From an uncultured Chitinophagales bacterium (GTDB taxonomy: Bacteria > Bacteroidota > Bacteroidia > Chitinophagales > S012-47): 64,000 nt of DNA. The position numbers and the translations under genes are program-made. Positions within the stretch are counted from its first letter, which is position 1; each line of letters begins with the position of its first letter. The notes below the pieces were generated by a model, which saw only the letters and a program-made list of their open reading frames with translations, was not told where the DNA came from and made no database searches. The DNA lies in contig CAYRDC010000013.1 of NCBI GenBank assembly GCA_964422925.1, positions 4,334-68,333 of the forward strand, in the 5' to 3' direction. This document shows, one piece after another, positions 1-64,000 of the stretch.

Positions 1-1
1 C

Positions 2-1219
2 TACCTGAAAGACAAAATGGGCCGCCCGTTGGGCGAGTTTGAAAACGGCCAGTTCGATACCATGGCAGTCCGGGGACAGGACCTTACCACCACGCTGGAT
101 ATCCGTTTGCAGGCTTACGGGGAATGGCTTATGGAAGGCAAGCGGGGCAGCATTGTGGCCATTGACCCGTCCACTGGCGGCATCCTGGCCCTGGTCAGCA
201 GCCCGGGCTACGACCCGAACCTGCTGGTCGGAAGACAGCGCGGGGAACAATATTCTGCTTTGCTGCGGGATTCTGTCAATAAGCCGCTCATTAACCGTCC
301 CCTGTCCGCCCAGTACCCGCCCGGATCCACTTTCAAGCCCCTTATGGCCTTGATCGCCCTGCAGGAAGGCACACTGCGCACCAACACCGGTTTTCCCTGC
401 CATGGCGGATTTACCATTTCCGGCCTGCATGTCGGCTGCCATAACCACCCGGCCATCCATAACCTGACAGAAGCCATTCAACATTCCTGCAATGCCTATT
501 TCTGCAATGCCTTTGCCCACCTGATCGAATCGGGCCAATACCGCGATGAAAAGGAAGCGCTGGCGACATGGGCCCGGTATCTGAATGGCTTTGGTTTGGG
601 CCGGCTTACGGGAGTGGACCTGCCTTCTGAAGGCAAGGGATTCGTTCCCGGGCCGGAGTATTACGACAAGCTGTACCAGGGATACCGCTGGCGGGCTTCC
701 ACCATTATTTCGGCCGGCATCGGGCAGGGAGAGCTCCTGGTGACTCCGCTACAGCTGGCCAACGCCTATGCCATCATTGCCAACGGAGGGTGGTTTTATC
801 CGCCTCACCTGGCCATGTCGTTCAACGGGGATACCACCGGACTGGGCAAATATTATCACCGGCAAAACAGTGGCATTGACCCGGAATATTTTGATGCCAT
901 TCTGGACGGTTTGCAGGAGGCTGTGGACCATGGTACCGCCCGCCTGGCCAGGGTAGACAGTGTCACTGTATGCGGCAAAACGGGCACCGCCCAGAACCCG
1001 CATGGGAAGGATCATTCCATTTTCGCGGCTTTCGCGCCCCGGGAAAACCCGAAAATCGCCATTGCCGTGGTGGTTGAAAATGCCGGATTCGGGGGAACCT
1101 GGGCCGCGCCCATTGCCGGGCTGATGATTGAAAAATACCTGAAAGGATATATCCCCAGGCAAAAAAAATGGCTGGAAAATTATGTACGGCAAAAGATAAT
1201 TAACTATGCAGCGGAGTGA
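2..1219 (+). CDS. mrdA: Penicillin-binding protein 2 (5'-truncated by the window edge)
   Basis: Transpeptidase motifs GSTFKP (SxxK), SCN (SxN) and KTGTAQ; directly upstream of rodA; frame open from the window start. Confidence 0.93.
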   Translation, partial: YLKDKMGRPLGEFENGQFDTMAVRGQDLTTTLDIRLQAYGEWLMEGKRGSIVAIDPSTGGILALVSSPGYDPNLLVGRQRGEQYSALLRDSVNKPLINRPLSAQYPPGSTFKPLMALIALQEGTLRTNTGFPCHGGFTISGLHVGCHNHPAIHNLTEAIQHSCNAYFCNAFAHLIESGQYRDEKEALATWARYLNGFGLGRLTGVDLPSEGKGFVPGPEYYDKLYQGYRWRASTIISAGIGQGELLVTPLQLANAYAIIANGGWFYPPHLAMSFNGDTTGLGKYYHRQNSGIDPEYFDAILDGLQEAVDHGTARLARVDSVTVCGKTGTAQNPHGKDHSIFAAFAPRENPKIAIAVVVENAGFGGTWAAPIAGLMIEKYLKGYIPRQKKWLENYVRQKIINYAAE

Positions 1220-2480
1220 AAATATCGGCAGCTGGATCGACTGGTGGAGCCTGATCCTGTATGAGGCTCTGCTGGCTATGGGCTGGGCCATGGTGTATGC
1301 CGTGGAATATCGCGGGGAAAATTCGGTTTTATTCGATCTGAGCACACAATACGGAAAGCAATTGCTTTGGATTGCCATTTCCCTGGCGACCGGGCTGGCT
1401 ATTCTGATCATCGATCATAAATTTTACATCACTTTTTCGTGGTTCCTGTACATTTTGGCCATTGCGGCCCTGGTGGGGGTATTGGTACTGGCTCCGGAAG
1501 TGAAAGGGGCCCGTTCGTGGTTCAGCATAGGGGCCTTCAAGCTGCAGCCTTCCGAACTGGCCAAATTTGCCACAGCCCTGGCCCTGGCCCGTTACCTGAC
1601 CGGGCTGAATGTATCCTTGCGCAAGGGACGGCACCGTATCGCAGCGCTTGGGATTATCCTGCTCCCGGCCGGGTTGATCCTGTTGCAGCCTGACCCGGGT
1701 TCCGCGCTGGTCTTTCTGGGGCTTACGCTCGCTTTGTACCGGGAAGGATTTCCTGCCTGGCCCATGTGGCTGATCCTGGCGCTGGGTTTTTTGTTCCTGG
1801 CCACTATCCTCTGGGGTTCCCTGCCGGTGCTGGCCGGGTTGGCGGTGATCTGGCTGCTGGCTTCCCTGCTTTCACTCAGGCGCAAGCGGCAGGCAAGGAG
1901 CCGGCTGTTTTCCCTGCTGCTGGGGTTTGTTTTGCTGGGCGGATTTGTGCAGGTGGCCGTGCCTTTCACTTTTAACCATATCCTGAAAGAGCACCACCGC
2001 AACCGGATTAACGTGATACTGGGCAAGGAAACCACCCGCGGGGCGGATTATAACGTGATGCAATCCAAAATCGCCATCAGCAGCGGAGGCCTGTCAGGGA
2101 AAGGGTATCTGCAGGGCACCATTACGAAAGGAGAATTTGTACCGGAGCAAAGCACGGATTTTATATTCAGCACCGTGGGGGAAGAGTTCGGGTTTTTGGG
2201 TTCCCTGCTGGTCATCGGGCTGTTTACGGCTTTCCTCCTGCGGCTGATTGCCCTGGCCGAACGGCAGCGCTCCCGGTTCAGCCGCATATACGGATACGCG
2301 GTGGTCAGTATTTTCCTGGTTCATGTTATCATAAACATTGCCATGGCTACCGGGGTTTTCCCGGTGGTAGGCATTCCCCTGCCCTTTTTCAGCTATGGCG
2401 GATCGGCTTTGCTGGGTTTCAGCATATTGTTTTTCATCATGCTGAAACTGGATGCCACGCGGAAGCTTATTTTCCGGTAA
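1206..2480 (+). CDS. rodA: Rod shape-determining SEDS protein RodA
   Basis: Multi-TM protein with QPSELAK, LLQPDPGSA, PEQSTDFIF and GIPLPFFSYGGS motifs. Confidence 0.95.
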   Translation: MQRSENIGSWIDWWSLILYEALLAMGWAMVYAVEYRGENSVLFDLSTQYGKQLLWIAISLATGLAILIIDHKFYITFSWFLYILAIAALVGVLVLAPEVKGARSWFSIGAFKLQPSELAKFATALALARYLTGLNVSLRKGRHRIAALGIILLPAGLILLQPDPGSALVFLGLTLALYREGFPAWPMWLILALGFLFLATILWGSLPVLAGLAVIWLLASLLSLRRKRQARSRLFSLLLGFVLLGGFVQVAVPFTFNHILKEHHRNRINVILGKETTRGADYNVMQSKIAISSGGLSGKGYLQGTITKGEFVPEQSTDFIFSTVGEEFGFLGSLLVIGLFTAFLLRLIALAERQRSRFSRIYGYAVVSIFLVHVIINIAMATGVFPVVGIPLPFFSYGGSALLGFSILFFIMLKLDATRKLIFR

Positions 2481-2513
2481 ATAAACCCGCGGAGCCAACT
2501 GCCTTTCAATTCG

Positions 2514-2521
2514 TAATTTTG
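2514..2521 (+). promoter_or_regulatory. Bacteroidota primary-sigma -7 element for aspS
   Basis: TAATTTTG matches TAnnTTTG, 21 bp upstream of the start codon. Confidence 0.55.
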
Positions 2522-2542
2522 GCACTTTAAACACAGCGATAC

Positions 2543-4297
2543 ATGATGCGGACACATACCTGCGGTGAGCTCAGGCTGGAAGATTGCGGAAAGGAAGTCA
2601 TTCTGTGCGGATGGGTTCAGAAAAGCCGGGACCTGGGCGGAATGACATTTGTCGACCTGCGCGACCGGTACGGGATTACGCAAGCCGTTTTCAGCATGGA
2701 TGATGACCCGGCCCTGTGCGACAGGGCCCGCAGGCTCGGACGGGAATTCGTGGTCCGCGTCCACGGTACGGTGCGAGAAAGAAGCAATAAAAACCCGCAG
2801 CTGCCCACCGGTGACATTGAGCTGAAAGCCCGGCAACTGGAAGTGCTGAACAAAAGCAAAGTACCTCCTTTTACGATCGAAAAAGAAACCGATGGAGGCG
2901 ATGATCTGCGGATGCAATACCGGTACCTGGACCTGCGCAGGCCGGATTTGCGGACCAACATGGAGCTGCGCCACCGGATGGCACGGGCCACACGGGCTTA
3001 CCTGGATAAACAGGGTTTCCTGGAAATTGAAACGCCTTTCCTGATTAAAACCACCCCCGAAGGGGCCCGGGATTTTATTGTCCCTTCCCGGCTCAACCCC
3101 GGAAAATTCTACGCCCTGCCCCAGTCACCCCAGACTTTCAAGCAATTGCTCATGGTGGCGGGATTTGACCGATATTTCCAGCTGGTGAAATGTTTCCGCG
3201 ATGAAGACCTGAGGGCCGACCGGCAGCCGGAATTCACCCAGATCGACTGTGAAATGTCGTTCGTTGACCGGGAAGATGTACTGGAGACCTTTGAAGGGCT
3301 GATGCGCCATTTATTCCGGGAAATCAGGGGTATCGACCCGGGGCCTTTCCCCAGGATGAGCTATGCCGAAGCCTTGGAAACCTACGGCACCGACAAGCCG
3401 GACCTCCGGTTCGGCATGCCCATTTGCGATATCAGCTCTCTGGCGCGGGGACACGGGTTCGGGGTATTCGACCAGGCGGGCCTTGTGGCCTGCATCACGG
3501 TGCCCGGGGCAGCCGGTTATTCGCGCAAGCAGCTGGATGTCCTGACGGACTTTGTAAAGAAACCGCAGGTAGGCGCCAAAGGGCTGGTTTACGTGAAATG
3601 GCTGGAAGACGGGCAGTTCAAGTCATCGGTTGATAAGTTTTTTGATCCCGGCCAGTTGCAGGGCTGGGCAGACAAGGCCGGAGCCTCCCCGGGCGACCTG
3701 CTGTTGATTATGGCCGGGGATCCGGAGGAAACCAGGCGCCACCTGGGCATCCTGCGCCTCGAAATGGCCGAACGGCTGGGGCTGCGAAAAGAGGATGTCT
3801 TCAAGCCTTTGTGGGTGGTTGATTTCCCCTTGCTGGAATGGGATGAAGAGGAAAACCGGTTCACTGCGCTGCACCACCCGTTCACTTCTCCCCGGGCCGA
3901 CCAGCTTGGCCTGCTCGAATCCGATCCCGGGGCGGTGCTGGCCAATGCCTACGATATGGTCATCAATGGCGTGGAAGTGGGTGGCGGCTCCATCCGTATC
4001 CACGACCGCAAGCTGCAGGAAAAAGTGTTTGAACTGCTCGGGTTCAGCCGTGAGGAAGCCCGGGAGAAATTCGGGTTCCTGATGGGCGCTTTTGAATACG
4101 GGGCTCCGCCACACGGGGGCATTGCCTTCGGGTTTGACCGCCTGTGCGCCCTGTTTGCCGGCCAGGAATCCATCCGGGATTTTATTGCTTTTCCGAAAAA
4201 CAATGCCGGCAGGGATGTTATGCTGGACGCTCCTTCGGAAGCTGACCAGCAGCAACTGAACGAACTTTACCTGGATATACGGCCATTGCCTGAATAG
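2543..4297 (+). CDS. aspS: Aspartate--tRNA ligase
   Basis: [11 protein letters not shown]-terminus, [39 protein letters not shown]. Confidence 0.98.
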
Positions 4298-4422
4298 GGG
4301 GAATACAGAGGTGCGACCCTTTTTTTTGCTTTTAGTGATTAGCTATTGGGAATGAGCAACAGCGACCGGAGTATTTCCTGCCAAAAATGAAAGACTAAAG
4401 GCCAAAAACTCACTCTTCAGGG

Positions 4423-5110
4423 CTATCGGATGTGCGACCCCTTCGGGGTCGTGTTGTTTTTGTTTTGATTTGACTATAAAGGTTCGATGCCTCCGGCATC
4501 GGCCGGCATGCTGTTATTACTCCGTTGGCGCGCATTTAGCGACAGCGTAATGCCTGTCAGCCTCAGGCTGGCCTGCCTGCCGCAGGCAGGCGCTTGCAGC
4601 GGGGACAGGCAGCATGATGAAGAGAAAATAGCATGGGCGTGCAACCGCTTACCATTAGGGATAAGATAATCTCCCCCTCTTTGCGCGAAGCGGTGAGAGG
4701 GGGGCAGGGGGTCAAACCCACTGCCGCGCACTCCGCCCCAGGTTTAACGCTTTTTGTCCACCCCCTACACCCCCGCCTCCGTCCCGCCAAGGCGGGACTT
4801 TGGCGGGCAAGCCCGCCAGCGGGGGACATCCTTTAGGCATCCTCCAGGACAAAAGGCGGGCGTTGTGCGCAAGCCCGTACCGGTTGATAAGGCGTTGATA
4901 CCAAAGCACAGATTACTCCTCCCCTCCACCGGAGGGGGGACGCGGCCTCCGCGCGGTGCGGGGGTGAGTGTCAACTGTCTTCGCAAATGCTGCGGCAGGC
5001 AAAGGTAGCGACTGAAGAATCTCATCCCGGGTTATAACCACATCCTGTGCGGTCATTTCAGAGATACTGAATCAAGTTCCCCGCTTGCAGCGGGGGCAGG
5101 CAGCATGACG
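4423..5110. repeat. Mosaic of REP-like palindromic repeats, several nested
   Basis: Hairpins CGACCCC-TTC-GGGGTCG (4435-4451), CGATGCC-TCC-GGCATCG (4485-4501), GCCTGCCTG-CCG-CAGGCAGGC (4571-4591), GTCCCGCC-AA-GGCGGGAC (4781-4798), TGGCGGGC-AA-GCCCGCCA (4801-4818), CCCCTCC-ACC-GGAGGGG (~4920-4937), CCCCGCT-TGC-AGCGGGG (5079-5095); 27-bp direct repeat at 4591-4617 and 5082-5108 with 1 mismatch. Confidence 0.8.
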
Positions 5111-5137
5111 ATTATGTAAATAGCAGGGAATTACGGC

Positions 5138-8014
5138 TCAGGCCAACTCCCGCTTCAGGAATTGCCCGGTATAACTGGCAGGTTCACGGGCTATTTCCTC
5201 CGGGGTTCCGGCAGCGATAATGCGTCCCCCGGCTTCACCCCCTTCCGGGCCAAGGTCAATCACATAATCCGCTACCTTGATGACATCCATATTGTGCTCG
5301 ATAACGATCACGCTGTTGCCTTTATCCACCAGGCGCTGCAGCACGTCCAGCAGCACCCGGATGTCTTCAAAATGCAGCCCGGTAGTGGGCTCATCCAGGA
5401 TGTACAGGGTTTTACCTGTATCGCGTTTGGAAAGTTCGGATGCCAGCTTCACGCGCTGGGCTTCCCCGCCTGACAAAGTAGTGGAGGACTGGCCGAGGCG
5501 GATATATCCGAGTCCCACATCTTCCAGGGTTTGCAGCTTCCTGTAAATGGAAGGTACATTCTGGAAAAACGTTACGGCCTCCTCCACGGTCATGTTCAGC
5601 ACGTCACTGATAGAGTGCCCTTTATAATGAATATCCAGGGTCTCCCGGTTATAGCGCTTTCCGAGGCAGGTTTCGCAGGGGACATAGACATCCGGCAGAA
5701 AATTCATTTCAATCAGGCGCATTCCACCGCCCTTGCAGGTTTCGCAACGGCCTCCTTTCACGTTAAAGGAAAAGCGTCCGGGTTTATAGCCACGGATACG
5801 GGCTTCCGGCACCTGGGTAAACAACTGGCGGATATCGGTAAACACGCCAATATAGGTAGCCGGGTTGCTGCGCGGGGTGCGACCGATAGGGCTCTGGTCA
5901 ATTTCAATGACCTTGTCGAGATGCTCCAGGCCCTTAACCTCCCGGTAAGGCAGCGCTTTGGCCCGCGAACGGTAAAAATGCCGTCTGAGGATCGGGTACA
6001 GGGTCTGGTTGATGAGGCTGGATTTCCCGCTGCCTGAAACCCCGGTAACACATATGAACGTTCCCAACGGGAGTTTCAGGTCCACTGATTTCAGGTTATG
6101 GCCGGCAGCCCCTTTCAGCACCAGGAATTTTCCGTTGGGTTTTCTGCGCCAGTCGGGAATGGCAATGGATTTCTCGCCCAGCAGGTACCGGGCGGTGATG
6201 GAGCCGTTTCCTTTGAATTTTTCGGGAGGACCGGCCGTTACCACGTATCCCCCATGTTCCCCGGCCCCCGGGCCCAGGTCAACCAGGTAATCGGCCGAGA
6301 GCATCATTTCCTTGTCATGCTCCACCACAATTACCGTATTGCCTGAATCGCAGAGCTTTTTGAGCGCCTGGATGAGCCGTTGGTTATCCCGCTGGTGCAA
6401 ACCAATGGAGGGTTCATCGAGGATATAGGTAATACCCTGCAGTTTGGAGCCGATCTGGGTGGCCAGCCGGATGCGCTGCCCCTCCCCGCCTGAGAGGGAA
6501 GCAGCCGGGCGGTCGAGGGTCAGGTAACCGAGGCCCACGTTCTGGAGGAAACGCAGGCGCTCCCGCAGCTCTTTCAACACGCCTTCGGCTATGGCCCGCT
6601 GCCGTTCCGACAAACGGTCTTCCAGGTTCTCCATCCAGCGGTTCAACGACACGATGTCCATGGTTACCAGGTCATGGATGTTCCTGCCGTCAATCAGGAA
6701 CCATAAGGCTTCTTTTTTCAGCCGTTTTCCCTCACATTCCGGGCAGGAGACGATTTCCATAAATTGGGAAGCCCAGTTGCGCACGTTGTCGGACGAGGTG
6801 GCAAAGTAGGCCCGTTTGACCATGCTTACCACTCCGCCATACTCGAGCGTGTACCACCGTTCATCCGGGCCGAACTGAAGCGGAACTTCCACTTTGCGGT
6901 CGGCATGCCCGTAGAGGATGATATTGATAACCTTCGGGTCAATGTCACGGATGGGTTCAGACAGGCTGAACTTATATTGCCGGGCCAGGGATTTCAACTG
7001 CCTGAACAAAAAATTATCGCGAAGCTCCCCGAGCGGGGCAATCCCTCCCTGGCTGATCGAGAGGTCCGGGTCAGGAATCAGGGAATCCGTATTGATTTCC
7101 TGGATGGTTCCCAGCCCCTTGCAGTTGGGGCAGGCGCCATAAGGCGAATTGAAAGAAAAGGTGTTTGGCGAAGGGTCCTCATACGACAGGCCCGATTCCG
7201 GATCCATCAACTGGCGTGAAAAGCTCTGGGTTTTGCCTGTGTCATAATCCAGCACCATGATCAGGCCTTTGCCCATTTTCAGAGCCACGGACAGGGAATC
7301 GCGTAAACGGGTTTCCTCCAGGGCATTGACCCGCAGGCGGTCGATCACCAGTTCGATGTCGTGCACTTTATAGCGGTCAACCTGCATTCGTTCCACCAGG
7401 TCCACGATTTCACCGTCCACCCGGATCTTGAGGTATCCCTGTTTGCGGGCATGTTCAAACAATTCGCGGTAATGGCCCTTGCGGCCGCGCACCAATGGCG
7501 CCAGCAAAACGATCCGCTTGTCGCGAAAGGTCTCCAGCAGGTGCTCAACGATCTGGTTTTCCGTGAAATGCTCCATCTTCTTCCCCGAAGCCCAGGAATA
7601 AGCCTCTCCGGCCCGGGCAAACAGCAGGCGCAGGAAATCATAAATTTCGGTAACGGTTCCGACCGTGGAACGCGGGTTCCGGTTCGTGGTTTTTTGCTCA
7701 ATGCTGATAACCGGACTGAGATTATCGATCCGGTCAACGTCCGGGCGTTCCATATTGCCGATGAATTGCCGGGCATAGGCTGAGAAGCTTTCCATATACC
7801 TGCGCTGACCTTCCGCGTAAATGGTATCAAATGCCAGGGAAGATTTGCCGGAACCGCTGATACCAGTCAGCACGGTCAGCCGGTTGCGCGGTAATTTTAC
7901 GTCTATGTTTTTGAGGTTATGCACCCGCGCTCCGTACACTTCCAGCCAGGTATGGTTCCGGGCTGTGGATTTTTCTGGCTTGCCGGTTGATGGTTTGGTG
8001 TTGTGTTTTGTCAT
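5138..8014 (-). CDS. uvrA: Excinuclease ABC subunit A
   Basis: Two Walker A motifs (GISGSGKSS, GVSGSGKSS), two LSGGE signatures, zinc fingers, GRFSFNVKGGRCE. Confidence 0.98.
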   Translation of the reverse strand: MTKHNTKPSTGKPEKSTARNHTWLEVYGARVHNLKNIDVKLPRNRLTVLTGISGSGKSSLAFDTIYAEGQRRYMESFSAYARQFIGNMERPDVDRIDNLSPVISIEQKTTNRNPRSTVGTVTEIYDFLRLLFARAGEAYSWASGKKMEHFTENQIVEHLLETFRDKRIVLLAPLVRGRKGHYRELFEHARKQGYLKIRVDGEIVDLVERMQVDRYKVHDIELVIDRLRVNALEETRLRDSLSVALKMGKGLIMVLDYDTGKTQSFSRQLMDPESGLSYEDPSPNTFSFNSPYGACPNCKGLGTIQEINTDSLIPDPDLSISQGGIAPLGELRDNFLFRQLKSLARQYKFSLSEPIRDIDPKVINIILYGHADRKVEVPLQFGPDERWYTLEYGGVVSMVKRAYFATSSDNVRNWASQFMEIVSCPECEGKRLKKEALWFLIDGRNIHDLVTMDIVSLNRWMENLEDRLSERQRAIAEGVLKELRERLRFLQNVGLGYLTLDRPAASLSGGEGQRIRLATQIGSKLQGITYILDEPSIGLHQRDNQRLIQALKKLCDSGNTVIVVEHDKEMMLSADYLVDLGPGAGEHGGYVVTAGPPEKFKGNGSITARYLLGEKSIAIPDWRRKPNGKFLVLKGAAGHNLKSVDLKLPLGTFICVTGVSGSGKSSLINQTLYPILRRHFYRSRAKALPYREVKGLEHLDKVIEIDQSPIGRTPRSNPATYIGVFTDIRQLFTQVPEARIRGYKPGRFSFNVKGGRCETCKGGGMRLIEMNFLPDVYVPCETCLGKRYNRETLDIHYKGHSISDVLNMTVEEAVTFFQNVPSIYRKLQTLEDVGLGYIRLGQSSTTLSGGEAQRVKLASELSKRDTGKTLYILDEPTTGLHFEDIRVLLDVLQRLVDKGNSVIVIEHNMDVIKVADYVIDLGPEGGEAGGRIIAAGTPEEIAREPASYTGQFLKRELA

Positions 8015-8125
8015 GAAATGCGGAGCGAAGAATTTGCAAAATTACTGATTTTTAAGCAGAAATCCTCCGGAAATTTCCTTTTGAAACCATTGGGGTTTCG
8101 GTTCCGGCCTGCCAGCGGAAATCGG

Positions 8126-8133
8126 TACCTTTG
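8126..8133 (+). promoter_or_regulatory. -7 promoter element abutting the pcrA start
   Basis: TACCTTTG ends 2 bp before ATGATG. Confidence 0.5.
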
Positions 8134-8135
8134 CC

Positions 8136-10409
8136 ATGATGTCTTACCTGGATGAACTGAATGAAGCCCAACGCAGGGCCGTGGAGCATATAAACGGCCC
8201 GCTTTTGGTTATTGCCGGCCCCGGTTCGGGGAAAACCCGGGTACTCACTTACCGGATCGCCCACCTCATGCAGCAGGGCGTAGATCCGTTTCATATCCTG
8301 GCCCTGACCTTCACCAATAAAGCATCCCGGGAAATGAAGCACCGGATTGAAAAAATCACCGGCCCGGAAGCCAAAAATCTGTGGATGGGCACCTTCCATT
8401 CGGTTTTTGCCCGTATCCTGCGCATTGACGGTAAAAAACTGGGATACCCCTCCAATTATTCCATCTACGACACCCAGGATTCGCGCAACCTGATCAGGAA
8501 TATCATTAAGGAAATGGGGCTGAACACTTCCCTTTACAAAGCCTCCGTGGTGCATAACCGGATCTCGGCTGCTAAAAACAGCCTGATCAATGCCGGGCAT
8601 TATGTGCAGACCCCCGAACTGATAACCGAAGACGAAGCCTCCGGGAGGCCGAGGATCGGAGAAATCTTCCTGGAATATTCGAAGCGCTGTTTTCAGTCAG
8701 GCGCCATGGATTTTGACGACCTGCTGCTGAAAATGTACGAACTGCTCGACAATTTCCCGGAAGCGCTCTACAAGTACCAGCAAAAGTTCCGCTATATCCT
8801 CATTGATGAATTCCAGGATACCAACCGGGCGCAGTACGCCATCGTGAAAATGCTGGCGGATGTGTACCAGAATATCTGCGTAGTGGGCGATGACGCGCAA
8901 AGTATATATGCTTTCCGGGGCGCCAACCTGGAAAACATCCTTCATTTTGAAAAGGATTTTCCGGACCTCTCCATTTACAAACTGGAGCAGAATTACCGGT
9001 CAACCAAGTACATTGTCGAAGCGGCCAACAAGCTCATCACCCACAACAAGCGGCAGTTGGTCAAAACCATCTGGACCGAGAACGAGGCCGGACAAAAGAT
9101 CCGTGTATTCCGCACCATGAGCGACAATGACGAAGGCCGGGCCGTTGCTGACAGTATCATGGAGGAAAAGTTGCGTAATCATTACCACAATGATGATTTT
9201 GCCATCCTATACCGTACCAACGCCCAATCCAGGGCCTTTGAAGATGCTTTGCGGAGGGCCAATATCCGTTACCAGGTGTACGGAGGGGTGGCCTTTTACC
9301 AGCGGAAGGAAATCAAAGATGCCCTGGCATACATGAGGCTGGTGGTGAATCCGGATGATGAGGAGGCTTTGCGCAGGGTTATCAACTACCCGGCCCGGGG
9401 CATCGGGAAGACCACCATGGAGAAGGTGACGGTGCTGGCCCATGAGCAGGATGTTTCCCTTTGGAAAATCCTGAAGCGCATCGGGGAGTATTCATTCAAC
9501 AGCCGCGCCCGCGGCCAGGTAGAAGCCTTTGTTACCATGATCAAGAGTTTCCAGGCTCAGCTGGATAAAAAAGACGCCTGGGAACTGGCCGAACATATCG
9601 TGCAGGATACCGGGCTGCGGGCTGAGCTGAAAAAAGACAACACCATTGAAGGCCTCGGCCGGCTGGACAACCTGAATGAATTGCTCAACAGCATTAAGGA
9701 ATTCACCGTACCGCCCGAATTTGACGATGAGGGCAACCCCCTGCCCCAGGCCGACACCGGACTGGGGGCTTACCTGCAGCAAATCAGCCTGCTGACCGAT
9801 CAGGACCAGGATGAAGTGGAAGACACGGTTAAGCTCATGACCATACACGCGGCCAAAGGGCTGGAATTCCCGGTGGTTTACATAGCCGGTCTGGAGGAAA
9901 ACCTCTTCCCGTCCATTCTTTCCATTGCCAGCCGCGATGACCTGGAGGAAGAAAGGCGGTTGTTTTATGTGGCCATCACGCGGGCCAAGCAGAAATTGTA
10001 TTTAAGCTACGCGGCCACCCGCTTCCGCTTTGGCGACCTGCTCTACTGCGAACCCAGCCGGTTCCTGGAAGAGCTTCCTGAAGAAGTGCTGGAAATGCCA
10101 ATAACCAGGGCTTCGCAAAAAGACAAACCCTCCCCGGCTCCTTCCAGGTCAGGAACCACCAAGGTTATGCCGGCAAGCACCCGGACATACACCCACCAGC
10201 CTTCCCCGGATTTCACGGCAGCCAATCCTGAAGCTTTGCAAGCAGGCATGGAGGTGGAGCACCAAAAATTCGGGTTTGGCAAAATAGTCAGCATTGAAGG
10301 GAACGGGCAAAACCGCATTGCCAATATTTTCTTCCACGATGTGGGAACCAAACGCATAATGCTCAAATTTGCCCGCCTGCATATCGTGAACAGAAAAGCC
10401 ATGGACTAA
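8136..10409 (+). CDS. pcrA: ATP-dependent DNA helicase, UvrD/PcrA family
   Basis: AGPGSGKT, DEFQDTN, VGDDAQSIYAFRGA, TIHAAKGLEF, EERRLFYVAITRA; C-terminal Tudor-like domain. Confidence 0.96.
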   Translation: MMSYLDELNEAQRRAVEHINGPLLVIAGPGSGKTRVLTYRIAHLMQQGVDPFHILALTFTNKASREMKHRIEKITGPEAKNLWMGTFHSVFARILRIDGKKLGYPSNYSIYDTQDSRNLIRNIIKEMGLNTSLYKASVVHNRISAAKNSLINAGHYVQTPELITEDEASGRPRIGEIFLEYSKRCFQSGAMDFDDLLLKMYELLDNFPEALYKYQQKFRYILIDEFQDTNRAQYAIVKMLADVYQNICVVGDDAQSIYAFRGANLENILHFEKDFPDLSIYKLEQNYRSTKYIVEAANKLITHNKRQLVKTIWTENEAGQKIRVFRTMSDNDEGRAVADSIMEEKLRNHYHNDDFAILYRTNAQSRAFEDALRRANIRYQVYGGVAFYQRKEIKDALAYMRLVVNPDDEEALRRVINYPARGIGKTTMEKVTVLAHEQDVSLWKILKRIGEYSFNSRARGQVEAFVTMIKSFQAQLDKKDAWELAEHIVQDTGLRAELKKDNTIEGLGRLDNLNELLNSIKEFTVPPEFDDEGNPLPQADTGLGAYLQQISLLTDQDQDEVEDTVKLMTIHAAKGLEFPVVYIAGLEENLFPSILSIASRDDLEEERRLFYVAITRAKQKLYLSYAATRFRFGDLLYCEPSRFLEELPEEVLEMPITRASQKDKPSPAPSRSGTTKVMPASTRTYTHQPSPDFTAANPEALQAGMEVEHQKFGFGKIVSIEGNGQNRIANIFFHDVGTKRIMLKFARLHIVNRKAMD

Positions 10410-10414
10410 TCCTA

Positions 10415-10446
10415 TTTGTTATTGCCGACAATTCCCTATAACTTTG
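10415..10446 (+). promoter_or_regulatory. Bacteroidota -33/-7 promoter of the DUF4290-murA operon
   Basis: TTTG (10415-10418), 20-nt spacer, TAACTTTG (10439-10446). Confidence 0.7.
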
Positions 10447-10566
10447 TAACGTTCTTTAAGCAGTAAATCCCATCTGCTAAAACATACCGGCTGCTCAACG
10501 AGCCGGGGTTCAGCATGCTCAAACAGACATCCGATACATAATCAACATCATTAACGCTAAATACTG

Positions 10567-11217
10567 ATGACTTATAACTACAACTCTCAAAAAGACCACC
10601 TGATGATCAGGGAATATGGCCGGAATATCCAAAACCTGATCAAACACGCCATTTCCATCGAGGACCGGGAAGAAAGAAACGCCTTCGCACGGGCTATCAT
10701 TAACCTCATGGCCCAGCTCAACCCGGGGTTCAGCAATATCGAAGAGTATAAAAGGAAATTGTGGGACCACATTTATTACATCTCGGAAGGAAAGCTGGAT
10801 GTGGATTATCCCTACGGCACCCCGGAATTTACGGTTACCAAAACCATGAAATCGGGTAAGCCGATGAAATATCCCACCAATGACGTCAAGTTCCGGCATT
10901 ACGGCAAAAACGTGGAAACCATGATCCGGAAGGCTATTGAAATGGAAGACCCCGATAAGAGAAAAGCCTTCACGGAAGTGATCGGTAATTACATGAAACT
11001 GGTTTACAACAACTGGAACCGGGAAAATGTCACCGATGAAATGATCGTAAACGATATCCGGTTTTTATCAGGCGGTGAACTGTCGCTCGGAACAGACAGC
11101 AACCTGGATGCTTTGCGGCAGTCCAACCGGAAAAAGAAAAAACCGATTTCGTATAAAACCAATACCGGTAAACGGTCATCCCGCAGGGTAACCCGCAGGC
11201 GAAACGGCAGAAACTAA
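10567..11217 (+). CDS. DUF4290 family protein
   Basis: EYGRNIQNLI...KLWDHI...RHYGKN pattern with a basic tail; typical position upstream of murA in Bacteroidota. Confidence 0.85.
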   Translation: MTYNYNSQKDHLMIREYGRNIQNLIKHAISIEDREERNAFARAIINLMAQLNPGFSNIEEYKRKLWDHIYYISEGKLDVDYPYGTPEFTVTKTMKSGKPMKYPTNDVKFRHYGKNVETMIRKAIEMEDPDKRKAFTEVIGNYMKLVYNNWNRENVTDEMIVNDIRFLSGGELSLGTDSNLDALRQSNRKKKKPISYKTNTGKRSSRRVTRRRNGRN

Positions 11218-11228
11218 ACCTGATCCGG

Positions 11229-12533
11229 ATGGATGCCTTTGAAATTACGGGAGGCAGGCCTTTATCAGGAGAAATCATTCCGCAGGGGGCCAAAAATGAA
11301 GCATTGCAGGTTATCTGTGCCACTTTGCTTACCGAAGAGCCTGTTACCATTTCCAACATTCCCGATATCCGCGATGTTAATTTCCTGATTGAATTATTGA
11401 GCGATCTTGGGGTTGAGGTTACAAAACTGGGTGAAGGTACTTACCGTTTCCGGGCCGCGGACATCGACCTCGACTACGTCAATACCCCGGAATACCGGGC
11501 CAAGGCTTCCCGTCTCAGGGGCTCGGTAATGCTTTTGGGCCCCATGCTTTCCCGCTTTCACAAAGCCTATATTCCCAAACCGGGAGGCGACAAGATCGGG
11601 CGGAGGCGTATAGACACCCACCTGCAGGGGTTCGAAAAACTGGGCGCCAAATTCATTTATCACCCGGAAAACAACACCTACTACCTGGATGCTTCCAACC
11701 TGCAGGGCACGTATATGCTGCTGGATGAAGCCTCGGTAACCGGCACGGCCAACCTGATTATGGCCGCTTCGCTGGCAAAAGGCACCACCACCATTTACCA
11801 CGCGGCCTGTGAACCTTACATTCAGCAGTTGTGCCATATGCTGGTGCGGATGGGCGCCCGCATTGAAGGCATCGGGTCCAACCTTTTGACCATTGAGGGC
11901 GTGGACCGACTGGGCGGAACCGAACATATTTTGCTGTCCGATATGATCGAGGTCGGCAGTTTTATAGGCCTGGCCGCGATGACGGCCTCTGACATCACGA
12001 TACGCAACGCGCAGCCGCAGCACCTCGGGCAGATCCCGGATGTATTCAGACGACTGGGTATTGAACTGGAAATACGCGGGGAAGACATTCATATACCCGC
12101 CCAGGAGCACTACGAAATCCAAACCTTTATTGACGGCTCCATCATGACCATCTCGGATGCCCCCTGGCCTGGATTCACCCCGGACCTTTTGAGCGTGGTC
12201 CTCGTGGTAGCCACGCAGGCAAGGGGCAGTGTTTTGATCCACCAGAAAATGTTCGAAAGCCGCCTGTTTTTTGTGGACCGCCTCATCGACATGGGCGCGC
12301 AAATCATTTTATGCGACCCGCACCGGGCCGCCATCATCGGGCTGGGCCGGACTTCCCGCCTCCGCGGCATCGAGATGTCGTCCCCGGATATCAGGGCCGG
12401 AGTGTCTCTTCTTATAGCTGCCCTCTCAGCTGAAGGTAAAAGCATAATCCGTAACGTAAACCAAATCGACCGGGGCTATCAGCGGATAGACCAGCGGTTG
12501 CGGGCCCTGGGAGCGGACATACAGCGCGTCTGA
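11229..12533 (+). CDS. murA: UDP-N-acetylglucosamine 1-carboxyvinyltransferase
   Basis: GAKNEAL, LRGSV, PGGDKIGRR (Asp in place of the fosfomycin-reactive Cys), PWPGFTPD, DIRAG, IDRGY. Confidence 0.96.
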   Translation: MDAFEITGGRPLSGEIIPQGAKNEALQVICATLLTEEPVTISNIPDIRDVNFLIELLSDLGVEVTKLGEGTYRFRAADIDLDYVNTPEYRAKASRLRGSVMLLGPMLSRFHKAYIPKPGGDKIGRRRIDTHLQGFEKLGAKFIYHPENNTYYLDASNLQGTYMLLDEASVTGTANLIMAASLAKGTTTIYHAACEPYIQQLCHMLVRMGARIEGIGSNLLTIEGVDRLGGTEHILLSDMIEVGSFIGLAAMTASDITIRNAQPQHLGQIPDVFRRLGIELEIRGEDIHIPAQEHYEIQTFIDGSIMTISDAPWPGFTPDLLSVVLVVATQARGSVLIHQKMFESRLFFVDRLIDMGAQIILCDPHRAAIIGLGRTSRLRGIEMSSPDIRAGVSLLIAALSAEGKSIIRNVNQIDRGYQRIDQRLRALGADIQRV

Positions 12534-12557
12534 ACCCGGCCCGGGCACAAAACCTGC

Positions 12558-12597
12558 TGACATTTTGTCCTGATAAATCCCATGGCAGGAATTTTGA
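12558..12597 (+). promoter_or_regulatory. Inverted repeat plus sigma54-like -24/-12 element upstream of grpE
   Basis: TGACA-TTT-TGTCC followed by TGGCAGGAATTTTGA. Confidence 0.45.
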
Positions 12598-12650
12598 GCA
12601 GCGGATTTGACCTGTATTTTTAATATTGTTCACCGAAAAAAACCATAAAA

Positions 12651-13196
12651 GTGTCAGATAAAGGGACAACTGAAACAAGCAAACAACCGGCCGAAGAGGC
12701 CAAACCCAAAACCCGTAAAAAACAAAGCGAGAAAGACAAGCTGAAAGCCCGGATCAGCGAGCTGGAGTCAGAAGTAGCGGAGCTGAAGAATAAAAACCTC
12801 CGGTTGTTCGCGGAATTTGAGAATTTCCGCAAGCGGACTGCCCGGGAAAAACTGGAACTAATGGAAACGGCCAGCCGGGATTTGATTGTAGATTTACTGC
12901 CGGTGCTGGACGACCTGGAGCGGGCAAGGCAGGCGGCCGAAGGAGCCAAAGACATAGAATCGGTTATTAAAGGTTATGACCTGATTGTTGAAAAACTTTG
13001 GCGTATTTTGGAACAGCGGGGCCTGAAGCCCATGGAATCCAAAGGCCAGCCGTTTGACCCGGAATTGCATGATGCTATGACAGAGCTCCCGGTTAAGGAT
13101 AAAAAATCCAAAGGCACCGTGATTGACGAAATTGAAAAAGGTTATTTCCTCAAAGACAAAATCATTCGCCACGCCCGGGTTGTGGTAGGTAAATAA
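12651..13196 (+). CDS. grpE: Nucleotide exchange factor GrpE
   Basis: LRLFAEFENFRKRT, FDPELHDAM, KGY...IIRHARVVV; GTG start. Confidence 0.96.
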   Translation: MSDKGTTETSKQPAEEAKPKTRKKQSEKDKLKARISELESEVAELKNKNLRLFAEFENFRKRTAREKLELMETASRDLIVDLLPVLDDLERARQAAEGAKDIESVIKGYDLIVEKLWRILEQRGLKPMESKGQPFDPELHDAMTELPVKDKKSKGTVIDEIEKGYFLKDKIIRHARVVVGK

Positions 13197-13199
13197 GCC

Positions 13200-14354
13200 A
13201 TGGCAAAACGCGATTACTACGAAATATTGGGAGTTTCCAGGAATTCTTCTCCGGAGGAAATTAAAAAAGCATACCGGAAGATAGCCCTGAAATATCATCC
13301 TGACCGCAATCCGGGAGATAAAGAAGCTGAGGAAAAGTTCAAGGAAGCGGCTGAAGCTTATGAAGTATTGAGCGATCCGGATAAACGGGCCCAGTATGAC
13401 CGGTTCGGGCACGAAGGCATGCGGGGCGCGGGTGGTTTTTCCGGCCAGGGCATGACTATCGAAGATATTTTCTCTCATTTCGGGGATATTTTCGGTGATT
13501 TAGGCGGGTTTGAATCCTTTTTTGGAGGAGGTTCCCGCTCCGGCCGCAGGCAGGCCAGGGGCCGGAGGGGAAACAATCTGCGGATAAAAGTGAAGCTGAC
13601 CCTGCGGGAAATGGCGGAAGGGGTTACCAAGAAAGTAAAAGTTAAGAAATACTTCACCTGTCCCACCTGCCAGGGAAGCGGGGCGCGTGACAGCGGCTCG
13701 GTGCAAACCTGTGGCACCTGCAATGGCAGGGGCCAGGTAAGCCGCGTTACCAACACCATACTCGGCCAGATGCGCACCACGCAAACATGTCCTACATGCC
13801 AGGGTTCCGGGCAGGTCATCACCGCCAATTGTACCCAATGCCGGGGAGAAGGCCGTATTTACGGAGAAGAAACCATCAGCATTGACATCCCGGCCGGGGT
13901 TACGGAAGGCGTTCAGCTGTCCATGAGCGGCAAAGGCAATGCCGGGGAAAAAGGCGGGCCAGCGGGCGACCTGCTGATCATGATCCAGGAAGTACCGCAT
14001 GAGGACCTGAAACGGGACGGGAAAAACGTAATCTACGACCTGTATATCAGTTTTATCGATGCCGCCCTGGGCACACAGGTAGAAGTGCCTACCATTACCG
14101 GCAGGGCCAAAATCAAAATACCGGCCGGCACGCAAAGCGGGAAAATCTACCGCCTGAAAGGCAAGGGACTGCCTTCACTGAACGGTTACGGCCGGGGCGA
14201 CCAGCTTATCCACGTAAATGTCTGGACCCCGCGCAAACTAACCCCGGAAGAAAGGCACCTGCTCGAATCATTGCGCGACAGTGAAAATTTCCGGCCCAAC
14301 CCGGACAAAAGCGATAAAGGCTTTTTTGAGCGCATGAAAGATTATTTTAGCTAA
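13200..14354 (+). CDS. dnaJ: Chaperone DnaJ
   Basis: J domain with HPD, G/F-rich region, four CxxCxGxG repeats. Confidence 0.98.
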
Positions 14355-14372
14355 GCCTGAAAACCACGGCTT

Positions 14373-15305
14373 ATGCCCCTCGCAAAGGCTGCCATCCTGG
14401 ATCTCGGCACCAATACATTCCATTTGCTGCTGGTCAGCTACGGCAAAGCAGGCTTTTCTATCCTGCATCGCGAAAAACGCTATGTAAAGCTGGCCCGGGG
14501 AAGCGCCCGGTACATCCACCCGGAAGCCATGCAGCGCGCACTCTTTTCCTTGCAGCATTTTCATGAAATTATTTCCGGTTACCGGATCCGGAAGGTAATC
14601 CCGGTAGCCACACAGGGATTCCGGCAATCGTCCAACGCGGAGGAGCTGGCCGATACCATTTACCAGCGCTTTCAATGGAAAGTAAGGGTCGTAAGCGGGG
14701 CAGAGGAGGCTGAACTGATCCTGGACGGTATCCGCCAGGCCCTTCCGCCCGGAAAAGAACCCCTGCTGGTGCTGGACATAGGAGGTGCGAGCGTGGAGTG
14801 CATTGCGGTGGAGGAAGATGCGGTCCTGTTCAGGAAAAGCTTTCCGGCAGGCGCGGCCAATTTACTGTCCCGTTTTGGGCCGGCCGAAGGCCTCACCCCT
14901 GACAGCCGGAGCGAATTGCGCCATTACCTGGACGAAACATTTGCACCTCTCTGGCTGGCTGTTTCCAATAAGTCCATCCGGCTTGTGGGCAGCTCCGGAA
15001 CCTTCGACAGCCTGGTAGACATGCTGCATTACCCCCGGAAAAAAGAAGCGGTTTATGCCCAAAAACCATACTGTTCGCTGGATGCGGCTGCCATACACGA
15101 GCTTGGCAGGAAACTGTCGGCCTGCAGTGAAGCGGAACGGAAACATTTTCCCGGCCTCGAACCGGAACGTGTGGAAATGATCCCCTACGCGATGGAAATT
15201 CTCGGGTCAGTCATGGAGCACCTGAATATTCAATCGGTCACGGCCAGCGACTACGCGCTGAAAGAAGGGGTAGCCTGGCGCCTTTCGCAGGGCATAGCTA
15301 TTTAG
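14373..15305 (+). CDS. ppx: Ppx/GppA family exopolyphosphatase
   Basis: DLGTNTFHL, VSGAEEA, DIGGASVE, ALKEG. Confidence 0.88.
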   Translation: MPLAKAAILDLGTNTFHLLLVSYGKAGFSILHREKRYVKLARGSARYIHPEAMQRALFSLQHFHEIISGYRIRKVIPVATQGFRQSSNAEELADTIYQRFQWKVRVVSGAEEAELILDGIRQALPPGKEPLLVLDIGGASVECIAVEEDAVLFRKSFPAGAANLLSRFGPAEGLTPDSRSELRHYLDETFAPLWLAVSNKSIRLVGSSGTFDSLVDMLHYPRKKEAVYAQKPYCSLDAAAIHELGRKLSACSEAERKHFPGLEPERVEMIPYAMEILGSVMEHLNIQSVTASDYALKEGVAWRLSQGIAI

Positions 15306-16329
15306 GAATACCCTGATCGCGCAGGTATAATTCCCATTTCCAGGCGGAAGACATCATGTCCTGCAATGAGTATTGCGGTTCCCAGCCCAGCTGGCGGGTA
15401 GCCTTGCTGCGTTCCGCGTAAATCGCCACGACATCCCCCGGCCGCCTGGGGCCTATGCGGTAATTGAGTTTTACCCCGGTAGCCTCTTCAAAGGCCCGGA
15501 TCGCTTCGAGCACCGTCACGCCCTGCCCGGTGCCCAGGTTAAACACCTCGCAGATAGCTCCTGAAGAATCCTTTTGTAAGTATTCAAACGCGAGGGTATG
15601 CGCATGGGCAATATCCATCACATGGATGTAATCCCGGATGCAGGAACCGTCCCTTGTGGGATAATCCCCGCCATGCACGAACATTTCCTTCCGTTTCCCG
15701 ATAGCGGTTTCCGTGATGACGGGCACCAAGTTTTCCGGCTTCTCCAAAGGTACCTGCCCGAGCAGCCCGCCCGGATGCGCGCCCACCGGGTTAAAATACC
15801 GGAGCAATATAAAACGTCCCGGATATACCTTTGAGAAATCCCGGATCATTTCCTCATTCATCTGTTTGGTGCGCGCGTAAGGCGATTCGGCCGGCTTCCA
15901 GGGGGTATCTTCCGTAACCGGCAACCGGTCCGGGTTGCCATATACAGAACAGGAAGAGCTGAACACGAGGCTGGGAATACGGTGGCGTTCCATATTTTCC
16001 AGCACATTGAGCAGGCTGTTCAGGTTATTGTAAAAATACTGCAGCGGCTGCTGCACGGATTCCGGAACAATCTTATAGGCGGCAAAGTGGATGATCCCAT
16101 CCACGGGGCCGATATCCCGGAAAGCCCGGATGGTGGCTTTCCGATCGCACAGGTTTACGCGGTAATTTTTCACGGTAATGCCCGTGATGCGGGCTGCGTT
16201 GTCCAGTATGGCTTCTGTGGAGCGGCTGTTGTCGTCAATCGAAACCACCTCATACCCGTGCTCAATCAGGTCGACCAGGGTATGCACCCCAATGTATCCG
16301 CAACCGCCAGTTACCAGTATCCTTGGCAT
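15298..16329 (-). CDS. galE: UDP-glucose 4-epimerase
   Basis: GGCGYIG, YARTK (YxxxK), LRYFNPVGAH, DGSCIRDYIHV. Confidence 0.95.
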   Translation of the reverse strand: MPRILVTGGCGYIGVHTLVDLIEHGYEVVSIDDNSRSTEAILDNAARITGITVKNYRVNLCDRKATIRAFRDIGPVDGIIHFAAYKIVPESVQQPLQYFYNNLNSLLNVLENMERHRIPSLVFSSSCSVYGNPDRLPVTEDTPWKPAESPYARTKQMNEEMIRDFSKVYPGRFILLRYFNPVGAHPGGLLGQVPLEKPENLVPVITETAIGKRKEMFVHGGDYPTRDGSCIRDYIHVMDIAHAHTLAFEYLQKDSSGAICEVFNLGTGQGVTVLEAIRAFEEATGVKLNYRIGPRRPGDVVAIYAERSKATRQLGWEPQYSLQDMMSSAWKWELYLRDQGIPK

Positions 16330-17270
16330 TAATCCTTGAATTTTCCGGAATCAATCAATCGTTGAATCCCTTCTTCCAGCGAAACCAGGGGCCGGTTCAG
16401 AATCCTGCGCATTTTTGAAATATCCGGAAGCCTCCGTTTCATATCCCCTTCTTTCAAAGGCGGCAGGTGAACAATCCCCCCGCTGGAACCGGTGATTTTC
16501 AGAACCAAACGGGCCAGGTCAATGATGGGTGTTTCCACATCGCTTCCTATATTGACCACATCGTTGATATACAGGTCTTCCTCCATGATCCGTATGGTAG
16601 CATCCAGGTTGTCGTCTATATAGCAAAAAGTACGGGTTTGCGAACCGTCCCCGTAAACGGTTATATCCTCATTGTGCAAAGCAGCTCTCAGAAACCGGGA
16701 CATGACGAAATCTGTACTTTGCCGGGGGCCGTAGGTGTTGAAGAAGCGGAAAATGGTATAGTTCAAGCCGAATTCATCATGATAAGAGCGGCAAAAGGCT
16801 TCGCCCACATTTTTCACCACGGCATAGGGCAGCCGGGAATTCAGCGGGGTGGTGACTTCATTCTGGGGCAATTCCACCGGTTCACCATACACCTCGGAAG
16901 AGGAGGAAAAAAAGACCCGTTTTACCCCGGTACTTTTGGATAACTCCAGGATATTGCGAATGCCTTCTATATCGCGCAATACGCTTACCGGGTTGTTCAG
17001 CGTGCGCTGCACGCCAACCACCGCGGCATAATGAAACACGTAATCGAACGCGAAAGAGGTTATTACCGGCAATATTTCCTCATAACGGTTTACATCGCAT
17101 TTAATAAACCGGCCATTCCTATTTTTGAATTCAGGAATATTTGCCAGTTTGCCGGTTGACAGGTTATCGACCACAATCACATAGTTGCCTTCATCCCGGA
17201 CCAGGCGTTCGGCCAGGCTGCTGGCAATGAATCCGGCTCCCCCGGTAATCAGTATTTTTCTTTTTTCCAC
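16329..17270 (-). CDS. NAD-dependent nucleotide-sugar epimerase/dehydratase
   Basis: GGAGFIAS, SSSEVYG, YAVVK, RFFNTYGP, GDGSQTRTF. Confidence 0.9.
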   Translation of the reverse strand: MEKRKILITGGAGFIASSLAERLVRDEGNYVIVVDNLSTGKLANIPEFKNRNGRFIKCDVNRYEEILPVITSFAFDYVFHYAAVVGVQRTLNNPVSVLRDIEGIRNILELSKSTGVKRVFFSSSSEVYGEPVELPQNEVTTPLNSRLPYAVVKNVGEAFCRSYHDEFGLNYTIFRFFNTYGPRQSTDFVMSRFLRAALHNEDITVYGDGSQTRTFCYIDDNLDATIRIMEEDLYINDVVNIGSDVETPIIDLARLVLKITGSSGGIVHLPPLKEGDMKRRLPDISKMRRILNRPLVSLEEGIQRLIDSGKFKD

Positions 17271-17277
17271 GGTATGT

Positions 17278-18138
17278 TTATTGTATCAAGCTTAGTAAAT
17301 ATTTACCGTAACCACTGTTCATCAGGGGCTCAGCCAGTTTTTTCAATTGTTCTTCGTCAATAAAACCCTGCCGGTAGGCTTCTTCCTCTATACAGCCGAT
17401 TTTCAGACCCTGCCGGGCCTCGATCACCTGCACGTAATGGCTGGCCTGCATCAGTGATTCAAAGGTTCCGGTGTCGAGCCAGGCCGTCCCTCTTTCGAGC
17501 CTGGCTACCTTCAGCTTTCCCATTTCCAGGTAGGCCTTGTTTACATCGGTTATTTCATATTCTCCCCGGGCGCTGGGTTCCAGATTAGCCGCTATCTCCA
17601 CTACCTGGTTGTCATACAGGTACAGACCCGGTACGGCCCAATTGGACCGTGGGTCAGCCGGTTTTTCCTCGATGGTAACTGCCATATTATTTTCGTCAAA
17701 CTCAACGACTCCATAGCGATGCGGATCTGAAACCTGGTAGGCAAAAATGACCGCTCCATCCGGATCGTTATTCCGGCTCAGGATGGAACCTATGCCACCG
17801 CCTGAAAAGATGTTATCGCCCAGGATGAGGGCCACCTTGTCGGATCCGATATGCTCCCTGCCAATAATAAAAGCCTGCGCCAGACCTTTGGGCTCTTCCT
17901 GGATAACATAGCTGAACCGGCATCCCAGCTGGCTCCCGTCTCCCAACAACTGTTCGAACATGGGCAAATCCCGTGGCGTGGAAATGATAAGAATATCCCG
18001 GATACCTGCTTTCATAAGAATTGATAACGGGTAATAAATCATGGGCTTATCGTACACCGGCATAATTTGCTTGCTGATCGCAAGGGTTAACGGGAAAAGA
18101 CGGGTTCCGGAACCGCCTGCCAGGATGATACCTTTCAT
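17278..18138 (-). CDS. rfbA: Glucose-1-phosphate thymidylyltransferase
   Basis: [35 protein letters not shown]. Confidence 0.96.
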
Positions 18139-18204
18139 TGCATATAATTTTCCAGTAAAATTAAAAGAATTGTACGGCCTGACGAATCCACCTTATGCCA
18201 TGGG

Positions 18205-20430
18205 CTATATTATCTCCTTTTCGGCCCGGGCATTTACAAACAAAACATTGCCGAGCTGGTCGTAGCCGGCAAAGAGGGTCTCGCCCTGCCGGAGTAACAA
18301 TTCAATACGAAAACCAACAATCGTAAGGTCGGCATCCACACTGCGCTTATTGATCAGGGTTTTGATGTCTTCATCCGGCTGCCGGGGTATGGCTTCCACA
18401 TTCATGGGTGATATGGGCAGCCGGCCATCTCGGATCAGCTGCAGCAGGTGGGATTTTTCTTTTTCCAGCCGGTTTTCCGGGTACACCGCGAAAATCTTTA
18501 TATCTCCATGCCGCCAGTCGGGATGCCCCAGGATGATATAGCCCAGCAGGATCATCAGATTGGCGTTTTCATAATCGTTGGAAGTAATCCAGATGTGCAT
18601 TTCACTACGATATCCAAAACCTTTTTCGGTGGAGCCCAGGATACAAACATCGAAACCCGCGGCACTGACCAGATTGAGGTTGTCGATAATGCTCCGCAAA
18701 CCGGAAGGTTCCCTGCGCAGGTATTCAAACATGAACATATTGTTTTCCTTGCCTGAAACACCTGGCAACTGGGCTACCTGCGCGATGGCCGAGGTAAAGG
18801 ACGGGCTTACGATGGTATCAATATAAACGTTGGACCGGCTGTTTTCCACCAGGTTCAGCAAGCGCTGCTTGAGTCGTATCGATTCTTCACGGGATGCCTT
18901 GCTAAGATATCCTTTAATGGCATGGATATAGGTTCCGAATCCATAGCGGTGCGCCAGCCATTTCAGTAATTCAAAAGCATCCAGCCTTTTGAATGTATCG
19001 CTGGAAATGCAGACTACGGAGGGGCGCCAGCTTTCGTCTTTCCGTTCCCGGTCAGTTTTTTGCAGAAAGACCTGCAATTGCCGGCTGAGCTGAAAAATAA
19101 CCCCACGGAAAATATTGGACAAACCGGGTGTGTCGGTATTGAAATAATTGACCAGGAAATAAAAGCCTACCATCAGCACAATGGCCGCGATGGCATAGGT
19201 CGGGTCCATTTTAAACATCAGCCAAAAGCAAAGAACCGCCCCGACAAAAGAGAAATACCATTTTGACCGGAAAGTAGGCCGGTAAGCCGGATCAGCCGCG
19301 AAATGCTCGAGAAAAGATATCAGGCAGATGGCACCATAGGTAAGGACAAAAAACATGGAAATGATCCGGGCTACCGAATCAATATCGCCCACTGCCACAA
19401 AGAAAAAGGCAATGGCACAGGTAACCATACCGGCTATAAAGGGTTCGTTGTCATGCGCGCGGGTTTTTCTCAAATTCTCGTTGATTGCTTCCACCGGGAA
19501 GACCCGGTCGGCCCCGAGGGCCTGGAGTGTCCGCGGGGCGATCATAACCGAGCCCAGGGCAGATGACAAAGCCGCACAGGCAAGGCCGATGGGAATAACC
19601 GGGCCCCAGACAGCAATGCGGCTCATAATCAACTGATCGCTTACCAGGCTTTCCGGTGAAGCTGATACAGCCAGTTTGTAGGCAACCAATATATAAACCA
19701 CCATGCCTGCCAGGGTAGCCGAAATGGTACCTACCGGGATGCTTTTCTTGGGGTCGCGCAAATCACCGGAAAGCCCAAGGCCGGCCGCTATCCCGGTAAA
19801 AGCCGGGAAAATGATGGTAAAGACATAAAAGAAATTATCCGGGTTTTCGATATGGTCAATCAGTTTATTGGTTACGGAAGCATAGCTGGAATGTCCCATA
19901 AAAAACAACAGGAGTGAAAAAAACAAAATGGCCACTACGAGATACAGGGTTTTCACCCCGATATGGGCTCCTTTGGTCAGCATCAGGAGGGTAAGCAAAC
20001 CCATTAAGGGAAGGCTAATAAAGCGCTTATTCGGGATAAAGATGCCGTGTTGTTCATGCAGCCATTGCAGCACCGGCTGAAACGCTTCAGCGAGGGCGAT
20101 CACATAAAAGGCAACGCTGATAGCCTGGGCCAGGAACAGCGCAATGCCGATGGCAGCTCCTACGTTCAGTCCAAAAGACCGGCTGATGATGTAATAAGCC
20201 CCGCCTCCCTCCACCCGCTGGTTAGTGGCAATTTCAGCCACCGCAAATGCTGTGGCAATCGTAACGATATGCCCCAACAGGATAATGGCTATCGTGCTCC
20301 AGAAACCGAGATGACCTACAGCATACCCCATCCGCAGGAAAAGGATAGCGCCCAGGATGGTGCTTATGGTGGCCATAAACACCGGGCCGGTGCCAAATCC
20401 CTGCTTCCTTACATCATACAAACTGTCCAT
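18205..20430 (-). CDS. APC-superfamily permease resembling SLC12 cation-chloride cotransporters
   Basis: ILGAILFLR, GGGAYYIISRSFG, FPAFTGIAAG..SGDL.DP..SIP.GT, YRPTFR, and WRP starting a large cytosolic C-terminal domain. Confidence 0.85.
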   Translation of the reverse strand: MDSLYDVRKQGFGTGPVFMATISTILGAILFLRMGYAVGHLGFWSTIAIILLGHIVTIATAFAVAEIATNQRVEGGGAYYIISRSFGLNVGAAIGIALFLAQAISVAFYVIALAEAFQPVLQWLHEQHGIFIPNKRFISLPLMGLLTLLMLTKGAHIGVKTLYLVVAILFFSLLLFFMGHSSYASVTNKLIDHIENPDNFFYVFTIIFPAFTGIAAGLGLSGDLRDPKKSIPVGTISATLAGMVVYILVAYKLAVSASPESLVSDQLIMSRIAVWGPVIPIGLACAALSSALGSVMIAPRTLQALGADRVFPVEAINENLRKTRAHDNEPFIAGMVTCAIAFFFVAVGDIDSVARIISMFFVLTYGAICLISFLEHFAADPAYRPTFRSKWYFSFVGAVLCFWLMFKMDPTYAIAAIVLMVGFYFLVNYFNTDTPGLSNIFRGVIFQLSRQLQVFLQKTDRERKDESWRPSVVCISSDTFKRLDAFELLKWLAHRYGFGTYIHAIKGYLSKASREESIRLKQRLLNLVENSRSNVYIDTIVSPSFTSAIAQVAQLPGVSGKENNMFMFEYLRREPSGLRSIIDNLNLVSAAGFDVCILGSTEKGFGYRSEMHIWITSNDYENANLMILLGYIILGHPDWRHGDIKIFAVYPENRLEKEKSHLLQLIRDGRLPISPMNVEAIPRQPDEDIKTLINKRSVDADLTIVGFRIELLLRQGETLFAGYDQLGNVLFVNARAEKEII

Positions 20431-20484
20431 CCGCAGGAGATGAAATTAAGGTTCAGATAGCAGATTTTCGAGTGAATTCAAATT

Positions 20485-21240
20485 TCAGGCAAGAATTTTT
20501 TCCAGCACATCCCCTACCATATAGGATAAAATGGCTGCCAGGCCGCCCAGTAACAAGGTTTCCAGGATACTTTTCAGCTTGGGCGTATCATTCACATAGC
20601 TTTTCAGGAAGCCAATCAGGATAAAGGCCAGGGAAGTGAATAAACAGCTTAAAGGAAACAGGAGGCTCTGCTGGATATTGCCAATATAATGGACGACATA
20701 GGTGATAAGCGGGATGAAACCCACCAGGACGAATGACCCGAAAGTAACCGAGGCGGTTTGCAACGGGCTTTGAGCCGGGTAAGCCATTTCCAGTTCTTCC
20801 TTCATCATCACATCCACCCAGCGGTTTTTATCAGCAGTGATAACTTCCACTATCTGGTCAAGCAACTCTCCGCTGAATCCCTTGGCTTCATAGATTTCCC
20901 GGATTTCCTCTTTTTCCTTATCCGGCAGATTATCTACCTCCCAATATTCTATTTTCTTATGCTTGCGGTAATTGTCTATTTCGGATTTGGCCGATAAATA
21001 ATTCCCCACTGACATGGAGAACCCATCGGCTATAAGGTTGGCAAAGCCCAGGATCAGCACGATATTCGTACTTAATTCAGCGCCTGCGGCTCCGGCCACT
21101 ACGGCAAAGGTGGTTACACTGCCGTCTATACCGCCATATACAAATTCAGCCAGGTATTTTTTCAGCCGGCCGATTCCGGAGGATACACCATGAATCCGGT
21201 CTTCATCCAGAATATGCGGATTGTTGTCCGGTTTAGGCAT
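20485..21240 (-). CDS. VIT1/CCC1 family transporter
   Basis: VYGGIDG, ANLIADGFSM..GNYLS, Glu-rich metal-binding loop. Confidence 0.9.
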   Translation of the reverse strand: MPKPDNNPHILDEDRIHGVSSGIGRLKKYLAEFVYGGIDGSVTTFAVVAGAAGAELSTNIVLILGFANLIADGFSMSVGNYLSAKSEIDNYRKHKKIEYWEVDNLPDKEKEEIREIYEAKGFSGELLDQIVEVITADKNRWVDVMMKEELEMAYPAQSPLQTASVTFGSFVLVGFIPLITYVVHYIGNIQQSLLFPLSCLFTSLAFILIGFLKSYVNDTPKLKSILETLLLGGLAAILSYMVGDVLEKILA

Positions 21241-21241
21241 A

Positions 21242-22162
21242 TTAAACTTCCATTAAAGCATCGATCAAGCCCATATACTCATCTTTCCGTTTCAGAATCA
21301 TAATCGGGAAAGTGGTATTCCTCCGGATGAGGCTCTCGGTAACACTGCCCAGCAACAGCACGCTGATGGCGCTTTGGCCCTTTGCCCCGATCAGGATAAT
21401 ATCGGCTTCCAGTTTGCGGGCTTCTTCCAGTATGGATTTGGAATAATGCTGGTCGTCCCGGATCCGGAACACCGGGTTTAGTTTCAGGTCACTCAACCCG
21501 TTTTTTGTAATGAATTTTTCATATTTCCTTTTGGCATGCCCGAGCATGATTTCCGCGAATTCTTCATAGCTTTTCCCGGAGGCATAATAGCCCGTGGGCA
21601 TCTGGCTGACATGCAGCACAAATAATTCCGCTTCCGGTTTATGTTCCAGCACGTTCCGGGCTTTTTCGAAAGCGAGCAGGCTGTATTCTGAAAAATCAAC
21701 AGGGATCAGGATTTTCTCCAACTTATGGGAAGGATGCTGGGGTACAATCAGGACAGCACAATGGGCTTTGCGCGCTAATTTTTCAGGTACCACTCCGGTG
21801 CCGTCTTCATCATCTTTTTTGCCCACCACTAACATATCCATATCCTCATCCCGGATAAGCCGGAGCATCTCTTTGACAGTACCGCCCTTCAGCACCCGGG
21901 TTTTTACCCGGACCCCCGCGGAATTATCAAAACCTTTCTTTACCGTTTTTTCCAGCAACTCCTTCACCGGCTCTTCATAGGATATCCCCAGCCCGTACAC
22001 CGGGGAATCGGGATCTCTTTCTATGTCAAACTTATACTCCGCATGAACAAACCAAACCTCTTCCACTTGTAAAGTCCGGGTCAGGTAAGCGGTATATTCC
22101 ATCAAAATCTGATCGTGGCTGGTAAAATCGAGCCCTACCATTACTTTCTTAATACGATACAT
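21242..22162 (-). CDS. Tandem-domain universal stress protein
   Basis: Two USP domains (VGLDF..., IPVDFS...), GAKG...LLGSVTESL. Confidence 0.88.
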   Translation of the reverse strand: MYRIKKVMVGLDFTSHDQILMEYTAYLTRTLQVEEVWFVHAEYKFDIERDPDSPVYGLGISYEEPVKELLEKTVKKGFDNSAGVRVKTRVLKGGTVKEMLRLIRDEDMDMLVVGKKDDEDGTGVVPEKLARKAHCAVLIVPQHPSHKLEKILIPVDFSEYSLLAFEKARNVLEHKPEAELFVLHVSQMPTGYYASGKSYEEFAEIMLGHAKRKYEKFITKNGLSDLKLNPVFRIRDDQHYSKSILEEARKLEADIILIGAKGQSAISVLLLGSVTESLIRRNTTFPIMILKRKDEYMGLIDALMEV

Positions 22163-22337
22163 AGCAGATAGTTCTTTGGGGCAATATTAAATACCCTGAC
22201 GCTAATAACAAATGACTGAAGCAAACATACTGTGGGCAAATAGGTCAGGCCGTCAAATAATTTTCCTGTAAATTCCGCTTAATGATTACATTAATTATGT
22301 AGATTAACTTTGCGTAACACTTTTACTTTGATAAGCA

Positions 22338-23018
22338 ATGGATGAGCAACATAAAATTCTGGTAGTGGATGATGAGCCTGACATTCTTCAGTTCATTCGT
22401 TATAATCTGGAAAAAGAAGGATACCATGTATTTGAGGCTGACAGCGGGGAAAAAGCCCTGGAGCTCGTGCGCAGCGAAGAGCCCGACCTGATATTGCTGG
22501 ATATAATGATGCCGGGACTGAATGGCATTGAAACCTGCCGCCTGATCCGCGAAAATGGAACCATACGCCAACCATTAATCGCATTCTTAAGCGCCCGTGG
22601 AGAAGAATTTACCCAGGTTGCCGGGTTCGATGCAGGCGCAGATGATTACATTACCAAGCCGATCAAACCGCGTTTGCTGGTCAGCCGCCTGAAAGCCTTG
22701 TTGAGGCGCAACCGGAAGACAGAATCAACCCGAACCCTGGAAACCTGCGGATTCTGTATAGACCGGGATGCCTATTTAGTACGGAAGGGAGACAATCAAT
22801 GGCATTTGCCGAGAAAAGAATTTGAATTGTTATACCTGCTTGCCTCGAGGCCCGGCCGCGTATTTACGCGGGATGAAATCATGCATCGCGTTTGGGGCGA
22901 TGAAGTCATCGTAGGCGAACGAACCCTGGATGTGCACATCCGCAGATTGCGGCAAAAACTGGGGAACGACCTGATAAAAACCGTGAAAGGAGTGGGTTAT
23001 AAACTGGAAGCCTCATGA
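22338..23018 (+). CDS. OmpR/PhoB-family response regulator (PhoB/PhoP-like)
   Basis: VVDDE, LLDIMMPG, GADDYITKP, RTLDVHIRRLRQKL, TVKGVGY. Confidence 0.92.
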   Translation: MDEQHKILVVDDEPDILQFIRYNLEKEGYHVFEADSGEKALELVRSEEPDLILLDIMMPGLNGIETCRLIRENGTIRQPLIAFLSARGEEFTQVAGFDAGADDYITKPIKPRLLVSRLKALLRRNRKTESTRTLETCGFCIDRDAYLVRKGDNQWHLPRKEFELLYLLASRPGRVFTRDEIMHRVWGDEVIVGERTLDVHIRRLRQKLGNDLIKTVKGVGYKLEAS

Positions 23019-24064
23019 AAAATCCGCGTCCCGGCCAGCTTGCTTTTTACGCGGCCGTAATCATAGCGTTGGTTACGGCTGCCGGACTGCTGATCGAATA
23101 TTACGCAACCGGACAGGTGCTGGCCTGGTGGATACCGGTCATTCTCCCTCTGGCTGTTTTGATTATTTCCTACGTGGTTTTTTTCCTGTTCCTGAAAGTT
23201 TTTATCTACCGGAAAGTAAAGTTGATTTACAAATACATTCATGAAACCAAAACAGGCCGCAACCCGGGCGAAAAGCCCGATTTACGCATGCCGGATATCA
23301 ATACTGTGGAAGCCGAAGTGAAGGAATGGGCTTCCAGCAAGCGGGAAGAATTGCAGCAACTCCGGGATACCGCCCGTTTCAGAAGGGAATTTATCGGCAA
23401 TGTTTCGCATGAACTGAAAACGCCCATTTTCAATATGCAGGGTTACCTCGAATCTTTGCTGGACGGAGGATTGCAGGATGAAAAAGTGAACCGGGATTTT
23501 TTGCGGAAAGCCCTGAAAAACCTGAACCGGATCGACCGTATTGTAAAAGACCTGGAAGTTATTTCTCAGCTCGAGGCAGGGGCCTTGGAACCGCGAAAAG
23601 TGCGGTTCAACATAACCAAACTGACGCGGGAAGTTTTTGAACTGCTGGAATATCAGGCCCGTTCGGGGCAGATTCAGCTGGAAATCAAGGAAGGCTGTGA
23701 CCAGCCGTTTTGGGTCATGGCAGACCCCGACCTGATCCGACAGGTGCTCGTGAATTTAATCATGAATTCAATTAACTATGCTACACCAGGCGAACCGGGT
23801 TTAACCAGGGTTGGGTTTTACGAAATGCACGATTATATCCTGGTGGAAGTTTCGGATCAGGGCATCGGCATCGCGCAGGAGCATTTACCGCGTTTGTTTG
23901 AACGGTTTTACCGAACGGATTCTGCCCGCTCGCGTAAAGTGGGAGGAACCGGACTCGGCCTGGCCATTGTGAAGCATATAGTGGAAGCGCACGGGCAAAC
24001 GGTGCATGTCCGGTCTTCGGAAGGAGTGGGTTCCACTTTTGGATTTACGCTGCAAAAAGCCTGA
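23015..24064 (+). CDS. PhoR-like sensor histidine kinase
   Basis: Two N-terminal TM segments, FIGNVSHELKTP H-box, FERFYRTD, GGTGLGLAIVKH. Confidence 0.9.
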   Translation: MKNPRPGQLAFYAAVIIALVTAAGLLIEYYATGQVLAWWIPVILPLAVLIISYVVFFLFLKVFIYRKVKLIYKYIHETKTGRNPGEKPDLRMPDINTVEAEVKEWASSKREELQQLRDTARFRREFIGNVSHELKTPIFNMQGYLESLLDGGLQDEKVNRDFLRKALKNLNRIDRIVKDLEVISQLEAGALEPRKVRFNITKLTREVFELLEYQARSGQIQLEIKEGCDQPFWVMADPDLIRQVLVNLIMNSINYATPGEPGLTRVGFYEMHDYILVEVSDQGIGIAQEHLPRLFERFYRTDSARSRKVGGTGLGLAIVKHIVEAHGQTVHVRSSEGVGSTFGFTLQKA

Positions 24065-24067
24065 ACG

Positions 24068-24905
24068 CTACCACCGCACCCGGCTGCCGGCATTAAGGGT
24101 GCTGCCGGCCCCGCTGTTGCGCCCCGCCAGAAATTTCGTAGCCAGTGTCTCCAGTTCCAGCACCCCGCCCAAGAAAACCTTTATGCCTCCGCCCGCCTGC
24201 AGGTAATATCCTTTAAACCCGCTCATCGTGGGGGCAAATTCCGCATTCACGTACAGAGCCATCCGGTTGTTGGGCAACAAGGTCAGAAATCCTTTCAACG
24301 CTCCGCCTGCCTGGAACGGAACGATGCCATTGGCCTCATTCCAGCGCACCAAAGCATCCATCCCGGCAAAACCCCAGATATTCCGGTGCACCGGAAAGGT
24401 AAACTGAAACTGCGTCCACCACAAAGACCCCTGGTATTCCAGGAAAGGATGGCTCCCGTCCCGGCCCTCCAGGTCGCGGGCTACCGGTATATAAAAAGTG
24501 CTCTGAACCGTAAACGGGGAATACCCCGGCCGGAGGGACCAGCGCAGCACCGGACCGATATGCGTAATGGCAGTACGGCTGTTGGCCGAATTGCCAAACC
24601 GGAAAATATTCCAAAAAGGAGCCGGCAGGGAATCCACCCGGACCGAACGGAACAGGCCTTCCACACCCACATTCCAGTTGGAACGGATCCCATAGGTGTA
24701 CCGGGCAAAAAGCGTAAGGTAATCAGACCGCACAGGCTGGGGTACCGCCTGGCCCTGTCCGTCAAAATAAGCAGTCTGCGTATACACATTCAGGAACAAG
24801 GATACTTCCGACATGCCCGCAAAGAGCGTTGCAGAAGGATCTATAAACAGCCAGTCTTCCGATTGAATGGAGGAAGACTCAATCCAGCTGTCTAGTTTTT
24901 TTTTT
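24068..24905 (-). CDS. Putative outer-membrane beta-barrel ORF lacking a signal peptide; probably expressed by a -1 shift from the DUF547 gene
   Basis: Amphipathic beta-strands and C-terminal Trp (…GSRVRW). The frame stays open upstream of Met 24814 through the A10 run to a TGA at 24922-24920, with no further ATG/GTG/TTG. Confidence 0.7.
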
Positions 24906-25617
24906 CGTTCAGACTCCAGTCATAGGTGTAATAAGTAATGGTAAAATCGGCTGGTATGGGATTATTCCGGTATTGGTTTATATACGACCTGATATCCATG
25001 CTTTGCGAGAGGAAATCGGCCTGGTACCATTCGAATATTTGCGAAATCTCTGCTTTTTTGCTTCCATAATCCAGCCGGATAAAGGAACTGCTATTGAGGG
25101 CTTTTCGGGTTCGCTGGTCCATTTGCGCGTTGAGATTTTCAGGCCGGAAGGCAAAATCAGCCAAAGGCGGGCATCCTTTTGCCCCGCAGACCAGCACAAA
25201 ATGCAACCTGGGGTCTTTGTACACGGCCAGCAGTTTTTGCTTTTCAATGATTTCAAGGCTTATCCTCTGACGGGCTACCGTATGGCTCTCGCTGGTGAAA
25301 ACATCGGGTATGTCGAGCGGGGATTTAACGGGATAATGCCCCACTATGGATTTGATCATGGTGAGGTTATAGGCATTGATCCAGAAAGCTTCGATTTCAG
25401 CGGCTGTCTTCCCCTGCAAATCAACGGCTGCCATCTCACCTATTAATTCATCCAGTTCATTGCGATGCTGTTTAACAGTCCGGTAATCCACCAGTCCGCC
25501 CGAAACATACTTTTGCAAAAAAGCATCGGCATCACTGAAAAAAGCATTAAGGTCCTGGGCATTCAGCGCGGAGAAAGACCACGCCAGCAGGCTTATCAGT
25601 AGAATGAATCGTTTCAT
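24892..25617 (-). CDS. DUF547 domain protein with signal peptide
   Basis: GLVDY, AFWINAYN, DPRLHFVLVCGAKGCPPL, SQIFEWY..DF, YDWSLN. Confidence 0.92.
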   Translation of the reverse strand: MKRFILLISLLAWSFSALNAQDLNAFFSDADAFLQKYVSGGLVDYRTVKQHRNELDELIGEMAAVDLQGKTAAEIEAFWINAYNLTMIKSIVGHYPVKSPLDIPDVFTSESHTVARQRISLEIIEKQKLLAVYKDPRLHFVLVCGAKGCPPLADFAFRPENLNAQMDQRTRKALNSSSFIRLDYGSKKAEISQIFEWYQADFLSQSMDIRSYINQYRNNPIPADFTITYYTYDWSLNEKKN

Positions 25618-25797
25618 AAGTTCCGGGATATAGATTCTGATTGGCTAATCTACTTCAAAAACAGGGCATTTATTAAAATCATTCATTAACTTGGATTATT
25701 CAGCGAATTTTTTTGGAAGCAATTTGCCTGAAATGTCCTGAATCCGACAGAATTTAGCTATAGGACATCTTTGTTTTGAACCTGAAAAAAGGGAATC

Positions 25798-27141
25798 ATG
25801 CATGTTGTCATTATCGGTAACGGCATTGCCGGAATTACGGCTGCCCGTTATATTCGCAAGTTAAGCGACCATGAGATCACTGTTATATCTGCTGAAACGG
25901 ACCACTTCTTTTCCCGCACAGCTTTGATGTATGTCTTTATGGGGCATATGCGTTTTGAAGACATCAAGCCCTATGAAGATTATTTCTGGAGGAAAAACCG
26001 CATTAACCTGTTGCGGGCCTGGGTGGAATCTGTTGACACGAATGTCAGGACAGTAACCACTTCCGCCAACCGGGTAATTCATTACGATGCCCTTTTGCTG
26101 GCCACCGGGTCGGCTTACAACAAATTCGGATGGCCGGGCCAGGACCTGGAAGGCGTACAGGGCCTGTACAGTTACCAGGATCTCGAACTGCTGGAACAAA
26201 ACGCAGCGCGGGCCCGCCAGGCCGTAATTGTGGGGGGCGGGCTGATCGGCATTGAACTGGGTGAAATGCTTCACTCAAGAGGCATTAAGGTTACTTTCCT
26301 GGTGCGTGAAAGCAGCTACTGGAACAACGTGCTGCCGCCTGAAGAATCGGAAATGGTAAGCCGCCATATCCTCGAACATCATTTCGACCTGCGGCTCGGG
26401 ACCGAATTAAAGGAAATCAAAGACGATGGCAGCGGGCACGTACAATCAGTGATTACCAGCCGGGGCGAAGAGATTCCCTGCCAGATCGTTGGCCTGACAG
26501 CCGGTGTCCACCCGAATATCACCCTGGCCCAATCAAGCGGAACCATTGAATGTGACCGGGGCATACTCGTGGACGAATACCTTTGCACCTCCGCCCCGGA
26601 TGTGTACGCTGCCGGTGATTGCGTTCAGCACCGGAATCCGCCTCCCGGCCACAAGCCCATCGAGCAGGTCTGGTACACGGGCAAGATCATGGGCCGGGCG
26701 GCAGCTCATACCATCTGTGGCACACCCAAAAAATATGAACCCGGCTTCTGGTTCAATTCAGCCAAATTTCTCGATATTGAATACCAGGTGTACGGAGAGG
26801 TGCCCAATACACCGGACACGGGCCTGTATTCGCTGTACTGGGAGCACCCCGATGGCAAAAAGAGCGTCCGGATCGTGTTTGACCCCTCAGACGGAAACAC
26901 GGTCCGCGGTTTTAACCTGATGGGAATCCGCTTCCGGCATGCCGTATGCGACCAATGGCTCCGGGAGAAATGGAATATCCATGAGGTAGTCCGCCACCTG
27001 GAAGCGGCCAATTTTGACCCGGAATTTTCCAAAAGGTACGAAAAGGAAATCCGGCAATTGCATAACCAGCGCTTCCCGGACCGGGCAGTAACCGGAGTGT
27101 CAAAAAAGTCTTGGAAATCAATGGTTTTCTCCTACCGATAA
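25798..27141 (+). CDS. NAD(P)/FAD-dependent oxidoreductase (pyridine nucleotide-disulfide family)
   Basis: GNGIAG, LATGS, VGGGLIGIE, TSAPDVYAAGD. Confidence 0.92.
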   Translation: MHVVIIGNGIAGITAARYIRKLSDHEITVISAETDHFFSRTALMYVFMGHMRFEDIKPYEDYFWRKNRINLLRAWVESVDTNVRTVTTSANRVIHYDALLLATGSAYNKFGWPGQDLEGVQGLYSYQDLELLEQNAARARQAVIVGGGLIGIELGEMLHSRGIKVTFLVRESSYWNNVLPPEESEMVSRHILEHHFDLRLGTELKEIKDDGSGHVQSVITSRGEEIPCQIVGLTAGVHPNITLAQSSGTIECDRGILVDEYLCTSAPDVYAAGDCVQHRNPPPGHKPIEQVWYTGKIMGRAAAHTICGTPKKYEPGFWFNSAKFLDIEYQVYGEVPNTPDTGLYSLYWEHPDGKKSVRIVFDPSDGNTVRGFNLMGIRFRHAVCDQWLREKWNIHEVVRHLEAANFDPEFSKRYEKEIRQLHNQRFPDRAVTGVSKKSWKSMVFSYR

Positions 27142-27153
27142 AATCCCTTGCTG

Positions 27154-28698
27154 ATGGAACAGTATGATATAAACATGTCTCTTACGCCTCCCTCGCGCAT
27201 GAGCGCTGGCGAACGGATCAGCCTGACGGTGGCCACCCTGGGTTTGCTGGGCATACTGGTCAGCTTCCTCGGAGCCGGACACAGCTACCTGATGCCTTTC
27301 CTGTTCGGGCTGGTGATGCTGGTGGTTGGCGGTGTATTGTACACTACCAAACGGCACCAGTATAAATCGCTGGCCGGGGTACTGTTCGCGGCCGGTATTA
27401 TTTCCTTGCTTTTCCTGAAGATTAAGCTTGAAATTCCGGCTGTTTACTTGGGTCCGGCAATTACGGTCTTTTTACTGGCAGGAGGGATTGCCTTTTTCTG
27501 GTTCCGTTTCGGAAGGGGCCCGGCCGGTATCCGGAATGATGGCATTTATCACAGCGAAGTCACCCGCAAAGGCGGTACTATCGCATGGTTTCTCGGCATC
27601 TTGTTTACTGGTTTTTACATTACCCTGTACTGGTTTCCTGAAAACCTCCACGGGCTGATTTACGCCACAGAACCCCTGTACCATGCCCTCACCGGGAAAT
27701 ATGCCATTTATTACGCGGAAGACGGATCAGTCACAGGGTATAACCAATGGTTCCTGTACGGACTTTTCTATACCCTGGCCGTCATCATAATGGGCACCCG
27801 GTTTATGTTCAAATACCGGCATAACCGTTACCAGCTGATCCGCACCGTTTCCGTCACCGTGGTCCAGTTGTTTATCGCCTTCCTGCTCCCTTCGTTCCTG
27901 GAAGCGCTGAACAACCAGGGCCAATCAGTGGAACCGTTTTATTTCAGCTATTTCTGGCCGCTCGACTATGACGCTTTGTTTCCGTCCTCGTTGTCTCATT
28001 ATGCCTATTCGCCCGGTATGTTTGGAAAATTCGTGTTTTACTGGATGATTATCGGGGCTTTTGTCGCGGTACCCGTTCTCACCTATTTGATTGGCAAGCG
28101 GTGGTATTGTTCATGGGTTTGCGGTTGTGGCGGGCTGGCAGAAACGGCAGGCGACCCGTTTCGCCATTTATCGGATAAATCGTTGAAAGCCTGGCGGATT
28201 GAGCGGATCAGCATTTATTCGGTATTGGTTCTCATTACCCTGATTACAGCACTGCTGCTGGTGAACTGGCGATGGCCGTTCATGGATGAGCAGCTGGCCC
28301 TGAGCCTGAAGAAAGGCTACGGGTTTGCCATCGGTTCCGTCTTCGCGGGGGTGGTAGGCACGGGCTTTTACCCTTTGCTGGGAAACCGGGTCTGGTGCCG
28401 GTTCGGATGCCCACAGGCGGCCATTCTCGGCATCATCCAGAAATACTTTTCCCGGTTCCGGATTACCACCAACGGGGCCCAGTGCATCAGCTGCGGCAAT
28501 TGCTCGACTTACTGCGAAATGGGCATAGACGTGAAATGGTACGCCCAGCGCGGGCAAAACATCGTCAGGGCCTCCTGCGTGGGCTGCGGGGTGTGTTCAG
28601 CGGTTTGCCCGAGGGGCGTGCTGAAGCTGGAAACCGGGCCTGTGGAAGGCCGCACCGAATTCACGCTGGACAGTGCAGCCATGAAATTCTACGCGTAG
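27154..28698 (+). CDS. Membrane polyferredoxin (NapH/NosR-like 4Fe-4S binding protein)
   Basis: About 10 TM segments; RWYCSWVCGCG, RVWCRFGCP, CISCGNCSTYCEM, CVGCGVCSAVCP. Confidence 0.9.
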   Translation: MEQYDINMSLTPPSRMSAGERISLTVATLGLLGILVSFLGAGHSYLMPFLFGLVMLVVGGVLYTTKRHQYKSLAGVLFAAGIISLLFLKIKLEIPAVYLGPAITVFLLAGGIAFFWFRFGRGPAGIRNDGIYHSEVTRKGGTIAWFLGILFTGFYITLYWFPENLHGLIYATEPLYHALTGKYAIYYAEDGSVTGYNQWFLYGLFYTLAVIIMGTRFMFKYRHNRYQLIRTVSVTVVQLFIAFLLPSFLEALNNQGQSVEPFYFSYFWPLDYDALFPSSLSHYAYSPGMFGKFVFYWMIIGAFVAVPVLTYLIGKRWYCSWVCGCGGLAETAGDPFRHLSDKSLKAWRIERISIYSVLVLITLITALLLVNWRWPFMDEQLALSLKKGYGFAIGSVFAGVVGTGFYPLLGNRVWCRFGCPQAAILGIIQKYFSRFRITTNGAQCISCGNCSTYCEMGIDVKWYAQRGQNIVRASCVGCGVCSAVCPRGVLKLETGPVEGRTEFTLDSAAMKFYA

Positions 28699-28700
28699 CC

Positions 28701-29390
28701 ATGAAGCCGAAAATAGTGGTCATTATCCCGGCCTTCAATGAAGAAAACGCGGTGGGTAAAGTGGTACGGGACATCCCCAAAGACTTTGTGGATGAAATCA
28801 TTGTAGTCAACAACAATTCCTCGGACAACACCGCTACTCAAGCCCGGAAAGCCGGGGCAACCGTTTTGGACGAACCCCGGCAGGGTTATGGTAATGCCTG
28901 CCTGAAAGGCCTGGAATATGCCGGCCAACTGAACCCTTTGCCGGACATCGTGGTTTTCCTCGATGCGGATTATTCGGATTATCCCGGAGAATTGCCGAAC
29001 GTGGTGCAACCCATCCTGGACGGGACCTGTGACCTCGTTATTGGCAGCCGGGCGCTTGGAAACCGGGAAAAAGGCGCTATGCTGCCCCACCAGGTATTCG
29101 GCAATAAACTGGCCACTACGCTGATCCACTGGTTTTACGGGGTGCGGTTTACAGACCTAGGGCCGTTCCGGGCCATACGCTATGAAAAACTGCAACTGCT
29201 GGGAATGAAAGACCGGACCTACGGCTGGACCGTGGAAATGCAGGTCAAAGCCGCCAAACACAAACTGAAATGCTGTGAAGTGCCGGTAACATACCGCAAA
29301 CGGATCGGCACTTCCAAGGTAACCGGGACCCTGAAAGGCACCCTCGGGGCAGGTTACAAAATCATTGGTACAATACTTCGTTATTTGTGA
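28701..29390 (+). CDS. GT2 glycosyltransferase (DPM/polyprenol-P-sugar synthase-like)
   Basis: IPAFNEE, GYGNAC, FLDADYS, IGSR, FTDLGPFRA; true start MKPK at 28701. Confidence 0.9.
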   Translation: MKPKIVVIIPAFNEENAVGKVVRDIPKDFVDEIIVVNNNSSDNTATQARKAGATVLDEPRQGYGNACLKGLEYAGQLNPLPDIVVFLDADYSDYPGELPNVVQPILDGTCDLVIGSRALGNREKGAMLPHQVFGNKLATTLIHWFYGVRFTDLGPFRAIRYEKLQLLGMKDRTYGWTVEMQVKAAKHKLKCCEVPVTYRKRIGTSKVTGTLKGTLGAGYKIIGTILRYL

Positions 29391-29400
29391 ATTTTGCCTT

Positions 29401-30876
29401 GTGAGCTCGATTATCCTGATTCTTTACATTTTAGCCATGACCGTTATCCTGCTGTACTGCCTGGCCGAACTGGGGCTGGGTTTTCAGTATTTCAGGGATA
29501 AAAGGCAGGCACTGAAACACCCCGAAACCACCCCGGCACTGAAGGAGTTTCCCATGGTAACCGTACAGCTGCCTTTGTACAACGAGTACTATGTGGTGGA
29601 GCGCCTGATAGATGCCATCATGGCCTTTGATTACCCGAAGGACAAACTTGAAGTGCAGGTGCTGGATGATTCAACGGATGAGTCGGTTGAAATAGCGGCC
29701 CGGAAAGTGGCTGAATACCGGGAAAAGGGGTATGACATCCGGCACATCAGGCGCGGGGAACGAACCGGGTTCAAGGCCGGTGCGTTGCAGTACGGGCTGG
29801 AGCAGGCAAACGGGGAATTCATCGCCATATTTGACGCGGATTTTATTCCCAAACCGGATTTCCTGAAACAAACGCTTCCGTGGTTCCGGGATGCAAAAAC
29901 CGGGATGGTGCAAACGCGCTGGGAGCACATCAATAAAAATTATTCGTTGCTCACGCGTCTGCAGGCCTTCGCGCTGGACCTGCACTTTACGGTGGAACAA
30001 AGGGGGCGGAACCATGCCGGGTTTTTCATCAATTTCAATGGAACGGCAGGCATCTGGCGCAAATCCTGCATTGAGAATGCCGGAGGCTGGAAAGCGGATA
30101 CTCTGACGGAGGACCTGGACTTAAGCTACCGGGCCCAGTTGAAAGGCTGGCGCTTTAAATACCTGGAGGGAGTGCCCAGCCCCGCTGAATTGCCCGTAGA
30201 AATGAACGCCCTGAAATCACAACAGTTCCGCTGGAACAAAGGCGGAGCCGAAACCGCCAAAAAAATGATCGGGAAAGTGTTCCGCAGCCGCCTGCCACTT
30301 AAAACCAAAATCTTTGCGGCTTCGCACCTGTTCAACAGCACCATCTACGTATTTATCCTTGTAGCCGCGCTGCTTAGCGTTCCGATGCTCATCATCAAGA
30401 ACATAGTGAGTACGGTTGATATTTATCGTTATATCTCCGGGTTCATTGTAGCCACCATTGCCATTGTCATTACATTCTTTATTTCCATCAGCTACAATGA
30501 AAAGTCCAGGCTAGGACGGCTGGTGAATTACGCCCTCATATTCCCGCTCTTCCTCTCGGTTTCCCTGGGTTTATCCCTGCATAACGGCCTCGCGGTGCTG
30601 AAAGGATATTTCGGGCAAAAAACGCCCTTTATCCGCACGCCTAAGTTCAACTTAGCCGATAAAAAAGCTGACTGGAAAGGGAATAAATACGTGAGGGCGC
30701 GCATCGGATGGCTGACCATACTGGAAGGAATTATTGCCATTTATTTTGTTGGAGGCATTCTGCTGGGGGTGCGGTACCATGATTATGGATTGATGCTTTT
30801 CCATGTGCTGGCGGCATTTGGCTTCGGCAGTGTTTTTTATTACTCACTTCGGCATACCTTTATGGCAAAAAAGTAA
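29401..30876 (+). CDS. Processive GT2 (cellulose synthase/CESA-like) glycosyltransferase
   Basis: DDSTD, KAG, FDADF, TED and QQFRW (QxxRW) motifs with TM segments; start estimated at GTG 29401. Confidence 0.9.
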   Translation: MSSIILILYILAMTVILLYCLAELGLGFQYFRDKRQALKHPETTPALKEFPMVTVQLPLYNEYYVVERLIDAIMAFDYPKDKLEVQVLDDSTDESVEIAARKVAEYREKGYDIRHIRRGERTGFKAGALQYGLEQANGEFIAIFDADFIPKPDFLKQTLPWFRDAKTGMVQTRWEHINKNYSLLTRLQAFALDLHFTVEQRGRNHAGFFINFNGTAGIWRKSCIENAGGWKADTLTEDLDLSYRAQLKGWRFKYLEGVPSPAELPVEMNALKSQQFRWNKGGAETAKKMIGKVFRSRLPLKTKIFAASHLFNSTIYVFILVAALLSVPMLIIKNIVSTVDIYRYISGFIVATIAIVITFFISISYNEKSRLGRLVNYALIFPLFLSVSLGLSLHNGLAVLKGYFGQKTPFIRTPKFNLADKKADWKGNKYVRARIGWLTILEGIIAIYFVGGILLGVRYHDYGLMLFHVLAAFGFGSVFYYSLRHTFMAKK

Positions 30877-32244
30877 TTGTCCGGTTTCATTGATAGCATC
30901 CATTCCGGCTGGCGGAAACTCTGGATCCCGCTTAACGTGTCCCTGCTGGCCTATCTCCTGATGGCTTATGGCACGGAACGCGGGGATGCCTGGCAGGTGC
31001 TCATTCAATACGGAATTCTATTCGGTTGCTTTACCTGGATTTTCAGGAAATCCGATGGCAAATCCATTCCGTTTCTGCTGCTTGCCGGCATCATGTTTCG
31101 CTTGTTGTTTTTAGTGCACACACCAGCCCTGTCGGATGATTATCTGCGCTATTTATGGGACGGGCACCTGGTTAATGCAGGCTTGAATCCCTATAACCTG
31201 CTTCCCTCGGAAGCTGCCGGTACAATGGCCAAAGAAGTGCCGGAGCAAATGCTCCGCTTGGTGCTTTCCAAAGATTATTATTCGGTTTATCCGCCATTCA
31301 GCCAGTCGGTGTTCGGGATGGCGGTATTCATTGCCCCCGGCAGCCTTGCAGGACAGATTCTTTTTTTGCGCCTTTTCATTTTACTGACCGAGGTCCTGTC
31401 GCTTGTGCTGATCACCCGTTTATTGGATCATTTTAACCAGCCCCGGAAAAAAGCCCTGCTGTACGCGCTGAACCCGCTGGTTATTATAGAATTAAGCGGC
31501 AACCTGCACATGGAAGCCCTGATGATCGGCTTTCTGTTGATGGCTGTTTGGTTATTGGTACTGGAAAAACCCTTTCCGGCCGGTCTGGCCTTTGCGCTGG
31601 CTGTTTCGGCCAAACTCATTCCCTTGATGTTCCTTCCAATCCTCCTGCTGAAACCGGGCCGGAAAAATGCACTCCTGTTTTTCTCAAGCGTTTTAGGGTT
31701 TACCGGTTTACTGACATTGCCTTTCTTTAACGCGGAAATGCTTCGCCACTTTTGGCAAAGCCTGCGGCTTTACTTTCACTTATTCGAATTCAACGGAAGT
31801 CTTTATTATGTCGTGCGTTGGATTGGATTCCAGGTAAAGGGCTATAATATCATTCACGAGGCTGGCCCGGTGTTTTCCTTGATCACCCTGTTGGCCGTTT
31901 GTATGATCAGTTTTGTCTGCCGTAAAAAAGGATGGCCGGTAATCTTTCAGGCCATGCTTTGGTCGCTGGCTTTGTATTTTCTGCTGGCCACTACGGTCAA
32001 TCCCTGGTACATCACCTCTATGGTTGCGCTGGGTCTTTTTTCGAACTATCGCTTTTACCTGGTATGGTCACTAACTGTCACTTTGAGTTATTTTGCCTAT
32101 GCCGGTGGGGGATTTCATGAGGCAACTTGGATACTATGGTTTGAATACCTGCCGGTATACGGATTCCTCCTTATGGACCTGATAAAACCCAAGCCGAATG
32201 TCCCGATTCAACGAATGGCAGCTTCGTCAGAGAGCCTCCATTAA
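30877..32244 (+). CDS. GT-C fold membrane glycosyltransferase (GT87/mannosyltransferase-like)
   Basis: LSDDYLRYLWDG, NPY, YPP, NPLVIIE..GNLHME, NPWY; many TM segments. Confidence 0.8.
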   Translation: MSGFIDSIHSGWRKLWIPLNVSLLAYLLMAYGTERGDAWQVLIQYGILFGCFTWIFRKSDGKSIPFLLLAGIMFRLLFLVHTPALSDDYLRYLWDGHLVNAGLNPYNLLPSEAAGTMAKEVPEQMLRLVLSKDYYSVYPPFSQSVFGMAVFIAPGSLAGQILFLRLFILLTEVLSLVLITRLLDHFNQPRKKALLYALNPLVIIELSGNLHMEALMIGFLLMAVWLLVLEKPFPAGLAFALAVSAKLIPLMFLPILLLKPGRKNALLFFSSVLGFTGLLTLPFFNAEMLRHFWQSLRLYFHLFEFNGSLYYVVRWIGFQVKGYNIIHEAGPVFSLITLLAVCMISFVCRKKGWPVIFQAMLWSLALYFLLATTVNPWYITSMVALGLFSNYRFYLVWSLTVTLSYFAYAGGGFHEATWILWFEYLPVYGFLLMDLIKPKPNVPIQRMAASSESLH

Positions 32245-32755
32245 AATTGCCCGCTTGCTGCCCATGCTTCAGCAGGGACAATCCATCCTGGACATAGGTA
32301 CAGGAAACGGTGCCGTATGCCAAATGCTAATGGAAAAGGGGTTCCATGTAACCCCTGCGGATATCCGGAACAAAAGCCGGTTTCCGAAAGTGAAGCCCGT
32401 CTTCTTCGATGGTGAAAACCTTCCTTTCGCGGAAAATTCCTTTGAGATCTGCCTGCTGCTGACCGTTTTGCACCATGCCCATAAGCCGGATCAATTGCTT
32501 CAGGAAGCGGTACGGGTATCTTCAACGTACCTGATTATCATTGAAGATGTATATACCAATGCCTTCCAGAAATACCTCACTTTTTTCATGGACAGCCTGG
32601 TGAATCTTGAAATAAAGAACCATCCGCACAATAACAGGACCTCCAAACAATGGGAACAGGCTTTTGACAGGTTAGGGTTGAAAATTATCCGGAAAGAGGA
32701 AAAAGCGTTTCTATGGTTTTTCCGGCAGGCAACTTATCTACTGAAAAAGCGATAA
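32198..32755 (+). CDS. Class I SAM-dependent methyltransferase
   Basis: ILDIGTGNG, LPFAENSFE, VLHH. Confidence 0.85.
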   Translation: MSRFNEWQLRQRASIKIARLLPMLQQGQSILDIGTGNGAVCQMLMEKGFHVTPADIRNKSRFPKVKPVFFDGENLPFAENSFEICLLLTVLHHAHKPDQLLQEAVRVSSTYLIIIEDVYTNAFQKYLTFFMDSLVNLEIKNHPHNNRTSKQWEQAFDRLGLKIIRKEEKAFLWFFRQATYLLKKR

Positions 32756-32758
32756 AAT

Positions 32759-32789
32759 GAAAACGGGCTACACCCGGCAGCCCGTTTTC
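32759..32789. terminator. Bidirectional intrinsic terminator
   Basis: GAAAACGGGCT-N9-AGCCCGTTTTC between convergent genes. Confidence 0.75.
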
Positions 32790-32811
32790 TATATCTGTCA
32801 ACTGTATTTAC

Positions 32812-34434
32812 TTAGTCGGCAATTTTGAATTCTACCCTCCGGTTCATGAAATGCTCGTTGCTCTTATGAGCATCTTTCACCAGCGGGTTGGATTCTCCCA
32901 GGTATTTTATATTAAACCTGGACTTGTCAATTCCATAGTTGTCAACCAAGAACTGAACGGCATTTTCAGCCCGTTTTTTGGAAAGTTCCAGGTTATATTC
33001 TTCGGTATACCGGGTATCGGCATTACCGATTACATCCACTTTCATTTTCGGATAGCGCTGAAGGATGCTGGCAATTTGTGCCATGTTTTCATAATCTTCA
33101 GCACGGATATCGGCTTTATCAGTATTAAAGTGGATGGAAGGCAGATACCAACCGCGGGCGTTTTCACGGATCAGTTCCTTTACCCTTTCTTCCGACAGGC
33201 CTTCGGGCCATTGGGTTTTGCAATCCACAATGGGATAGGAAGGTGAGCTGAACGGTTCGGGATCGTCATAATCCGGGCAACCGTCACCGTCACTGTCTTT
33301 GGTACGTCCTTTGGCGTCCACAGGAGCTCCTTCCGGAGTATTCAGTTCTTCATCCCACAGATCGGGCACACCGTCATTGTCGCCATCGTCAAAGTTGGTC
33401 TTCTTTTCAAGATAATCCAGATTTTGGTATACATAATCCAGTGGGTTGATCAACCATTCAGGTTCAGTAGCTTTTTTCCCTAGGTTAATGCCTAAACCAA
33501 TACTGGTATAATGATAGGCATCATTGTTGGATGTAAGCGTTGGTTTATTGGTAGCCGTTTGGGGCTCTTCCCAACGCTGTCCATCCAGAAGGTCGTCATC
33601 CACTAACCCTATTTTGTGCTCAAAACTTAGTACAAAACGTTTGGACAGCCGGAAATCAGCTCCAACACCTGCCGAAAGGACGATGTCAGAACTATGCCCC
33701 TGGAACCGGTAACGGTCCGGGTTGATTTCAGCAGGAGTTTCATAAGTGCCATCCCAGATATTATGTACATAATCCCACTGGGTTGATTTAGTTTTATAAT
33801 TATCAGATTTGACCGGTGAGGATTCATAATCGTACATATCTCCGTTGGAATCCAACTGATCCAGGAAAGTATCATACCACATACCTCCAACGCCCACCAG
33901 GAAATATGGGCTTACGGAGATTTTACTGGAATGGAACCTGATGTTATTGAGATTCAGAATACCGTCCACCGAAAGTTCATTCATCTTAGCTTTAAAATTA
34001 TGGTAGACGAAGCCGCTATGGTTCACTTCATCATAGTAATCCACGGCCGGATCGTTTTGACCGTTTAAGGCTGCATTATTGGCAATCCCATAGCTGGGCA
34101 TCCAGTTGGCCCCATAGGCATTGCCCTTGAGATATTGCAGACGAAGTGAGAATGAATACCCAAGTGCTTTACGTACGGTAAGGCCGTATCCATAACCAAA
34201 TTTTGACCTTACATCACCAAAAACACGCAGCATTCCAGTGTTAACACCTACCTGCCACATGGATCTGGGTTTGGCCGGATAAGGATCTTCTCCTTTTAAC
34301 CATTTTTCATGCTGTGGTTTCCTGAAATCAGGAATCAGATCCGGATCAGGACCGGGCCGCTCGGGCAACTGGGCAAGTGCTACCGTGCTCAGTAAAACAG
34401 CCAACGACAGTAAAAGGTAGTTTCTTTTCAACAT
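32812..34434 (-). CDS. OmpA family outer-membrane protein with thrombospondin type-3 repeats
   Basis: Signal peptide, barrel region, DGDNDGVPD/DSDGDGCPD repeats, YNLELSKKRA...NRRVEF. Confidence 0.92.
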   Translation of the reverse strand: MLKRNYLLLSLAVLLSTVALAQLPERPGPDPDLIPDFRKPQHEKWLKGEDPYPAKPRSMWQVGVNTGMLRVFGDVRSKFGYGYGLTVRKALGYSFSLRLQYLKGNAYGANWMPSYGIANNAALNGQNDPAVDYYDEVNHSGFVYHNFKAKMNELSVDGILNLNNIRFHSSKISVSPYFLVGVGGMWYDTFLDQLDSNGDMYDYESSPVKSDNYKTKSTQWDYVHNIWDGTYETPAEINPDRYRFQGHSSDIVLSAGVGADFRLSKRFVLSFEHKIGLVDDDLLDGQRWEEPQTATNKPTLTSNNDAYHYTSIGLGINLGKKATEPEWLINPLDYVYQNLDYLEKKTNFDDGDNDGVPDLWDEELNTPEGAPVDAKGRTKDSDGDGCPDYDDPEPFSSPSYPIVDCKTQWPEGLSEERVKELIRENARGWYLPSIHFNTDKADIRAEDYENMAQIASILQRYPKMKVDVIGNADTRYTEEYNLELSKKRAENAVQFLVDNYGIDKSRFNIKYLGESNPLVKDAHKSNEHFMNRRVEFKIAD

Positions 34435-34764
34435 ATTGGTAGATTTAGTTTCAGGAAAAGTAAGCGCAATTTAAGTAAATTCCAATAATTTGCCACAACT
34501 GACAAAAATAAGTTTCTTTCACATTTATTCCAACAAGCTGATCGCCTATTCTTTTACCCTCTCACATCGGGTAAGCTAAACGGGGGTTTTGCCACCAAAA
34601 GAGTCCAATCAATCCTTTCGGAAGGATAAATATAATGTTTTCGGAAAACTTAGCAATGGATTTTACAAAATTTTCTGCCTTATTCCTAAAATTTCCCGGA
34701 ATAGAACAGCCGTTTTCAGGCACAATACTCCAAAAAACAGTACCGGAAGGGTTTTATACCCAGG

Positions 34765-35421
34765 TTATGAGACTGCACGGGCTAAAAACCGGTTCAGGGG
34801 GACCATATGTTGAAATACCTTCAGGCAATACGGTACAAAATCCTTATTCAGACTGATTTTCTCATCAAAAGGATGAACCATAATAAAACTCTTGTGCCGC
34901 AGGTATTTTATCATTGGATGATCAACCGAATAGCCATAAGGAGCTTTTTTCAGCGTTTCGCCCTGCAATGAGCCGAAATACTTGATGAAATCCTCTGATT
35001 GTACGATTTCAAGGAATTCCTCCCGACAATAGTCAATTTCCTGGCGGATGGCTGACAGCATGGCCTTATCCGGGGCATAAACTCCTCCGGCCAGGAAAGC
35101 CGTTCCCGGTTCCAGATGGATATAGTATCCCGGACCGGGTGATTTGCGCCCGCCAACGGCTATATGACTGCCAAAATGTTCTTTATAGGGCTTTTTATCC
35201 TTGCTGAACCGGATATCACGGTATATCCGGAAAATGCAATCCTTCACCGGAAGGCCAATAATACCCGGTTCAAATACCTGTATGCCTTCGATTAACCGGC
35301 CGGTTAACTGCTCAAAATCCATTAAGGCATCTTTATACCTTAACTTATTGACATTGAACCAATCCCGTTTATTGTTTTTCTTCAGATCCTTCAAAAATTG
35401 AAGGGTGCTTTTCCGGATCAT
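34765..35421 (-). CDS. DUF2461 (TIGR02453) family protein
   Basis: FLKDLKKNNKRDWF, FRIYRDIRFSKDKKPYK, GYYIHLEP. Confidence 0.9.
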   Translation of the reverse strand: MIRKSTLQFLKDLKKNNKRDWFNVNKLRYKDALMDFEQLTGRLIEGIQVFEPGIIGLPVKDCIFRIYRDIRFSKDKKPYKEHFGSHIAVGGRKSPGPGYYIHLEPGTAFLAGGVYAPDKAMLSAIRQEIDYCREEFLEIVQSEDFIKYFGSLQGETLKKAPYGYSVDHPMIKYLRHKSFIMVHPFDEKISLNKDFVPYCLKVFQHMVPLNRFLARAVS

Positions 35422-35472
35422 ACACAGACTATAAATGATTAAAAGTAAATTCGCCCATTAATCTTTTGCAAC

Positions 35473-35826
35473 ATGACCGTTACGGATAAAAGTAAACAAC
35501 CCCAGGCGGAAATCAGCATCCGCCTGTATCTGGACCAGGAAAAATTACCTGAAAAAATGGAATGGCGGGCCACAGATGCCCCTTTTGAGGGATACAAGGA
35601 ATGCAAGGCATTTCTACTCTCAATATTTGATCCAGAAGACCGCAATACCCTCCGTGTTGATATTTGGAACAAAGACATGCGCCTTGATGAAATGTACCAG
35701 TTTTTCTATCAAACCCTATTATCGATGGCCGATACATTTGAACGGGCTACCAATCATCAGGAAGCTGCCGGGGAATTAAGGGAATTCGGCACTTCTTTCG
35801 GGAAAAAACTGGGTATCGTTCGCTGA
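35473..35826 (+). CDS. gldC: Gliding motility protein GldC
   Basis: LD...PEKMEWRA.D, KAFLLS.FD, LRVDIW.KDM, MADTFERAT. Confidence 0.88.
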   Translation: MTVTDKSKQPQAEISIRLYLDQEKLPEKMEWRATDAPFEGYKECKAFLLSIFDPEDRNTLRVDIWNKDMRLDEMYQFFYQTLLSMADTFERATNHQEAAGELREFGTSFGKKLGIVR

Positions 35827-35830
35827 AACC

Positions 35831-36808
35831 CTAACAGCATCCCCCTCCGTCATAATGCCAGGTAGACGGGGAAATAAATATATTATCCCGTTCAAGCCCG
35901 GCCAGGGCCGCTGCCGTTTTATCGCATACCGATAAGGGCTGATTTTGCATCAATACATGCCCCTTCCCGTCATCGTAAAATTCATTATCACCAAAATAAA
36001 TAGCAGTCTTCCCGGTGAAAATGCAGGGCCCGTCAGGTGGAATAGGTTCTTTAATGGCGCATACTTCCACACTTTCAATGTATATCAACCGATCGACCGC
36101 GTAGTGTTTTGGATCCAATACCCGATAGGGTCTCCGGGCCCGGACCTCAATGGTTCCAAAACCTGTTTCAGCCAGCAATTGAAGGTATTGGTTCAGGGGA
36201 ATGGCCCCGCTCAGGCACAAGGCCCGCAAGCGCTCGTCAGACCGCACATGATCCGGGATGTAATCATCACAAACCGGGTCAGACAAAACCAGCCGGCCAT
36301 GGGGCTTCAAAACACGGTACATTTCTTCCAGGGCCTTTTTCAGGTCGGTTTCCTTGAAAATATTAAACAGGCAATTTTGCGCGGCCACATCCACGGATTT
36401 ATCTTCTAAAGGGATTTCCAGGGCTGATCCTTTTATGAGTTGAACAAAGTCTCGGTGAAACCAATCGTTTTCCTGTTCGGCCAGCTTCAGGTTCTCGTGG
36501 CATTTTTCAAGCATTTCATCCACGATATCTGCTCCGACTACCCCATGTGGTTGCCGGCTGAAATAAGCAAACTGAAGCAATTCCATGCCTCCTCCAACCC
36601 CGACATAGAGAATGCGGGGATTACCCGTAAGGTCGCGCGGATTCACGGTGGAGCCACAGCCGTAGTTCATTTCTTTCATGATTTCCGGGACATTCAGCCC
36701 GGGGAAATGCCACATCGGGGTGGTAGTGCAGCAAAGGCCGACATCAGGGGTTTCAGCAGCCTGGCGGTATACATCTGCGGTGATTTTCAGGTAACTATCC
36801 TTTTTCAT
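35831..36808 (-). CDS. arsM: Arsenite S-adenosylmethionine methyltransferase, arsenosugar-associated
   Basis: Conserved Cys motifs GLCC, YGCG, NCLFN, LCLSGA, SVCDKT and C-terminal GGGCC; in an operon with arsS. Confidence 0.85.
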   Translation of the reverse strand: MKKDSYLKITADVYRQAAETPDVGLCCTTTPMWHFPGLNVPEIMKEMNYGCGSTVNPRDLTGNPRILYVGVGGGMELLQFAYFSRQPHGVVGADIVDEMLEKCHENLKLAEQENDWFHRDFVQLIKGSALEIPLEDKSVDVAAQNCLFNIFKETDLKKALEEMYRVLKPHGRLVLSDPVCDDYIPDHVRSDERLRALCLSGAIPLNQYLQLLAETGFGTIEVRARRPYRVLDPKHYAVDRLIYIESVEVCAIKEPIPPDGPCIFTGKTAIYFGDNEFYDDGKGHVLMQNQPLSVCDKTAAALAGLERDNIFISPSTWHYDGGGCC

Positions 36809-36821
36809 AAATCAGTTCTTT

Positions 36822-37445
36822 TCAGGCAGTCCGGTCTGCCCGTTTTTGTTCAAATCCGTTATTCACCAGGTCTTCATAGGTGTCAATATCTATTAACCGG
36901 GGCAAGAGATGGATTGTCAGGTTCAACCGGGCAGCCTGTGCCAGCGTTTGTTCCAGGACCCGCTCTGTGCCCCAGTCGATTTTGCGAAACAGGCCGGGAT
37001 ACGGCTTTTTCGAACCGATCAGGTAATAGCCGCCATCATTGGCCGGGCCGATCACCAAATCGTTCGAGTCGAGCGCCCGGAAAGCATCGGTCAGGATTAC
37101 CGCGTTCAGGTCAGGGGTGTCGCTGCCTATCAAAACGGCTTTCTTCATGCCATCTTCCAGCACCTCCTGCATAGCTTTTTTCATTTTATGCCCGAGATCC
37201 CCGTTTGACTGAAGATATTTTTCATACACCAGGTTATCGAACAGGTCGCGATCATCAATAAACCGGTCGTAAAAAACCATTTTCCGGTAATTCAAACCTT
37301 CGGTATTGATCACCAATTCTTCCAACAGGTGCTGATAAATAGTCAACGCCCGCTCCAACCCGACTTCTTCCGCCAGGCGGGTTTTTACCAATCCCTTCAG
37401 GGGATTTCTCACAAAAATGATAAGGGCTTCTTCTCTCCAAAACAT
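36822..37445 (-). CDS. TIGR04282/DUF2064 family arsenosugar-associated glycosyltransferase-like protein
   Basis: FVRNP..G.VKTRLA, Q...DLG.KM, IGSDTP, GPANDGGYYLIG, DIDTYEDL. Confidence 0.88.
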   Translation of the reverse strand: MFWREEALIIFVRNPLKGLVKTRLAEEVGLERALTIYQHLLEELVINTEGLNYRKMVFYDRFIDDRDLFDNLVYEKYLQSNGDLGHKMKKAMQEVLEDGMKKAVLIGSDTPDLNAVILTDAFRALDSNDLVIGPANDGGYYLIGSKKPYPGLFRKIDWGTERVLEQTLAQAARLNLTIHLLPRLIDIDTYEDLVNNGFEQKRADRTA

Positions 37446-37455
37446 AATCTGAACA

Positions 37456-38508
37456 TTATTCAGCCAGGACCCCGCCACAAGATGAACCGGCTCCGGCTGT
37501 GCATCCGTAGCAATGCTGGTTCACGACAATGGTCCTTCCGGCCAGCTTTTTTTCATCAAAAGCGCTGATATGCCGGGGCGCTTTTGCCTCCAGCCCTATC
37601 TGCAGCATTTGATTAAAATCACAGTCGTATAAATAGCCATCCCACCCCACGGAAATCATCGTCCGGCACATGACATTTACCGCAGCTACCGGATTGAATG
37701 AATTGACCAGTTTTTCCATGTATCTTTCGTAATTGCCTGACAGCAGCAGGTATTCCAGAAAACGGCTGATGGGCAGGTTGGTAATTGTGTACAGGGAATT
37801 GAATGTAATACCATAATCCCTTGCCAGATTTCGCTTAAACTGAGCTTCCAGTTCTTTTTGGGAAGGCGGCAAAAATGCGCCCGAAGGATTGTACACCAGA
37901 TTCAGGACCAACTCACTGCCATTGGCACCATACCCCACGGCATTAAGCATTTGCAGGGCTTTGATCGATTTCTCAAAAACCCCATCGCCCCGCTGGCTGT
38001 CCGTTTTCCGTTTGGTATAGTAAGGAAGGGAAGAAATCACTTCCACCTGGTGGTCGCGGAAAAATTCCGGAAGGTCGTTGTATTTTGGATTGGCCAGTAT
38101 AATGGTGAGGTTGCTGCGCACCATAATATGCGCGTTTCTTTTCTTCAGTTCCGTGACAAACCAGCGGAAATCCGGGTTCATTTCCGGTGCGCCTCCGGTA
38201 AGGTCAACCGTATGAATGCGGCTGTTTTCCAGCGCCTCCAGACATTGTTGCATGGTTTCACGCGTCATGATTTCCTTCCGGTCAGGGCCGGCATCCACGT
38301 GGCAATGACTGCAGATCTGATTGCACATATAGCCCATATTGATCTGCATGGTATCCACGGACTGGGCTTTCAGGGGAAACAGTTTGTAATCGTGCAGTGT
38401 GGCCTCAAAAGATGGAATTTCCACCTTTTCTTCTTCCTGGCCGTTTAACACCTTCAACTGGACCCTGAAATCGGCCAAATCACTCCTTCTTGCATGTAAT
38501 GATTTCAT
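37456..38508 (-). CDS. arsS: Arsenosugar biosynthesis radical SAM protein ArsS (Cys form)
   Basis: CNQICSHC (CxxxCxxC), DLTGGAPE, YDCDFNQ, HCYGCTAGAGSSCGG. Confidence 0.92.
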   Translation of the reverse strand: MKSLHARRSDLADFRVQLKVLNGQEEEKVEIPSFEATLHDYKLFPLKAQSVDTMQINMGYMCNQICSHCHVDAGPDRKEIMTRETMQQCLEALENSRIHTVDLTGGAPEMNPDFRWFVTELKKRNAHIMVRSNLTIILANPKYNDLPEFFRDHQVEVISSLPYYTKRKTDSQRGDGVFEKSIKALQMLNAVGYGANGSELVLNLVYNPSGAFLPPSQKELEAQFKRNLARDYGITFNSLYTITNLPISRFLEYLLLSGNYERYMEKLVNSFNPVAAVNVMCRTMISVGWDGYLYDCDFNQMLQIGLEAKAPRHISAFDEKKLAGRTIVVNQHCYGCTAGAGSSCGGVLAE

Positions 38509-38873
38509 GAAAACTCCCGGTGTTCCCTGCGAGGCATTCGCATACTCAGTTGTTCAACCTTGTTCATCATCTGGATGCCATGGATCAGGGAAGCTCCGCC
38601 CCGTATGGCCGCGGCCACATGCACTGCCTCCATCATCTGTGTCTCATCAGCCCCTTTTTCCAGACTTGCTTCCGTATATGCCTCAATACAATAAGGACAT
38701 TGAATGGCATGGGCTACTGCCAGGGCAATCAGGGCTTTTTCCCTTTCGGTCAAAGCGCCTCCCTTGAAAACGCTATTGTAATAACCAAAAAACTTTTTGG
38801 CAAGTTCTGGTTCATACTCTCCGATATCTCCGAATTTGTTCAGATCGGCAGGGTCGTAATACGTGTTGCTCAT
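38505..38873 (-). CDS. Arsenosugar-associated peroxidase-like CMD/AhpD protein
   Basis: GALTEREKALIALAV...QCPYCI, EAVHVAAAIRGGA. Confidence 0.88.
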   Translation of the reverse strand: MSNTYYDPADLNKFGDIGEYEPELAKKFFGYYNSVFKGGALTEREKALIALAVAHAIQCPYCIEAYTEASLEKGADETQMMEAVHVAAAIRGGASLIHGIQMMNKVEQLSMRMPRREHREFS

Positions 38874-38972
38874 GATGTCTGATTTTTTACGGGTTAGGAT
38901 GTCTGGAATGTCTGTAACGGACCTTATTATGCAACAAATCTATGCGCTTTCGGTTCCTTACAAAACCAAACC

Positions 38973-39005
38973 AAAAAAAAGCCGCTCTGAAATTGAGCAG
39001 CTTTT
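38973..39005 (-). terminator. Intrinsic terminator after the 2000-aa T9SS gene
   Basis: AAAAGCCGCTC-N7-GAGCAGCTTTT with a U-tract on the minus strand. Confidence 0.65.
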
Positions 39006-39028
39006 AACAAATCTTTCAGATTCCGGTT

Positions 39029-42000
39029 TTATCGTAACAACGTAACGTTGCCGATTTTCCTGATCGGGTAGCCTTTGCTGTCTTCCCCATGGATTATGAA
39101 GACATAAGTGCCGATAGGCTGGGGCTGACCGTTATAGGTACCATCCCATCCCTGGTTTATGTCAGTGGTTTCAAATACCAGCTCACCCCAGCGGTTAAAG
39201 ACCTGCATTCTGATCAGGAAGAAATTTTCCCTGTACCCGATCCGGAACACATCATTCTGTCCGTCTCCATTGGGCGAAAATGCCGTTGGCACAATCGCCA
39301 CCGGGATGCCGATTACATAAATGGTCATGCTGTCGCTGTTCTGGCAGCCATTGACATCGGTGACCAGCAGTATGTAGGTTATAGTGTCATTGGGTGTAGC
39401 TACAGGGTCGGCAATGTTCGGATCAGAAAGCCAGGTAGGCGGAGACCAGACATAGGAAACGCCTCCCGTGCCATGCAATTGAACGCTTTCTCCCTTGTAA
39501 ATAGTCATATCCGGGCCGGCACTAACCACCGGAGGTGTAAACAAGCTCACGGTGACCTGATCCGTATTGGTACAGCCGTTCGCGTCCACAATCGTGACGG
39601 TATAGGTGGTTTGAGAAGTGGGCGAAGCCACTGGATCCGGGCAATTGGTACAACTCAGGTCCGTAGCGGGAGTCCACTGGTAGGAGACTCCGTTGGAAGC
39701 ATTCAACTGTACCGATCCGCCTGGGCAAATGGTCGCGTCCGGCCCGGCCATGGGATCGGCCGGATTCAGCACGGTGACCGTTACTGTGGCGTTGGCCTGA
39801 CAGCCATTGGCATCCGTTCCGGTTACCATGTAGGTAGTGGTTACCGTTGGAGAAGCCACCGGGTTGGCTACGGTTGTGCTGGAAAGTCCTGTTGGTGGAG
39901 ACCACACATAACTAACGCCACCGCTGGCAGTAATGACCGTGCTTCCTCCCAGGCAAATCGTATCATCCGGGCTGGTGGTTATTACCGGCAGGGCATTAAC
40001 CGTAACACGCACGGAATCGAAATTGGGGCATCCGTTGGCATCCACCACCGTTACCGTGTAAGTGGTTGATGCAGCCGGGGAAGCTACCGGGTTACTGATA
40101 TTTGGATTACTCAAGCCTGTTGCCGGGCTCCATTTATAAGAAACCCCTCCGGAGGCGGACAATTGGGTACTGCCGTTTTCACAAATCGCCATATCCGGGC
40201 TAACCGTGACCGTGGGAAGCGGGTTAACCGTTACAGTGACCGTGTCCGTATTGGTACAGCCGTTGGCATCCGTCCCGGTAACTGTGTACACTGTGGTGGC
40301 AGCCGGGGAAGCCACCGGATCAGGAATGTTGGTAGCGCTTAAGCCTGTGGCCGGAGCCCATTGGTAAAATAATGCCCCGGAAGCATTCAACTGTACCGAT
40401 CCGCCCTGACAGAATGCCAAATCAATTCCGGCATCCACATTTGGCAATGGATTCACCACAACCGTTTGCGTGGCCGTATTCTGGCAACCATTGGCATCAG
40501 TTCCGGTAACAGTATAAATGGTTGTCCCAGAAGGAGTGGCTACCGGATTGGCTATATTCGGATTGGACAAACTGGCGACTGGCTGCCAGGAATAGCTTAC
40601 CCCTCCGGAAACCGAAAGAATCGTGCTGCCGTTCTGGCATATCGTATCATTCGCGCCCGTAGTGATCACCGGTAAACTGTTTACAGTGATTGTTACGGAA
40701 TCTGTACTGGAACAACCATTGGCATCCGTTACAAGTACCGTGTAAGTAGTGGTTACTGACGGGCTGGCTACCGGATTTGGAATGTTGGTGGCGCTAAGCC
40801 CCGTGGACGGGCTCCATTGATACGTTGTTCCTCCGGACGCGTTCAGTTGAATACTGCCACCTGCGCAGATCGATGAATTGGGCGTAATGGTAATCGGAAT
40901 TTGTGTATAAACCGTTACTGTAACCGAATCGGTATTTACACATCCGTTGGCATCCGTTACAGTGACTGTATAAGTTGTTGTTGTGGTTGGTGTGGCTGTG
41001 GGATTGGGGCAATTGGTACAACTCAAACCCGCGGCCGGAGCCCATTGATAGCTGCCGCCACCGCTTGCCAATAATGGAACACTGAATCCGATGCAGAGGC
41101 CTGTATTTGGCGTAATGGTGATGTTCGGCAGCAGGTTTACCGTTACTGTTGTAGTACTTGTATTGCTGCAACCGTTGGCATCGGTTCCGGTCACGGTATA
41201 AGTCGTAGTGCTGACCGGTGTCGCTGTTGGAGAAGGACAATTTACACAACTCAACCCTGACACAGGGCTCCACACATAACTTACACCACCACTTGCGTTC
41301 AGATAGGAAAATTCCCCAACGCAAATGGTGTCATCAGCGCTGGAGGTAATATTGGGCAACGGATTTATAGTAACCGTTACCGAGTCCGTATTTTGACAGC
41401 CATTGGCATCCGTCACCAGTACAAAATAGGTGATGGTAGTGTTTGGCGTGGCCACCGGGCTGTTACAGTTTGTGCAACTCAAACCGGTAGCAGGCGACCA
41501 TTGATAGCTTGTACCACCGCTGACATTCAGAGAAGCGGCATCGCCAATGCAAATGGCCGTATCCTGGGTAATGTTCACAACCGGCAATGGATTTACCGTA
41601 ACCGTTACCATATCCGTATTCTGACAGCCATTGGCATCGATGCCGGTCACTGTGAAGGTGGTTGTAACCAACGGGGAGGCCACAGGATTGGCAATGTTGG
41701 TAGCACTAAGACCGGTGGCAGGGGCCCATTGATAATTCACCGCACCCATTGCGTTCAGGTTAGTGGAGCCACCTGCACAAATCGACACGTCATTACCGGC
41801 TGACACCGTGGGCAATGAATTTACGGTAACCGTTGTTGTTGCCGTATTCTGGCAGCCATTGGCATCGGTTCCGGTCACAGTATAAGTAGTGGTAATGGCC
41901 GGGGAAGCCACAGGATTCTGGCAATTTGTACAACTCAAGCCTGTTCCCGGTGTCCACACATAGCTAACTCCTCCAGAAGCGGATAAGGTAGTACTGGAAC

Positions 42001-45000
42001 CCGAACAAATAGCTACATCAGGCCCGGTGGTAATATTCGGCAATGGATTGATGGTGACAGTAGTGGTAGCCGTATTCTGGCAACCGTTCACATCCGTCAC
42101 CGTTACTGTGTAAGTTGTAGTAGTAGTCGGAGAAGCGTTTGGATTCGGACAATTTGTACAGCTCAGTCCTGTAGCAGGAGCCCATTGATAGCTGACGCCA
42201 CCGCTTGCCGACAAGTTTGTACTGCCTCCTAGGCAAATAGCCGTTGACGGGCTGATTGTTACCGTGGGCAATGCATTCACCGTCACGACAACACTATCCG
42301 TATTTTGACAACCGTTTGCATCGGTTCCAACAACGGTATACTGTGTGGTAGCAACGGGATTAGCTACCGGTGAAGCGCAGTTGGTACAACTTAACCCCGT
42401 AGCAGGACTCCATTGATAACTGGTGCCTCCAATGGCATTCAGGGTCGTGATACTGCCAGCGCAAATACTCACATCCGGGCCGGCTGATATCGTGGGCAAT
42501 GGATTAACCGTAACGGTCACCGTGGCTGTTCCGGAACAATTATTCGCATCCGTAACCGTCACCGTATAGGTAGTGGTACTGCTTGGTGAAGCCACCGGGC
42601 TGGGGCAGAAAGCACAGCTTAAAGTAGCCGGTGGATTCCACATATAACTTACTCCTCCGGACACATTCAACTGTACACTGCCACCGATACAAACACTGGT
42701 ATCAGGCGTAATGGTTATGGCCGGAGAGGTGGCCACTGTCACCGTAACAGAATCCCTGGCGGTACAACCGTTGCCATCCGTTCCTGTCACATAGTATGTT
42801 GTGGTTACAGATGGAGTTGCTGTTGGGTTTGAACAGTTGGTACAGCTTAAGCTTGAGTTTGCATCCCAGGTATAACTCGAGGCTCCGGTGGCCTGGAGTT
42901 GGGTACTGTTTCCAACGCAAATCTGAACATTACTGCCGGCATCTACATTGGGTAAAGGATTAACAGTTACCTGTACAGAATCCACCATGCTGCAATTGGC
43001 TGAGTCTGTTATGGTAACTGTATACATGGTAGTAATAGTCGGAAATGCCTGGGGATTGGCGATGTTGGGATTTGATAATCCGGTTGCCGGCAACCAGCTA
43101 TAGCTAACCGTATTGGGAGAAACAGCATTCAGGTTTGTGGTATCTCCAAAACAGATGGAAACATTATTTCCTGCATTTACTGATAAGATGTTCCGGTAAA
43201 CCGTTACTGAATCTACACTGACACAACCGTGGTTGTTTGTTACGGTCAGTGTATATGTAGTGGTGGTAAGCGGGTTGGCAAATGGATTCAAAATGGTCGT
43301 ACTCGATAACCCTGTACTTGGAGACCAGCTAATGGACTGGACACCGGATGTATCAGTAGCTGTGGCATTTAATTGGGTAACCCCGGTATTGCACAAAATC
43401 ACATCAGGTCCTGCATCCACGGTTGGCGGGGCCGCCACGAAAACTGTAACAGAATCTATGGTAGAACATCCCTGCGCACTGGTCAATGTAATGGTATACG
43501 TTGTTGTAGCTGCCGGGGAAGCGGTCGGTGACTGGCAATTGGTGCAGCTTAAACCTGCAGCCGGAACCCAGGAATAATTGCCTGAACCTACCGGGTTAAG
43601 GGTAACGCCCACTCCAGGACAGATAATCTGGTTATTACCCGGATTTAACAATGGATTGGCATTAATAACAAGATTCTGGATTACCGTATCAATGCATCCA
43701 AGATCTGTCTGAACAATGAGTTTAACCGGATAAACCCCCGGGGAAGTATACGTATGGCTTGGATTGGCAAGCGTAGAGCTGTCTCCGTCTCCAAAATAAT
43801 ATTTCCGGCTGGTAATGACTCCGTAAGAATTGACCGTGGTATCAGTAAACTGAATGGTATTTCCCGCGCACAGCGTACCGGTATAACTGAAACCAGGAGC
43901 CAGGGTTGGATATACCACCACCTGTGCATAGGCTGTATCGGCACAGATGTAACCCGGGTTCACAATCAACATCACCGTGTAGGTGCCGGTATCCGGATAA
44001 GTATAAGTCGGCTCAAACAAATTGGAGGTATCTGCATTCGTTGTGGGATCGCCAAAATCCCAGTAGTAGTAGGTTCCGTTTACACTTGAATTCTGGAAGT
44101 TTACCGTGTAATCATCGCAACTGATTACCTGGTTATTCGGTCCGGATGTAACAATGTGGGCCTGTATGTTTTGCGAACAGGTCGTGGTGTTAAACTGGAA
44201 CTCCCTCCTGTAATGGCCGATTTTAACCCCGTTCCGGTATTCGTCAATACAAATGGACACCACAAAACGGCCTACCAGGTTAGGCGTTCCGGTCAGTAAA
44301 CCGGTATTGGAATTTATCGCCAATGGTGGGTTTGAAGCTAATGGATAGGTGGCTGAATATGGCGACTGGTAAGGTACCGGGTTGTAAGGGGGCGCTGCCG
44401 GAGGATTGGGGGCCGGGTTGCTCGGGCTGGCTCCGTCCATAGCAGCGCACAGGTAATATACCAAAGAATCCCCGTCCACGTCTACCGCAGAATGATTATA
44501 ATTGATTGGTTCATAATTACATATAACAACAGGTGGGAAGCTTAAAAAATTTGGGCTTGAATTCCCCGGATAAGCTCCTGGATCCGGAATCTGCGCATAA
44601 TAAGTGGCCCCAACGCTGGTGGGATTAATTATGTTCAAAATGGAAGCATTCCGGCAGCAGCGTTGATACACCAGCCAATATCCCCCAGGGCTGGAATTCA
44701 AAGTTACGGTACCTGAAAACAATCCTTCTTCAACACAAATATTACTGGGTGGCACCAGGCATGGATTGGGAGATGTTGCGGGTATGCTGGTAATGGAAAT
44801 TCGGTTAAGCGTAACAGTTGTTACCAGGTTGCCTGATGAATCAAAAATTCCAATCGGAGCCGTCTGGTCAAATGGTGCGTTCCCGGGATTACAATCACGG
44901 TATAATCTCAAAACCACTTCATACTGGCTGCCTCCAGTGAAACTTACGTTTATAAACCCACCAATGATGTGGGTGGCATATGATACAACCCACCAAAGGC

Positions 45001-45031
45001 TTAGCACGAAGAGTAACAAGGTTTTTTTCAT
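39029..45031 (-). CDS. 2000-aa T9SS type-B CTD surface protein: N-terminal Cys-rich domain, 2 PKD domains, 19 x ~76-aa Ig-like repeats
   Basis: Signal peptide; ATHIIGG...YRDC; WDFGD PKD motif; repeats IC.G....L.ASGG.SY.W.P..GLS...P.ASP..TTTYTV..TDANGC; CTD PTAFSPNGDG.ND...FNRWG...GWDG...GNVTLLR. Confidence 0.93.
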   Translation of the reverse strand: MKKTLLLFVLSLWWVVSYATHIIGGFINVSFTGGSQYEVVLRLYRDCNPGNAPFDQTAPIGIFDSSGNLVTTVTLNRISITSIPATSPNPCLVPPSNICVEEGLFSGTVTLNSSPGGYWLVYQRCCRNASILNIINPTSVGATYYAQIPDPGAYPGNSSPNFLSFPPVVICNYEPINYNHSAVDVDGDSLVYYLCAAMDGASPSNPAPNPPAAPPYNPVPYQSPYSATYPLASNPPLAINSNTGLLTGTPNLVGRFVVSICIDEYRNGVKIGHYRREFQFNTTTCSQNIQAHIVTSGPNNQVISCDDYTVNFQNSSVNGTYYYWDFGDPTTNADTSNLFEPTYTYPDTGTYTVMLIVNPGYICADTAYAQVVVYPTLAPGFSYTGTLCAGNTIQFTDTTVNSYGVITSRKYYFGDGDSSTLANPSHTYTSPGVYPVKLIVQTDLGCIDTVIQNLVINANPLLNPGNNQIICPGVGVTLNPVGSGNYSWVPAAGLSCTNCQSPTASPAATTTYTITLTSAQGCSTIDSVTVFVAAPPTVDAGPDVILCNTGVTQLNATATDTSGVQSISWSPSTGLSSTTILNPFANPLTTTTYTLTVTNNHGCVSVDSVTVYRNILSVNAGNNVSICFGDTTNLNAVSPNTVSYSWLPATGLSNPNIANPQAFPTITTMYTVTITDSANCSMVDSVQVTVNPLPNVDAGSNVQICVGNSTQLQATGASSYTWDANSSLSCTNCSNPTATPSVTTTYYVTGTDGNGCTARDSVTVTVATSPAITITPDTSVCIGGSVQLNVSGGVSYMWNPPATLSCAFCPSPVASPSSTTTYTVTVTDANNCSGTATVTVTVNPLPTISAGPDVSICAGSITTLNAIGGTSYQWSPATGLSCTNCASPVANPVATTQYTVVGTDANGCQNTDSVVVTVNALPTVTISPSTAICLGGSTNLSASGGVSYQWAPATGLSCTNCPNPNASPTTTTTYTVTVTDVNGCQNTATTTVTINPLPNITTGPDVAICSGSSTTLSASGGVSYVWTPGTGLSCTNCQNPVASPAITTTYTVTGTDANGCQNTATTTVTVNSLPTVSAGNDVSICAGGSTNLNAMGAVNYQWAPATGLSATNIANPVASPLVTTTFTVTGIDANGCQNTDMVTVTVNPLPVVNITQDTAICIGDAASLNVSGGTSYQWSPATGLSCTNCNSPVATPNTTITYFVLVTDANGCQNTDSVTVTINPLPNITSSADDTICVGEFSYLNASGGVSYVWSPVSGLSCVNCPSPTATPVSTTTYTVTGTDANGCSNTSTTTVTVNLLPNITITPNTGLCIGFSVPLLASGGGSYQWAPAAGLSCTNCPNPTATPTTTTTYTVTVTDANGCVNTDSVTVTVYTQIPITITPNSSICAGGSIQLNASGGTTYQWSPSTGLSATNIPNPVASPSVTTTYTVLVTDANGCSSTDSVTITVNSLPVITTGANDTICQNGSTILSVSGGVSYSWQPVASLSNPNIANPVATPSGTTIYTVTGTDANGCQNTATQTVVVNPLPNVDAGIDLAFCQGGSVQLNASGALFYQWAPATGLSATNIPDPVASPAATTVYTVTGTDANGCTNTDTVTVTVNPLPTVTVSPDMAICENGSTQLSASGGVSYKWSPATGLSNPNISNPVASPAASTTYTVTVVDANGCPNFDSVRVTVNALPVITTSPDDTICLGGSTVITASGGVSYVWSPPTGLSSTTVANPVASPTVTTTYMVTGTDANGCQANATVTVTVLNPADPMAGPDATICPGGSVQLNASNGVSYQWTPATDLSCTNCPDPVASPTSQTTYTVTIVDANGCTNTDQVTVSLFTPPVVSAGPDMTIYKGESVQLHGTGGVSYVWSPPTWLSDPNIADPVATPNDTITYILLVTDVNGCQNSDSMTIYVIGIPVAIVPTAFSPNGDGQNDVFRIGYRENFFLIRMQVFNRWGELVFETTDINQGWDGTYNGQPQPIGTYVFIIHGEDSKGYPIRKIGNVTLLR

Positions 45032-45114
45032 AATGTATAATGGTAATAACTCGGCTTTGCGAAGTTACAAAATCAACAGCAGATATGAAATCATTGGCTT
45101 TATTTTAACATTCC

Positions 45115-45143
45115 AAAGAAAAAGGCCGGAAAATCCGGCCTTT
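45115..45143 (-). terminator. Intrinsic terminator between the paralogous T9SS genes
   Basis: AAAGGCCGGA-AAA-TCCGGCCTTT with a U-tract on the minus strand. Confidence 0.75.
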
Positions 45144-45167
45144 CTCTTCCAATGAATATAGAAAAAC

Positions 45168-48100
45168 CTATCTTATCAAAGTGAGGTTTCCGCTTGATTG
45201 ATAAGGGAATCCTTTATCATCAACTGCCTTGATGTAATAAATATAGGTTCCTATAGGTTGCTTCTTTCCGTTAAAAGTACCATCCCAACCCTCGTTGATA
45301 TCTGACGTTTCAAATACCAGTTCACCCCATCTGTTAAAGATCATCAGGGAAACCAGGTTGAAATTGCGCTTCCATTTTATTTTGAATACATCATTCAGTC
45401 CGTCTCCGTTTGGCGAGAAAGCAGTGGGAATGCGTGCCTCCGGAAGGCCGATAATGAATATGGTAACTGAATCGGTATTCTGACATCCATGTTCATCCGT
45501 AACCAGGACAACGTAAGTAATAGTATCCTGCGGAGTGGATGTAGGATTCTGGATATTTGGATTATCCAGCCACATCGCAGGTGACCATTGGTAACTCACC
45601 CCGCCCATTGCATTTAGCTGCACGCTTTGACCTTTGTAAATAGTAACATCATACCCGGCACTGACCACAGGAATACTGTACAGGCTAACAGTAACCTGGT
45701 CACTGTTTGTACAGCCATTCGCATCCACGATGGTTACGGTATACGTTTGGTCTGAACCAGGTGAAGCCACCGGGTCAGGACAATTGGTACAGCTCAGGCC
45801 CGCAGCCGGACTCCATTGGTAGGTAACCCCGTTGTAAGCATGCAGCTGCACACTGGCACCCGGGCAAATGGAAGCATCCGGTTCCGCATTCGGATCGGCC
45901 GGCATATTAACTGTTACGGTTACGTTCCCGAGATTCTGGCACCCGTTGACATCGGTTACCAGTACGGAATATGTAGTGGTTACCAGCGGAGATGCCAGCG
46001 GATTGGGAATGTTCGCATTATTCAGGCCGGTGGGTGGGCTCCACATATAAGAAACCCCTCCGGAAGCCTGCAACTGGGCCGCATCCCCGATACAAATGGC
46101 TGTATCAGGAACCACTGTTACTACCGGCAGACTGTTAACGGTAACCGTTACGGAATCCGTATTCTGACATCCCTGGGCATCCGTAACCAGCACAGTATAA
46201 GTGGTTGTACTGGTTGGACTGGCTACCGGATTGGCAATATTCGGGTTATTCAGGCCCGTAGCCGGTGACCACTGATAGGTGGTTCCTCCACTGGCCGACA
46301 ATTGTACATTATCATTAATACAAATAGCAACATCCGGGGTTATGGTGATTACCGGTTCTGAATTCACAGTAACCACGATGGTATCTGTATTCTGACAACC
46401 ATTGGCATCGGTCCCGGTCACTGTATAAACGGTGGTAACTGACGGATTCGCCACCGGGTTGGCAATATTCGGATCGCTCAGGCCCGTAGCGGGGCTCCAA
46501 CTGTAACTTACTCCACCGGTTGCATTCAACTGTGTGCTGTACCCAATACAAATAGCTGTATTTTGTCCGGCATCAATATTCGGTAACGGATTTACAGTGA
46601 CTGTAACCTGTGCGGTATTACTACAACCGTTGGCATCTACTCCCGTAACTGTATAGGTAGTAGTTGCTGTTGGAGAAGCTACCGGATCTGGCAATGCCGG
46701 GTTTTGAATACCGTTGGGCGGTGTCCAGCTATAACTTACTCCTCCTGAAGCCAGCAATTGCGTACTGTTGCCGTAACAGATGGTATCGTTTGGCCCTGTA
46801 GTAATATTCGGCAACGGATCTACGGTAATGGTAACAGAATCACTATTCTGACATCCGTTGGCATCGGTCACGAGTACCGTATAAGTAGTAGTGGAGAGTG
46901 GACTGGCTATCGGATCCGGACAATTTGTACAACTCAGTGAACTTCCGGGGAACCAGTTATAAGAGACACCTCCTGACGCATTTAGCTGAATGTCGTTCCC
47001 GTAGCAAATATCGTCATCAGGGGTTATCGACACCTGTAGTATGGCATTCACGGTAACCGTTGTGGTAGCTGTATTGACACAACCGTTAGCATCTGTAACA
47101 GTAACTGTATAAGTGGTGGTTACCGGTGGGCTGGCTTTCGGATTGGCAATATTCGGATTACTCAAACCAACAGCAGGCGCCCATTGATACTGGCTGCCAC
47201 CGGAGGCAAAAAGCTGTAAGCTGTCGCCAGTACAAATGGCAGAATTTGGTGTAACGGTAATCGTTGGTAATGGATTTACATAAATAGTAGTCGTACCTGT
47301 ATTAATACATCCGTTGGCATCTGTGACGGTGACTGTGTAAGTAATTGTGTTTACCGGGGTGGCCCCTGTATTCGGACAGGTGGCACAAGTCAAAAAACTG
47401 TTGGGCGCCCATTGGTAGGTTACACCGCCTGAGGCAGACAGGTTGGTAGATGATCCGACACAAATAGTATCATCCGGAGAAACAGTTACAACCGGTAATG
47501 GATTCACGGTAATGGTAATGGAATCTTTGGCTGAACATCCATTCACATCCGTACCGGTTACATAAAAAGTAGTTGTAGCATTTGGGGTGGCGGTAGGACT
47601 TTGGCAATTGGTACAACTTAAGGCCGGATCCGGATCCCAGGAATAGGATTGGGCACCCGTGGCGTTCAAGCCAAAATTACTGCCAATACAAATGGCTACA
47701 TCCATTCCGGCATCTACAGGCGGAGCCGGATTTACATTGATATGTACCGTATCGAGGGCCGCACATCCGGCACTATCGGTAACCATTACAATGTAATCGG
47801 TTCCCACTGCAGGAAACGCCATTGGATTACTTATTCCTGGATTATCGAGCGAACTGGCTGGTGACCAGCTATACGTTACAATATTCGGAGATAAAGCGTT
47901 TAACTGGATACTATCCCCGCTGCATATACTTTGGTCTTGTCCTGCATTTACGGTAATAATATTCCGGTATACCGTAACGGAGTCAACGGACGTGCAACCA
48001 TTGTTGCTGGTAACTGTCAGGGTGTATGTAGTAGTTGATACCGGATTGGCAAATGGATTAAGAATAGTCGTACTACTCAGTCCCGCAGAAGGGTTCCAGC

Positions 48101-49799
48101 TAATGGACTGAATTCCCGCAGGGTCTGAAGCAGTGGCATTAATCTGGCCTGATTGTGAATTACAAAGTATTAAATCAGGCCCGGCATCCACAATAGGTAG
48201 ATTAAGAACAAATACTGTAACAGTGTCTGTATTTGTACATCCATTCAAAGAGGTCAGTGTTGCTGTGTAGGTTGTTGTAGTTAATGGTGTTGCAATAGGA
48301 TTTTTAAGAGTCGAATCATTCAGGGAACTTCCTGGCGACCAGCTCCACGAACCCGAACCCACCGGATTTAATGTAGTACTTTCTCCCCGGCAGATTGTTT
48401 GATCCCAACCTGCGTTTATTTGTGGGGTAAGGTTTATCGGTACTGGTATAATAACCGTATCAATACAACCCTTGTCTGTGGTGACAATCAGCCAGGTATT
48501 GAAGTTTCCAATTCCAAGGTAGGTGTGCACCGGATTTTGTACAGTATCAGAACCGCCATCCCCGAAATACCACTGCCAGTTAATAAAGGTACCAAAAGTT
48601 GTGGTCGAAGAGTCATAAAACTGAATGGGAGAATACTGGCAATTATCTCCCTGGTATGTAAAATTGGCATTAACGGAGGGATACAAAATAACCAGGGCAT
48701 AGGCTGTATCAGCACAGGTAAAGCCCGGATTCGCAATCAGGGTTACCAGATAGGTTCCTGTATCCGGATAGGTGTAAGAAGGAAATTCTGCCGTTGAAGT
48801 ATCATTTGTAGTGGTTGGATCTCCAAAATCCCAGAAATAGGATGTTGCCCCTGCGCTGTTATTACCAAAATTCACTGTATAGTCATGACAGGCATAAATG
48901 AGGTTAGGCCCTCCGTTGGCCTGTGGTATACCGGGTATAGCCGCTGTAACTGCCTGCAGGCAGTTGGCTACATTAAACTGAATCTCCCGGAAATACTCTC
49001 CGATCTTAACACCGTTTCTCCATTCATCGACCCCAATGTTCACGACAAACTGGCCCAGCAGATTGGGCGTTCCGGTCAATAACCCCGTGACAGGATCTAT
49101 TGCCAAAGGCGGATTGCTGGCCAAGGGATAACTTGGTGAATAGCCTGAAGCGTAGTTTACCCAGTTATAAGGCGGATTAGGCGGTCCGGTTTGTCCATAG
49201 GAAGGAACTAATTTGTATGACAGGGAATCACCGTTAAGGTCTGAAGCTGAATGATCAAAATTCAAAGGAGCATTCAGGCATACCGCCAAAGGGGGAAAAT
49301 TGTTAAAGACAGGACTTGAATTGCCCGGATATGTTCCCGGATCCGGGATTTTCATAAACAGGGTCATGCCCTGGCTTAAGGGATTAATCAGATTGATAAT
49401 GGTACCATTCCGGCAGCAACTTTGCCAAACCACCCAATATCCTCCGGCACTTGGGCCGAGGTTTACGGTTTTGGTAAACGTACCCTGTTGTACACAAATA
49501 TTACTGGGTGGCGTTAAGCATGGGTCATTGGTACTTATAGGGAGTTGTACCGGGCCTCCGTTGATAGGCACAAACTGCGATTGCACCAAACCTCCGCTGG
49601 CATTATAAATTTTAAAAGTAGCACTGGTCGGCATCGGTGCAGTACCCGGATTGCAATCCCGGAATAATATCATCGTTATCTCATACTGTGTCCCGCCCAG
49701 CCAACTATATCTGAAATTACCACCAATCAGGTGAGTGGCCAGGGATGAATAAGAAATAAGGGACACACAAACGGCTAGTAGGTATCTCTTCATATTCAT
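45168..49799 (-). CDS. 1543-aa T9SS type-B CTD surface protein, paralog of the neighbouring gene with 13 repeats
   Basis: Same architecture and CTD (PTAFSPNGDGLND...GNLTLIR). Confidence 0.93.
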   Translation of the reverse strand: MNMKRYLLAVCVSLISYSSLATHLIGGNFRYSWLGGTQYEITMILFRDCNPGTAPMPTSATFKIYNASGGLVQSQFVPINGGPVQLPISTNDPCLTPPSNICVQQGTFTKTVNLGPSAGGYWVVWQSCCRNGTIINLINPLSQGMTLFMKIPDPGTYPGNSSPVFNNFPPLAVCLNAPLNFDHSASDLNGDSLSYKLVPSYGQTGPPNPPYNWVNYASGYSPSYPLASNPPLAIDPVTGLLTGTPNLLGQFVVNIGVDEWRNGVKIGEYFREIQFNVANCLQAVTAAIPGIPQANGGPNLIYACHDYTVNFGNNSAGATSYFWDFGDPTTTNDTSTAEFPSYTYPDTGTYLVTLIANPGFTCADTAYALVILYPSVNANFTYQGDNCQYSPIQFYDSSTTTFGTFINWQWYFGDGGSDTVQNPVHTYLGIGNFNTWLIVTTDKGCIDTVIIPVPINLTPQINAGWDQTICRGESTTLNPVGSGSWSWSPGSSLNDSTLKNPIATPLTTTTYTATLTSLNGCTNTDTVTVFVLNLPIVDAGPDLILCNSQSGQINATASDPAGIQSISWNPSAGLSSTTILNPFANPVSTTTYTLTVTSNNGCTSVDSVTVYRNIITVNAGQDQSICSGDSIQLNALSPNIVTYSWSPASSLDNPGISNPMAFPAVGTDYIVMVTDSAGCAALDTVHINVNPAPPVDAGMDVAICIGSNFGLNATGAQSYSWDPDPALSCTNCQSPTATPNATTTFYVTGTDVNGCSAKDSITITVNPLPVVTVSPDDTICVGSSTNLSASGGVTYQWAPNSFLTCATCPNTGATPVNTITYTVTVTDANGCINTGTTTIYVNPLPTITVTPNSAICTGDSLQLFASGGSQYQWAPAVGLSNPNIANPKASPPVTTTYTVTVTDANGCVNTATTTVTVNAILQVSITPDDDICYGNDIQLNASGGVSYNWFPGSSLSCTNCPDPIASPLSTTTYTVLVTDANGCQNSDSVTITVDPLPNITTGPNDTICYGNSTQLLASGGVSYSWTPPNGIQNPALPDPVASPTATTTYTVTGVDANGCSNTAQVTVTVNPLPNIDAGQNTAICIGYSTQLNATGGVSYSWSPATGLSDPNIANPVANPSVTTVYTVTGTDANGCQNTDTIVVTVNSEPVITITPDVAICINDNVQLSASGGTTYQWSPATGLNNPNIANPVASPTSTTTYTVLVTDAQGCQNTDSVTVTVNSLPVVTVVPDTAICIGDAAQLQASGGVSYMWSPPTGLNNANIPNPLASPLVTTTYSVLVTDVNGCQNLGNVTVTVNMPADPNAEPDASICPGASVQLHAYNGVTYQWSPAAGLSCTNCPDPVASPGSDQTYTVTIVDANGCTNSDQVTVSLYSIPVVSAGYDVTIYKGQSVQLNAMGGVSYQWSPAMWLDNPNIQNPTSTPQDTITYVVLVTDEHGCQNTDSVTIFIIGLPEARIPTAFSPNGDGLNDVFKIKWKRNFNLVSLMIFNRWGELVFETSDINEGWDGTFNGKKQPIGTYIYYIKAVDDKGFPYQSSGNLTLIR

Positions 49800-49976
49800 T
49801 GGATGCGTAAAGATAGTATTTTTTCAACAAAAGTCCATGCTTTCATCATAGGATTTTACACAACAACAATTATGGTACGCAAACAGGTCTCTTAGCCAGT
49901 AGCTTAATTAACGGAGGGCGCATAAATCTTTTTAGTAACTTTGTTGGCTCATTTTTCAGACTAAATCACCGTATTT

Positions 49977-51533
49977 ATGCCCATAATCGGCAGTGTCATA
50001 AAGCGGGCAATTCAACTTAGAAAAACCATTACTTTTCAGCGCGGAACACCTTTACAATACCAGTTGCGCGTTTTAAAACGATTGCTGCGTCAGGCCAAAG
50101 ACACAGATTTTGGGAAAACCTATCACTTTCATCAAATTCTTAAATCAGAAAATCTAATCCAGGCATTTAAGAATGAGGTACCTGTTCATGATTACAATAG
50201 TATATACGAATGTTGGTGGCATCGGGCTCAGCAGGGAGAAAAAGATGTCTGTTGGCCGGGTAAGATCAAATATTTTGCCATGAGTTCCGGCACCTCTGAA
50301 GCGGCCTCCAAGTATATCCCGGTTTCAAAAGAAATGTTAAAATCGATAAAAAAAGCCTCTCAGAAATTACTGTTTGCTATGTTAAATTATGACCTGCCTA
50401 CCGATATTTTTCAAAAGGAAATATTGATGCTGGGCAGTTCAACCGATTTGAATTTTAACGGTGTTGTGTATGAGGGTGACATGAGCGGCATCAGCGCGCA
50501 GAATGTTCCATTCTGGCTTAATAAATTTTATTACAAACCCGAGAAAGATATTCTGGCAACCCGGAACTGGGATGCTAAACTGGACCAAATAGCCCGCAAT
50601 GCACCGAAATGGGATATTGCCATTATAGCCGGAATACCCAGCTGGGTCCAGATTATGATTGAGCGGATCCTGGAATATAATAACATTGAAACCCTTCATG
50701 AAATCTGGCCCAATCTAACTATGTATATCCATGGAGGCATTTCTTTTGAGCCATACCGCAAGACCTTTGAACGGTTTTTCAGTAAACCCATGATTTACTC
50801 AGAAACTTATATGGCTTCAGAAGGATTTTTTGCCATGAAAACCCGGAAAAATGCCAAAGGGCTTCAAATGGTTCTTAACAATGGCATTTTTTATGAATTT
50901 GTTCCGTTTAATGAAGAAAACTTCACGGCAAACGGTGAAATAAAATCCAATCCGGCTACTTACACAATTAATGAGGTGGAAGAAGGCATTGACTATGCCT
51001 TATTGCTTTCCACCTGCGCGGGCGCATGGCGTTACCTGATTGGTGATACGATACGTTTTGCAGATGCTAAGAAAAAAGAAATTGTAATCACTGGACGTAC
51101 CAAGCATTTTTTGAGCATCTGCGGAGAGCATCTTTCAGTCGATAATATGACCCAGGCGCTGAAAATGACGGCTGACCAATTGAATATTGAATTGAAAGAA
51201 TTCACTGTTCAGGGTATTCCGAGCGGCAATTTGTTTGCCCACAAATGGTATATTGGCACGGACGAGAATGTTGACGTACAGGCACTGACCCGTGCCCTGG
51301 ACGAAAACTTGAAGAAAGTTAATGACGATTATGCCACAGAGAGGGCCAATGTTTTAAAAGACATACAAGTGCATGTGATCCCGAACGAGCTATTTTTCAG
51401 GTGGCTGAAGATCAATGGCAAGGAAGGAGAGCAATATAAGTTTCCACGGGTCATGAAGCAGGAAATATTCCATGAATGGGAATTGTTTATCGAGCAAAAT
51501 ACAGACTTAGTTCACCCGAATCATAGTGGATGA
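49977..51533 (+). CDS. GH3 (acyl-acid amido synthetase-like) family protein
   Basis: SSGTS...K.IP, YMASEGF, GAWRYLIGD, K.PRV. Confidence 0.9.
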   Translation: MPIIGSVIKRAIQLRKTITFQRGTPLQYQLRVLKRLLRQAKDTDFGKTYHFHQILKSENLIQAFKNEVPVHDYNSIYECWWHRAQQGEKDVCWPGKIKYFAMSSGTSEAASKYIPVSKEMLKSIKKASQKLLFAMLNYDLPTDIFQKEILMLGSSTDLNFNGVVYEGDMSGISAQNVPFWLNKFYYKPEKDILATRNWDAKLDQIARNAPKWDIAIIAGIPSWVQIMIERILEYNNIETLHEIWPNLTMYIHGGISFEPYRKTFERFFSKPMIYSETYMASEGFFAMKTRKNAKGLQMVLNNGIFYEFVPFNEENFTANGEIKSNPATYTINEVEEGIDYALLLSTCAGAWRYLIGDTIRFADAKKKEIVITGRTKHFLSICGEHLSVDNMTQALKMTADQLNIELKEFTVQGIPSGNLFAHKWYIGTDENVDVQALTRALDENLKKVNDDYATERANVLKDIQVHVIPNELFFRWLKINGKEGEQYKFPRVMKQEIFHEWELFIEQNTDLVHPNHSG

Positions 51534-52150
51534 TCCAGGCAGCCAGGACGGGCATATTGTTGGGATTGACCCTGGCCGTATTGGTCGGTCCTGTTTTCTT
51601 TGCCCTGTTACAAACCAGCATTCATAAAGGCTTCGGAGCCGGTGTACGAATAGCTATCGGTATCTCTGTTAGCGATTCACTCTATATACTGGTTACCAAT
51701 TTTTTTATCAGCAGCATTCAAAACCTTTCAGCTATTGAGCATTACCTGAGCCTTGTCGGGGGTATTGTGTTGATGATCATTGGTATTCAAACTTTTTTCA
51801 GGAAGCCTAAGCTGGAAGCCAGTCCTATGCCCAATCGTTCTTTCGCACATAATGCCGGGTTAATAGTGCGTGGGTTTCTGCTCAATTTTACCCATCCGGG
51901 AGTGCTTATTTTCTGGCTTTCCGTAATTGGAGTGCTTTCCACGGAATTCAGTTACTCGATTAATGAAAAATGGCTGATGTATTCCTGTACGGTAGCTACC
52001 ATTTTTACAACAGATGTCCTGAAATCATACCTTGCCAATAAAATAAAGCGATTGCTAACAGAAAGAATTTTGCTCTGGATTAATCATGGAATGGGAATAA
52101 TTCTGGTTGGCTTTGGCCTGATTTTCCTGGTCAATTCCATTATGCGTTAA
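51530..52150 (+). CDS. LysE family transporter
   Basis: VGPVFFALLQTS..KGF, GISVSD, GFLLN..HPG...FW. Confidence 0.85.
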   Translation: MIQAARTGILLGLTLAVLVGPVFFALLQTSIHKGFGAGVRIAIGISVSDSLYILVTNFFISSIQNLSAIEHYLSLVGGIVLMIIGIQTFFRKPKLEASPMPNRSFAHNAGLIVRGFLLNFTHPGVLIFWLSVIGVLSTEFSYSINEKWLMYSCTVATIFTTDVLKSYLANKIKRLLTERILLWINHGMGIILVGFGLIFLVNSIMR

Positions 52151-52213
52151 CAGAGATTCAATCCTTACAGGCGAATCTTACTAATTTTAAACGCCCTGCT
52201 ATAATACCTAAAC

Positions 52214-52792
52214 ATGGCCCGCCCATTTGAACATATGGAGGATTTGGAATTGGTGGCCCATTACCGGGAAACCGGTGACAAAGCCGTCATAGGGGTTTTG
52301 TATGAACGCTATTTGCATCTGGTGCTTTCGGTTTGCAGAAAATATATGAACAACCTGGCGGAAGCTGAAGACCGGACTATGGAAGTTTTTGAAGAGCTTT
52401 TTGAAAAATTAAGCCGCCATGAAATACGCTATTTCAGTTCCTGGCTGTATCAGGTCACCAAGAATCATTGTTTGATGTATTTGAGAAAAAACAAATCTTC
52501 AGCAGCCAACCCGGTAATGTTTGAAGACTATATGGCAGGCAATATGGAAATAGCTGAAGAGATGCATCAACTGCCCGAAGACCAACCGCCTCCTGAAGAC
52601 CTGGTAGGCCACGCCCTTGAAAAATTAAATGAAGGCCAACGGATATGCGTTACCGCGTTTTACCTGCAGGGAAAATCATACAAACAAATAGCCGAAGAAA
52701 CGGGGTACGAGTTGAAGAAAGTGAAAAGCTTTATCCAGAATGGCAAAAGAAATTTGAAAATTATTCTGGAGAAATATCATGAAGACAAATAA
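52214..52792 (+). CDS. ECF RNA polymerase sigma-70 factor
   Basis: LYERY, AED, FSSWLYQVTKNHC, SYKQIAE..G...KVKS.I..GKRNL. Confidence 0.92.
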   Translation: MARPFEHMEDLELVAHYRETGDKAVIGVLYERYLHLVLSVCRKYMNNLAEAEDRTMEVFEELFEKLSRHEIRYFSSWLYQVTKNHCLMYLRKNKSSAANPVMFEDYMAGNMEIAEEMHQLPEDQPPPEDLVGHALEKLNEGQRICVTAFYLQGKSYKQIAEETGYELKKVKSFIQNGKRNLKIILEKYHEDK

Positions 52793-53957
52793 TCAGAATA
52801 ATGACAACATTTTTGGTTCTCCCGGACCTCACCTTTCCCTGGAAGAAATGAAAGGTTATTTGCAGGAGAGGTTGAATCCGGAAGCTGTGCGAAAAGTTGA
52901 ATGGCACATCAGTTCATGCCCATTCTGCAGCGATGCCCTGGAAGGCCTGGAGCAGGAAAATGATTGGCCTGCTTTCGAATCTTCCCTGGCCCGGCTCAAA
53001 TCCAGAATCAAATCCCTGTCCAGGTCCAAACCAGCCAGGGTTATTACTCTGCGCAACCGTTATCTGGCCCTGGCGGCTTCAGTGATGGTCCTGTTAAGTA
53101 TCAGCTTCCTGGTTTACCTGAAGCTCAATCAACAATACAGTGAAAGGGTTTTCTCAAAGCATTTTGAAAAATTTGTGGACACATTCAAACATCCAGGCCA
53201 AACCCTGGGAATAGCCGGAGAAAAATCTGCTGCTGATTTTGCAGAGACAAAGGGATCTGACAATCAAAACCAATTGGCGGCTGAATCGCCCGTAGCCAGC
53301 GAGAATACCCCGGCCCCGCAGATACCCCCTGTTGAAGAATTACGCATCGTTGAATCAGCCCCTCGCAATGCGGTTACGGAAGATTTGGCCGACCAGGAAA
53401 CAGTAGAAGAAGAACAAATAATGACCTCCGCCCCTGCGGCCGGTAATGCTACAATATGGCCTGACACATTGGTGGAAAGCATTCCCCCTGAATTCAATGG
53501 CAAAACCTTTGAATTCACAGAACCAGCGGGAAACTATGCCGAAAACGATAAAACCCTCCGAGGCAGGACCGCCAAAACAGTTCCGGCCATTGATCTGGAA
53601 GACAGCGGTGAGACTTCCCTGATGGAAACCGGAATCAAGTATTACAATGCTGACCATTTTGATGTGGCCCTCGGCTATTTCCAGGAAATCCTGCACAGGG
53701 AGCCGGACAACGACCAGGCGCTCCTTTATACCGGAATATGTTACCTCTTATTAGACAAAAGCCGTAAAGCACTGCGGTATTTTGATCAAATACTTAAAAT
53801 GGCTGGATCGGATTATGCTTACCAGGCACAATGGTACAAAGCGCTGGGTTTGCTCAAAATGAACCGGAAAAAAACCGCAATCGAACTGCTGGAAACGATT
53901 GCTAATTCACCCAGTCCCTATGCCAGGGAAGCAGAAAAAACGCTGGAAGATCTGTAA
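52779..53957 (+). CDS. Putative anti-sigma factor: zf-HC2 domain, TM helix, acidic linker, TPR domain
   Basis: HISSCPFC (HxxxCxxC), one TM helix, C-terminal TPR-like repeats; overlaps the ECF gene. Confidence 0.8.
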   Translation: MKTNNQNNDNIFGSPGPHLSLEEMKGYLQERLNPEAVRKVEWHISSCPFCSDALEGLEQENDWPAFESSLARLKSRIKSLSRSKPARVITLRNRYLALAASVMVLLSISFLVYLKLNQQYSERVFSKHFEKFVDTFKHPGQTLGIAGEKSAADFAETKGSDNQNQLAAESPVASENTPAPQIPPVEELRIVESAPRNAVTEDLADQETVEEEQIMTSAPAAGNATIWPDTLVESIPPEFNGKTFEFTEPAGNYAENDKTLRGRTAKTVPAIDLEDSGETSLMETGIKYYNADHFDVALGYFQEILHREPDNDQALLYTGICYLLLDKSRKALRYFDQILKMAGSDYAYQAQWYKALGLLKMNRKKTAIELLETIANSPSPYAREAEKTLEDL

Positions 53958-53987
53958 TTTTGACGCATCTAAGGCTTTGCCATCTCA

Positions 53988-54176
53988 ATGAATACCATCC
54001 TCAAGCTTGTCCGTTGGCTTACCCTGTTACGAGTACTTAGGCTGGTAATAGGCGCGCTCCTGATCGCAGCCGGTTATTCAGACCGCGAACCTCTTCTTGT
54101 AGCGATTGGCCTGTTCGTATTGGTACAGGGTATTTTATACCGGAACTGCGGCCCCGGATCCTGTGAGATAGATTAA
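53988..54176 (+). CDS. Small membrane hypothetical protein
   Basis: 62 aa, two hydrophobic segments, C-terminal CGPGSC. Confidence 0.6.
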   Translation: MNTILKLVRWLTLLRVLRLVIGALLIAAGYSDREPLLVAIGLFVLVQGILYRNCGPGSCEID

Positions 54177-54280
54177 TTCTTTTTTGCTGATCAATGGTAA
54201 AGCGGTCTATCTGTTTACTTTTTGATAGCTGCATGTGACAATGCCTTTGCTTTTGTTTATTTTTGCAATCCCAACCAATC

Positions 54281-54355
54281 CGGGGTGTAGCGCAGTCCGG
54301 TTAGCGCGCCTCGTTCGGGACGAGGAAGTCGGAGGTTCGAATCCTCTCACCCCGA
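54281..54355 (+). tRNA. tRNA-Pro (anticodon CGG)
   Basis: Acceptor stem CGGGGTG/CACCCCG, anticodon arm CCTCG-TTCGGGA-CGAGG, T-loop GGTTCGAATCC; CCA not encoded. Confidence 0.97.
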
Positions 54356-54356
54356 C

Positions 54357-54390
54357 AATCAAAAAGCCACCGCACGGTGGCTTTTTGATT
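54357..54390 (+). terminator. Intrinsic terminator after tRNA-Pro
   Basis: AATCAAAAAGCCACCG-CA-CGGTGGCTTTTTGATT perfect inverted repeat. Confidence 0.85.
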
Positions 54391-54526
54391 CCCAGCAGCC
54401 AATTCCTTTCGCACAAACTTCTGGCAACTACCAAATTTACGTTGTCCGAAAAATTATACCCGGAAAATGTAACCTTCCGTCTAAAAAATGTGTATAACAT
54501 ACACTCAAACAAAAGCCCCCACTGGT

Positions 54527-55219
54527 ATGAAAAAAACTAACCTCCTGAAAATCAACATTTCTGCTTTTGTATTGCTATTGCTTTTTGTTCTGCCTAACCA
54601 ACTATTAATGGCAGAAGAAGATTTACCGGAGCCCAATTCCATTCAGATAGTTGACTTTGACCTTACCATTATTGGTGAAGATGTGCAACTTAGTTGGACC
54701 TCCTTTGTGCATGCTGATTATTTCGAAATCCAATACGCCACAGAAGCTGATGATAAAGGCGATTTGATGTTTCAAACCATCACCCGGATAGAGGCCGGTA
54801 CAGAATCAACCTATTCGTTTACCGATAATATGACGGAAAAGGAAGGGCTTATGTATTACCGTATCAAAGAAATAAACGGTAGTGAAACGCCTGTTTATTC
54901 TGAGATTAAAACGGCCAATTTTGTAAATAAAGACCGGTTTACAATGAATGTAAAGCCTGATCCGGCCTTTGAGACTATTTCGTTCATTGTGAACACGCAC
55001 AAACCGGGAACTGCCCGGCTGAATATTAGTTCGATTACCGGAAATTATGAAATCACCAAAACATTAGACCTGAATAAAGGAACAAATAATCTGAAAATAC
55101 AATTGCCAAAAGAACTGGATTATGGTGCTTACTTGATTTCATTTGATTTTGAAGGAACTTCCCAGGTTGTTTTGAAACAAAAAGTAGCATTAGACCAAAT
55201 GGTCGTGTCTTTTGACTAA
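54527..55219 (+). CDS. Secreted hypothetical protein with Ig/FN3-like domain and degenerate T9SS type-A CTD
   Basis: Signal peptide; VQLSW...YFEIQ...YSFTD...YYRIKE; CTD-like VKPDPA...LNKGTN...GAYLI. Confidence 0.7.
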   Translation: MKKTNLLKINISAFVLLLLFVLPNQLLMAEEDLPEPNSIQIVDFDLTIIGEDVQLSWTSFVHADYFEIQYATEADDKGDLMFQTITRIEAGTESTYSFTDNMTEKEGLMYYRIKEINGSETPVYSEIKTANFVNKDRFTMNVKPDPAFETISFIVNTHKPGTARLNISSITGNYEITKTLDLNKGTNNLKIQLPKELDYGAYLISFDFEGTSQVVLKQKVALDQMVVSFD

Positions 55220-55260
55220 AGATTTTTCGCTTCACAATTCCGAATTGATGGTTATTGAGT

Positions 55261-55287
55261 AAAAGGAGGCAATTGCCTCCTTTTTTT
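55261..55287. terminator. Bidirectional terminator
   Basis: AAAAGGAGGCAATTGCCTCCTTTT between convergent genes. Confidence 0.75.
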
Positions 55288-56857
55288 ATGATGCCCGGAC
55301 AAAATCTTTATTGAAAAATGCGCCTCGGTTTTCCTTTCGGGCTATGGATTGTTCAACGATCAGGTGAGCTACCGAAACCAGGTTCATCAATTCGATCAGA
55401 CCCTGGCTGAGAATATTGCGCAGGTACAATTCCCGGGTTTCACGGTACAGCAGGTCCAGCCGCTGGCGGGCCACCTTGAGCCGCTGGTTACTCCGCACTA
55501 TACCTACCAGGTCGGTCATCATTTGTTGCAGTTCGCGCCTGTTATGGGCTATCAGGATGTATTCTTCGGTTTGAGACACCCCGGTCGCGTCCCATTCAGG
55601 TATATTATCCGGCAGCTTCACAGCTGACTGTGCATTGACAGCCTGCAATGAAGCCCGGTGGGCGTAAACCAAAGCTTCCAGCAGGGAATTGGAGGCCAGG
55701 CGGTTGGCCCCATGCAATCCTGTGGAAGTGCACTCCCCGCAAGCATACAGGTTTTGAATATTGGTACGCCCGTTTTTATCGACCTGAATCCCTCCGCACA
55801 AGTAATGGGCTGCCGGTACTACCGGTATCCAGTCTTTTGCTATGTCGAGCCCGATAGAACGACATTTATTCCAAATATTTGGGAATTGGTGCGAAAAGTC
55901 ATCCTGGTCAAGATGGGTGCAATCGAGGAATACGCAGGGCTCACCGCTTTTTTTCAGTTCAAAGTCAATGGCCCTGGCAACGATATCCCGCGATGCCAAT
56001 TCCATACGAGAGTCATATTTTTTCATAAACCGCTCGCCCTTGCGGTCGCGGAGAATGGCGCCAAATCCTCTTACGGCTTCCGAAATCAGGAAAGATGGGC
56101 TTTCGCCCGGATTGTAGAGGGCGGTGGGGTGGAACTGCACAAATTCCATATTGCTGATCCTGGCTTTGGCCCGGTATGCCATGGCAATACCGTCACCGGT
56201 GGCAATTACCGGATTGGTAGTATTGGCATACACCTGCCCGCCCCCACCCGTAGCGATCACCGTAACCCTGGCCGGTATTTTTAGAATTTCGTTGGTTATC
56301 AAATTAAGTACATACGCTCCATAGCAATGCAAATCAGAAGGAAGTTCTTCATACCCGGGCAAGTGGTGTTCGGTAATCAGGTCAATGGCGAAATGGTGGG
56401 GCAAAATGGTTATTTCCGGGGTATTGTGGACCCGGTTCAGCAGGGTGTTTTCCGTTTCCAGTCCCGTTGAATCTTTATGATGAATAATGCGGTTAACGCC
56501 ATGCCCTCCTTCCCGGCCCAGGTCGTAATTCCCATTGCCGGCCCGGTCGAAACGAGCGCCCCACGCTATCAGTTCGCGAATGCGCAGCGGGCCTTCATCC
56601 ACTACCATCCGCACGACTGCCTCATCGCACAGGCCGTCTCCTGCTTTTAAAGTATCATGGATATGTTGTTCCGGTGAATCAAGCTTTTTGTCGAGCACAA
56701 CCGCTATTCCCCCCTGGGCGTATTTTGTATTGGATTCGCTCTCATCTGCCTTTGTGACCACCAGGATTTTCGATCCCGGACGGTTTTCAGCTGTTTTGAG
56801 GGCAAAGGTAAGCCCGGCTACGCCCGAACCAATCACCAGAAAATCCACTGGTTCCAT
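55286..56857 (-). CDS. nadB: L-aspartate oxidase
   Basis: GSGVAGL, YAQGGIA, REGGH, QFHPT, GLHGANRLASNSLLE; adjacent to nadA. Confidence 0.96.
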   Translation of the reverse strand: MEPVDFLVIGSGVAGLTFALKTAENRPGSKILVVTKADESESNTKYAQGGIAVVLDKKLDSPEQHIHDTLKAGDGLCDEAVVRMVVDEGPLRIRELIAWGARFDRAGNGNYDLGREGGHGVNRIIHHKDSTGLETENTLLNRVHNTPEITILPHHFAIDLITEHHLPGYEELPSDLHCYGAYVLNLITNEILKIPARVTVIATGGGGQVYANTTNPVIATGDGIAMAYRAKARISNMEFVQFHPTALYNPGESPSFLISEAVRGFGAILRDRKGERFMKKYDSRMELASRDIVARAIDFELKKSGEPCVFLDCTHLDQDDFSHQFPNIWNKCRSIGLDIAKDWIPVVPAAHYLCGGIQVDKNGRTNIQNLYACGECTSTGLHGANRLASNSLLEALVYAHRASLQAVNAQSAVKLPDNIPEWDATGVSQTEEYILIAHNRRELQQMMTDLVGIVRSNQRLKVARQRLDLLYRETRELYLRNILSQGLIELMNLVSVAHLIVEQSIARKENRGAFFNKDFVRAS

Positions 56858-56866
56858 TTCAAGGTA

Positions 56867-57877
56867 TTATTTAATGCCCGCTCTCGCAGAAATTTCCAGC
56901 ATGCGCTCAATGGGTTTCAGGGCTTTTTGCCGCAGGCTTTTTTCAATAATTATCTCTGGCGTTTCATATTTCATGCACAGGTAAAGCTTCTCCATCGTGT
57001 TCAGCTTCATATAGGGACATTCCTGACAGGCAGTGCAGGTGGTTATTGCCGGTGCCGGAATAAAATGTTTATCCGGGGAATTCAGGCTCATCTGGTGTAA
57101 AATTCCGGTTTCGGTGGCCACAATAAATACATCTGCCGGATCTTCCCGGGTGAACCGCAATAAGGCACCCGTTGAACCGATAAAGTCAGCATGTTCCAGT
57201 AAATAAGAACCACATTCCGGATGGGCAATAATTTTAGCTCCGGGGTAATGCACCTTCAACTGGTTGACCTGTTCGGCTGAAAACTCCTGGTGAACGATGC
57301 AGGAACCATCCCAGATAAGCATTTCCCGCCCAGACTTTCTTTTCAGATAAGCCCCCAGGTTTTTATCGGGCGCAAAAATGATTGGCGTGTCCTCCGGTAT
57401 GGATTCAATAATGGCCAGCGCATTGGTAGAAGTGCAAATAATATCGCTTAAGGCTTTAATCTCCGCGGTAGTGTTAATATAGGAAACCACCACATGGTCC
57501 GGGTGGTCTTCCCGGAATTTCCGGAATAAATCGGGAGGGCAGGAATCGGCCAAACTGCAACTGGCATTCAAATCCGGCAACACTACTTTTTTATCAGGGT
57601 TCAGGATTTTAGCCGTTTCAGCCATAAAATGGACTCCGGCAAATACAATCATATTCGCATTCGTAGAGGCGGCCTGCCGGGATAAACCCAGGCTATCCCC
57701 GGTAAAATCCGCAATATCCTGAATTTCCGGTTGCTGATAGTAATGAGCCAGAATTATGGCATTTTTCTCCCTGCGCAACCGGTTGATCTCCGCTTTCAGG
57801 TCTTTTCTTTCAGGAACCGGTAGGTTCAGATATCCTTTTACCTGCAATTCGTCCAGGGCTTTTGTTAACTGTGTCAT
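56867..57877 (-). CDS. nadA: Quinolinate synthase
   Basis: [34 protein letters not shown]. Confidence 0.97.
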
Positions 57878-57900
57878 CACTTCAAATTACGCAAAAACAA

Positions 57901-58338
57901 TTAACGCTTCCAAATGATCTTGGTTCCAAAACCCAGGGTGTTATCTGTCATTTTTAGATAGTCCAGCTGAATTATATAGGTTTCTCCGGGATGAAGCTTC
58001 GCGTAAGGGTACCGTTTGATGTATATTCTCTCTGCGGAGTCCAGTTCCTGCCCCCGGGGTTTAATCAGCAGCCCAGTAAACTGAACCCCGCGAATAGTTC
58101 CGACTCTTCCGGGGTTTTTATATATGGTTCCGGCTACCTTTGGGTTTGCCATGCCTTCCAGGATATGGCGCGTAGCCGGCTCGCTCTGGAAGATCAATGA
58201 TAATCCGTCCTTGCTGCAGGCATAAAAAACATTGGCGCACCAGGGCGTATGCCTGTCACTGGTTGCCAGTGTCAGCACCTTTTCCTTGCGCAAAAAACGA
58301 ATGATCCGACCGGGATCCTGAATGAATTGCTGCCCCAT
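57901..58338 (-). CDS. Pyridoxamine 5'-phosphate oxidase-like split-barrel protein (YhbP/UPF0306)
   Basis: LTLAT...PWCAN.FY, TRH, VAGTI, GVQF.G, KMTDNTLGFGTK. Confidence 0.85.
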   Translation of the reverse strand: MGQQFIQDPGRIIRFLRKEKVLTLATSDRHTPWCANVFYACSKDGLSLIFQSEPATRHILEGMANPKVAGTIYKNPGRVGTIRGVQFTGLLIKPRGQELDSAERIYIKRYPYAKLHPGETYIIQLDYLKMTDNTLGFGTKIIWKR

Positions 58339-58405
58339 TGAGTAAAACGGATTATCTGCTGCAATAAAACAAAATACAGACGAAGGGGCAGATGACTTGC
58401 ATCAT

Positions 58406-58434
58406 AAAAAAGCCTCCCGAAGGGGAGGCCTTTT
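58406..58434 (-). terminator. Intrinsic terminator after nrdJ
   Basis: GCCTCCC-GAAG-GGGAGGC flanked by A/T tracts. Confidence 0.75.
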
Positions 58435-58457
58435 CTTCTACAGATTAACCTGGTTGC

Positions 58458-61058
58458 TTATCCGCATTTTGAATGACCGCAACTTTTACAGGTGAGACAT
58501 CCTTCCTGGTAAACCAGGGCTTCCTCTCCGCAATTGGGACATGTTTTGTCAGCAGGGGCCGTGCCATCCGGGATAAAGCGTTTGAGGGCACGAACCACCC
58601 CGGCTTTCCACGAATTCAATGATTCATCATCCAGGTTTAACCTTTCCACCAGATTCACGGCATACTGAATCGGCATTCCGTGCCGCAATACTCCGGAAAT
58701 CAGTTTGGCATAATTCCAGTATTCCTTATTGAAGGACCTGGACAGGCCGCCAATGGTTACGGTATAGCCTGCTCTATCCTTATAACGAAAATCGTACCGG
58801 CTCACCCCTTCTTCATTTTTCTCCTTGATGACCCAGCCCTTGGTTACATAATCCGGAAGATGGAAAGAATCTTCAGCCCGTCCGGTGAAAATCTCATAAG
58901 GCCGCCCGTTATAGCAACCCACCACCGCGATCCAGGGTGTTTCGTTGTTATGGAAACGAATCACTTCAGCTTCCAGCACTCTCGGCCGCTTGGGAGCATT
59001 GTGTTCATCAAAGGTGTTATTGTCCTTTTTATTGTTACTGACCAACACACCGGACCGGGATCCTTCCCTGTAAACGGTTATTCCCTTACATCCACTTTTC
59101 CAGCCGGTTTCATAAATTTTCGCGATGAGTTTCTCATCGACTGATTCCGGCACATTTACTGTAACGCTGATGCTGTGGTCAACCCATTTCTGAATGGCCC
59201 CCTGCATCTTAACTTTTGCCACCCAGTCCACATCGTTGGCCGTAGCTTTGTAATAAGGTGATTTCTCAATGATTTTCTGGAGCTCATCGTTATTAAGCTG
59301 GGCAACTTCATCCGGATCATACCCATTCACTTTCAGCCAGGTTACAAATTTGTGATGGAATACATTGTATTCCTCCCAGCTATCGCCTATTTCATCTACA
59401 AAATCCACCCGGGCTTGTTTGTCACCCGGATTTACCTTGCGCCTTCTTTTATAAGTAGGCATGAAAACCGGTTCAATGCCGCTCGTGGTTTGTGTCATGA
59501 TGCTGGTAGTGCCCGTAGGGGCAATGGTCAGTAAAGCAATATTGCGCCTGCCGTACTGCTGCATTTCGGCATACAGTTCGGGATCGGCTTCTTTCAGTCG
59601 CTGTATGAAAGGATTGGTAGCTTCGCGCTCGGCATCGTAAATCGGAAAAGCGCCCCTTTCCCGGGCCAGGTTTACAGAAGAACGATACACCTCGAGCGAC
59701 AGGGTTTTGTGTACTTCCACTGAAAAATCAATAGCCTCTTCAGAGCCATAGCGCATACCCAAGGCGGCAATCATATCGCCTTCAGCGGTAATACCAATGC
59801 CCGTTCTTCTTCCCTGTACACATTTTTCCCGGATTTTCTTCCACAGGTTCAGCTCGGTTTCTTTCAATTCCATAGGTTCCGGATCTGCCTCAATCTTTTG
59901 AAGTATCTGGTCAATTTTTTCAATCTCCAGGTCAATAATATCGTCCATAATGCGCTGGGCCATGGCCGCATGCTTTCTGAACAGCTTCCAGTTGAACCGG
60001 GCCTTCGGGGTGAACGGGTCCTCCACATAGCTGTAAAGGTTAATGGCCAGCAACCGGCAACTGTCATACGGACAAAGCGGAATTTCACCACAAGGATTGG
60101 TGCTGATGGTCTGGAAACCGAGATCAGCATACCGGTCAGGAATGGATTCACGGATTACCGTATCCCAGAAAATTACCCCCGGCTCAGCCGATTTCCAGGC
60201 ATTGTGAATGATTTTATTCCAAAGCTGCCGGGCATTGATTTTTTTGGTTACCGTTGGATTTTTTGACCACAAAGGAAATTGCTGCACATATTCTTCGTCA
60301 TTAATCACCGCTTTCATGAATTCGTCATCGATCCGCACCGAGATGTTGGCCCCGGTCACTTTGGTCCCGTCCAGCTTGGCGTCAATAAATTTTTCCGCGT
60401 CTGGATGCTTAATGGAGATGGTAAGCATTAAGGCTCCTCTCCGGCCGTCCTGAGCTACTTCCCGGGTGGAATTGGAATAACGCTCCATAAACGGTACGAC
60501 CCCGGTGGAAGTCAGGGCGCAATTCATAACCGGTGAACCGGCAGGACGGATATGGGAAAGGTCATGTCCGACCCCGCCTCTGCGTTTCATGAGCTGAACC
60601 TGTTCTTCATCAATTTTTAATATTCCACCATATGAATCGGAATTGAAGCCATGCCCGATAACAAAGCAATTGGACAGGGAAGCTACCTGAAAATTATTTC
60701 CGATACCGGTCATCGGGCCCCCCTGCGGCATAATATATTTAAAGCCTTTCAGTATCTCGTAGATCTCTTCCTCGGTGTATGGATTGGGATAAGCCGCCTC
60801 AATACGGGCAATTTCAGCAGCCAGCCGGTGATGCATGTCATCCGGGGTCAACTCGTATATATTCCCCTGGGAATCCTTCAGGGCATACTTGTTGATCCAT
60901 ATATTGGTTGCTAACTCATCCCCATCAAAATACTCAATGGTTTTTTGAAGCACCTCTTCATACTTGTAAGGATGTTTACCCCTTACAATGTTGTTTTTCA
61001 ACAAGTTATCCTTTTCATGAAGGGCGATATCTCTCTCTTGCTTTAGTTCATTCAGCAT
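58458..61058 (-). CDS. nrdJ: Adenosylcobalamin-dependent (class II) ribonucleoside-diphosphate reductase
   Basis: SLSNCFV, GRRGALM, TNPCGE, IAPTGT, CKGITVYREGSR, C-terminal CPNC...EGCLTCKSCG.SKC; no small-subunit gene adjacent; start codon uncertain. Confidence 0.93.
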   Translation of the reverse strand: MLNELKQERDIALHEKDNLLKNNIVRGKHPYKYEEVLQKTIEYFDGDELATNIWINKYALKDSQGNIYELTPDDMHHRLAAEIARIEAAYPNPYTEEEIYEILKGFKYIMPQGGPMTGIGNNFQVASLSNCFVIGHGFNSDSYGGILKIDEEQVQLMKRRGGVGHDLSHIRPAGSPVMNCALTSTGVVPFMERYSNSTREVAQDGRRGALMLTISIKHPDAEKFIDAKLDGTKVTGANISVRIDDEFMKAVINDEEYVQQFPLWSKNPTVTKKINARQLWNKIIHNAWKSAEPGVIFWDTVIRESIPDRYADLGFQTISTNPCGEIPLCPYDSCRLLAINLYSYVEDPFTPKARFNWKLFRKHAAMAQRIMDDIIDLEIEKIDQILQKIEADPEPMELKETELNLWKKIREKCVQGRRTGIGITAEGDMIAALGMRYGSEEAIDFSVEVHKTLSLEVYRSSVNLARERGAFPIYDAEREATNPFIQRLKEADPELYAEMQQYGRRNIALLTIAPTGTTSIMTQTTSGIEPVFMPTYKRRRKVNPGDKQARVDFVDEIGDSWEEYNVFHHKFVTWLKVNGYDPDEVAQLNNDELQKIIEKSPYYKATANDVDWVAKVKMQGAIQKWVDHSISVTVNVPESVDEKLIAKIYETGWKSGCKGITVYREGSRSGVLVSNNKKDNNTFDEHNAPKRPRVLEAEVIRFHNNETPWIAVVGCYNGRPYEIFTGRAEDSFHLPDYVTKGWVIKEKNEEGVSRYDFRYKDRAGYTVTIGGLSRSFNKEYWNYAKLISGVLRHGMPIQYAVNLVERLNLDDESLNSWKAGVVRALKRFIPDGTAPADKTCPNCGEEALVYQEGCLTCKSCGHSKCG

Positions 61059-61198
61059 CGTGGCAAACAATTTAATCGCGAAATACAGGTGGGAAAATCG
61101 GTCCCAGATTCAGTGTATGAAAATATAATTGATCTACCCCACAACAAAGAATTTTTATTAACAAATGCTAACAAACCGCCCCAAAACTGGAGAGTATT

Positions 61199-61399
61199 TT
61201 ATACGTCCCCTGATTTACATCTTTTTATAACCAATGCCCAAGGAGCCACTTGAGGCATTGTGCCCGCAAGCCGGTTTTGCTTTTCCACAACACGCCTTCT
61301 GACGGCCCGGCCTCGCGTGACCCGGAATTTCCGATTAATGTATCTGATTATATTTTCAATATTCTTTTGTCGTTTTTTAATAATGTCTGGTTTGCGCAT
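61199..61399 (-). CDS. Possible small basic protein (66 aa)
   Basis: ATG-started ORF MRKPDIIKKRQKNIENIIRYINRKF… in an otherwise empty intergenic gap. Confidence 0.25.
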   Translation of the reverse strand: MRKPDIIKKRQKNIENIIRYINRKFRVTRGRAVRRRVVEKQNRLAGTMPQVAPWALVIKRCKSGDV

Positions 61400-61545
61400 A
61401 ACACAATATTTTTGCCTGAATAAACCCGCTGTATTGAATCCGCAGGAACCCGCGGCTGTGCCGAAACGGAGGTGCGGCCGCACGCCCGGCCGGGAGGTAT
61501 ATGCCCTCCTTTTGTTACATTTGAACCGGCTTAATCAATGCGCTT

Positions 61546-61914
61546 ATGAAATTCTACAGCCGGAAATGGGTAAAGCCTGAAAACTTGAATCCAAGAGGCA
61601 CCTTGTTTGGCGGAACCGTACTGAAATGGATTAACGAAGAAGCCGCCATCTTTGCCATCTGCCAGCTCAACAGCAAAAACGTTGTGACCAAATACATCTC
61701 CGAAATCGATTTCGTCAACTCGGCCCGCAAGGGCGATGTGGTGGAAATCGGGCTGGAAGTCACGGCCCTGGGCCGCTCGAGCATCACCCTCCGCTGCCAG
61801 GTGCGCAACAAAGACACCCGTACGCCCATCATCAATATCGAAAAGCTGGTGTTCGTGCATGTGGATGAATCAGGTAAGCCGGCTCCGCACGGGGTGACGG
61901 AGATAAACGGATAA
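61546..61914 (+). CDS. Hotdog-fold acyl-CoA thioesterase
   Basis: PENLNPRGTLFGG..L.WI.E, F...AR.GD, GRSSI, VFVHVD..GKP. Confidence 0.9.
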   Translation: MKFYSRKWVKPENLNPRGTLFGGTVLKWINEEAAIFAICQLNSKNVVTKYISEIDFVNSARKGDVVEIGLEVTALGRSSITLRCQVRNKDTRTPIINIEKLVFVHVDESGKPAPHGVTEING

Positions 61915-61933
61915 ATAAACGATATCTACATAA

Positions 61934-62833
61934 TTAAAATAGTGAAAGCTGACCAGAAATTTGATCTGCAAAAGAAAGATTTCTTTTCGTAAAAAATTGG
62001 TTAGTCATCCTTCTTAAATCATTCTGTACTGTTTTTTGCCTCGGGAAGAATCTTATCATGATTCTGTTAGCATATTCATAACTACTGTTAACGTTTTTCG
62101 GATTATTTATCATCCTTTCAATCAAGGGAAAAATCAATCTGCACAATTTTTCTTTATAATTAGATTTATTACTTCTCGGCAATCCATGAATAATAGTGAC
62201 AGCTGCACCCATAAATGCATCGCATAGCTGAATTAAATTGGACCTTCTATCCCTCTTATTATCTTTTGGCAAAAATTCTATTGTGTCCCGATTAAATGAT
62301 ATATCTTTTTCACTGCTCCCAATCTTAAAAATAGAATGCCATGGAAAGTAATCGTGATTTTGTTGTTGACCCACCTCATGAAAAACATGATCAACTATTA
62401 TTTTTCTACCAGGGAAAAAGGTCTTTAGGGCATATAAAATAGCTGAACGAAAAAATTTGTTATAACGATTGGTGAAATTATCTCCACCAAATTCTTCCCT
62501 ATTCAGTTTTGAATTATTAATACCGAGAATATAGGCATAAAATTTCCTGCCGCTTTTCCCAACGTCCAGTATATATTTAAACCACCTTTTGCAGATATGA
62601 TAAGCATCAGCATCCCGTAATTTACTCCAATGAATTTCTCTGTTGTTTTTTGAATAATAAGGCGACTCCTTATCAAAATTATTCAGAAACCTTTCAGAAA
62701 TTATATCATCCAATAACGGGTTAGATATGTCTTCTACAACTATCCCTATATAGAACCATTCTTCCTGCGTATACGGGCACGCTATCAGTTGTATTTCATC
62801 CGCATAAATATTGACTACTATTGAATTTGCCAT
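61934..62833 (-). CDS. DUF3800-like RNase H-fold protein
   Basis: N-terminal IYADE, EIHWSKL and SNLIQLCD motifs; AT-rich; ends in QLSLF. Confidence 0.65.
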   Translation of the reverse strand: MANSIVVNIYADEIQLIACPYTQEEWFYIGIVVEDISNPLLDDIISERFLNNFDKESPYYSKNNREIHWSKLRDADAYHICKRWFKYILDVGKSGRKFYAYILGINNSKLNREEFGGDNFTNRYNKFFRSAILYALKTFFPGRKIIVDHVFHEVGQQQNHDYFPWHSIFKIGSSEKDISFNRDTIEFLPKDNKRDRRSNLIQLCDAFMGAAVTIIHGLPRSNKSNYKEKLCRLIFPLIERMINNPKNVNSSYEYANRIMIRFFPRQKTVQNDLRRMTNQFFTKRNLSFADQISGQLSLF

Positions 62834-62856
62834 GCGGTCGATTCAAAATAAATTAT

Positions 62857-63999
62857 TCACCTCTTTTTGGCCTGTTCAACTATCTGTATTTCTTCATCCG
62901 ACAACCCGTACAGTTCATACACCAACCGGTCTATCTCCCGTTCGTATGATGCAACCTGTGTCTGTTTCTGCTGATTTTCAAGATAGTCCTCGGATTGGAT
63001 GAGGGAGAGGATTTTGTTGACGAGATTTATGAAAGGTCTTTGTTTCTCCAAAGAGATCTGCTTTATTGGCAATTTCCCCATATAGTAAGAATCAAAATGC
63101 ATAGTTCTGACAGCCCTGTTATAAACACACCAGTAATAAAACCATGATGTTAATGTAGAATTTAATAATGCAAGAATATATTCATAACAAAAGTCATTCG
63201 TTGTTAAAATAGTATTCATAACAGTATCAAATGATAAAAGACCTTGATTATCCAAAGTAGCCATTATGATTATTCTATCGTATGGATTGCGAACATGTGC
63301 AACAATATTTTGAGATACTATTTTAAGTTTGTTTAGGTCTTTTATTTTTGCTGATGATAGATATTGTTTGGAAACCTTATCTATCTTACCATAAATAAGG
63401 TATTTTGAAATATTCTTTCCCCCTATAATAGGCATTCCATGATTAGACACTTTGCTTTGTAAAGGTAAGCCTCTAAAAGTTTTGGAGATCTGGGATAGCG
63501 AAATACTATCTTTCTGCATTTTCTTTAATATCTTCTCCTTATCTTTTGTTATGTAAATTGGAAGGATATCCATTCTATTTATCTTTTCAGCATTTATCTC
63601 ACCAAAGATATTTATCTTTCTATTCCATCCTTCACCTATATAAAACGGATAATCAAAAGAGTCCCTTAATTTTTTAAATAAAATGATTATTTGTTCCAAT
63701 AGAACTTCCTCAAATGCCTCACTTACATCAACGATAATGCAAAGATGGTTTAATTCTGTTATAAGTTTTCTTGTTTTCTTCCAACCCTCGGAAAACGACA
63801 ATGACTTGGGAACGATATAAGTTATAACACCTGATTTTGTAGTAATATTTTGAGCAAGTTCTATAAAGAAAGATGCTGAGTTGTTCTGTCTATCGTAGAA
63901 TTTATAAGTAGTCTTTAACTTACTAATGAGAGGTTTTTCATAATCAGCTCCATACGGTGGATTGGCAATCAGCACATCAAACCCACCTTTTTGATGGAA
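62857..63999 (-). CDS. C-terminal part of an Eco57I/TaqI-like N6-adenine DNA methyltransferase (type II/IIG R-M), truncated by the window edge
   Basis: GGFDVLIANPPY (motif IV), TaqI-C-like YILALLNS…LPI, terminal EID.LVYELYGL..EEI..VE. Confidence 0.88.
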   Translation of the reverse strand, partial: FHQKGGFDVLIANPPYGADYEKPLISKLKTTYKFYDRQNNSASFFIELAQNITTKSGVITYIVPKSLSFSEGWKKTRKLITELNHLCIIVDVSEAFEEVLLEQIIILFKKLRDSFDYPFYIGEGWNRKINIFGEINAEKINRMDILPIYITKDKEKILKKMQKDSISLSQISKTFRGLPLQSKVSNHGMPIIGGKNISKYLIYGKIDKVSKQYLSSAKIKDLNKLKIVSQNIVAHVRNPYDRIIIMATLDNQGLLSFDTVMNTILTTNDFCYEYILALLNSTLTSWFYYWCVYNRAVRTMHFDSYYMGKLPIKQISLEKQRPFINLVNKILSLIQSEDYLENQQKQTQVASYEREIDRLVYELYGLSDEEIQIVEQAKKR

Positions 64000-64000
64000 T

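Follow-up and report, generated by a model that had tools for sequence, protein, structure and literature searches.

A putative split locus for arsenosugar synthesis and envelope glycosylation in an uncultured Chitinophagales bacterium

The window, the whole stretch of 64,000 nucleotides analysed here, carries a four-gene core operon of arsenosugar biosynthesis families and, 3.07 kb away on the opposite strand, a tightly packed six-gene operon. All the genes that an initial annotation had named were recovered at or near the positions it gave them (open reading frame list, Pfam and NCBIfam). The core operon (35831-38873, minus strand) encodes a TIGR04169 AhpD/CMD-like, peroxidase-like protein with a CxxC motif (C59, C62; 38505-38873; 191.5 bits against a cut-off of 120), the radical SAM enzyme ArsS (37456-38508; TIGR04167, 463.8 bits against 300), a TIGR04282/DUF2064 protein with a CofC-like nucleotidyltransferase fold (36822-37478; 199 bits against 134) and an arsenosugar-type arsenite methyltransferase, ArsM (35831-36808; NF038099, 553.7 bits against 400). 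All four exceed curated cut-offs in an NCBIfam profile search, bearing out the proposed order CMD peroxidase-arsS-TIGR04282-arsM, and ArsS has a CX3CX2C motif (C62/C66/C69) and a Cys-rich C-terminus. Genome-wide, TIGR04283 gave nothing at its cut-off (best score 53.3 bits against 182), and the one purine nucleoside phosphorylase gene of the genome is on a different contig. Among 80 ArsS loci, TIGR04169 adjoins ArsS in 74 and a phosphorylase lies within or beside the cluster in 26; a TIGR04283::TIGR04282 fusion was found among the loci of relatives.

The six-gene operon (25798-32755, plus strand) is as closely spaced as had been described, with neighbours separated or overlapping by +6 to -47 nt. 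Its first gene (25798-27141) encodes an NAD(P)H flavoprotein (Pyr_redox_2) of the ferredoxin/rubredoxin-reductase type, in whose sequence an N-terminal redox cysteine is absent, and the second (27148-28698) a NapH-like membrane polyferredoxin. An orthologue-type polyferredoxin adjoins the flavoprotein in 35 of the 36 loci examined, and in L035-L038 a flavoprotein domain fused to the polyferredoxin takes the place of the separate protein. Like NapH/MauN (TIGR02163), the polyferredoxin has a pair of CX3C(P)-type motifs and, towards its C-terminus, a pair of 4Fe-4S motifs; its TIGR02163 score of 67.9 bits against a cut-off of 213 means that it is not a member of that family, and it differs from NapH, which has four hydrophobic segments and NapG as partner, in having about eight such segments and in being paired with an NAD(P)H flavoprotein. 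No relative of solved structure was found for it in the search. The third gene encodes GT2a, a soluble 229-residue AglJ/DPM-synthase-like GT2 that actually begins at M103 of the reading frame as listed, so that the gene spans 28701-29390. It reaches no NCBIfam equivalog cut-off (TIGR04182 AglJ, 125 bits, below 325), and its PDB matches are GpgS (35 bits, N-terminal half) and the Pyrococcus furiosus DPM synthase (DPMS; 30 bits, full length); being equally near in sequence to glucosyl-3-phosphoglycerate synthase and to DPM synthase, it could use a small molecule as acceptor. GT2b (29365-30876) is a processive-type membrane GT2 (BcsA/PgaC-like), and is followed by a GT-C glycosyltransferase of the GT87 family (30877-32244; PF09594, 32.2 bits against a cut-off of 25), which has about 9-10 transmembrane segments. 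The last gene encodes a lineage-specific class I SAM methyltransferase (32198-32755), which had been counted as part of the set; tblastn matched it, in the first 20 loci, only in L009-L011, L013 and L014, all of the window's own family (f1), in which L012 ends short of the corresponding position, and in none of a second set of 20 loci, so that it is seen only in that family.

Divergent from the flavoprotein gene, at a distance of 180 bp, lies the gene of an exported DUF547 protein (24892-25617, minus strand; PF04784, 71.8 bits) with an invariant CxxxxCP motif (C144, C149, P150). All nine cluster-linked DUF547 homologues have a signal peptide or lipobox, and in 21 of the 80 ArsS loci DUF547 is found no more than 10 kb from ArsS. 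Its structure model has a pLDDT of 90.6, and a comparison of this model with solved structures found no clear fold. The divergent orientation assigned to a single DUF547/barrel gene applies to DUF547; the barrel is a separate open reading frame (24068-24904, minus strand) in another frame.

The six-gene operon is closed by a bidirectional terminator-like hairpin of 13 pairs (32759-32789), and between the two units lie the genes of an OmpA-family protein (32812-34434, minus strand), DUF2461 (34765-35421, minus strand) and GldC (35473-35826, plus strand), a trio that parts them throughout family f1. With three unrelated genes and strong terminator-like structure between them, the units are separate transcription units here. 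On the far side, a PhoB-like response regulator (22338-23018, plus strand; TIGR02154 PhoB, 226 bits, below the cut-off of 296) and a PhoR/PnpS-like histidine kinase (23015-24064, plus strand; PnpS, 245 bits, below 400) form a pair convergent on the barrel reading frame. The pair is kept next to the locus in family f1, copies with 30-36% identity lie close to the clusters of L029 and L037, and it is a possible candidate regulator of the locus.

In many relatives the two units occur together. In 18 genomes, drawn from at least eight families, a single contig carries polyferredoxin and ArsS at a distance of 0.5-23 kb, and the synteny comparison proposed at the outset showed several families with the complete set in one array. 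In L022, L050 (Cesiribacter sp. SM1), L116 (Autumnicola patrickiae) and L125 (12 genes) there is one array with every gene in the same direction, and the genes are interleaved in L029 (flavoprotein-polyferredoxin-TIGR04169-ArsS-GT2a) and in L035 (the flavoprotein::polyferredoxin fusion, then TIGR04283::TIGR04282-DUF547-TIGR04169-ArsS-GT2a). A minimal array, TIGR04169-ArsS-TIGR04282-flavoprotein-polyferredoxin, is present in L030-L033 and in L099 (a Candidatus Didemnitutus MAG); in the minimal-array genomes (G130, G240, G252, G284 and G288) GT2a is found elsewhere in the genome.

The distribution of the genes was compared across 301 genomes of the phylum Bacteroidota, that of the flavoprotein being taken from its adjoining polyferredoxin. 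Of the 61 polyferredoxin-positive genomes 48 have ArsS and 13 do not, while a further 62 have ArsS without polyferredoxin and 178 have neither (naive odds ratio 10.6); the sampled genomes are kin, so that this and the other odds ratio given here overstate independence. GT2a and polyferredoxin are both present in 60 genomes and both absent in 237, GT2a being alone in 3 and polyferredoxin in 1, and of 47 genomes with GT87, 46 have GT2a and 43 polyferredoxin. Polyferredoxin (with the flavoprotein), GT2a and GT87 thus share almost one distribution, and the suggested pairing of a lipid-phosphate-sugar synthase with a GT-C enzyme is upheld by GT2a and GT87. The processive GT2b had been placed in the same set and does not belong there: present in 145 genomes, it occurs with ArsS in 52, without it in 93, while 58 have ArsS only and 98 neither (odds ratio 0.94, independence at genome level), and in all three scanned loci without the module nearby it adjoins lptE. 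Within families, all genes are carried by the same 11 of 22 genomes in f27 and the same 4 of 7 in f44, and by 1 of 16 in f25. The link of the six-gene operon and DUF547 with arsS and arsM put forward in the initial annotation is therefore supported, independence from arsS failing for polyferredoxin, GT2a and largely GT87; it does not extend to GT2b or the methyltransferase. The association of the two units is not due to chance.

Taken together, these data suggest, with a probability of roughly 0.55, that a conserved gene set made up of two parts is present in the window as a split copy, the first part being the arsenosugar core (35831-38873) and the second an envelope glycosylation module formed by 25798-32755 together with the divergent DUF547/barrel region (24068-25617). 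A functional link between the two parts is quite probable. The best reading is a lipid-carrier glycosylation route by which the product of ArsS reaches the envelope, and for this route we infer the following chemistry; that every step is as drawn is a tentative proposal, with the odds somewhat against it. As shown in other systems, ArsM would make dimethylarsenite, which ArsS would join to the 5'-deoxyadenosyl group of SAM. Phosphorolysis may then remove adenine, by the phosphorylase that is in the cluster in relatives and elsewhere in this genome, and TIGR04282 could convert the resulting arsenoribose-1-phosphate to a nucleotide sugar. Of the 301 genomes, 181 have TIGR04282, among them every one of the 61 that are polyferredoxin-positive (checked by hand); since the family is far wider than ArsS (110/301), its substrate need not contain arsenic. 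GT2a would put the sugar on polyprenyl phosphate, from which GT87, working on the outer side of the inner membrane, would pass it to an acceptor in the envelope possibly built with the help of the lptE-linked GT2b. Flavoprotein and polyferredoxin would form one reductase, tied obligately to GT2a and GT87 and not to ArsS; its most likely substrate is the lipid-linked intermediate, in which arsenic, sugar or isoprenoid would be reduced. Beyond the inner membrane, the exported DUF547 protein, through its dithiol motif, and the outer-membrane barrel may act on the product, which the initial annotation had them bind or export. The glycosylation module could also run without arsenic.

The ArsM-ArsS pathway has been described in Synechocystis sp. 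PCC 6803 (Xue et al. 2019 and Cheng et al. 2021, as cited in PMC12159101). The window likewise has ArsS and an arsenosugar-type ArsM over curated cut-offs; its genome lacks TIGR04283, and, whereas the later steps are undefined in Synechocystis, it adds the flavoprotein-polyferredoxin pair, GT2a, GT2b, GT87, DUF547 and the barrel. Of the five families in the NCBIfam arsenosugar biosynthesis neighbourhood (TIGR04169, TIGR04167, TIGR04282, TIGR04283 and NF038099), all but the absent TIGR04283 are in one operon here, whereas flavoprotein, polyferredoxin, GT2a, GT87 and DUF547 bear no arsenosugar name. A literature search found no paper on this gene combination, and the module provides candidate genes for the later steps towards arsenosugars and arsenolipids. 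In mycobacteria, MtxS (Rv0539) forms decaprenyl-phospho-methylthioxylose and the GT-C enzyme MtxT (Rv0541c) transfers the methylthioxylose, which caps lipoarabinomannan, as outlined in PMC8780516. There, a SAM-derived 5-deoxy-5-substituted pentofuranose is moved by a GT2 to polyprenyl phosphate and by a GT-C enzyme to an envelope glycan, the same logic as proposed here with arsenic in place of sulfur; the two systems are likened by their described roles. We know of no flavoprotein-polyferredoxin pair in the methylthioxylose system, for whose capping reaction the primary paper is reportedly that of Angala in 2017. Arsenosugars 2-O-methylated and linked to phytyl or other isoprenoyl groups occur in algae, and the passages of PMC10456119 and PMC7345539 that deal with them name no biosynthetic genes. 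These compounds, as described there, combine an arsenoriboside on an isoprenoid with ribose methylation, and in the locus a methyltransferase and a reductase accompany a lipid-directed glycosyltransferase; the algal compounds are, however, ethers of a C20 alcohol from eukaryotic algae, and the window is bacterial.

It could be argued that the module serves an envelope glycolipid or glycan independently of arsenic and shares with the ars genes not intermediates but stress regulation, for instance under phosphate limitation with arsenate influx. The 13 polyferredoxin-positive genomes without ArsS, all 99-100% complete, agree with this, as the arsenosugar ArsM and TIGR04169 over cut-off were also absent in all five of the ArsS-less genomes tested. 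In the window's own family four genomes retain the six-gene operon without ArsS, and a polyphosphate kinase occupies the corresponding place; GT2b looks like a housekeeping gene next to lptE, the PhoB/PhoR-like pair flanks the locus, and algal arsenolipids are reported in PMC7345539 to rise about 30-fold at low phosphate. Such an explanation is nevertheless unlikely, since shared regulation alone leaves unexplained the translationally packed, interleaved arrays of L029 and L035, as well as the presence of polyferredoxin in 47 of the 52 genomes with both ArsS and GT2b against 13 of the 93 with GT2b only (it is found in 1 of the 58 with ArsS only, and in 0 of the 98 with neither). Quite improbable is the proposal, close to that of the initial annotation, in which the redox pair reduces As(V) or feeds the radical SAM enzyme, that flavoprotein and polyferredoxin are a dedicated low-potential donor for ArsS or the AhpD-like protein, or an arsenate or methylarsenate reductase, with the glycosyltransferases as unrelated neighbours. 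Radical SAM enzymes do need a reductant, and the minimal arrays hold no glycosyltransferase; however, the pair is missing from 62 of the 110 ArsS genomes and ArsS from 13 of the 61 genomes with the pair, which disfavours a role confined to feeding ArsS, and the pair has very nearly the same distribution as GT2a, also in genomes that carry them unlinked, the minimal-array genomes included. A chance adjacency of two unrelated operons, which their opposite strands and the 3 kb of housekeeping genes between them might suggest, is scarcely credible in the face of the synteny, fusion and co-occurrence counts.

A further observation concerns the junction between DUF547 and the barrel, two reading frames that would be joined only by slippage on a run of ten A (24896-24905, minus strand) at the DUF547 3' end, a candidate site of -1 frameshifting or transcriptional slippage. 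The barrel lies in the -1 frame relative to DUF547 and has no Pfam match; its model (pLDDT 76.4) has 12 strands and matches in Foldseek the COG4313 outer-membrane channel 4rl8 (E 1.6e-8, TMq 0.65). Its first ATG is at 24814, but the open, conserved frame reaches back to the A run, with invariant residues P23 and G30 upstream of that ATG. No signal peptide was found in the barrel reading frame, and a stand-alone homologue (L044:5183-6085) has one. A run of 9-10 A is present in all five genomes in which a barrel frame follows DUF547, while the A runs at the other 32 DUF547 3' ends are all of six or fewer; the ten-A run also occurs, with no indel, in a contig from a second study's run, and a hairpin lies directly 3' of it (z -2.47). 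This arrangement looks like a conserved recoding candidate. Precedents for recoding on A-rich runs are dnaX frameshifting and transcriptional slippage on A9 tracts, with which it has in common a 9-10 A run and a startless downstream -1 frame kept across genomes; it differs from dnaX-type recoding in being predicted from sequence alone and in that its product would be an exported domain fused to an outer-membrane barrel.

Every gene named in the initial annotation was recovered in the ORF listing and in the Pfam and NCBIfam scans of the window. The arsenosugar core occupies 38873-35831 on the minus strand and encodes an AhpD-like TIGR04169 protein (191.5 bits against a curated cut-off of 120), ArsS (TIGR04167, 463.8 against 300), a TIGR04282/DUF2064 protein (199 against 134) and an arsenosugar-type ArsM (NF038099, 553.7 against 400); ArsM, TIGR04282 and TIGR04169 share one common operon, all above their NCBIfam cut-offs. 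The radical SAM motif CX3CX2C of ArsS (C62, C66 and C69) is invariant across nine sequences, and its nearest relatives, at 63-66% identity, are found in a Reichenbachiellaceae MAG, Cesiribacter and Pontibacter. Together with CHU_C and GldC, these relatives indicate Cytophagales-like Bacteroidota. Throughout the host genome (2.72 Mb in 64 contigs, 96% complete) no TIGR04283 glycosyltransferase exceeds the cut-off of 182, the best match reaching 53.3 bits, and the sole copy of a purine nucleoside phosphorylase lies on a different contig from the window. The core belongs to the known arsenosugar gene set, with TIGR04283 missing, and the module attached to it is not so named in NCBIfam. Joints and loose ends inside arsS were considered as rearrangements and rejected, since they came from metagenome contigs at 90% likeness and are read as the arsS of other organisms. 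Four DNA runs from two studies, labelled as microbial mat and hydrothermal vent metagenomes, contain at least half of the sampled words of 25700-35600, and the window may derive from one of them; no RNA run containing this interval was listed, and a metatranscriptome from the same sample had nothing on 24000-39000.

The attached module consists of six closely packed plus-strand genes between 25798 and 32755 (ORF listing, Pfam and NCBIfam), with a DUF547 gene (24892-25617) divergent from the first of them. The operon opens with a Pyr_redox_2 flavoprotein and continues with a NapH-like membrane polyferredoxin, in which about eight hydrophobic segments are combined with two CX3C(P)-type and two 4Fe-4S motifs. 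These cysteine motifs, invariant among 17 orthologues, are held in common with NapH and MauN, but the protein scores only 67.9 bits on TIGR02163 (cut-off 213) and is not a member of that family; a sequence search of solved structures matched its Fe-S motifs only. The next gene, starting at 28701, encodes a soluble 229-aa GT2 enzyme (GT2a) closest to AglJ and the DPM synthases, with a PF00535 catalytic domain (78.6 bits) and an acidic DxD-type motif (D88, D90 and D93) that does not vary among 17 sequences. It falls under all equivalog cut-offs (125.2 bits against 325 for AglJ, TIGR04182, and 65 against 375 for the halophile dolichyl-phosphate hexose transferase), and its matches in the PDB are GpgS at 35 bits and DPMS at 30 bits. 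Its acceptor could instead be a small molecule, the sequence being equally near to glucosyl-3-phosphoglycerate synthase and to DPM synthase. The fourth gene encodes a membrane GT2 of the BcsA/PgaC type (GT2b), and the fifth, in the same operon as GT2a, a GT-C enzyme of family GT87 (PF09594, 32.2 bits against a gathering score of 25) with about 9-10 hydrophobic segments, for which a sequence search of solved structures found no relative. The last gene encodes a small class I methyltransferase, whose matches, among the loci compared around the polyferredoxin and ArsS, are confined to the window's own family. An OmpA-family gene, DUF2461 and GldC lie between this operon and the core, and terminator-like hairpins are present at 32759-32789 and 38977-39005, so that the two are separate transcription units in this genome.

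The proposal that the whole operon belongs to an extended arsenosugar locus was examined by distribution over one identical phylum-level sample of 301 genomes, and it stood for some genes and not for others. The polyferredoxin is present in 61 genomes, in 50 as an orthologue-type protein and in 11 as more distant copies within frames of 780-1060 aa, and ArsS in 110. Both occur in 48, the polyferredoxin only in 13, ArsS only in 62 and neither in 178, giving a naive odds ratio of 10.6 that overstates the association because the sampled genomes are kin and not independent. GT2a follows the polyferredoxin almost exactly: it is found in 63 genomes, 60 with both, three with GT2a only, one with the polyferredoxin only and 237 with neither, and the match persists in genomes that carry the two on separate contigs. 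GT87, detected in 47 genomes at E <= 1e-30, is accompanied by GT2a in 46 and by the polyferredoxin in 43. The extension to GT2b did not hold, since this gene, present in 145 genomes, is independent of ArsS at genome level (52 with both, 93 with GT2b only, 58 with ArsS only and 98 with neither; odds ratio 0.94). GT2b is present in 60/61 polyferredoxin genomes, and the polyferredoxin itself occurs in 47/52 genomes with ArsS and GT2b, 1/58 with ArsS alone, 13/93 with GT2b alone and 0/98 with neither. Where GT2b lies away from the polyferredoxin it follows LptE (Pfam-confirmed in 3/3 loci scanned), and this linkage of the single GT2b orthologue suggests an outer-membrane or LPS-related role. Three such loci (L130, L136 and L139) show a conserved block of MiaB, SPOR, sigma54 activator, LptE, GT2b and TPR genes, and six further loci match it by gene sizes.

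TIGR04282 exceeds its cut-off in 181 of the 301 genomes, against 110 for ArsS, and does so in all 61 polyferredoxin genomes (table read by hand); in one large family the figures are 57/63 and 36/63. Its name, arsenosugar glycosyltransferase, probably overstates its tie to arsenic. A genuine coupling of the genes is supported by their varying together within families. In family f27 the identical 11 of 22 genomes have ArsS, the polyferredoxin, GT2a, GT2b and TIGR04282, and within one genus 1 of 11 does; in f25 the full set occurs in one genome of 16, at a single locus; in f44 the identical four of seven genomes have ArsS, the polyferredoxin and GT2a, with GT2b in 7/7. Among 41 close relatives of the window's genome, cross-tabulated by hand, a strong polyferredoxin match is found in 21 and ArsS in 16: 14 have both, seven the polyferredoxin alone, 18 neither, and two ArsS alone, the genomes of the latter being 88% and 75% complete.

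In the 301-genome sample, 18 genomes from at least eight coded families carry the polyferredoxin and ArsS on the same contig at a distance of 0.5 to 23 kb; 16 of these loci were fetched, and because they were picked for a distance of <=16 kb they are not an unbiased count. Their gene orders vary and the clustering is constant. In L022, one of a separate set of 20 polyferredoxin-centred loci and from a family other than that of the window, the module and the core form a nearly gapless series on one strand: phosphorylase, flavoprotein, polyferredoxin, GT2a, GT2b, GT87, DUF547, TIGR04169, ArsS, TIGR04282 and ArsM. Among the 16 loci the order is flavoprotein-polyferredoxin-TIGR04169-ArsS-GT2a (L029) or TIGR04169-ArsS-TIGR04282-flavoprotein-polyferredoxin (L030, L032 and L033, and likewise L031 and L034 with inserted genes). 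The arrays L035-L038 have the polyferredoxin fused to a YpdA/thioredoxin-reductase-like flavoprotein domain, with fusion proteins of 614-826 aa at L035:6528-9008, L037:7455-9935 and L038:10153-11997, and L035 also carries a 464-aa TIGR04283::TIGR04282 fusion (9010-10404). An Atlas look-up listed, as a lead only, Pyr_redox_2::polyferredoxin fusions in three further phyla among structural look-alikes. The ArsS-centred loci counted below include complete single-strand arrays (L050 from Cesiribacter sp. SM1, L116 from Autumnicola patrickiae F188 and the twelve-gene L125 from a Flavobacteriales MAG) and a minimal one (L099, from a Candidatus Didemnitutus MAG); in the locus of Pontibacter sp. FD36, the ArsS core is accompanied by the glycosyltransferase trio alone. 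When loci are centred on ArsS (80 from named public genomes, many on short contigs, neighbours counted at <=10 kb), TIGR04169 is near it in 74, TIGR04282 in 47, ArsM in 27, TIGR04283 and purine nucleoside phosphorylase in 26 each, DUF547 in 21, and the flavoprotein or polyferredoxin, as well as any of the glycosyltransferase trio, in seven. When 20 loci centred on the polyferredoxin are compared with the window's proteins, the flavoprotein adjoins it in 20/20, GT2a plus GT2b occur in 11/20 and ArsS in 3/20. Stand-alone flavoprotein-polyferredoxin pairs (L018, L023 and L045-L048) have unrelated neighbours that give no functional clue.

The module also exists apart from arsenic genes. All 13 polyferredoxin genomes that lack ArsS are 99-100% complete, and in 5/5 of those tested neither an arsenosugar ArsM nor TIGR04169 exceeds its cut-off; TIGR04282 adjoins the module in some of them (G308, G300 and G212). 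Within the window's family, four genomes have the six-gene operon and lack ArsS, two of them with a TIGR04282-like gene in the locus (L011 and L013), and in L011 a polyphosphate kinase occupies the expected position of the ars genes. The initial annotation had the flavoprotein-polyferredoxin pair feeding electrons to ArsS or reducing As(V); a role of merely reducing ArsS or arsenate is opposed by the 13 genomes with the polyferredoxin only and the 62 with ArsS only, which place the redox pair with GT2a and GT87. The locus is flanked at 22338-24064 by genes for a PhoB-like response regulator and a PhoR/PnpS-like kinase, both under their equivalog cut-offs, more distant copies of which lie near the ArsS clusters of L029 and L037, and the window has an exopolyphosphatase at 14373-15305; this pair, the exopolyphosphatase and the polyphosphate kinase of L011 hint at a link to phosphate status.

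The DUF547 protein appears to be exported and may be subject to recoding. Cluster-linked DUF547 proteins have a signal peptide or lipobox in 9/9 cases and an invariant C144-x4-C149-P150. The structure model is confident (pLDDT 90.6), but Foldseek gave no match in the PDB at E <= 0.001 and a wide VIA-align search reached a best Z of 5.5 with helical repeat proteins only, so that we make neither a fold assignment nor a claim of a new fold. The C-terminus of the window's protein (...LNEKKN*) falls inside a run of ten A residues (A10, 24896-24905), from which a 248-aa ORF without signal peptide is open in the -1 frame (24068-24904, minus strand). Residues of this ORF that are conserved in homologues precede its first ATG. 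The L010 homologue lacks any start codon, and the frames of L011 and L012 become open two bases inside the run. A homologue that stands alone, in L044, is equipped with a start codon and a signal peptide of its own. The predicted structure is a 12-stranded barrel (pLDDT 76.4) that matches, by Foldseek, the COG4313 outer-membrane channel 4rl8 (E 1.6e-8, TMq 0.65) and also FapF.

The run accompanies the barrel ORF in 5/5 genomes, as A10 in the window and as A9 in four related genomes, one of which (L020, 57% complete) has an extra frame break within the barrel and is counted for the run only. Among 36 DUF547 homologues in the fetched loci, an A9 gene end is seen in 4/4 that are followed by a barrel ORF, and the longest run is <=6 in the other 32, which include a barrel-less genome of the window's own family with A5 at this position. 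A contig from a run of a second study is identical to 24843-25696, without gaps; since it carries A10 unchanged, the run is not an artefact of one assembly. The hairpin 3' of the run has a z of -2.47, and 3/200 shuffles fold equally well. A slippery homopolymer followed by a start-less -1 ORF is also a feature of known recoding sites, and the A10 run is read as a candidate for a programmed -1 frameshift or for transcriptional slippage. Either would yield a free DUF547 protein together with a DUF547::barrel fusion exported via the DUF547 signal peptide.

ArsM and ArsS reportedly produce 5'-deoxy-5'-dimethylarsinoyl-adenosine in other organisms, and to our knowledge only these first two steps of arsenosugar synthesis have been assigned. 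Passages of the arsenosugar literature name no gene for base removal, sugar activation or attachment to glycerol, lipids or isoprenoids. For the locus we infer a route that would bring the sugar of the ArsS product to the envelope on a lipid carrier. The cluster-linked phosphorylase would release arsenoribose-1-phosphate by phosphorolysis; TIGR04282, with its CofC-like nucleotidyltransferase fold, would convert it to a nucleotide sugar; GT2a, as an inverting GT2, would charge polyprenyl phosphate, its predicted acceptor, with the sugar; and GT87 would pass the sugar, outside the inner membrane, to an acceptor partly built by GT2b. The flavoprotein-polyferredoxin pair would oxidise NAD(P)H and, by way of FAD and two 4Fe-4S clusters, reduce a membrane-bound intermediate at its arsenic, its sugar or its isoprenoid.

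The logic of this route is credible because it has precedents in mycobacteria and algae. In mycobacteria, MtxS (Rv0539) places a SAM-derived 5-methylthio-pentose on decaprenyl phosphate and the GT-C enzyme MtxT (Rv0541c) transfers it (PMC8780516); here the sugar would bear arsenic in place of sulfur. Algae contain phytyl and other isoprenoyl 2-O-methyl arsenoribosides, and the proposed algal route, which requires a methylase, a nucleosidase and an isoprenoid-directed transferase, is described in the passages concerned with no gene named for any of them (PMC10456119); algal isoprenoyl arsenolipids are reported to increase about 30-fold when phosphate is low (PMC7345539). A bolder reading, to which we assign a probability of about one in five, is that bacteria build a lipid-linked arsenoriboside with this module and then display it on an outer-membrane glycoconjugate. 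The product, 5-dimethylarsinoyl-ribose bound to a polyprenyl phosphate or another isoprenoid, would correspond in bacteria to the phytyl 2-O-methyl arsenosugars of algae. The redox pair would then be a new kind of membrane reductase, with the lipid-linked organoarsenical or the isoprenoid part as its substrate. The additional methyltransferase might serve as a ribose O-methylase, and DUF547 as a periplasmic dithiol handler of trivalent arsenic, both free and, via slippage at A10, fused to its own outer-membrane channel.

A literature search, largely at the level of listings, returned no paper that ties ArsS or arsenosugars to a polyferredoxin, a DPM-like GT2, a GT-C enzyme or DUF547. The locus and its relatives supply testable candidates: a nucleoside phosphorylase, TIGR04282, the DPM-like GT2, the GT-C enzyme, the flavoprotein-polyferredoxin reductase and the exported DUF547. 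The analysis contributes a gene-by-gene distribution that separates the parts tracking ArsS, the parts tracking each other and the housekeeping parts, together with the argument against an electron donor for ArsS only, the occurrences of the module without arsenic genes and the recoding candidate. DUF547, a domain of unknown function that extends into plants, gains a first functional context; the putative membrane reductase is apparently undescribed, with a distribution bound to a glycosyltransferase pair; and the A10 recoding, if real, would be a compact means to soluble and outer-membrane-anchored forms of one protein.

The rest of the window is housekeeping, save for two giant type IX secretion cargo proteins of the PKD/CHU_C type (2000 and 1543 aa, 39029-49799). 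These immediately precede the ars operon and combine PKD and Ig_7 repeats with a CHU_C signal for type IX secretion. Just upstream of the two-component pair, 18205-22162 encodes a K-Cl cotransporter-like permease, a VIT1-family iron/manganese transporter and a tandem universal stress protein. At the far end, 62001-64000 has a G+C of 0.33, against about 0.45-0.55 elsewhere, and an ORF weakly matching a BREX PglX-type methyltransferase; this segment may be foreign DNA.

Follow-up and report, generated by a model that had tools for sequence, protein, structure and literature searches.

How can an outer-membrane β-barrel be produced from a reading frame that has neither a start codon at its beginning nor a signal peptide, but that overlaps the end of a gene for a secreted protein? 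This question is raised by a minus-strand locus in the window, the 64,000-nucleotide stretch of an uncultured Chitinophagales genome analysed here. The upstream, 0-frame ORF (25617..24892, minus strand) encodes 241 residues comprising a signal peptide and a DUF547 domain (Pfam PF04784, E 6.5e-20, 71.8 bits against a gathering cut-off of 27) and ends in ..YDWSLNEKKN*; it is as long as the DUF547 proteins that stand alone in Flavobacteriaceae, which end in ..YDWxLNxxK*. The probable Sec signal peptide, MKRFILLISLLAWSFSALNA (25558..25617, minus strand), was recognised by eye in the translation from its basic n-region, its hydrophobic core and the sequence ALNA-Q, and would be the sole export signal for either of the two products proposed below.

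The 3′ end of the DUF547 ORF reads ...CTG AAC GAA AAA AAA AAC TAG on the minus strand. It contains a run of ten A (A10, 24896..24905, minus strand), followed by C at 24895, within which lie the in-phase heptamers A_AAA_AAA and A_AAA_AAC (the latter at 24901-24895), and the 0-frame stop TAG (24892..24894, minus strand) abuts the heptamer. The −1 frame is open for 283 codons from stop to stop (24068..24919, minus strand), beginning LESERKKKLDSW... and ending ...SRVRW, and extends past the DUF547 stop for 275 further codons, to 24068. The sequence thus confirms the initial annotation in its account of a slippery A10 run, an adjoining stop and a −1 frame open to 24068. It was also right that the downstream part has no early start and no signal peptide: the first ATG, GTG or TTG of the −1 frame after its upstream stop is at 24814, the beginning of the listed downstream ORF (24068..24814), and no hydrophobic leader is present. 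In an alignment, Met 24814 falls within the block that is conserved at the N-terminus of the barrel family, which argues that it is not a start codon.

The resemblance of the downstream ORF to an outer-membrane β-barrel, previously noted from the sequence, was supported by structure prediction, as AlphaFold2 with a 59-sequence alignment returned a 12-stranded barrel with high confidence (pLDDT 94.3, pTM 0.89). Together with fold comparison, this model places the barrel domain at 24071..24850 (minus strand). No Pfam family matched the ORF at E up to 1, nor did any NCBIfam model, and a sequence search for a relative of solved structure gave a best E of only 0.24. At the level of fold, the barrel resembles the COG4313 channel in PDB 4rl8 (E 1.7e-10, TM 0.71) and FapF (TM up to 0.66), with which it has the 12-stranded architecture in common; given the missing Pfam and NCBIfam matches, the likeness to COG4313 appears to be one of fold only and not of sequence-family membership.

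Between the two domains, the −1 frame encodes a linker (24851..24895, minus strand) that corresponds, in the alignment and in the model of the natural in-frame fusion L093, to a disordered linker. In that model, residues 242-261 have pLDDT below 50 and the fusion as a whole has a pTM of 0.57, a low value that gives no ground for claiming a fixed DUF547-barrel interface; a Foldseek search with the full-length fusion returned matches to the barrel and none to the DUF547 part. The predicted order of signal peptide, N-terminal domain, linker and C-terminal 12-stranded barrel resembles that of type Va autotransporters. We rejected assignment to this class, since the linker at residues 242-261 is modelled as disordered, with no helix threading the pore, no Pfam autotransporter family matches, and the barrels of NalP, EspP and BrkA align with TM of only 0.52-0.59. 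Moreover, other lineages encode DUF547 as a separate secreted protein, which favours a role as periplasmic partner over that of a passenger.

Is the A10 run real? The initial annotation had left room for A11, to be decided from raw reads. Here, assembled contigs stand in for reads, and Logan contigs from the likely source run (X1) and from an independent study (X2, record 3, 24843-25500) show zero differences and zero gaps relative to the window, so that A10 stands in contigs of two studies, which as contigs hide minority tract lengths such as A11. The genome (GC 50.5%) contains 41 runs of at least nine A or T, 12 of them inside intact ORFs. Because only one of the 41, the A10 at 24896-24905, separates two long ORFs in different frames, the layout of DUF547, A-run and barrel exceeds chance.

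The same split layout was found in 18 species-level genomes, all of them metagenome-assembled (the window, L012, L015, L017, L016, L035, L006, L010 and L029, together with L041/L208, L043/L209, L060/L207, L210, L211, L213, L214, L215 and L216). In every one a −1 shift is needed to join the frames, and in none a +1 shift. The run is A10 in two, A9 in seven, A8 in one and A7 in eight; an in-phase A_AAA_AAN heptamer is present at the run in all 18, and the 0-frame stop abuts it in 14 and follows one or two codons later in the remaining four. The nine Cytophagales-type genomes have exactly A_AAA_AAG, written as GAA AAA AAG or AAC AAA AAA AAG, and then TAA or TAG. In L015, L017 and L006, the run is flanked directly by a stop in the −1 frame, and the stop of the 0 frame comes zero to two codons past it, so that the shift would have to take place within a tiny interval. 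A scan of metagenomes yielded no close relative of the window (best identity 38%) and added only L093, an in-frame fusion with A10, and a duplicate of L017.

The barrel ORF appears to be under strong purifying selection between split species, with dN/dS of 0.113 at a dS of 1.03 (L015-L017) and 0.060 at a dS of 1.12 (L041-L043), values as low as those of the DUF547 half. These data bear directly on the possibility that the layout stems from a mistake in sequencing or assembly, or that it is an in-frame fusion recently decayed to a pseudogene. Homopolymers are indeed error-prone, every split genome seen is a metagenome-assembled one, and one of them (L010, 57% complete) has a second break in its barrel ORF. 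However, an identical −1 layout recurs in 18 genomes that come from many different studies and were built with many assemblers, and a fixed GTA valine codon in the fusion frame preserves the 0-frame stop. With the A10 of an independent contig, the 12 long runs that this genome carries inside intact ORFs, and a dN/dS of 0.06-0.11 at a dS near 1, this argues that the split arrangement is not an assembly error, and we consider error or recent decay very unlikely.

Could the barrel instead be a gene of its own, translated by reinitiation or from a non-canonical start? In Flavobacteriaceae and others, DUF547 and the barrel are indeed distinct adjacent genes (70 rows scored as separate). Every own-gene barrel starts with a Met and a hydrophobic leader, but split barrels have neither. 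For 98 own-gene barrels with a signal peptide, the median of the maximum hydrophobicity is 2.81 and a Met is present in all; at 17 split loci, the residues ahead of the conserved barrel block reach maxima of only 0.49-1.89, with no Met in 13, and the maximum Kyte-Doolittle value of the window's −1 ORF is 1.29 (10-residue window). Homology also reaches upstream of the sole Met. Export of an outer-membrane barrel requires a signal peptide, which weighs further against a separate gene. Split barrels thus seem to have no independent route of expression, and we consider translation as a separate gene very unlikely.

Relatives without the run are either in-frame fusions with other linkers or pairs of genes in which each has its own signal peptide. 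The homologue comparison that the initial annotation had proposed therefore came out in favour of its reading on both sides, with the A-run, a nearby 0-frame stop and the −1 overlap all kept in the 18 species-level genomes, and with other relatives being in-frame fusions lacking the run or barrel genes with their own start and signal peptide. Since 47 of the 49 listed in-frame fusions have unrelated linkers after YDWxLN, the lysines at the run are apparently dispensable for the protein. The two that carry KKK, L025 and L093, both encode it as A10, and both retain a stop that is reached upon loss of one A; keeping the run and this latent stop suggests a need for both isoforms, regardless of the frame in the genome.

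These in-frame cases bear on phase variation in the DNA, the alternative offered by the initial annotation. Slipped-strand mispairing at replication would then switch the barrel on at A11 and off at A10 in subpopulations. A homopolymer within a surface-protein gene would suit such switching, as would the one-A difference between related species (A9, off, in L015 and L017; A10, on, in L093), the in-frame A10 of L025, and a Logan contig of run X4 that stops exactly at 24905, which could be a branch in the assembly graph. Against this, of the 20 genomes with the run, 18 are off, each time as n−1 and never as n+1. The A7 tracts of eight species are poor mutators, A10 recurs in two samples from different studies (as contigs, in which minority variants are hidden), and L093 is separated from L015 and L017 by a dS of 1.2-1.9, so that theirs is a difference between species and no switching. 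It would also be hard to see why an ORF whose consensus state is nearly always off should be under such strong purifying selection. We therefore disfavour phase variation and regard it as improbable.

We consider it likely that the window locus undergoes programmed recoding of some kind. Both a ribosomal and a transcriptional route are entertained because A10 is long enough for either, and, given recoding, ribosomal frameshifting would be the main route by our moderately confident estimate, while slippage of RNA polymerase, adding one A, may plausibly be the main or an equal one. Features expected of −1 ribosomal frameshifting are present in the window: an in-phase X_XXY_YYZ heptamer, a 3′ structure, and a conserved, selected −1 ORF (dN/dS 0.06-0.11) without initiation of its own, having neither Met nor leader. 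In E. coli, efficient −1 shifting is reported for the heptamer A_AAA_AAG, and A_AAA_AAC is reported as a proven case in IS1 (PMC4066793).

The 3′ structure is a predicted RNA hairpin of 9 + 8 bp (24844..24894, minus strand), a candidate frameshift stimulator that begins at the stop codon. Its 70-nt segment folds with −21.2 kcal/mol (z −2.62), and none of 200 shuffled sequences was as stable. Significant hairpins were also predicted at L060 (z −2.40), L213 (z −3.16, 0/200), L214 (z −4.35, 0/200) and L215 (z −3.11, 1/200), the stable hairpins starting 3-6 nt 3′ of the heptamer, and the L213-L216 group shows double compensatory changes in four of 13 pairs. The exact A_AAA_AAG with adjoining stop in nine genomes, the hairpins and the compensatory changes together have the appearance of a ribosomal signature. 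Eight of the nine A9/A10 split loci (L012, L015, L017, L016, L035, L029, L006 and L010) lack a significant structure, with z from −1.07 to +0.95, and the downstream structures of L211 and L216 are not significant either. The L207-L210 hairpin shows covariation in none of its eight pairs, and its conservation could be due to the encoded peptide. By eye, no upstream Shine-Dalgarno-like element is conserved across the loci; GGAG arises where Trp-Ser is encoded as TGG AGY. A putative stimulatory structure is thus present in the window but not throughout the family, and since many split loci have no significant hairpin, a single ribosomal signal is not universal.

Transcriptional slippage as the main mechanism, in which RNA polymerase adds one A on A10 to give an in-frame fusion mRNA, is a variant of recoding that overlaps our best explanation. 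The window has A10 and eight other split species have A9-A10, all eight of these loci lacking a significant downstream hairpin, and runs of A9 in Thermus dnaX (PMC3711429) and A11 in tssM1 (PMC4256274) are reported to slip. The in-frame L025 and L093, with their A10 runs and the stop one A away, are harder to reconcile with a purely ribosomal frameshift than with slippage or drift in tract length. The nine species with A7-A8, however, fall short of the roughly nine or more A/T expected for efficient slippage, and the direction is uniform: all 18 split loci need −1 and the two others are in frame, whereas confirmed slippage families are reported to include both +1 and −1 clusters of orthologues (PMC3711429). 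Furthermore, the phase of the heptamer and the adjoining stop are conserved, and the hairpins lie downstream, where a ribosomal stimulator would be expected. As the principal mechanism, slippage is therefore possible but, in our judgement, rather unlikely.

Under the preferred reading, programmed −1 recoding, most ribosomes would translate the signal peptide and DUF547 and stop at the TAG at 24894-24892, releasing a soluble, periplasmic 241-residue DUF547 protein. A minority would slip by −1 on the A-run, at the in-phase A_AAA_AAC or A_AAA_AAA, aided by the adjoining stop codon and the hairpin at 24894-24844, and would go on to read the flexible linker and then the 12-stranded barrel, giving a fusion of about 516 residues whose barrel would reach the outer membrane by means of the DUF547 signal peptide. 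The occurrence and efficiency of the shift, the location of both products and their function are all inferred from sequence. No RNA run was found to contain the locus, and the one metatranscriptome of the source sample has almost none of its sequence words. We infer a junction of ..EKKN-LDSW.. for tandem ribosomal slippage and ..EKKK-LDSW.. for an inserted A; of the junction peptide given in the initial annotation, the LDSW side stands, and the DUF547 side had dropped one residue.

What the two products might do is hinted at by a near-invariant Cys pair across DUF547 and by the fusion of plant DUF547 to glutaredoxin, which may point to thiol or redox chemistry in the periplasm, tethered to a channel for small molecules. 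The surrounding genes do not bear out the arsenosugar neighbourhood suggested earlier, as none of the 15 neighbours within about 8 kb on either side matched an arsenic-specific Pfam family; their Pfam matches were to a response regulator, histidine kinase, Usp, VIT1, permease, Pyr_redox_2, a 4Fe-4S membrane protein, glycosyltransferases, a methyltransferase and OmpA.

Similar arrangements are known elsewhere. Like the window, E. coli dnaX and the IS3 and IS1 elements combine an in-phase poly-A X_XXY_YYZ heptamer, a short spacer and a 3′ stem-loop (PMC4066793, PMC3711429), and yield two products with a common N-terminus, which in the window are predicted. As in IS3 and unlike in dnaX, shifting would give the longer product, here with an entire additional membrane domain. 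Unlike in dnaX and IS3, the 0-frame stop abuts the heptamer and, by eye, no upstream Shine-Dalgarno-like element is conserved, and the window gene is a chromosomal, non-mobile gene of Bacteroidota. Citrobacter rodentium tssM1 and Thermus thermophilus dnaX also have poly-A just before a premature stop and two length variants. For tssM1, with A11, action at the RNA level has been shown and both forms of the envelope protein are reportedly needed (PMC4256274), whereas recoding in the family described here is predicted from sequence, and half of its split members differ from both genes in having only A7-A8 plus hairpins, with uniform direction. The coexistence of split and fused forms is shared with GeneTack clusters such as magnesium chelatase and DUF111, where poly-A splits in some genomes and in-frame fusions elsewhere were taken as an argument for recoding (PMC3711429).

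The main text of that study names no DUF547 cluster, its survey covering only 22 Bacteroidetes genomes, and it was the only paper we found on programmed transcriptional slippage in this phylum (PMC3711429). The first 300,000 characters of the Atkins 2016 review contain no mention of DUF547 or outer membrane, and among the DUF547 papers listed, mostly on plants, we found nothing on bacterial recoding. The mechanism itself is already known; the DUF547-barrel pair would be a new case of it. To our knowledge, conserved programmed frameshifting in non-mobile bacterial genes comprises few cases, and we know of none in Bacteroidota envelope biology.

Taken across the genomes, the DUF547 and barrel pair appears to occur in three states: two genes, one recoded gene, or a simple in-frame fusion. 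In a FastTree phylogeny of 159 barrels, from which L210-L216 and the broken L010 are omitted and whose deep branching is poorly resolved (49 open forks and numerous long branches), the split forms do not make up one clade, with six changes of which at least four are forced. We think it probable that these loci constitute a chromosomal recoding family of Bacteroidota that has been maintained in evolution and not described before, with a dnaX-like A_AAA_AAG/N site that is in some lineages a polymerase-slippery A9-A10, placed in the linker between DUF547 and a channel. If so, the recoded state arose several times or persisted across orders, and the natural three-state series offers a means of studying how recoding sites originate.

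In practical terms, gene callers run on these genomes will list, after DUF547, a truncated ‘hypothetical protein’ that lacks a leader. The uncharacterised DUF547 in turn is linked to a COG4313-like channel as its partner, so that its function can be sought more narrowly. If the proposal is true, one promoter and one signal peptide would provide a fixed ratio of free periplasmic and channel-tethered DUF547, with recoding deciding whether a periplasmic domain stays free or is attached to an outer-membrane channel.

The upstream ORF on the minus strand of the window encodes 241 amino acids (25617..24892; Pfam DUF547, E 6.5e-20, 71.8 bits against a cut-off of 27), opens with what reads in translation as a putative Sec signal peptide (MKRFILLISLLAWSFSALNA), and closes with the minus-strand sequence ...TAT GAC TGG AGT CTG AAC GAA AAA AAA AAC TAG, in which a run of ten adenines (A10, 24905-24896) precedes the 0-frame stop TAG (24894-24892). 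The -1 frame is open for 283 codons from stop to stop (24919 to 24068, minus strand), with its earliest ATG, GTG or TTG at 24814. Every feature described from sequence in the initial annotation is present in the window. No Pfam or NCBIfam family matched the -1 frame ORF, which AlphaFold2 modelled from a 59-sequence alignment as a 12-stranded barrel (pLDDT 94.3, pTM 0.89). The top solved neighbour of this model is the COG4313 outer-membrane channel 4rl8 (E 1.7e-10, TM 0.71), with TM scores up to 0.66 against FapF and of 0.52-0.59 against autotransporter beta-domains.

Divergent from the DUF547 gene, the plus strand carries a flavoprotein of the Pyr_redox_2 family (447 aa) and a membrane protein of 516 aa with 4Fe-4S motifs (25798-28698), and an ORF sharing the oxidoreductase-like N-terminus occupies the same place in three relatives of the family (L002-L004). 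A pair comprising an OmpR-type response regulator and a histidine kinase (22338-24064, plus strand) is convergent with the barrel ORF and abuts its 3' end, the stops of kinase (24064) and barrel (24068) lying 3 nt apart; this kinase is likewise in the same place in L002-L004. Nothing arsenic-specific was found by Pfam among the neighbours within about 8 kb on either side, and the 'arsenosugar neighbourhood' initially assigned to the locus was not borne out.

Barrel homologues were detected in 11 of 41 close relatives, in 54 of 401 genomes of the window's order, in 316 stretches of a species-representative genome collection and in 117 metagenome stretches, the best 80 being analysed in each of the last two sets. 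They occur in four architectures: (a) in-frame fusions of signal peptide, DUF547, linker and barrel (500-577 aa), in MAGs labelled Saprospiraceae, KSB1, Rhodothermales/Salinibacter and others, where the linker following a conserved YDWxLN motif is unrelated in 47 of the 49 fusions listed; (b) two adjacent genes in Flavobacteriaceae isolates such as Maribacter, Zobellia, Cellulophaga and Aquimarina, in which the C-terminus of DUF547 reads ..YDWxLNxxK* and the barrel gene brings an ATG and a hydrophobic leader of its own; (c) solitary barrels with their own leader; and (d) the split arrangement of the window, with DUF547 running into an A-run, a 0-frame stop 0-2 codons on, and the barrel in the -1 frame. 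After removal of duplicates, 18 species-level genomes showed the split arrangement, comprising eight of the 54 matching genomes of the window's order (G000, which is the window's own, G003, G004, G006, G013, G016, G022 and G027), a further genome (L029) beside these, and nine of the 15 with a match among 81 relatives of a Cytophagales MAG. The homologue check proposed at the outset favours the initial interpretation: the A-run, nearby stop and -1 overlap are common to all 18, and other relatives are in-frame fusions or barrels with their own leader.

In L010, a split locus in a genome (G027) that is 57% complete, the frame of the barrel ORF is broken a second time 64 codons past the A9 run (about 1349-1492), which may reflect decay or poor assembly. 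A fused form on a contig labelled Ectothiorhodospiraceae (L040) and an A7 split form on one labelled Hyphobacterium (L060, within a Cytophagales trio) both group with Bacteroidota sequences, which points to mis-binning or horizontal transfer. At L212 (G476), a barrel homologue lies in a 364-codon open frame with an odd N-terminal extension and no recognisable DUF547 at the locus.

Logan contigs from X1, the probable source run, matched the window with no differences or gaps, as did a contig from the independent study X2 (record 3, 24843-25500), so that both carry A10 at contig level, where minority length variants would be invisible. Among 41 A/T runs of 9 or more in the 2.72-Mb window genome (GC 50.5%), 12 sit within intact ORFs and only the window's A10 parts two long ORFs in different frames; homopolymer miscalls are therefore uncommon in this assembly. 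An artefact or pseudogene is very unlikely. The genome's longest homopolymer, a T15 (G000 contig C32:10636-10650), lies inside a 125-codon open frame. Run X4 represents another sample of the source study, and one of its Logan contigs (record 9) terminates exactly at 24905, the first base of the A-run, which could reflect a graph branch from length heterogeneity, or chance.

Export of an outer-membrane barrel requires a signal peptide. In the split genomes that of DUF547 is the only one available, and independent initiation of the barrel is extremely improbable: the conserved family block TPSxLLxxGQxExKLFNNLYTQ begins upstream of the window's only Met (24814), which aligns to Gln or His of relatives. 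Over the segment from where the -1 frame opens to the start of this block, 17 split loci reach a maximum Kyte-Doolittle 10-residue score of just 0.49-1.89, and 13 of them lack Met there, versus a median of 2.81 (range 1.72-3.67) and Met in every one of 98 type (b) and (c) barrels. Although it lacks a start of its own, the barrel ORF of split genomes is maintained, judging from substitution patterns. Between two pairs of split species, dN/dS of the barrel half (Nei-Gojobori, own script) was 0.113 (L015 vs L017, dS 1.03) and 0.060 (L041 vs L043, dS 1.12), similar to or below DUF547-half values, and synonymous sites are near-saturated, yet the run, frame offset and stop are retained. In 14 of 18 split genomes, the lysines are succeeded in the fusion frame by a Val written GTA with A or G as the next base, a choice that preserves a 0-frame TAA or TAG.

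Phase variation at the A-run, also proposed initially, is unlikely and disfavoured by this strong selection on the barrel, by an 'off' state that is n-1 every time, by eight species having only A7, and by A10 in both samples at contig level. Separately, five near-identical marine metagenome contigs (L146, L151, L156, L162 and L167, about 1355-1375) carry an intergenic run of A8 or A9 directly after the DUF547 stop, which varies the frame offset to a separate barrel gene and shows A-run length instability, natural or technical, in a DUF547-barrel gene pair.

Recoding at the window's A-run is very likely, and we take the route to be mainly ribosomal -1 frameshifting, since the window combines heptamer, stop and hairpin. 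The run is A10 in two, A9 in seven, A8 in one and A7 in eight of the split genomes; all 18 have an in-phase A_AAA_AAN heptamer and need a -1 shift (+1 in none), and such uniformity of direction served PMC3711429 as a criterion for ribosomal frameshifting. In nine genomes the heptamer is precisely A_AAA_AAG with an immediate stop, in A7-A8 runs that are short for polymerase slippage. Stable predicted hairpins begin at the stop codon of the window (-21.2 kcal/mol, z -2.62, 0/200 shuffles folding as well) and 3-6 nt past the heptamer in split loci L060 (-18.0, z -2.40, 4/200), L213 (-24.1, z -3.16, 0/200), L214 (-28.9, z -4.35, 0/200) and L215 (-27.5, z -3.11, 1/200), with double compensatory changes in 4 of 13 predicted pairs in the L213-L216 group. 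However, polymerase slippage may contribute substantially at A10: downstream structure was not significant in eight A9/A10 split loci (z -1.07 to +0.95) or in L211 and L216, and the L207-L210 hairpin showed no covariation. An in-frame A10 is present in two relatives, L025 (CGA AAA AAA AAA GTA) and L093 (ATT AAA AAA AAA AGT), the latter at 77-82% protein identity to the A9 split species L015/L017 (dS 1.2-1.9). Loss of one A would lead both straight to the same conserved stop, and they could therefore make both isoforms by slippage.

Under recoding, the 0-frame product would have the same extent as free-standing Flavobacteriaceae DUF547, and the shifted product that of natural fusions. The natural fusion L093 was modelled (35-sequence alignment; pLDDT 90.2, pTM 0.57) as two well-folded domains separated by a disordered segment (residues 242-261) directly after the KKK site, which places the recoding site in a linker whose residues are free to vary. 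Two cysteines of DUF547 are nearly invariant (VCxxxGCP); the Pyr_redox_2 and 4Fe-4S neighbours may be functionally linked to this Cys-pair domain, and the modelled barrel is similar to channels that carry small hydrophobic molecules. In plants, DUF547 is fused to glutaredoxin (PMC13621322). Mechanisms of this class are well known (dnaX, IS1/IS3, tssM1, GeneTack clusters); a DUF547-barrel recoding family is not described in the literature searched, including the main text of PMC3711429 and parts of the 2016 review PMC5009743, and an earlier database listing is possible. The case is of real interest to specialists in recoding and in the Bacteroidota envelope and is relevant to genome annotation; as to function, our guess is a periplasmic thiol/redox module at an uptake channel.
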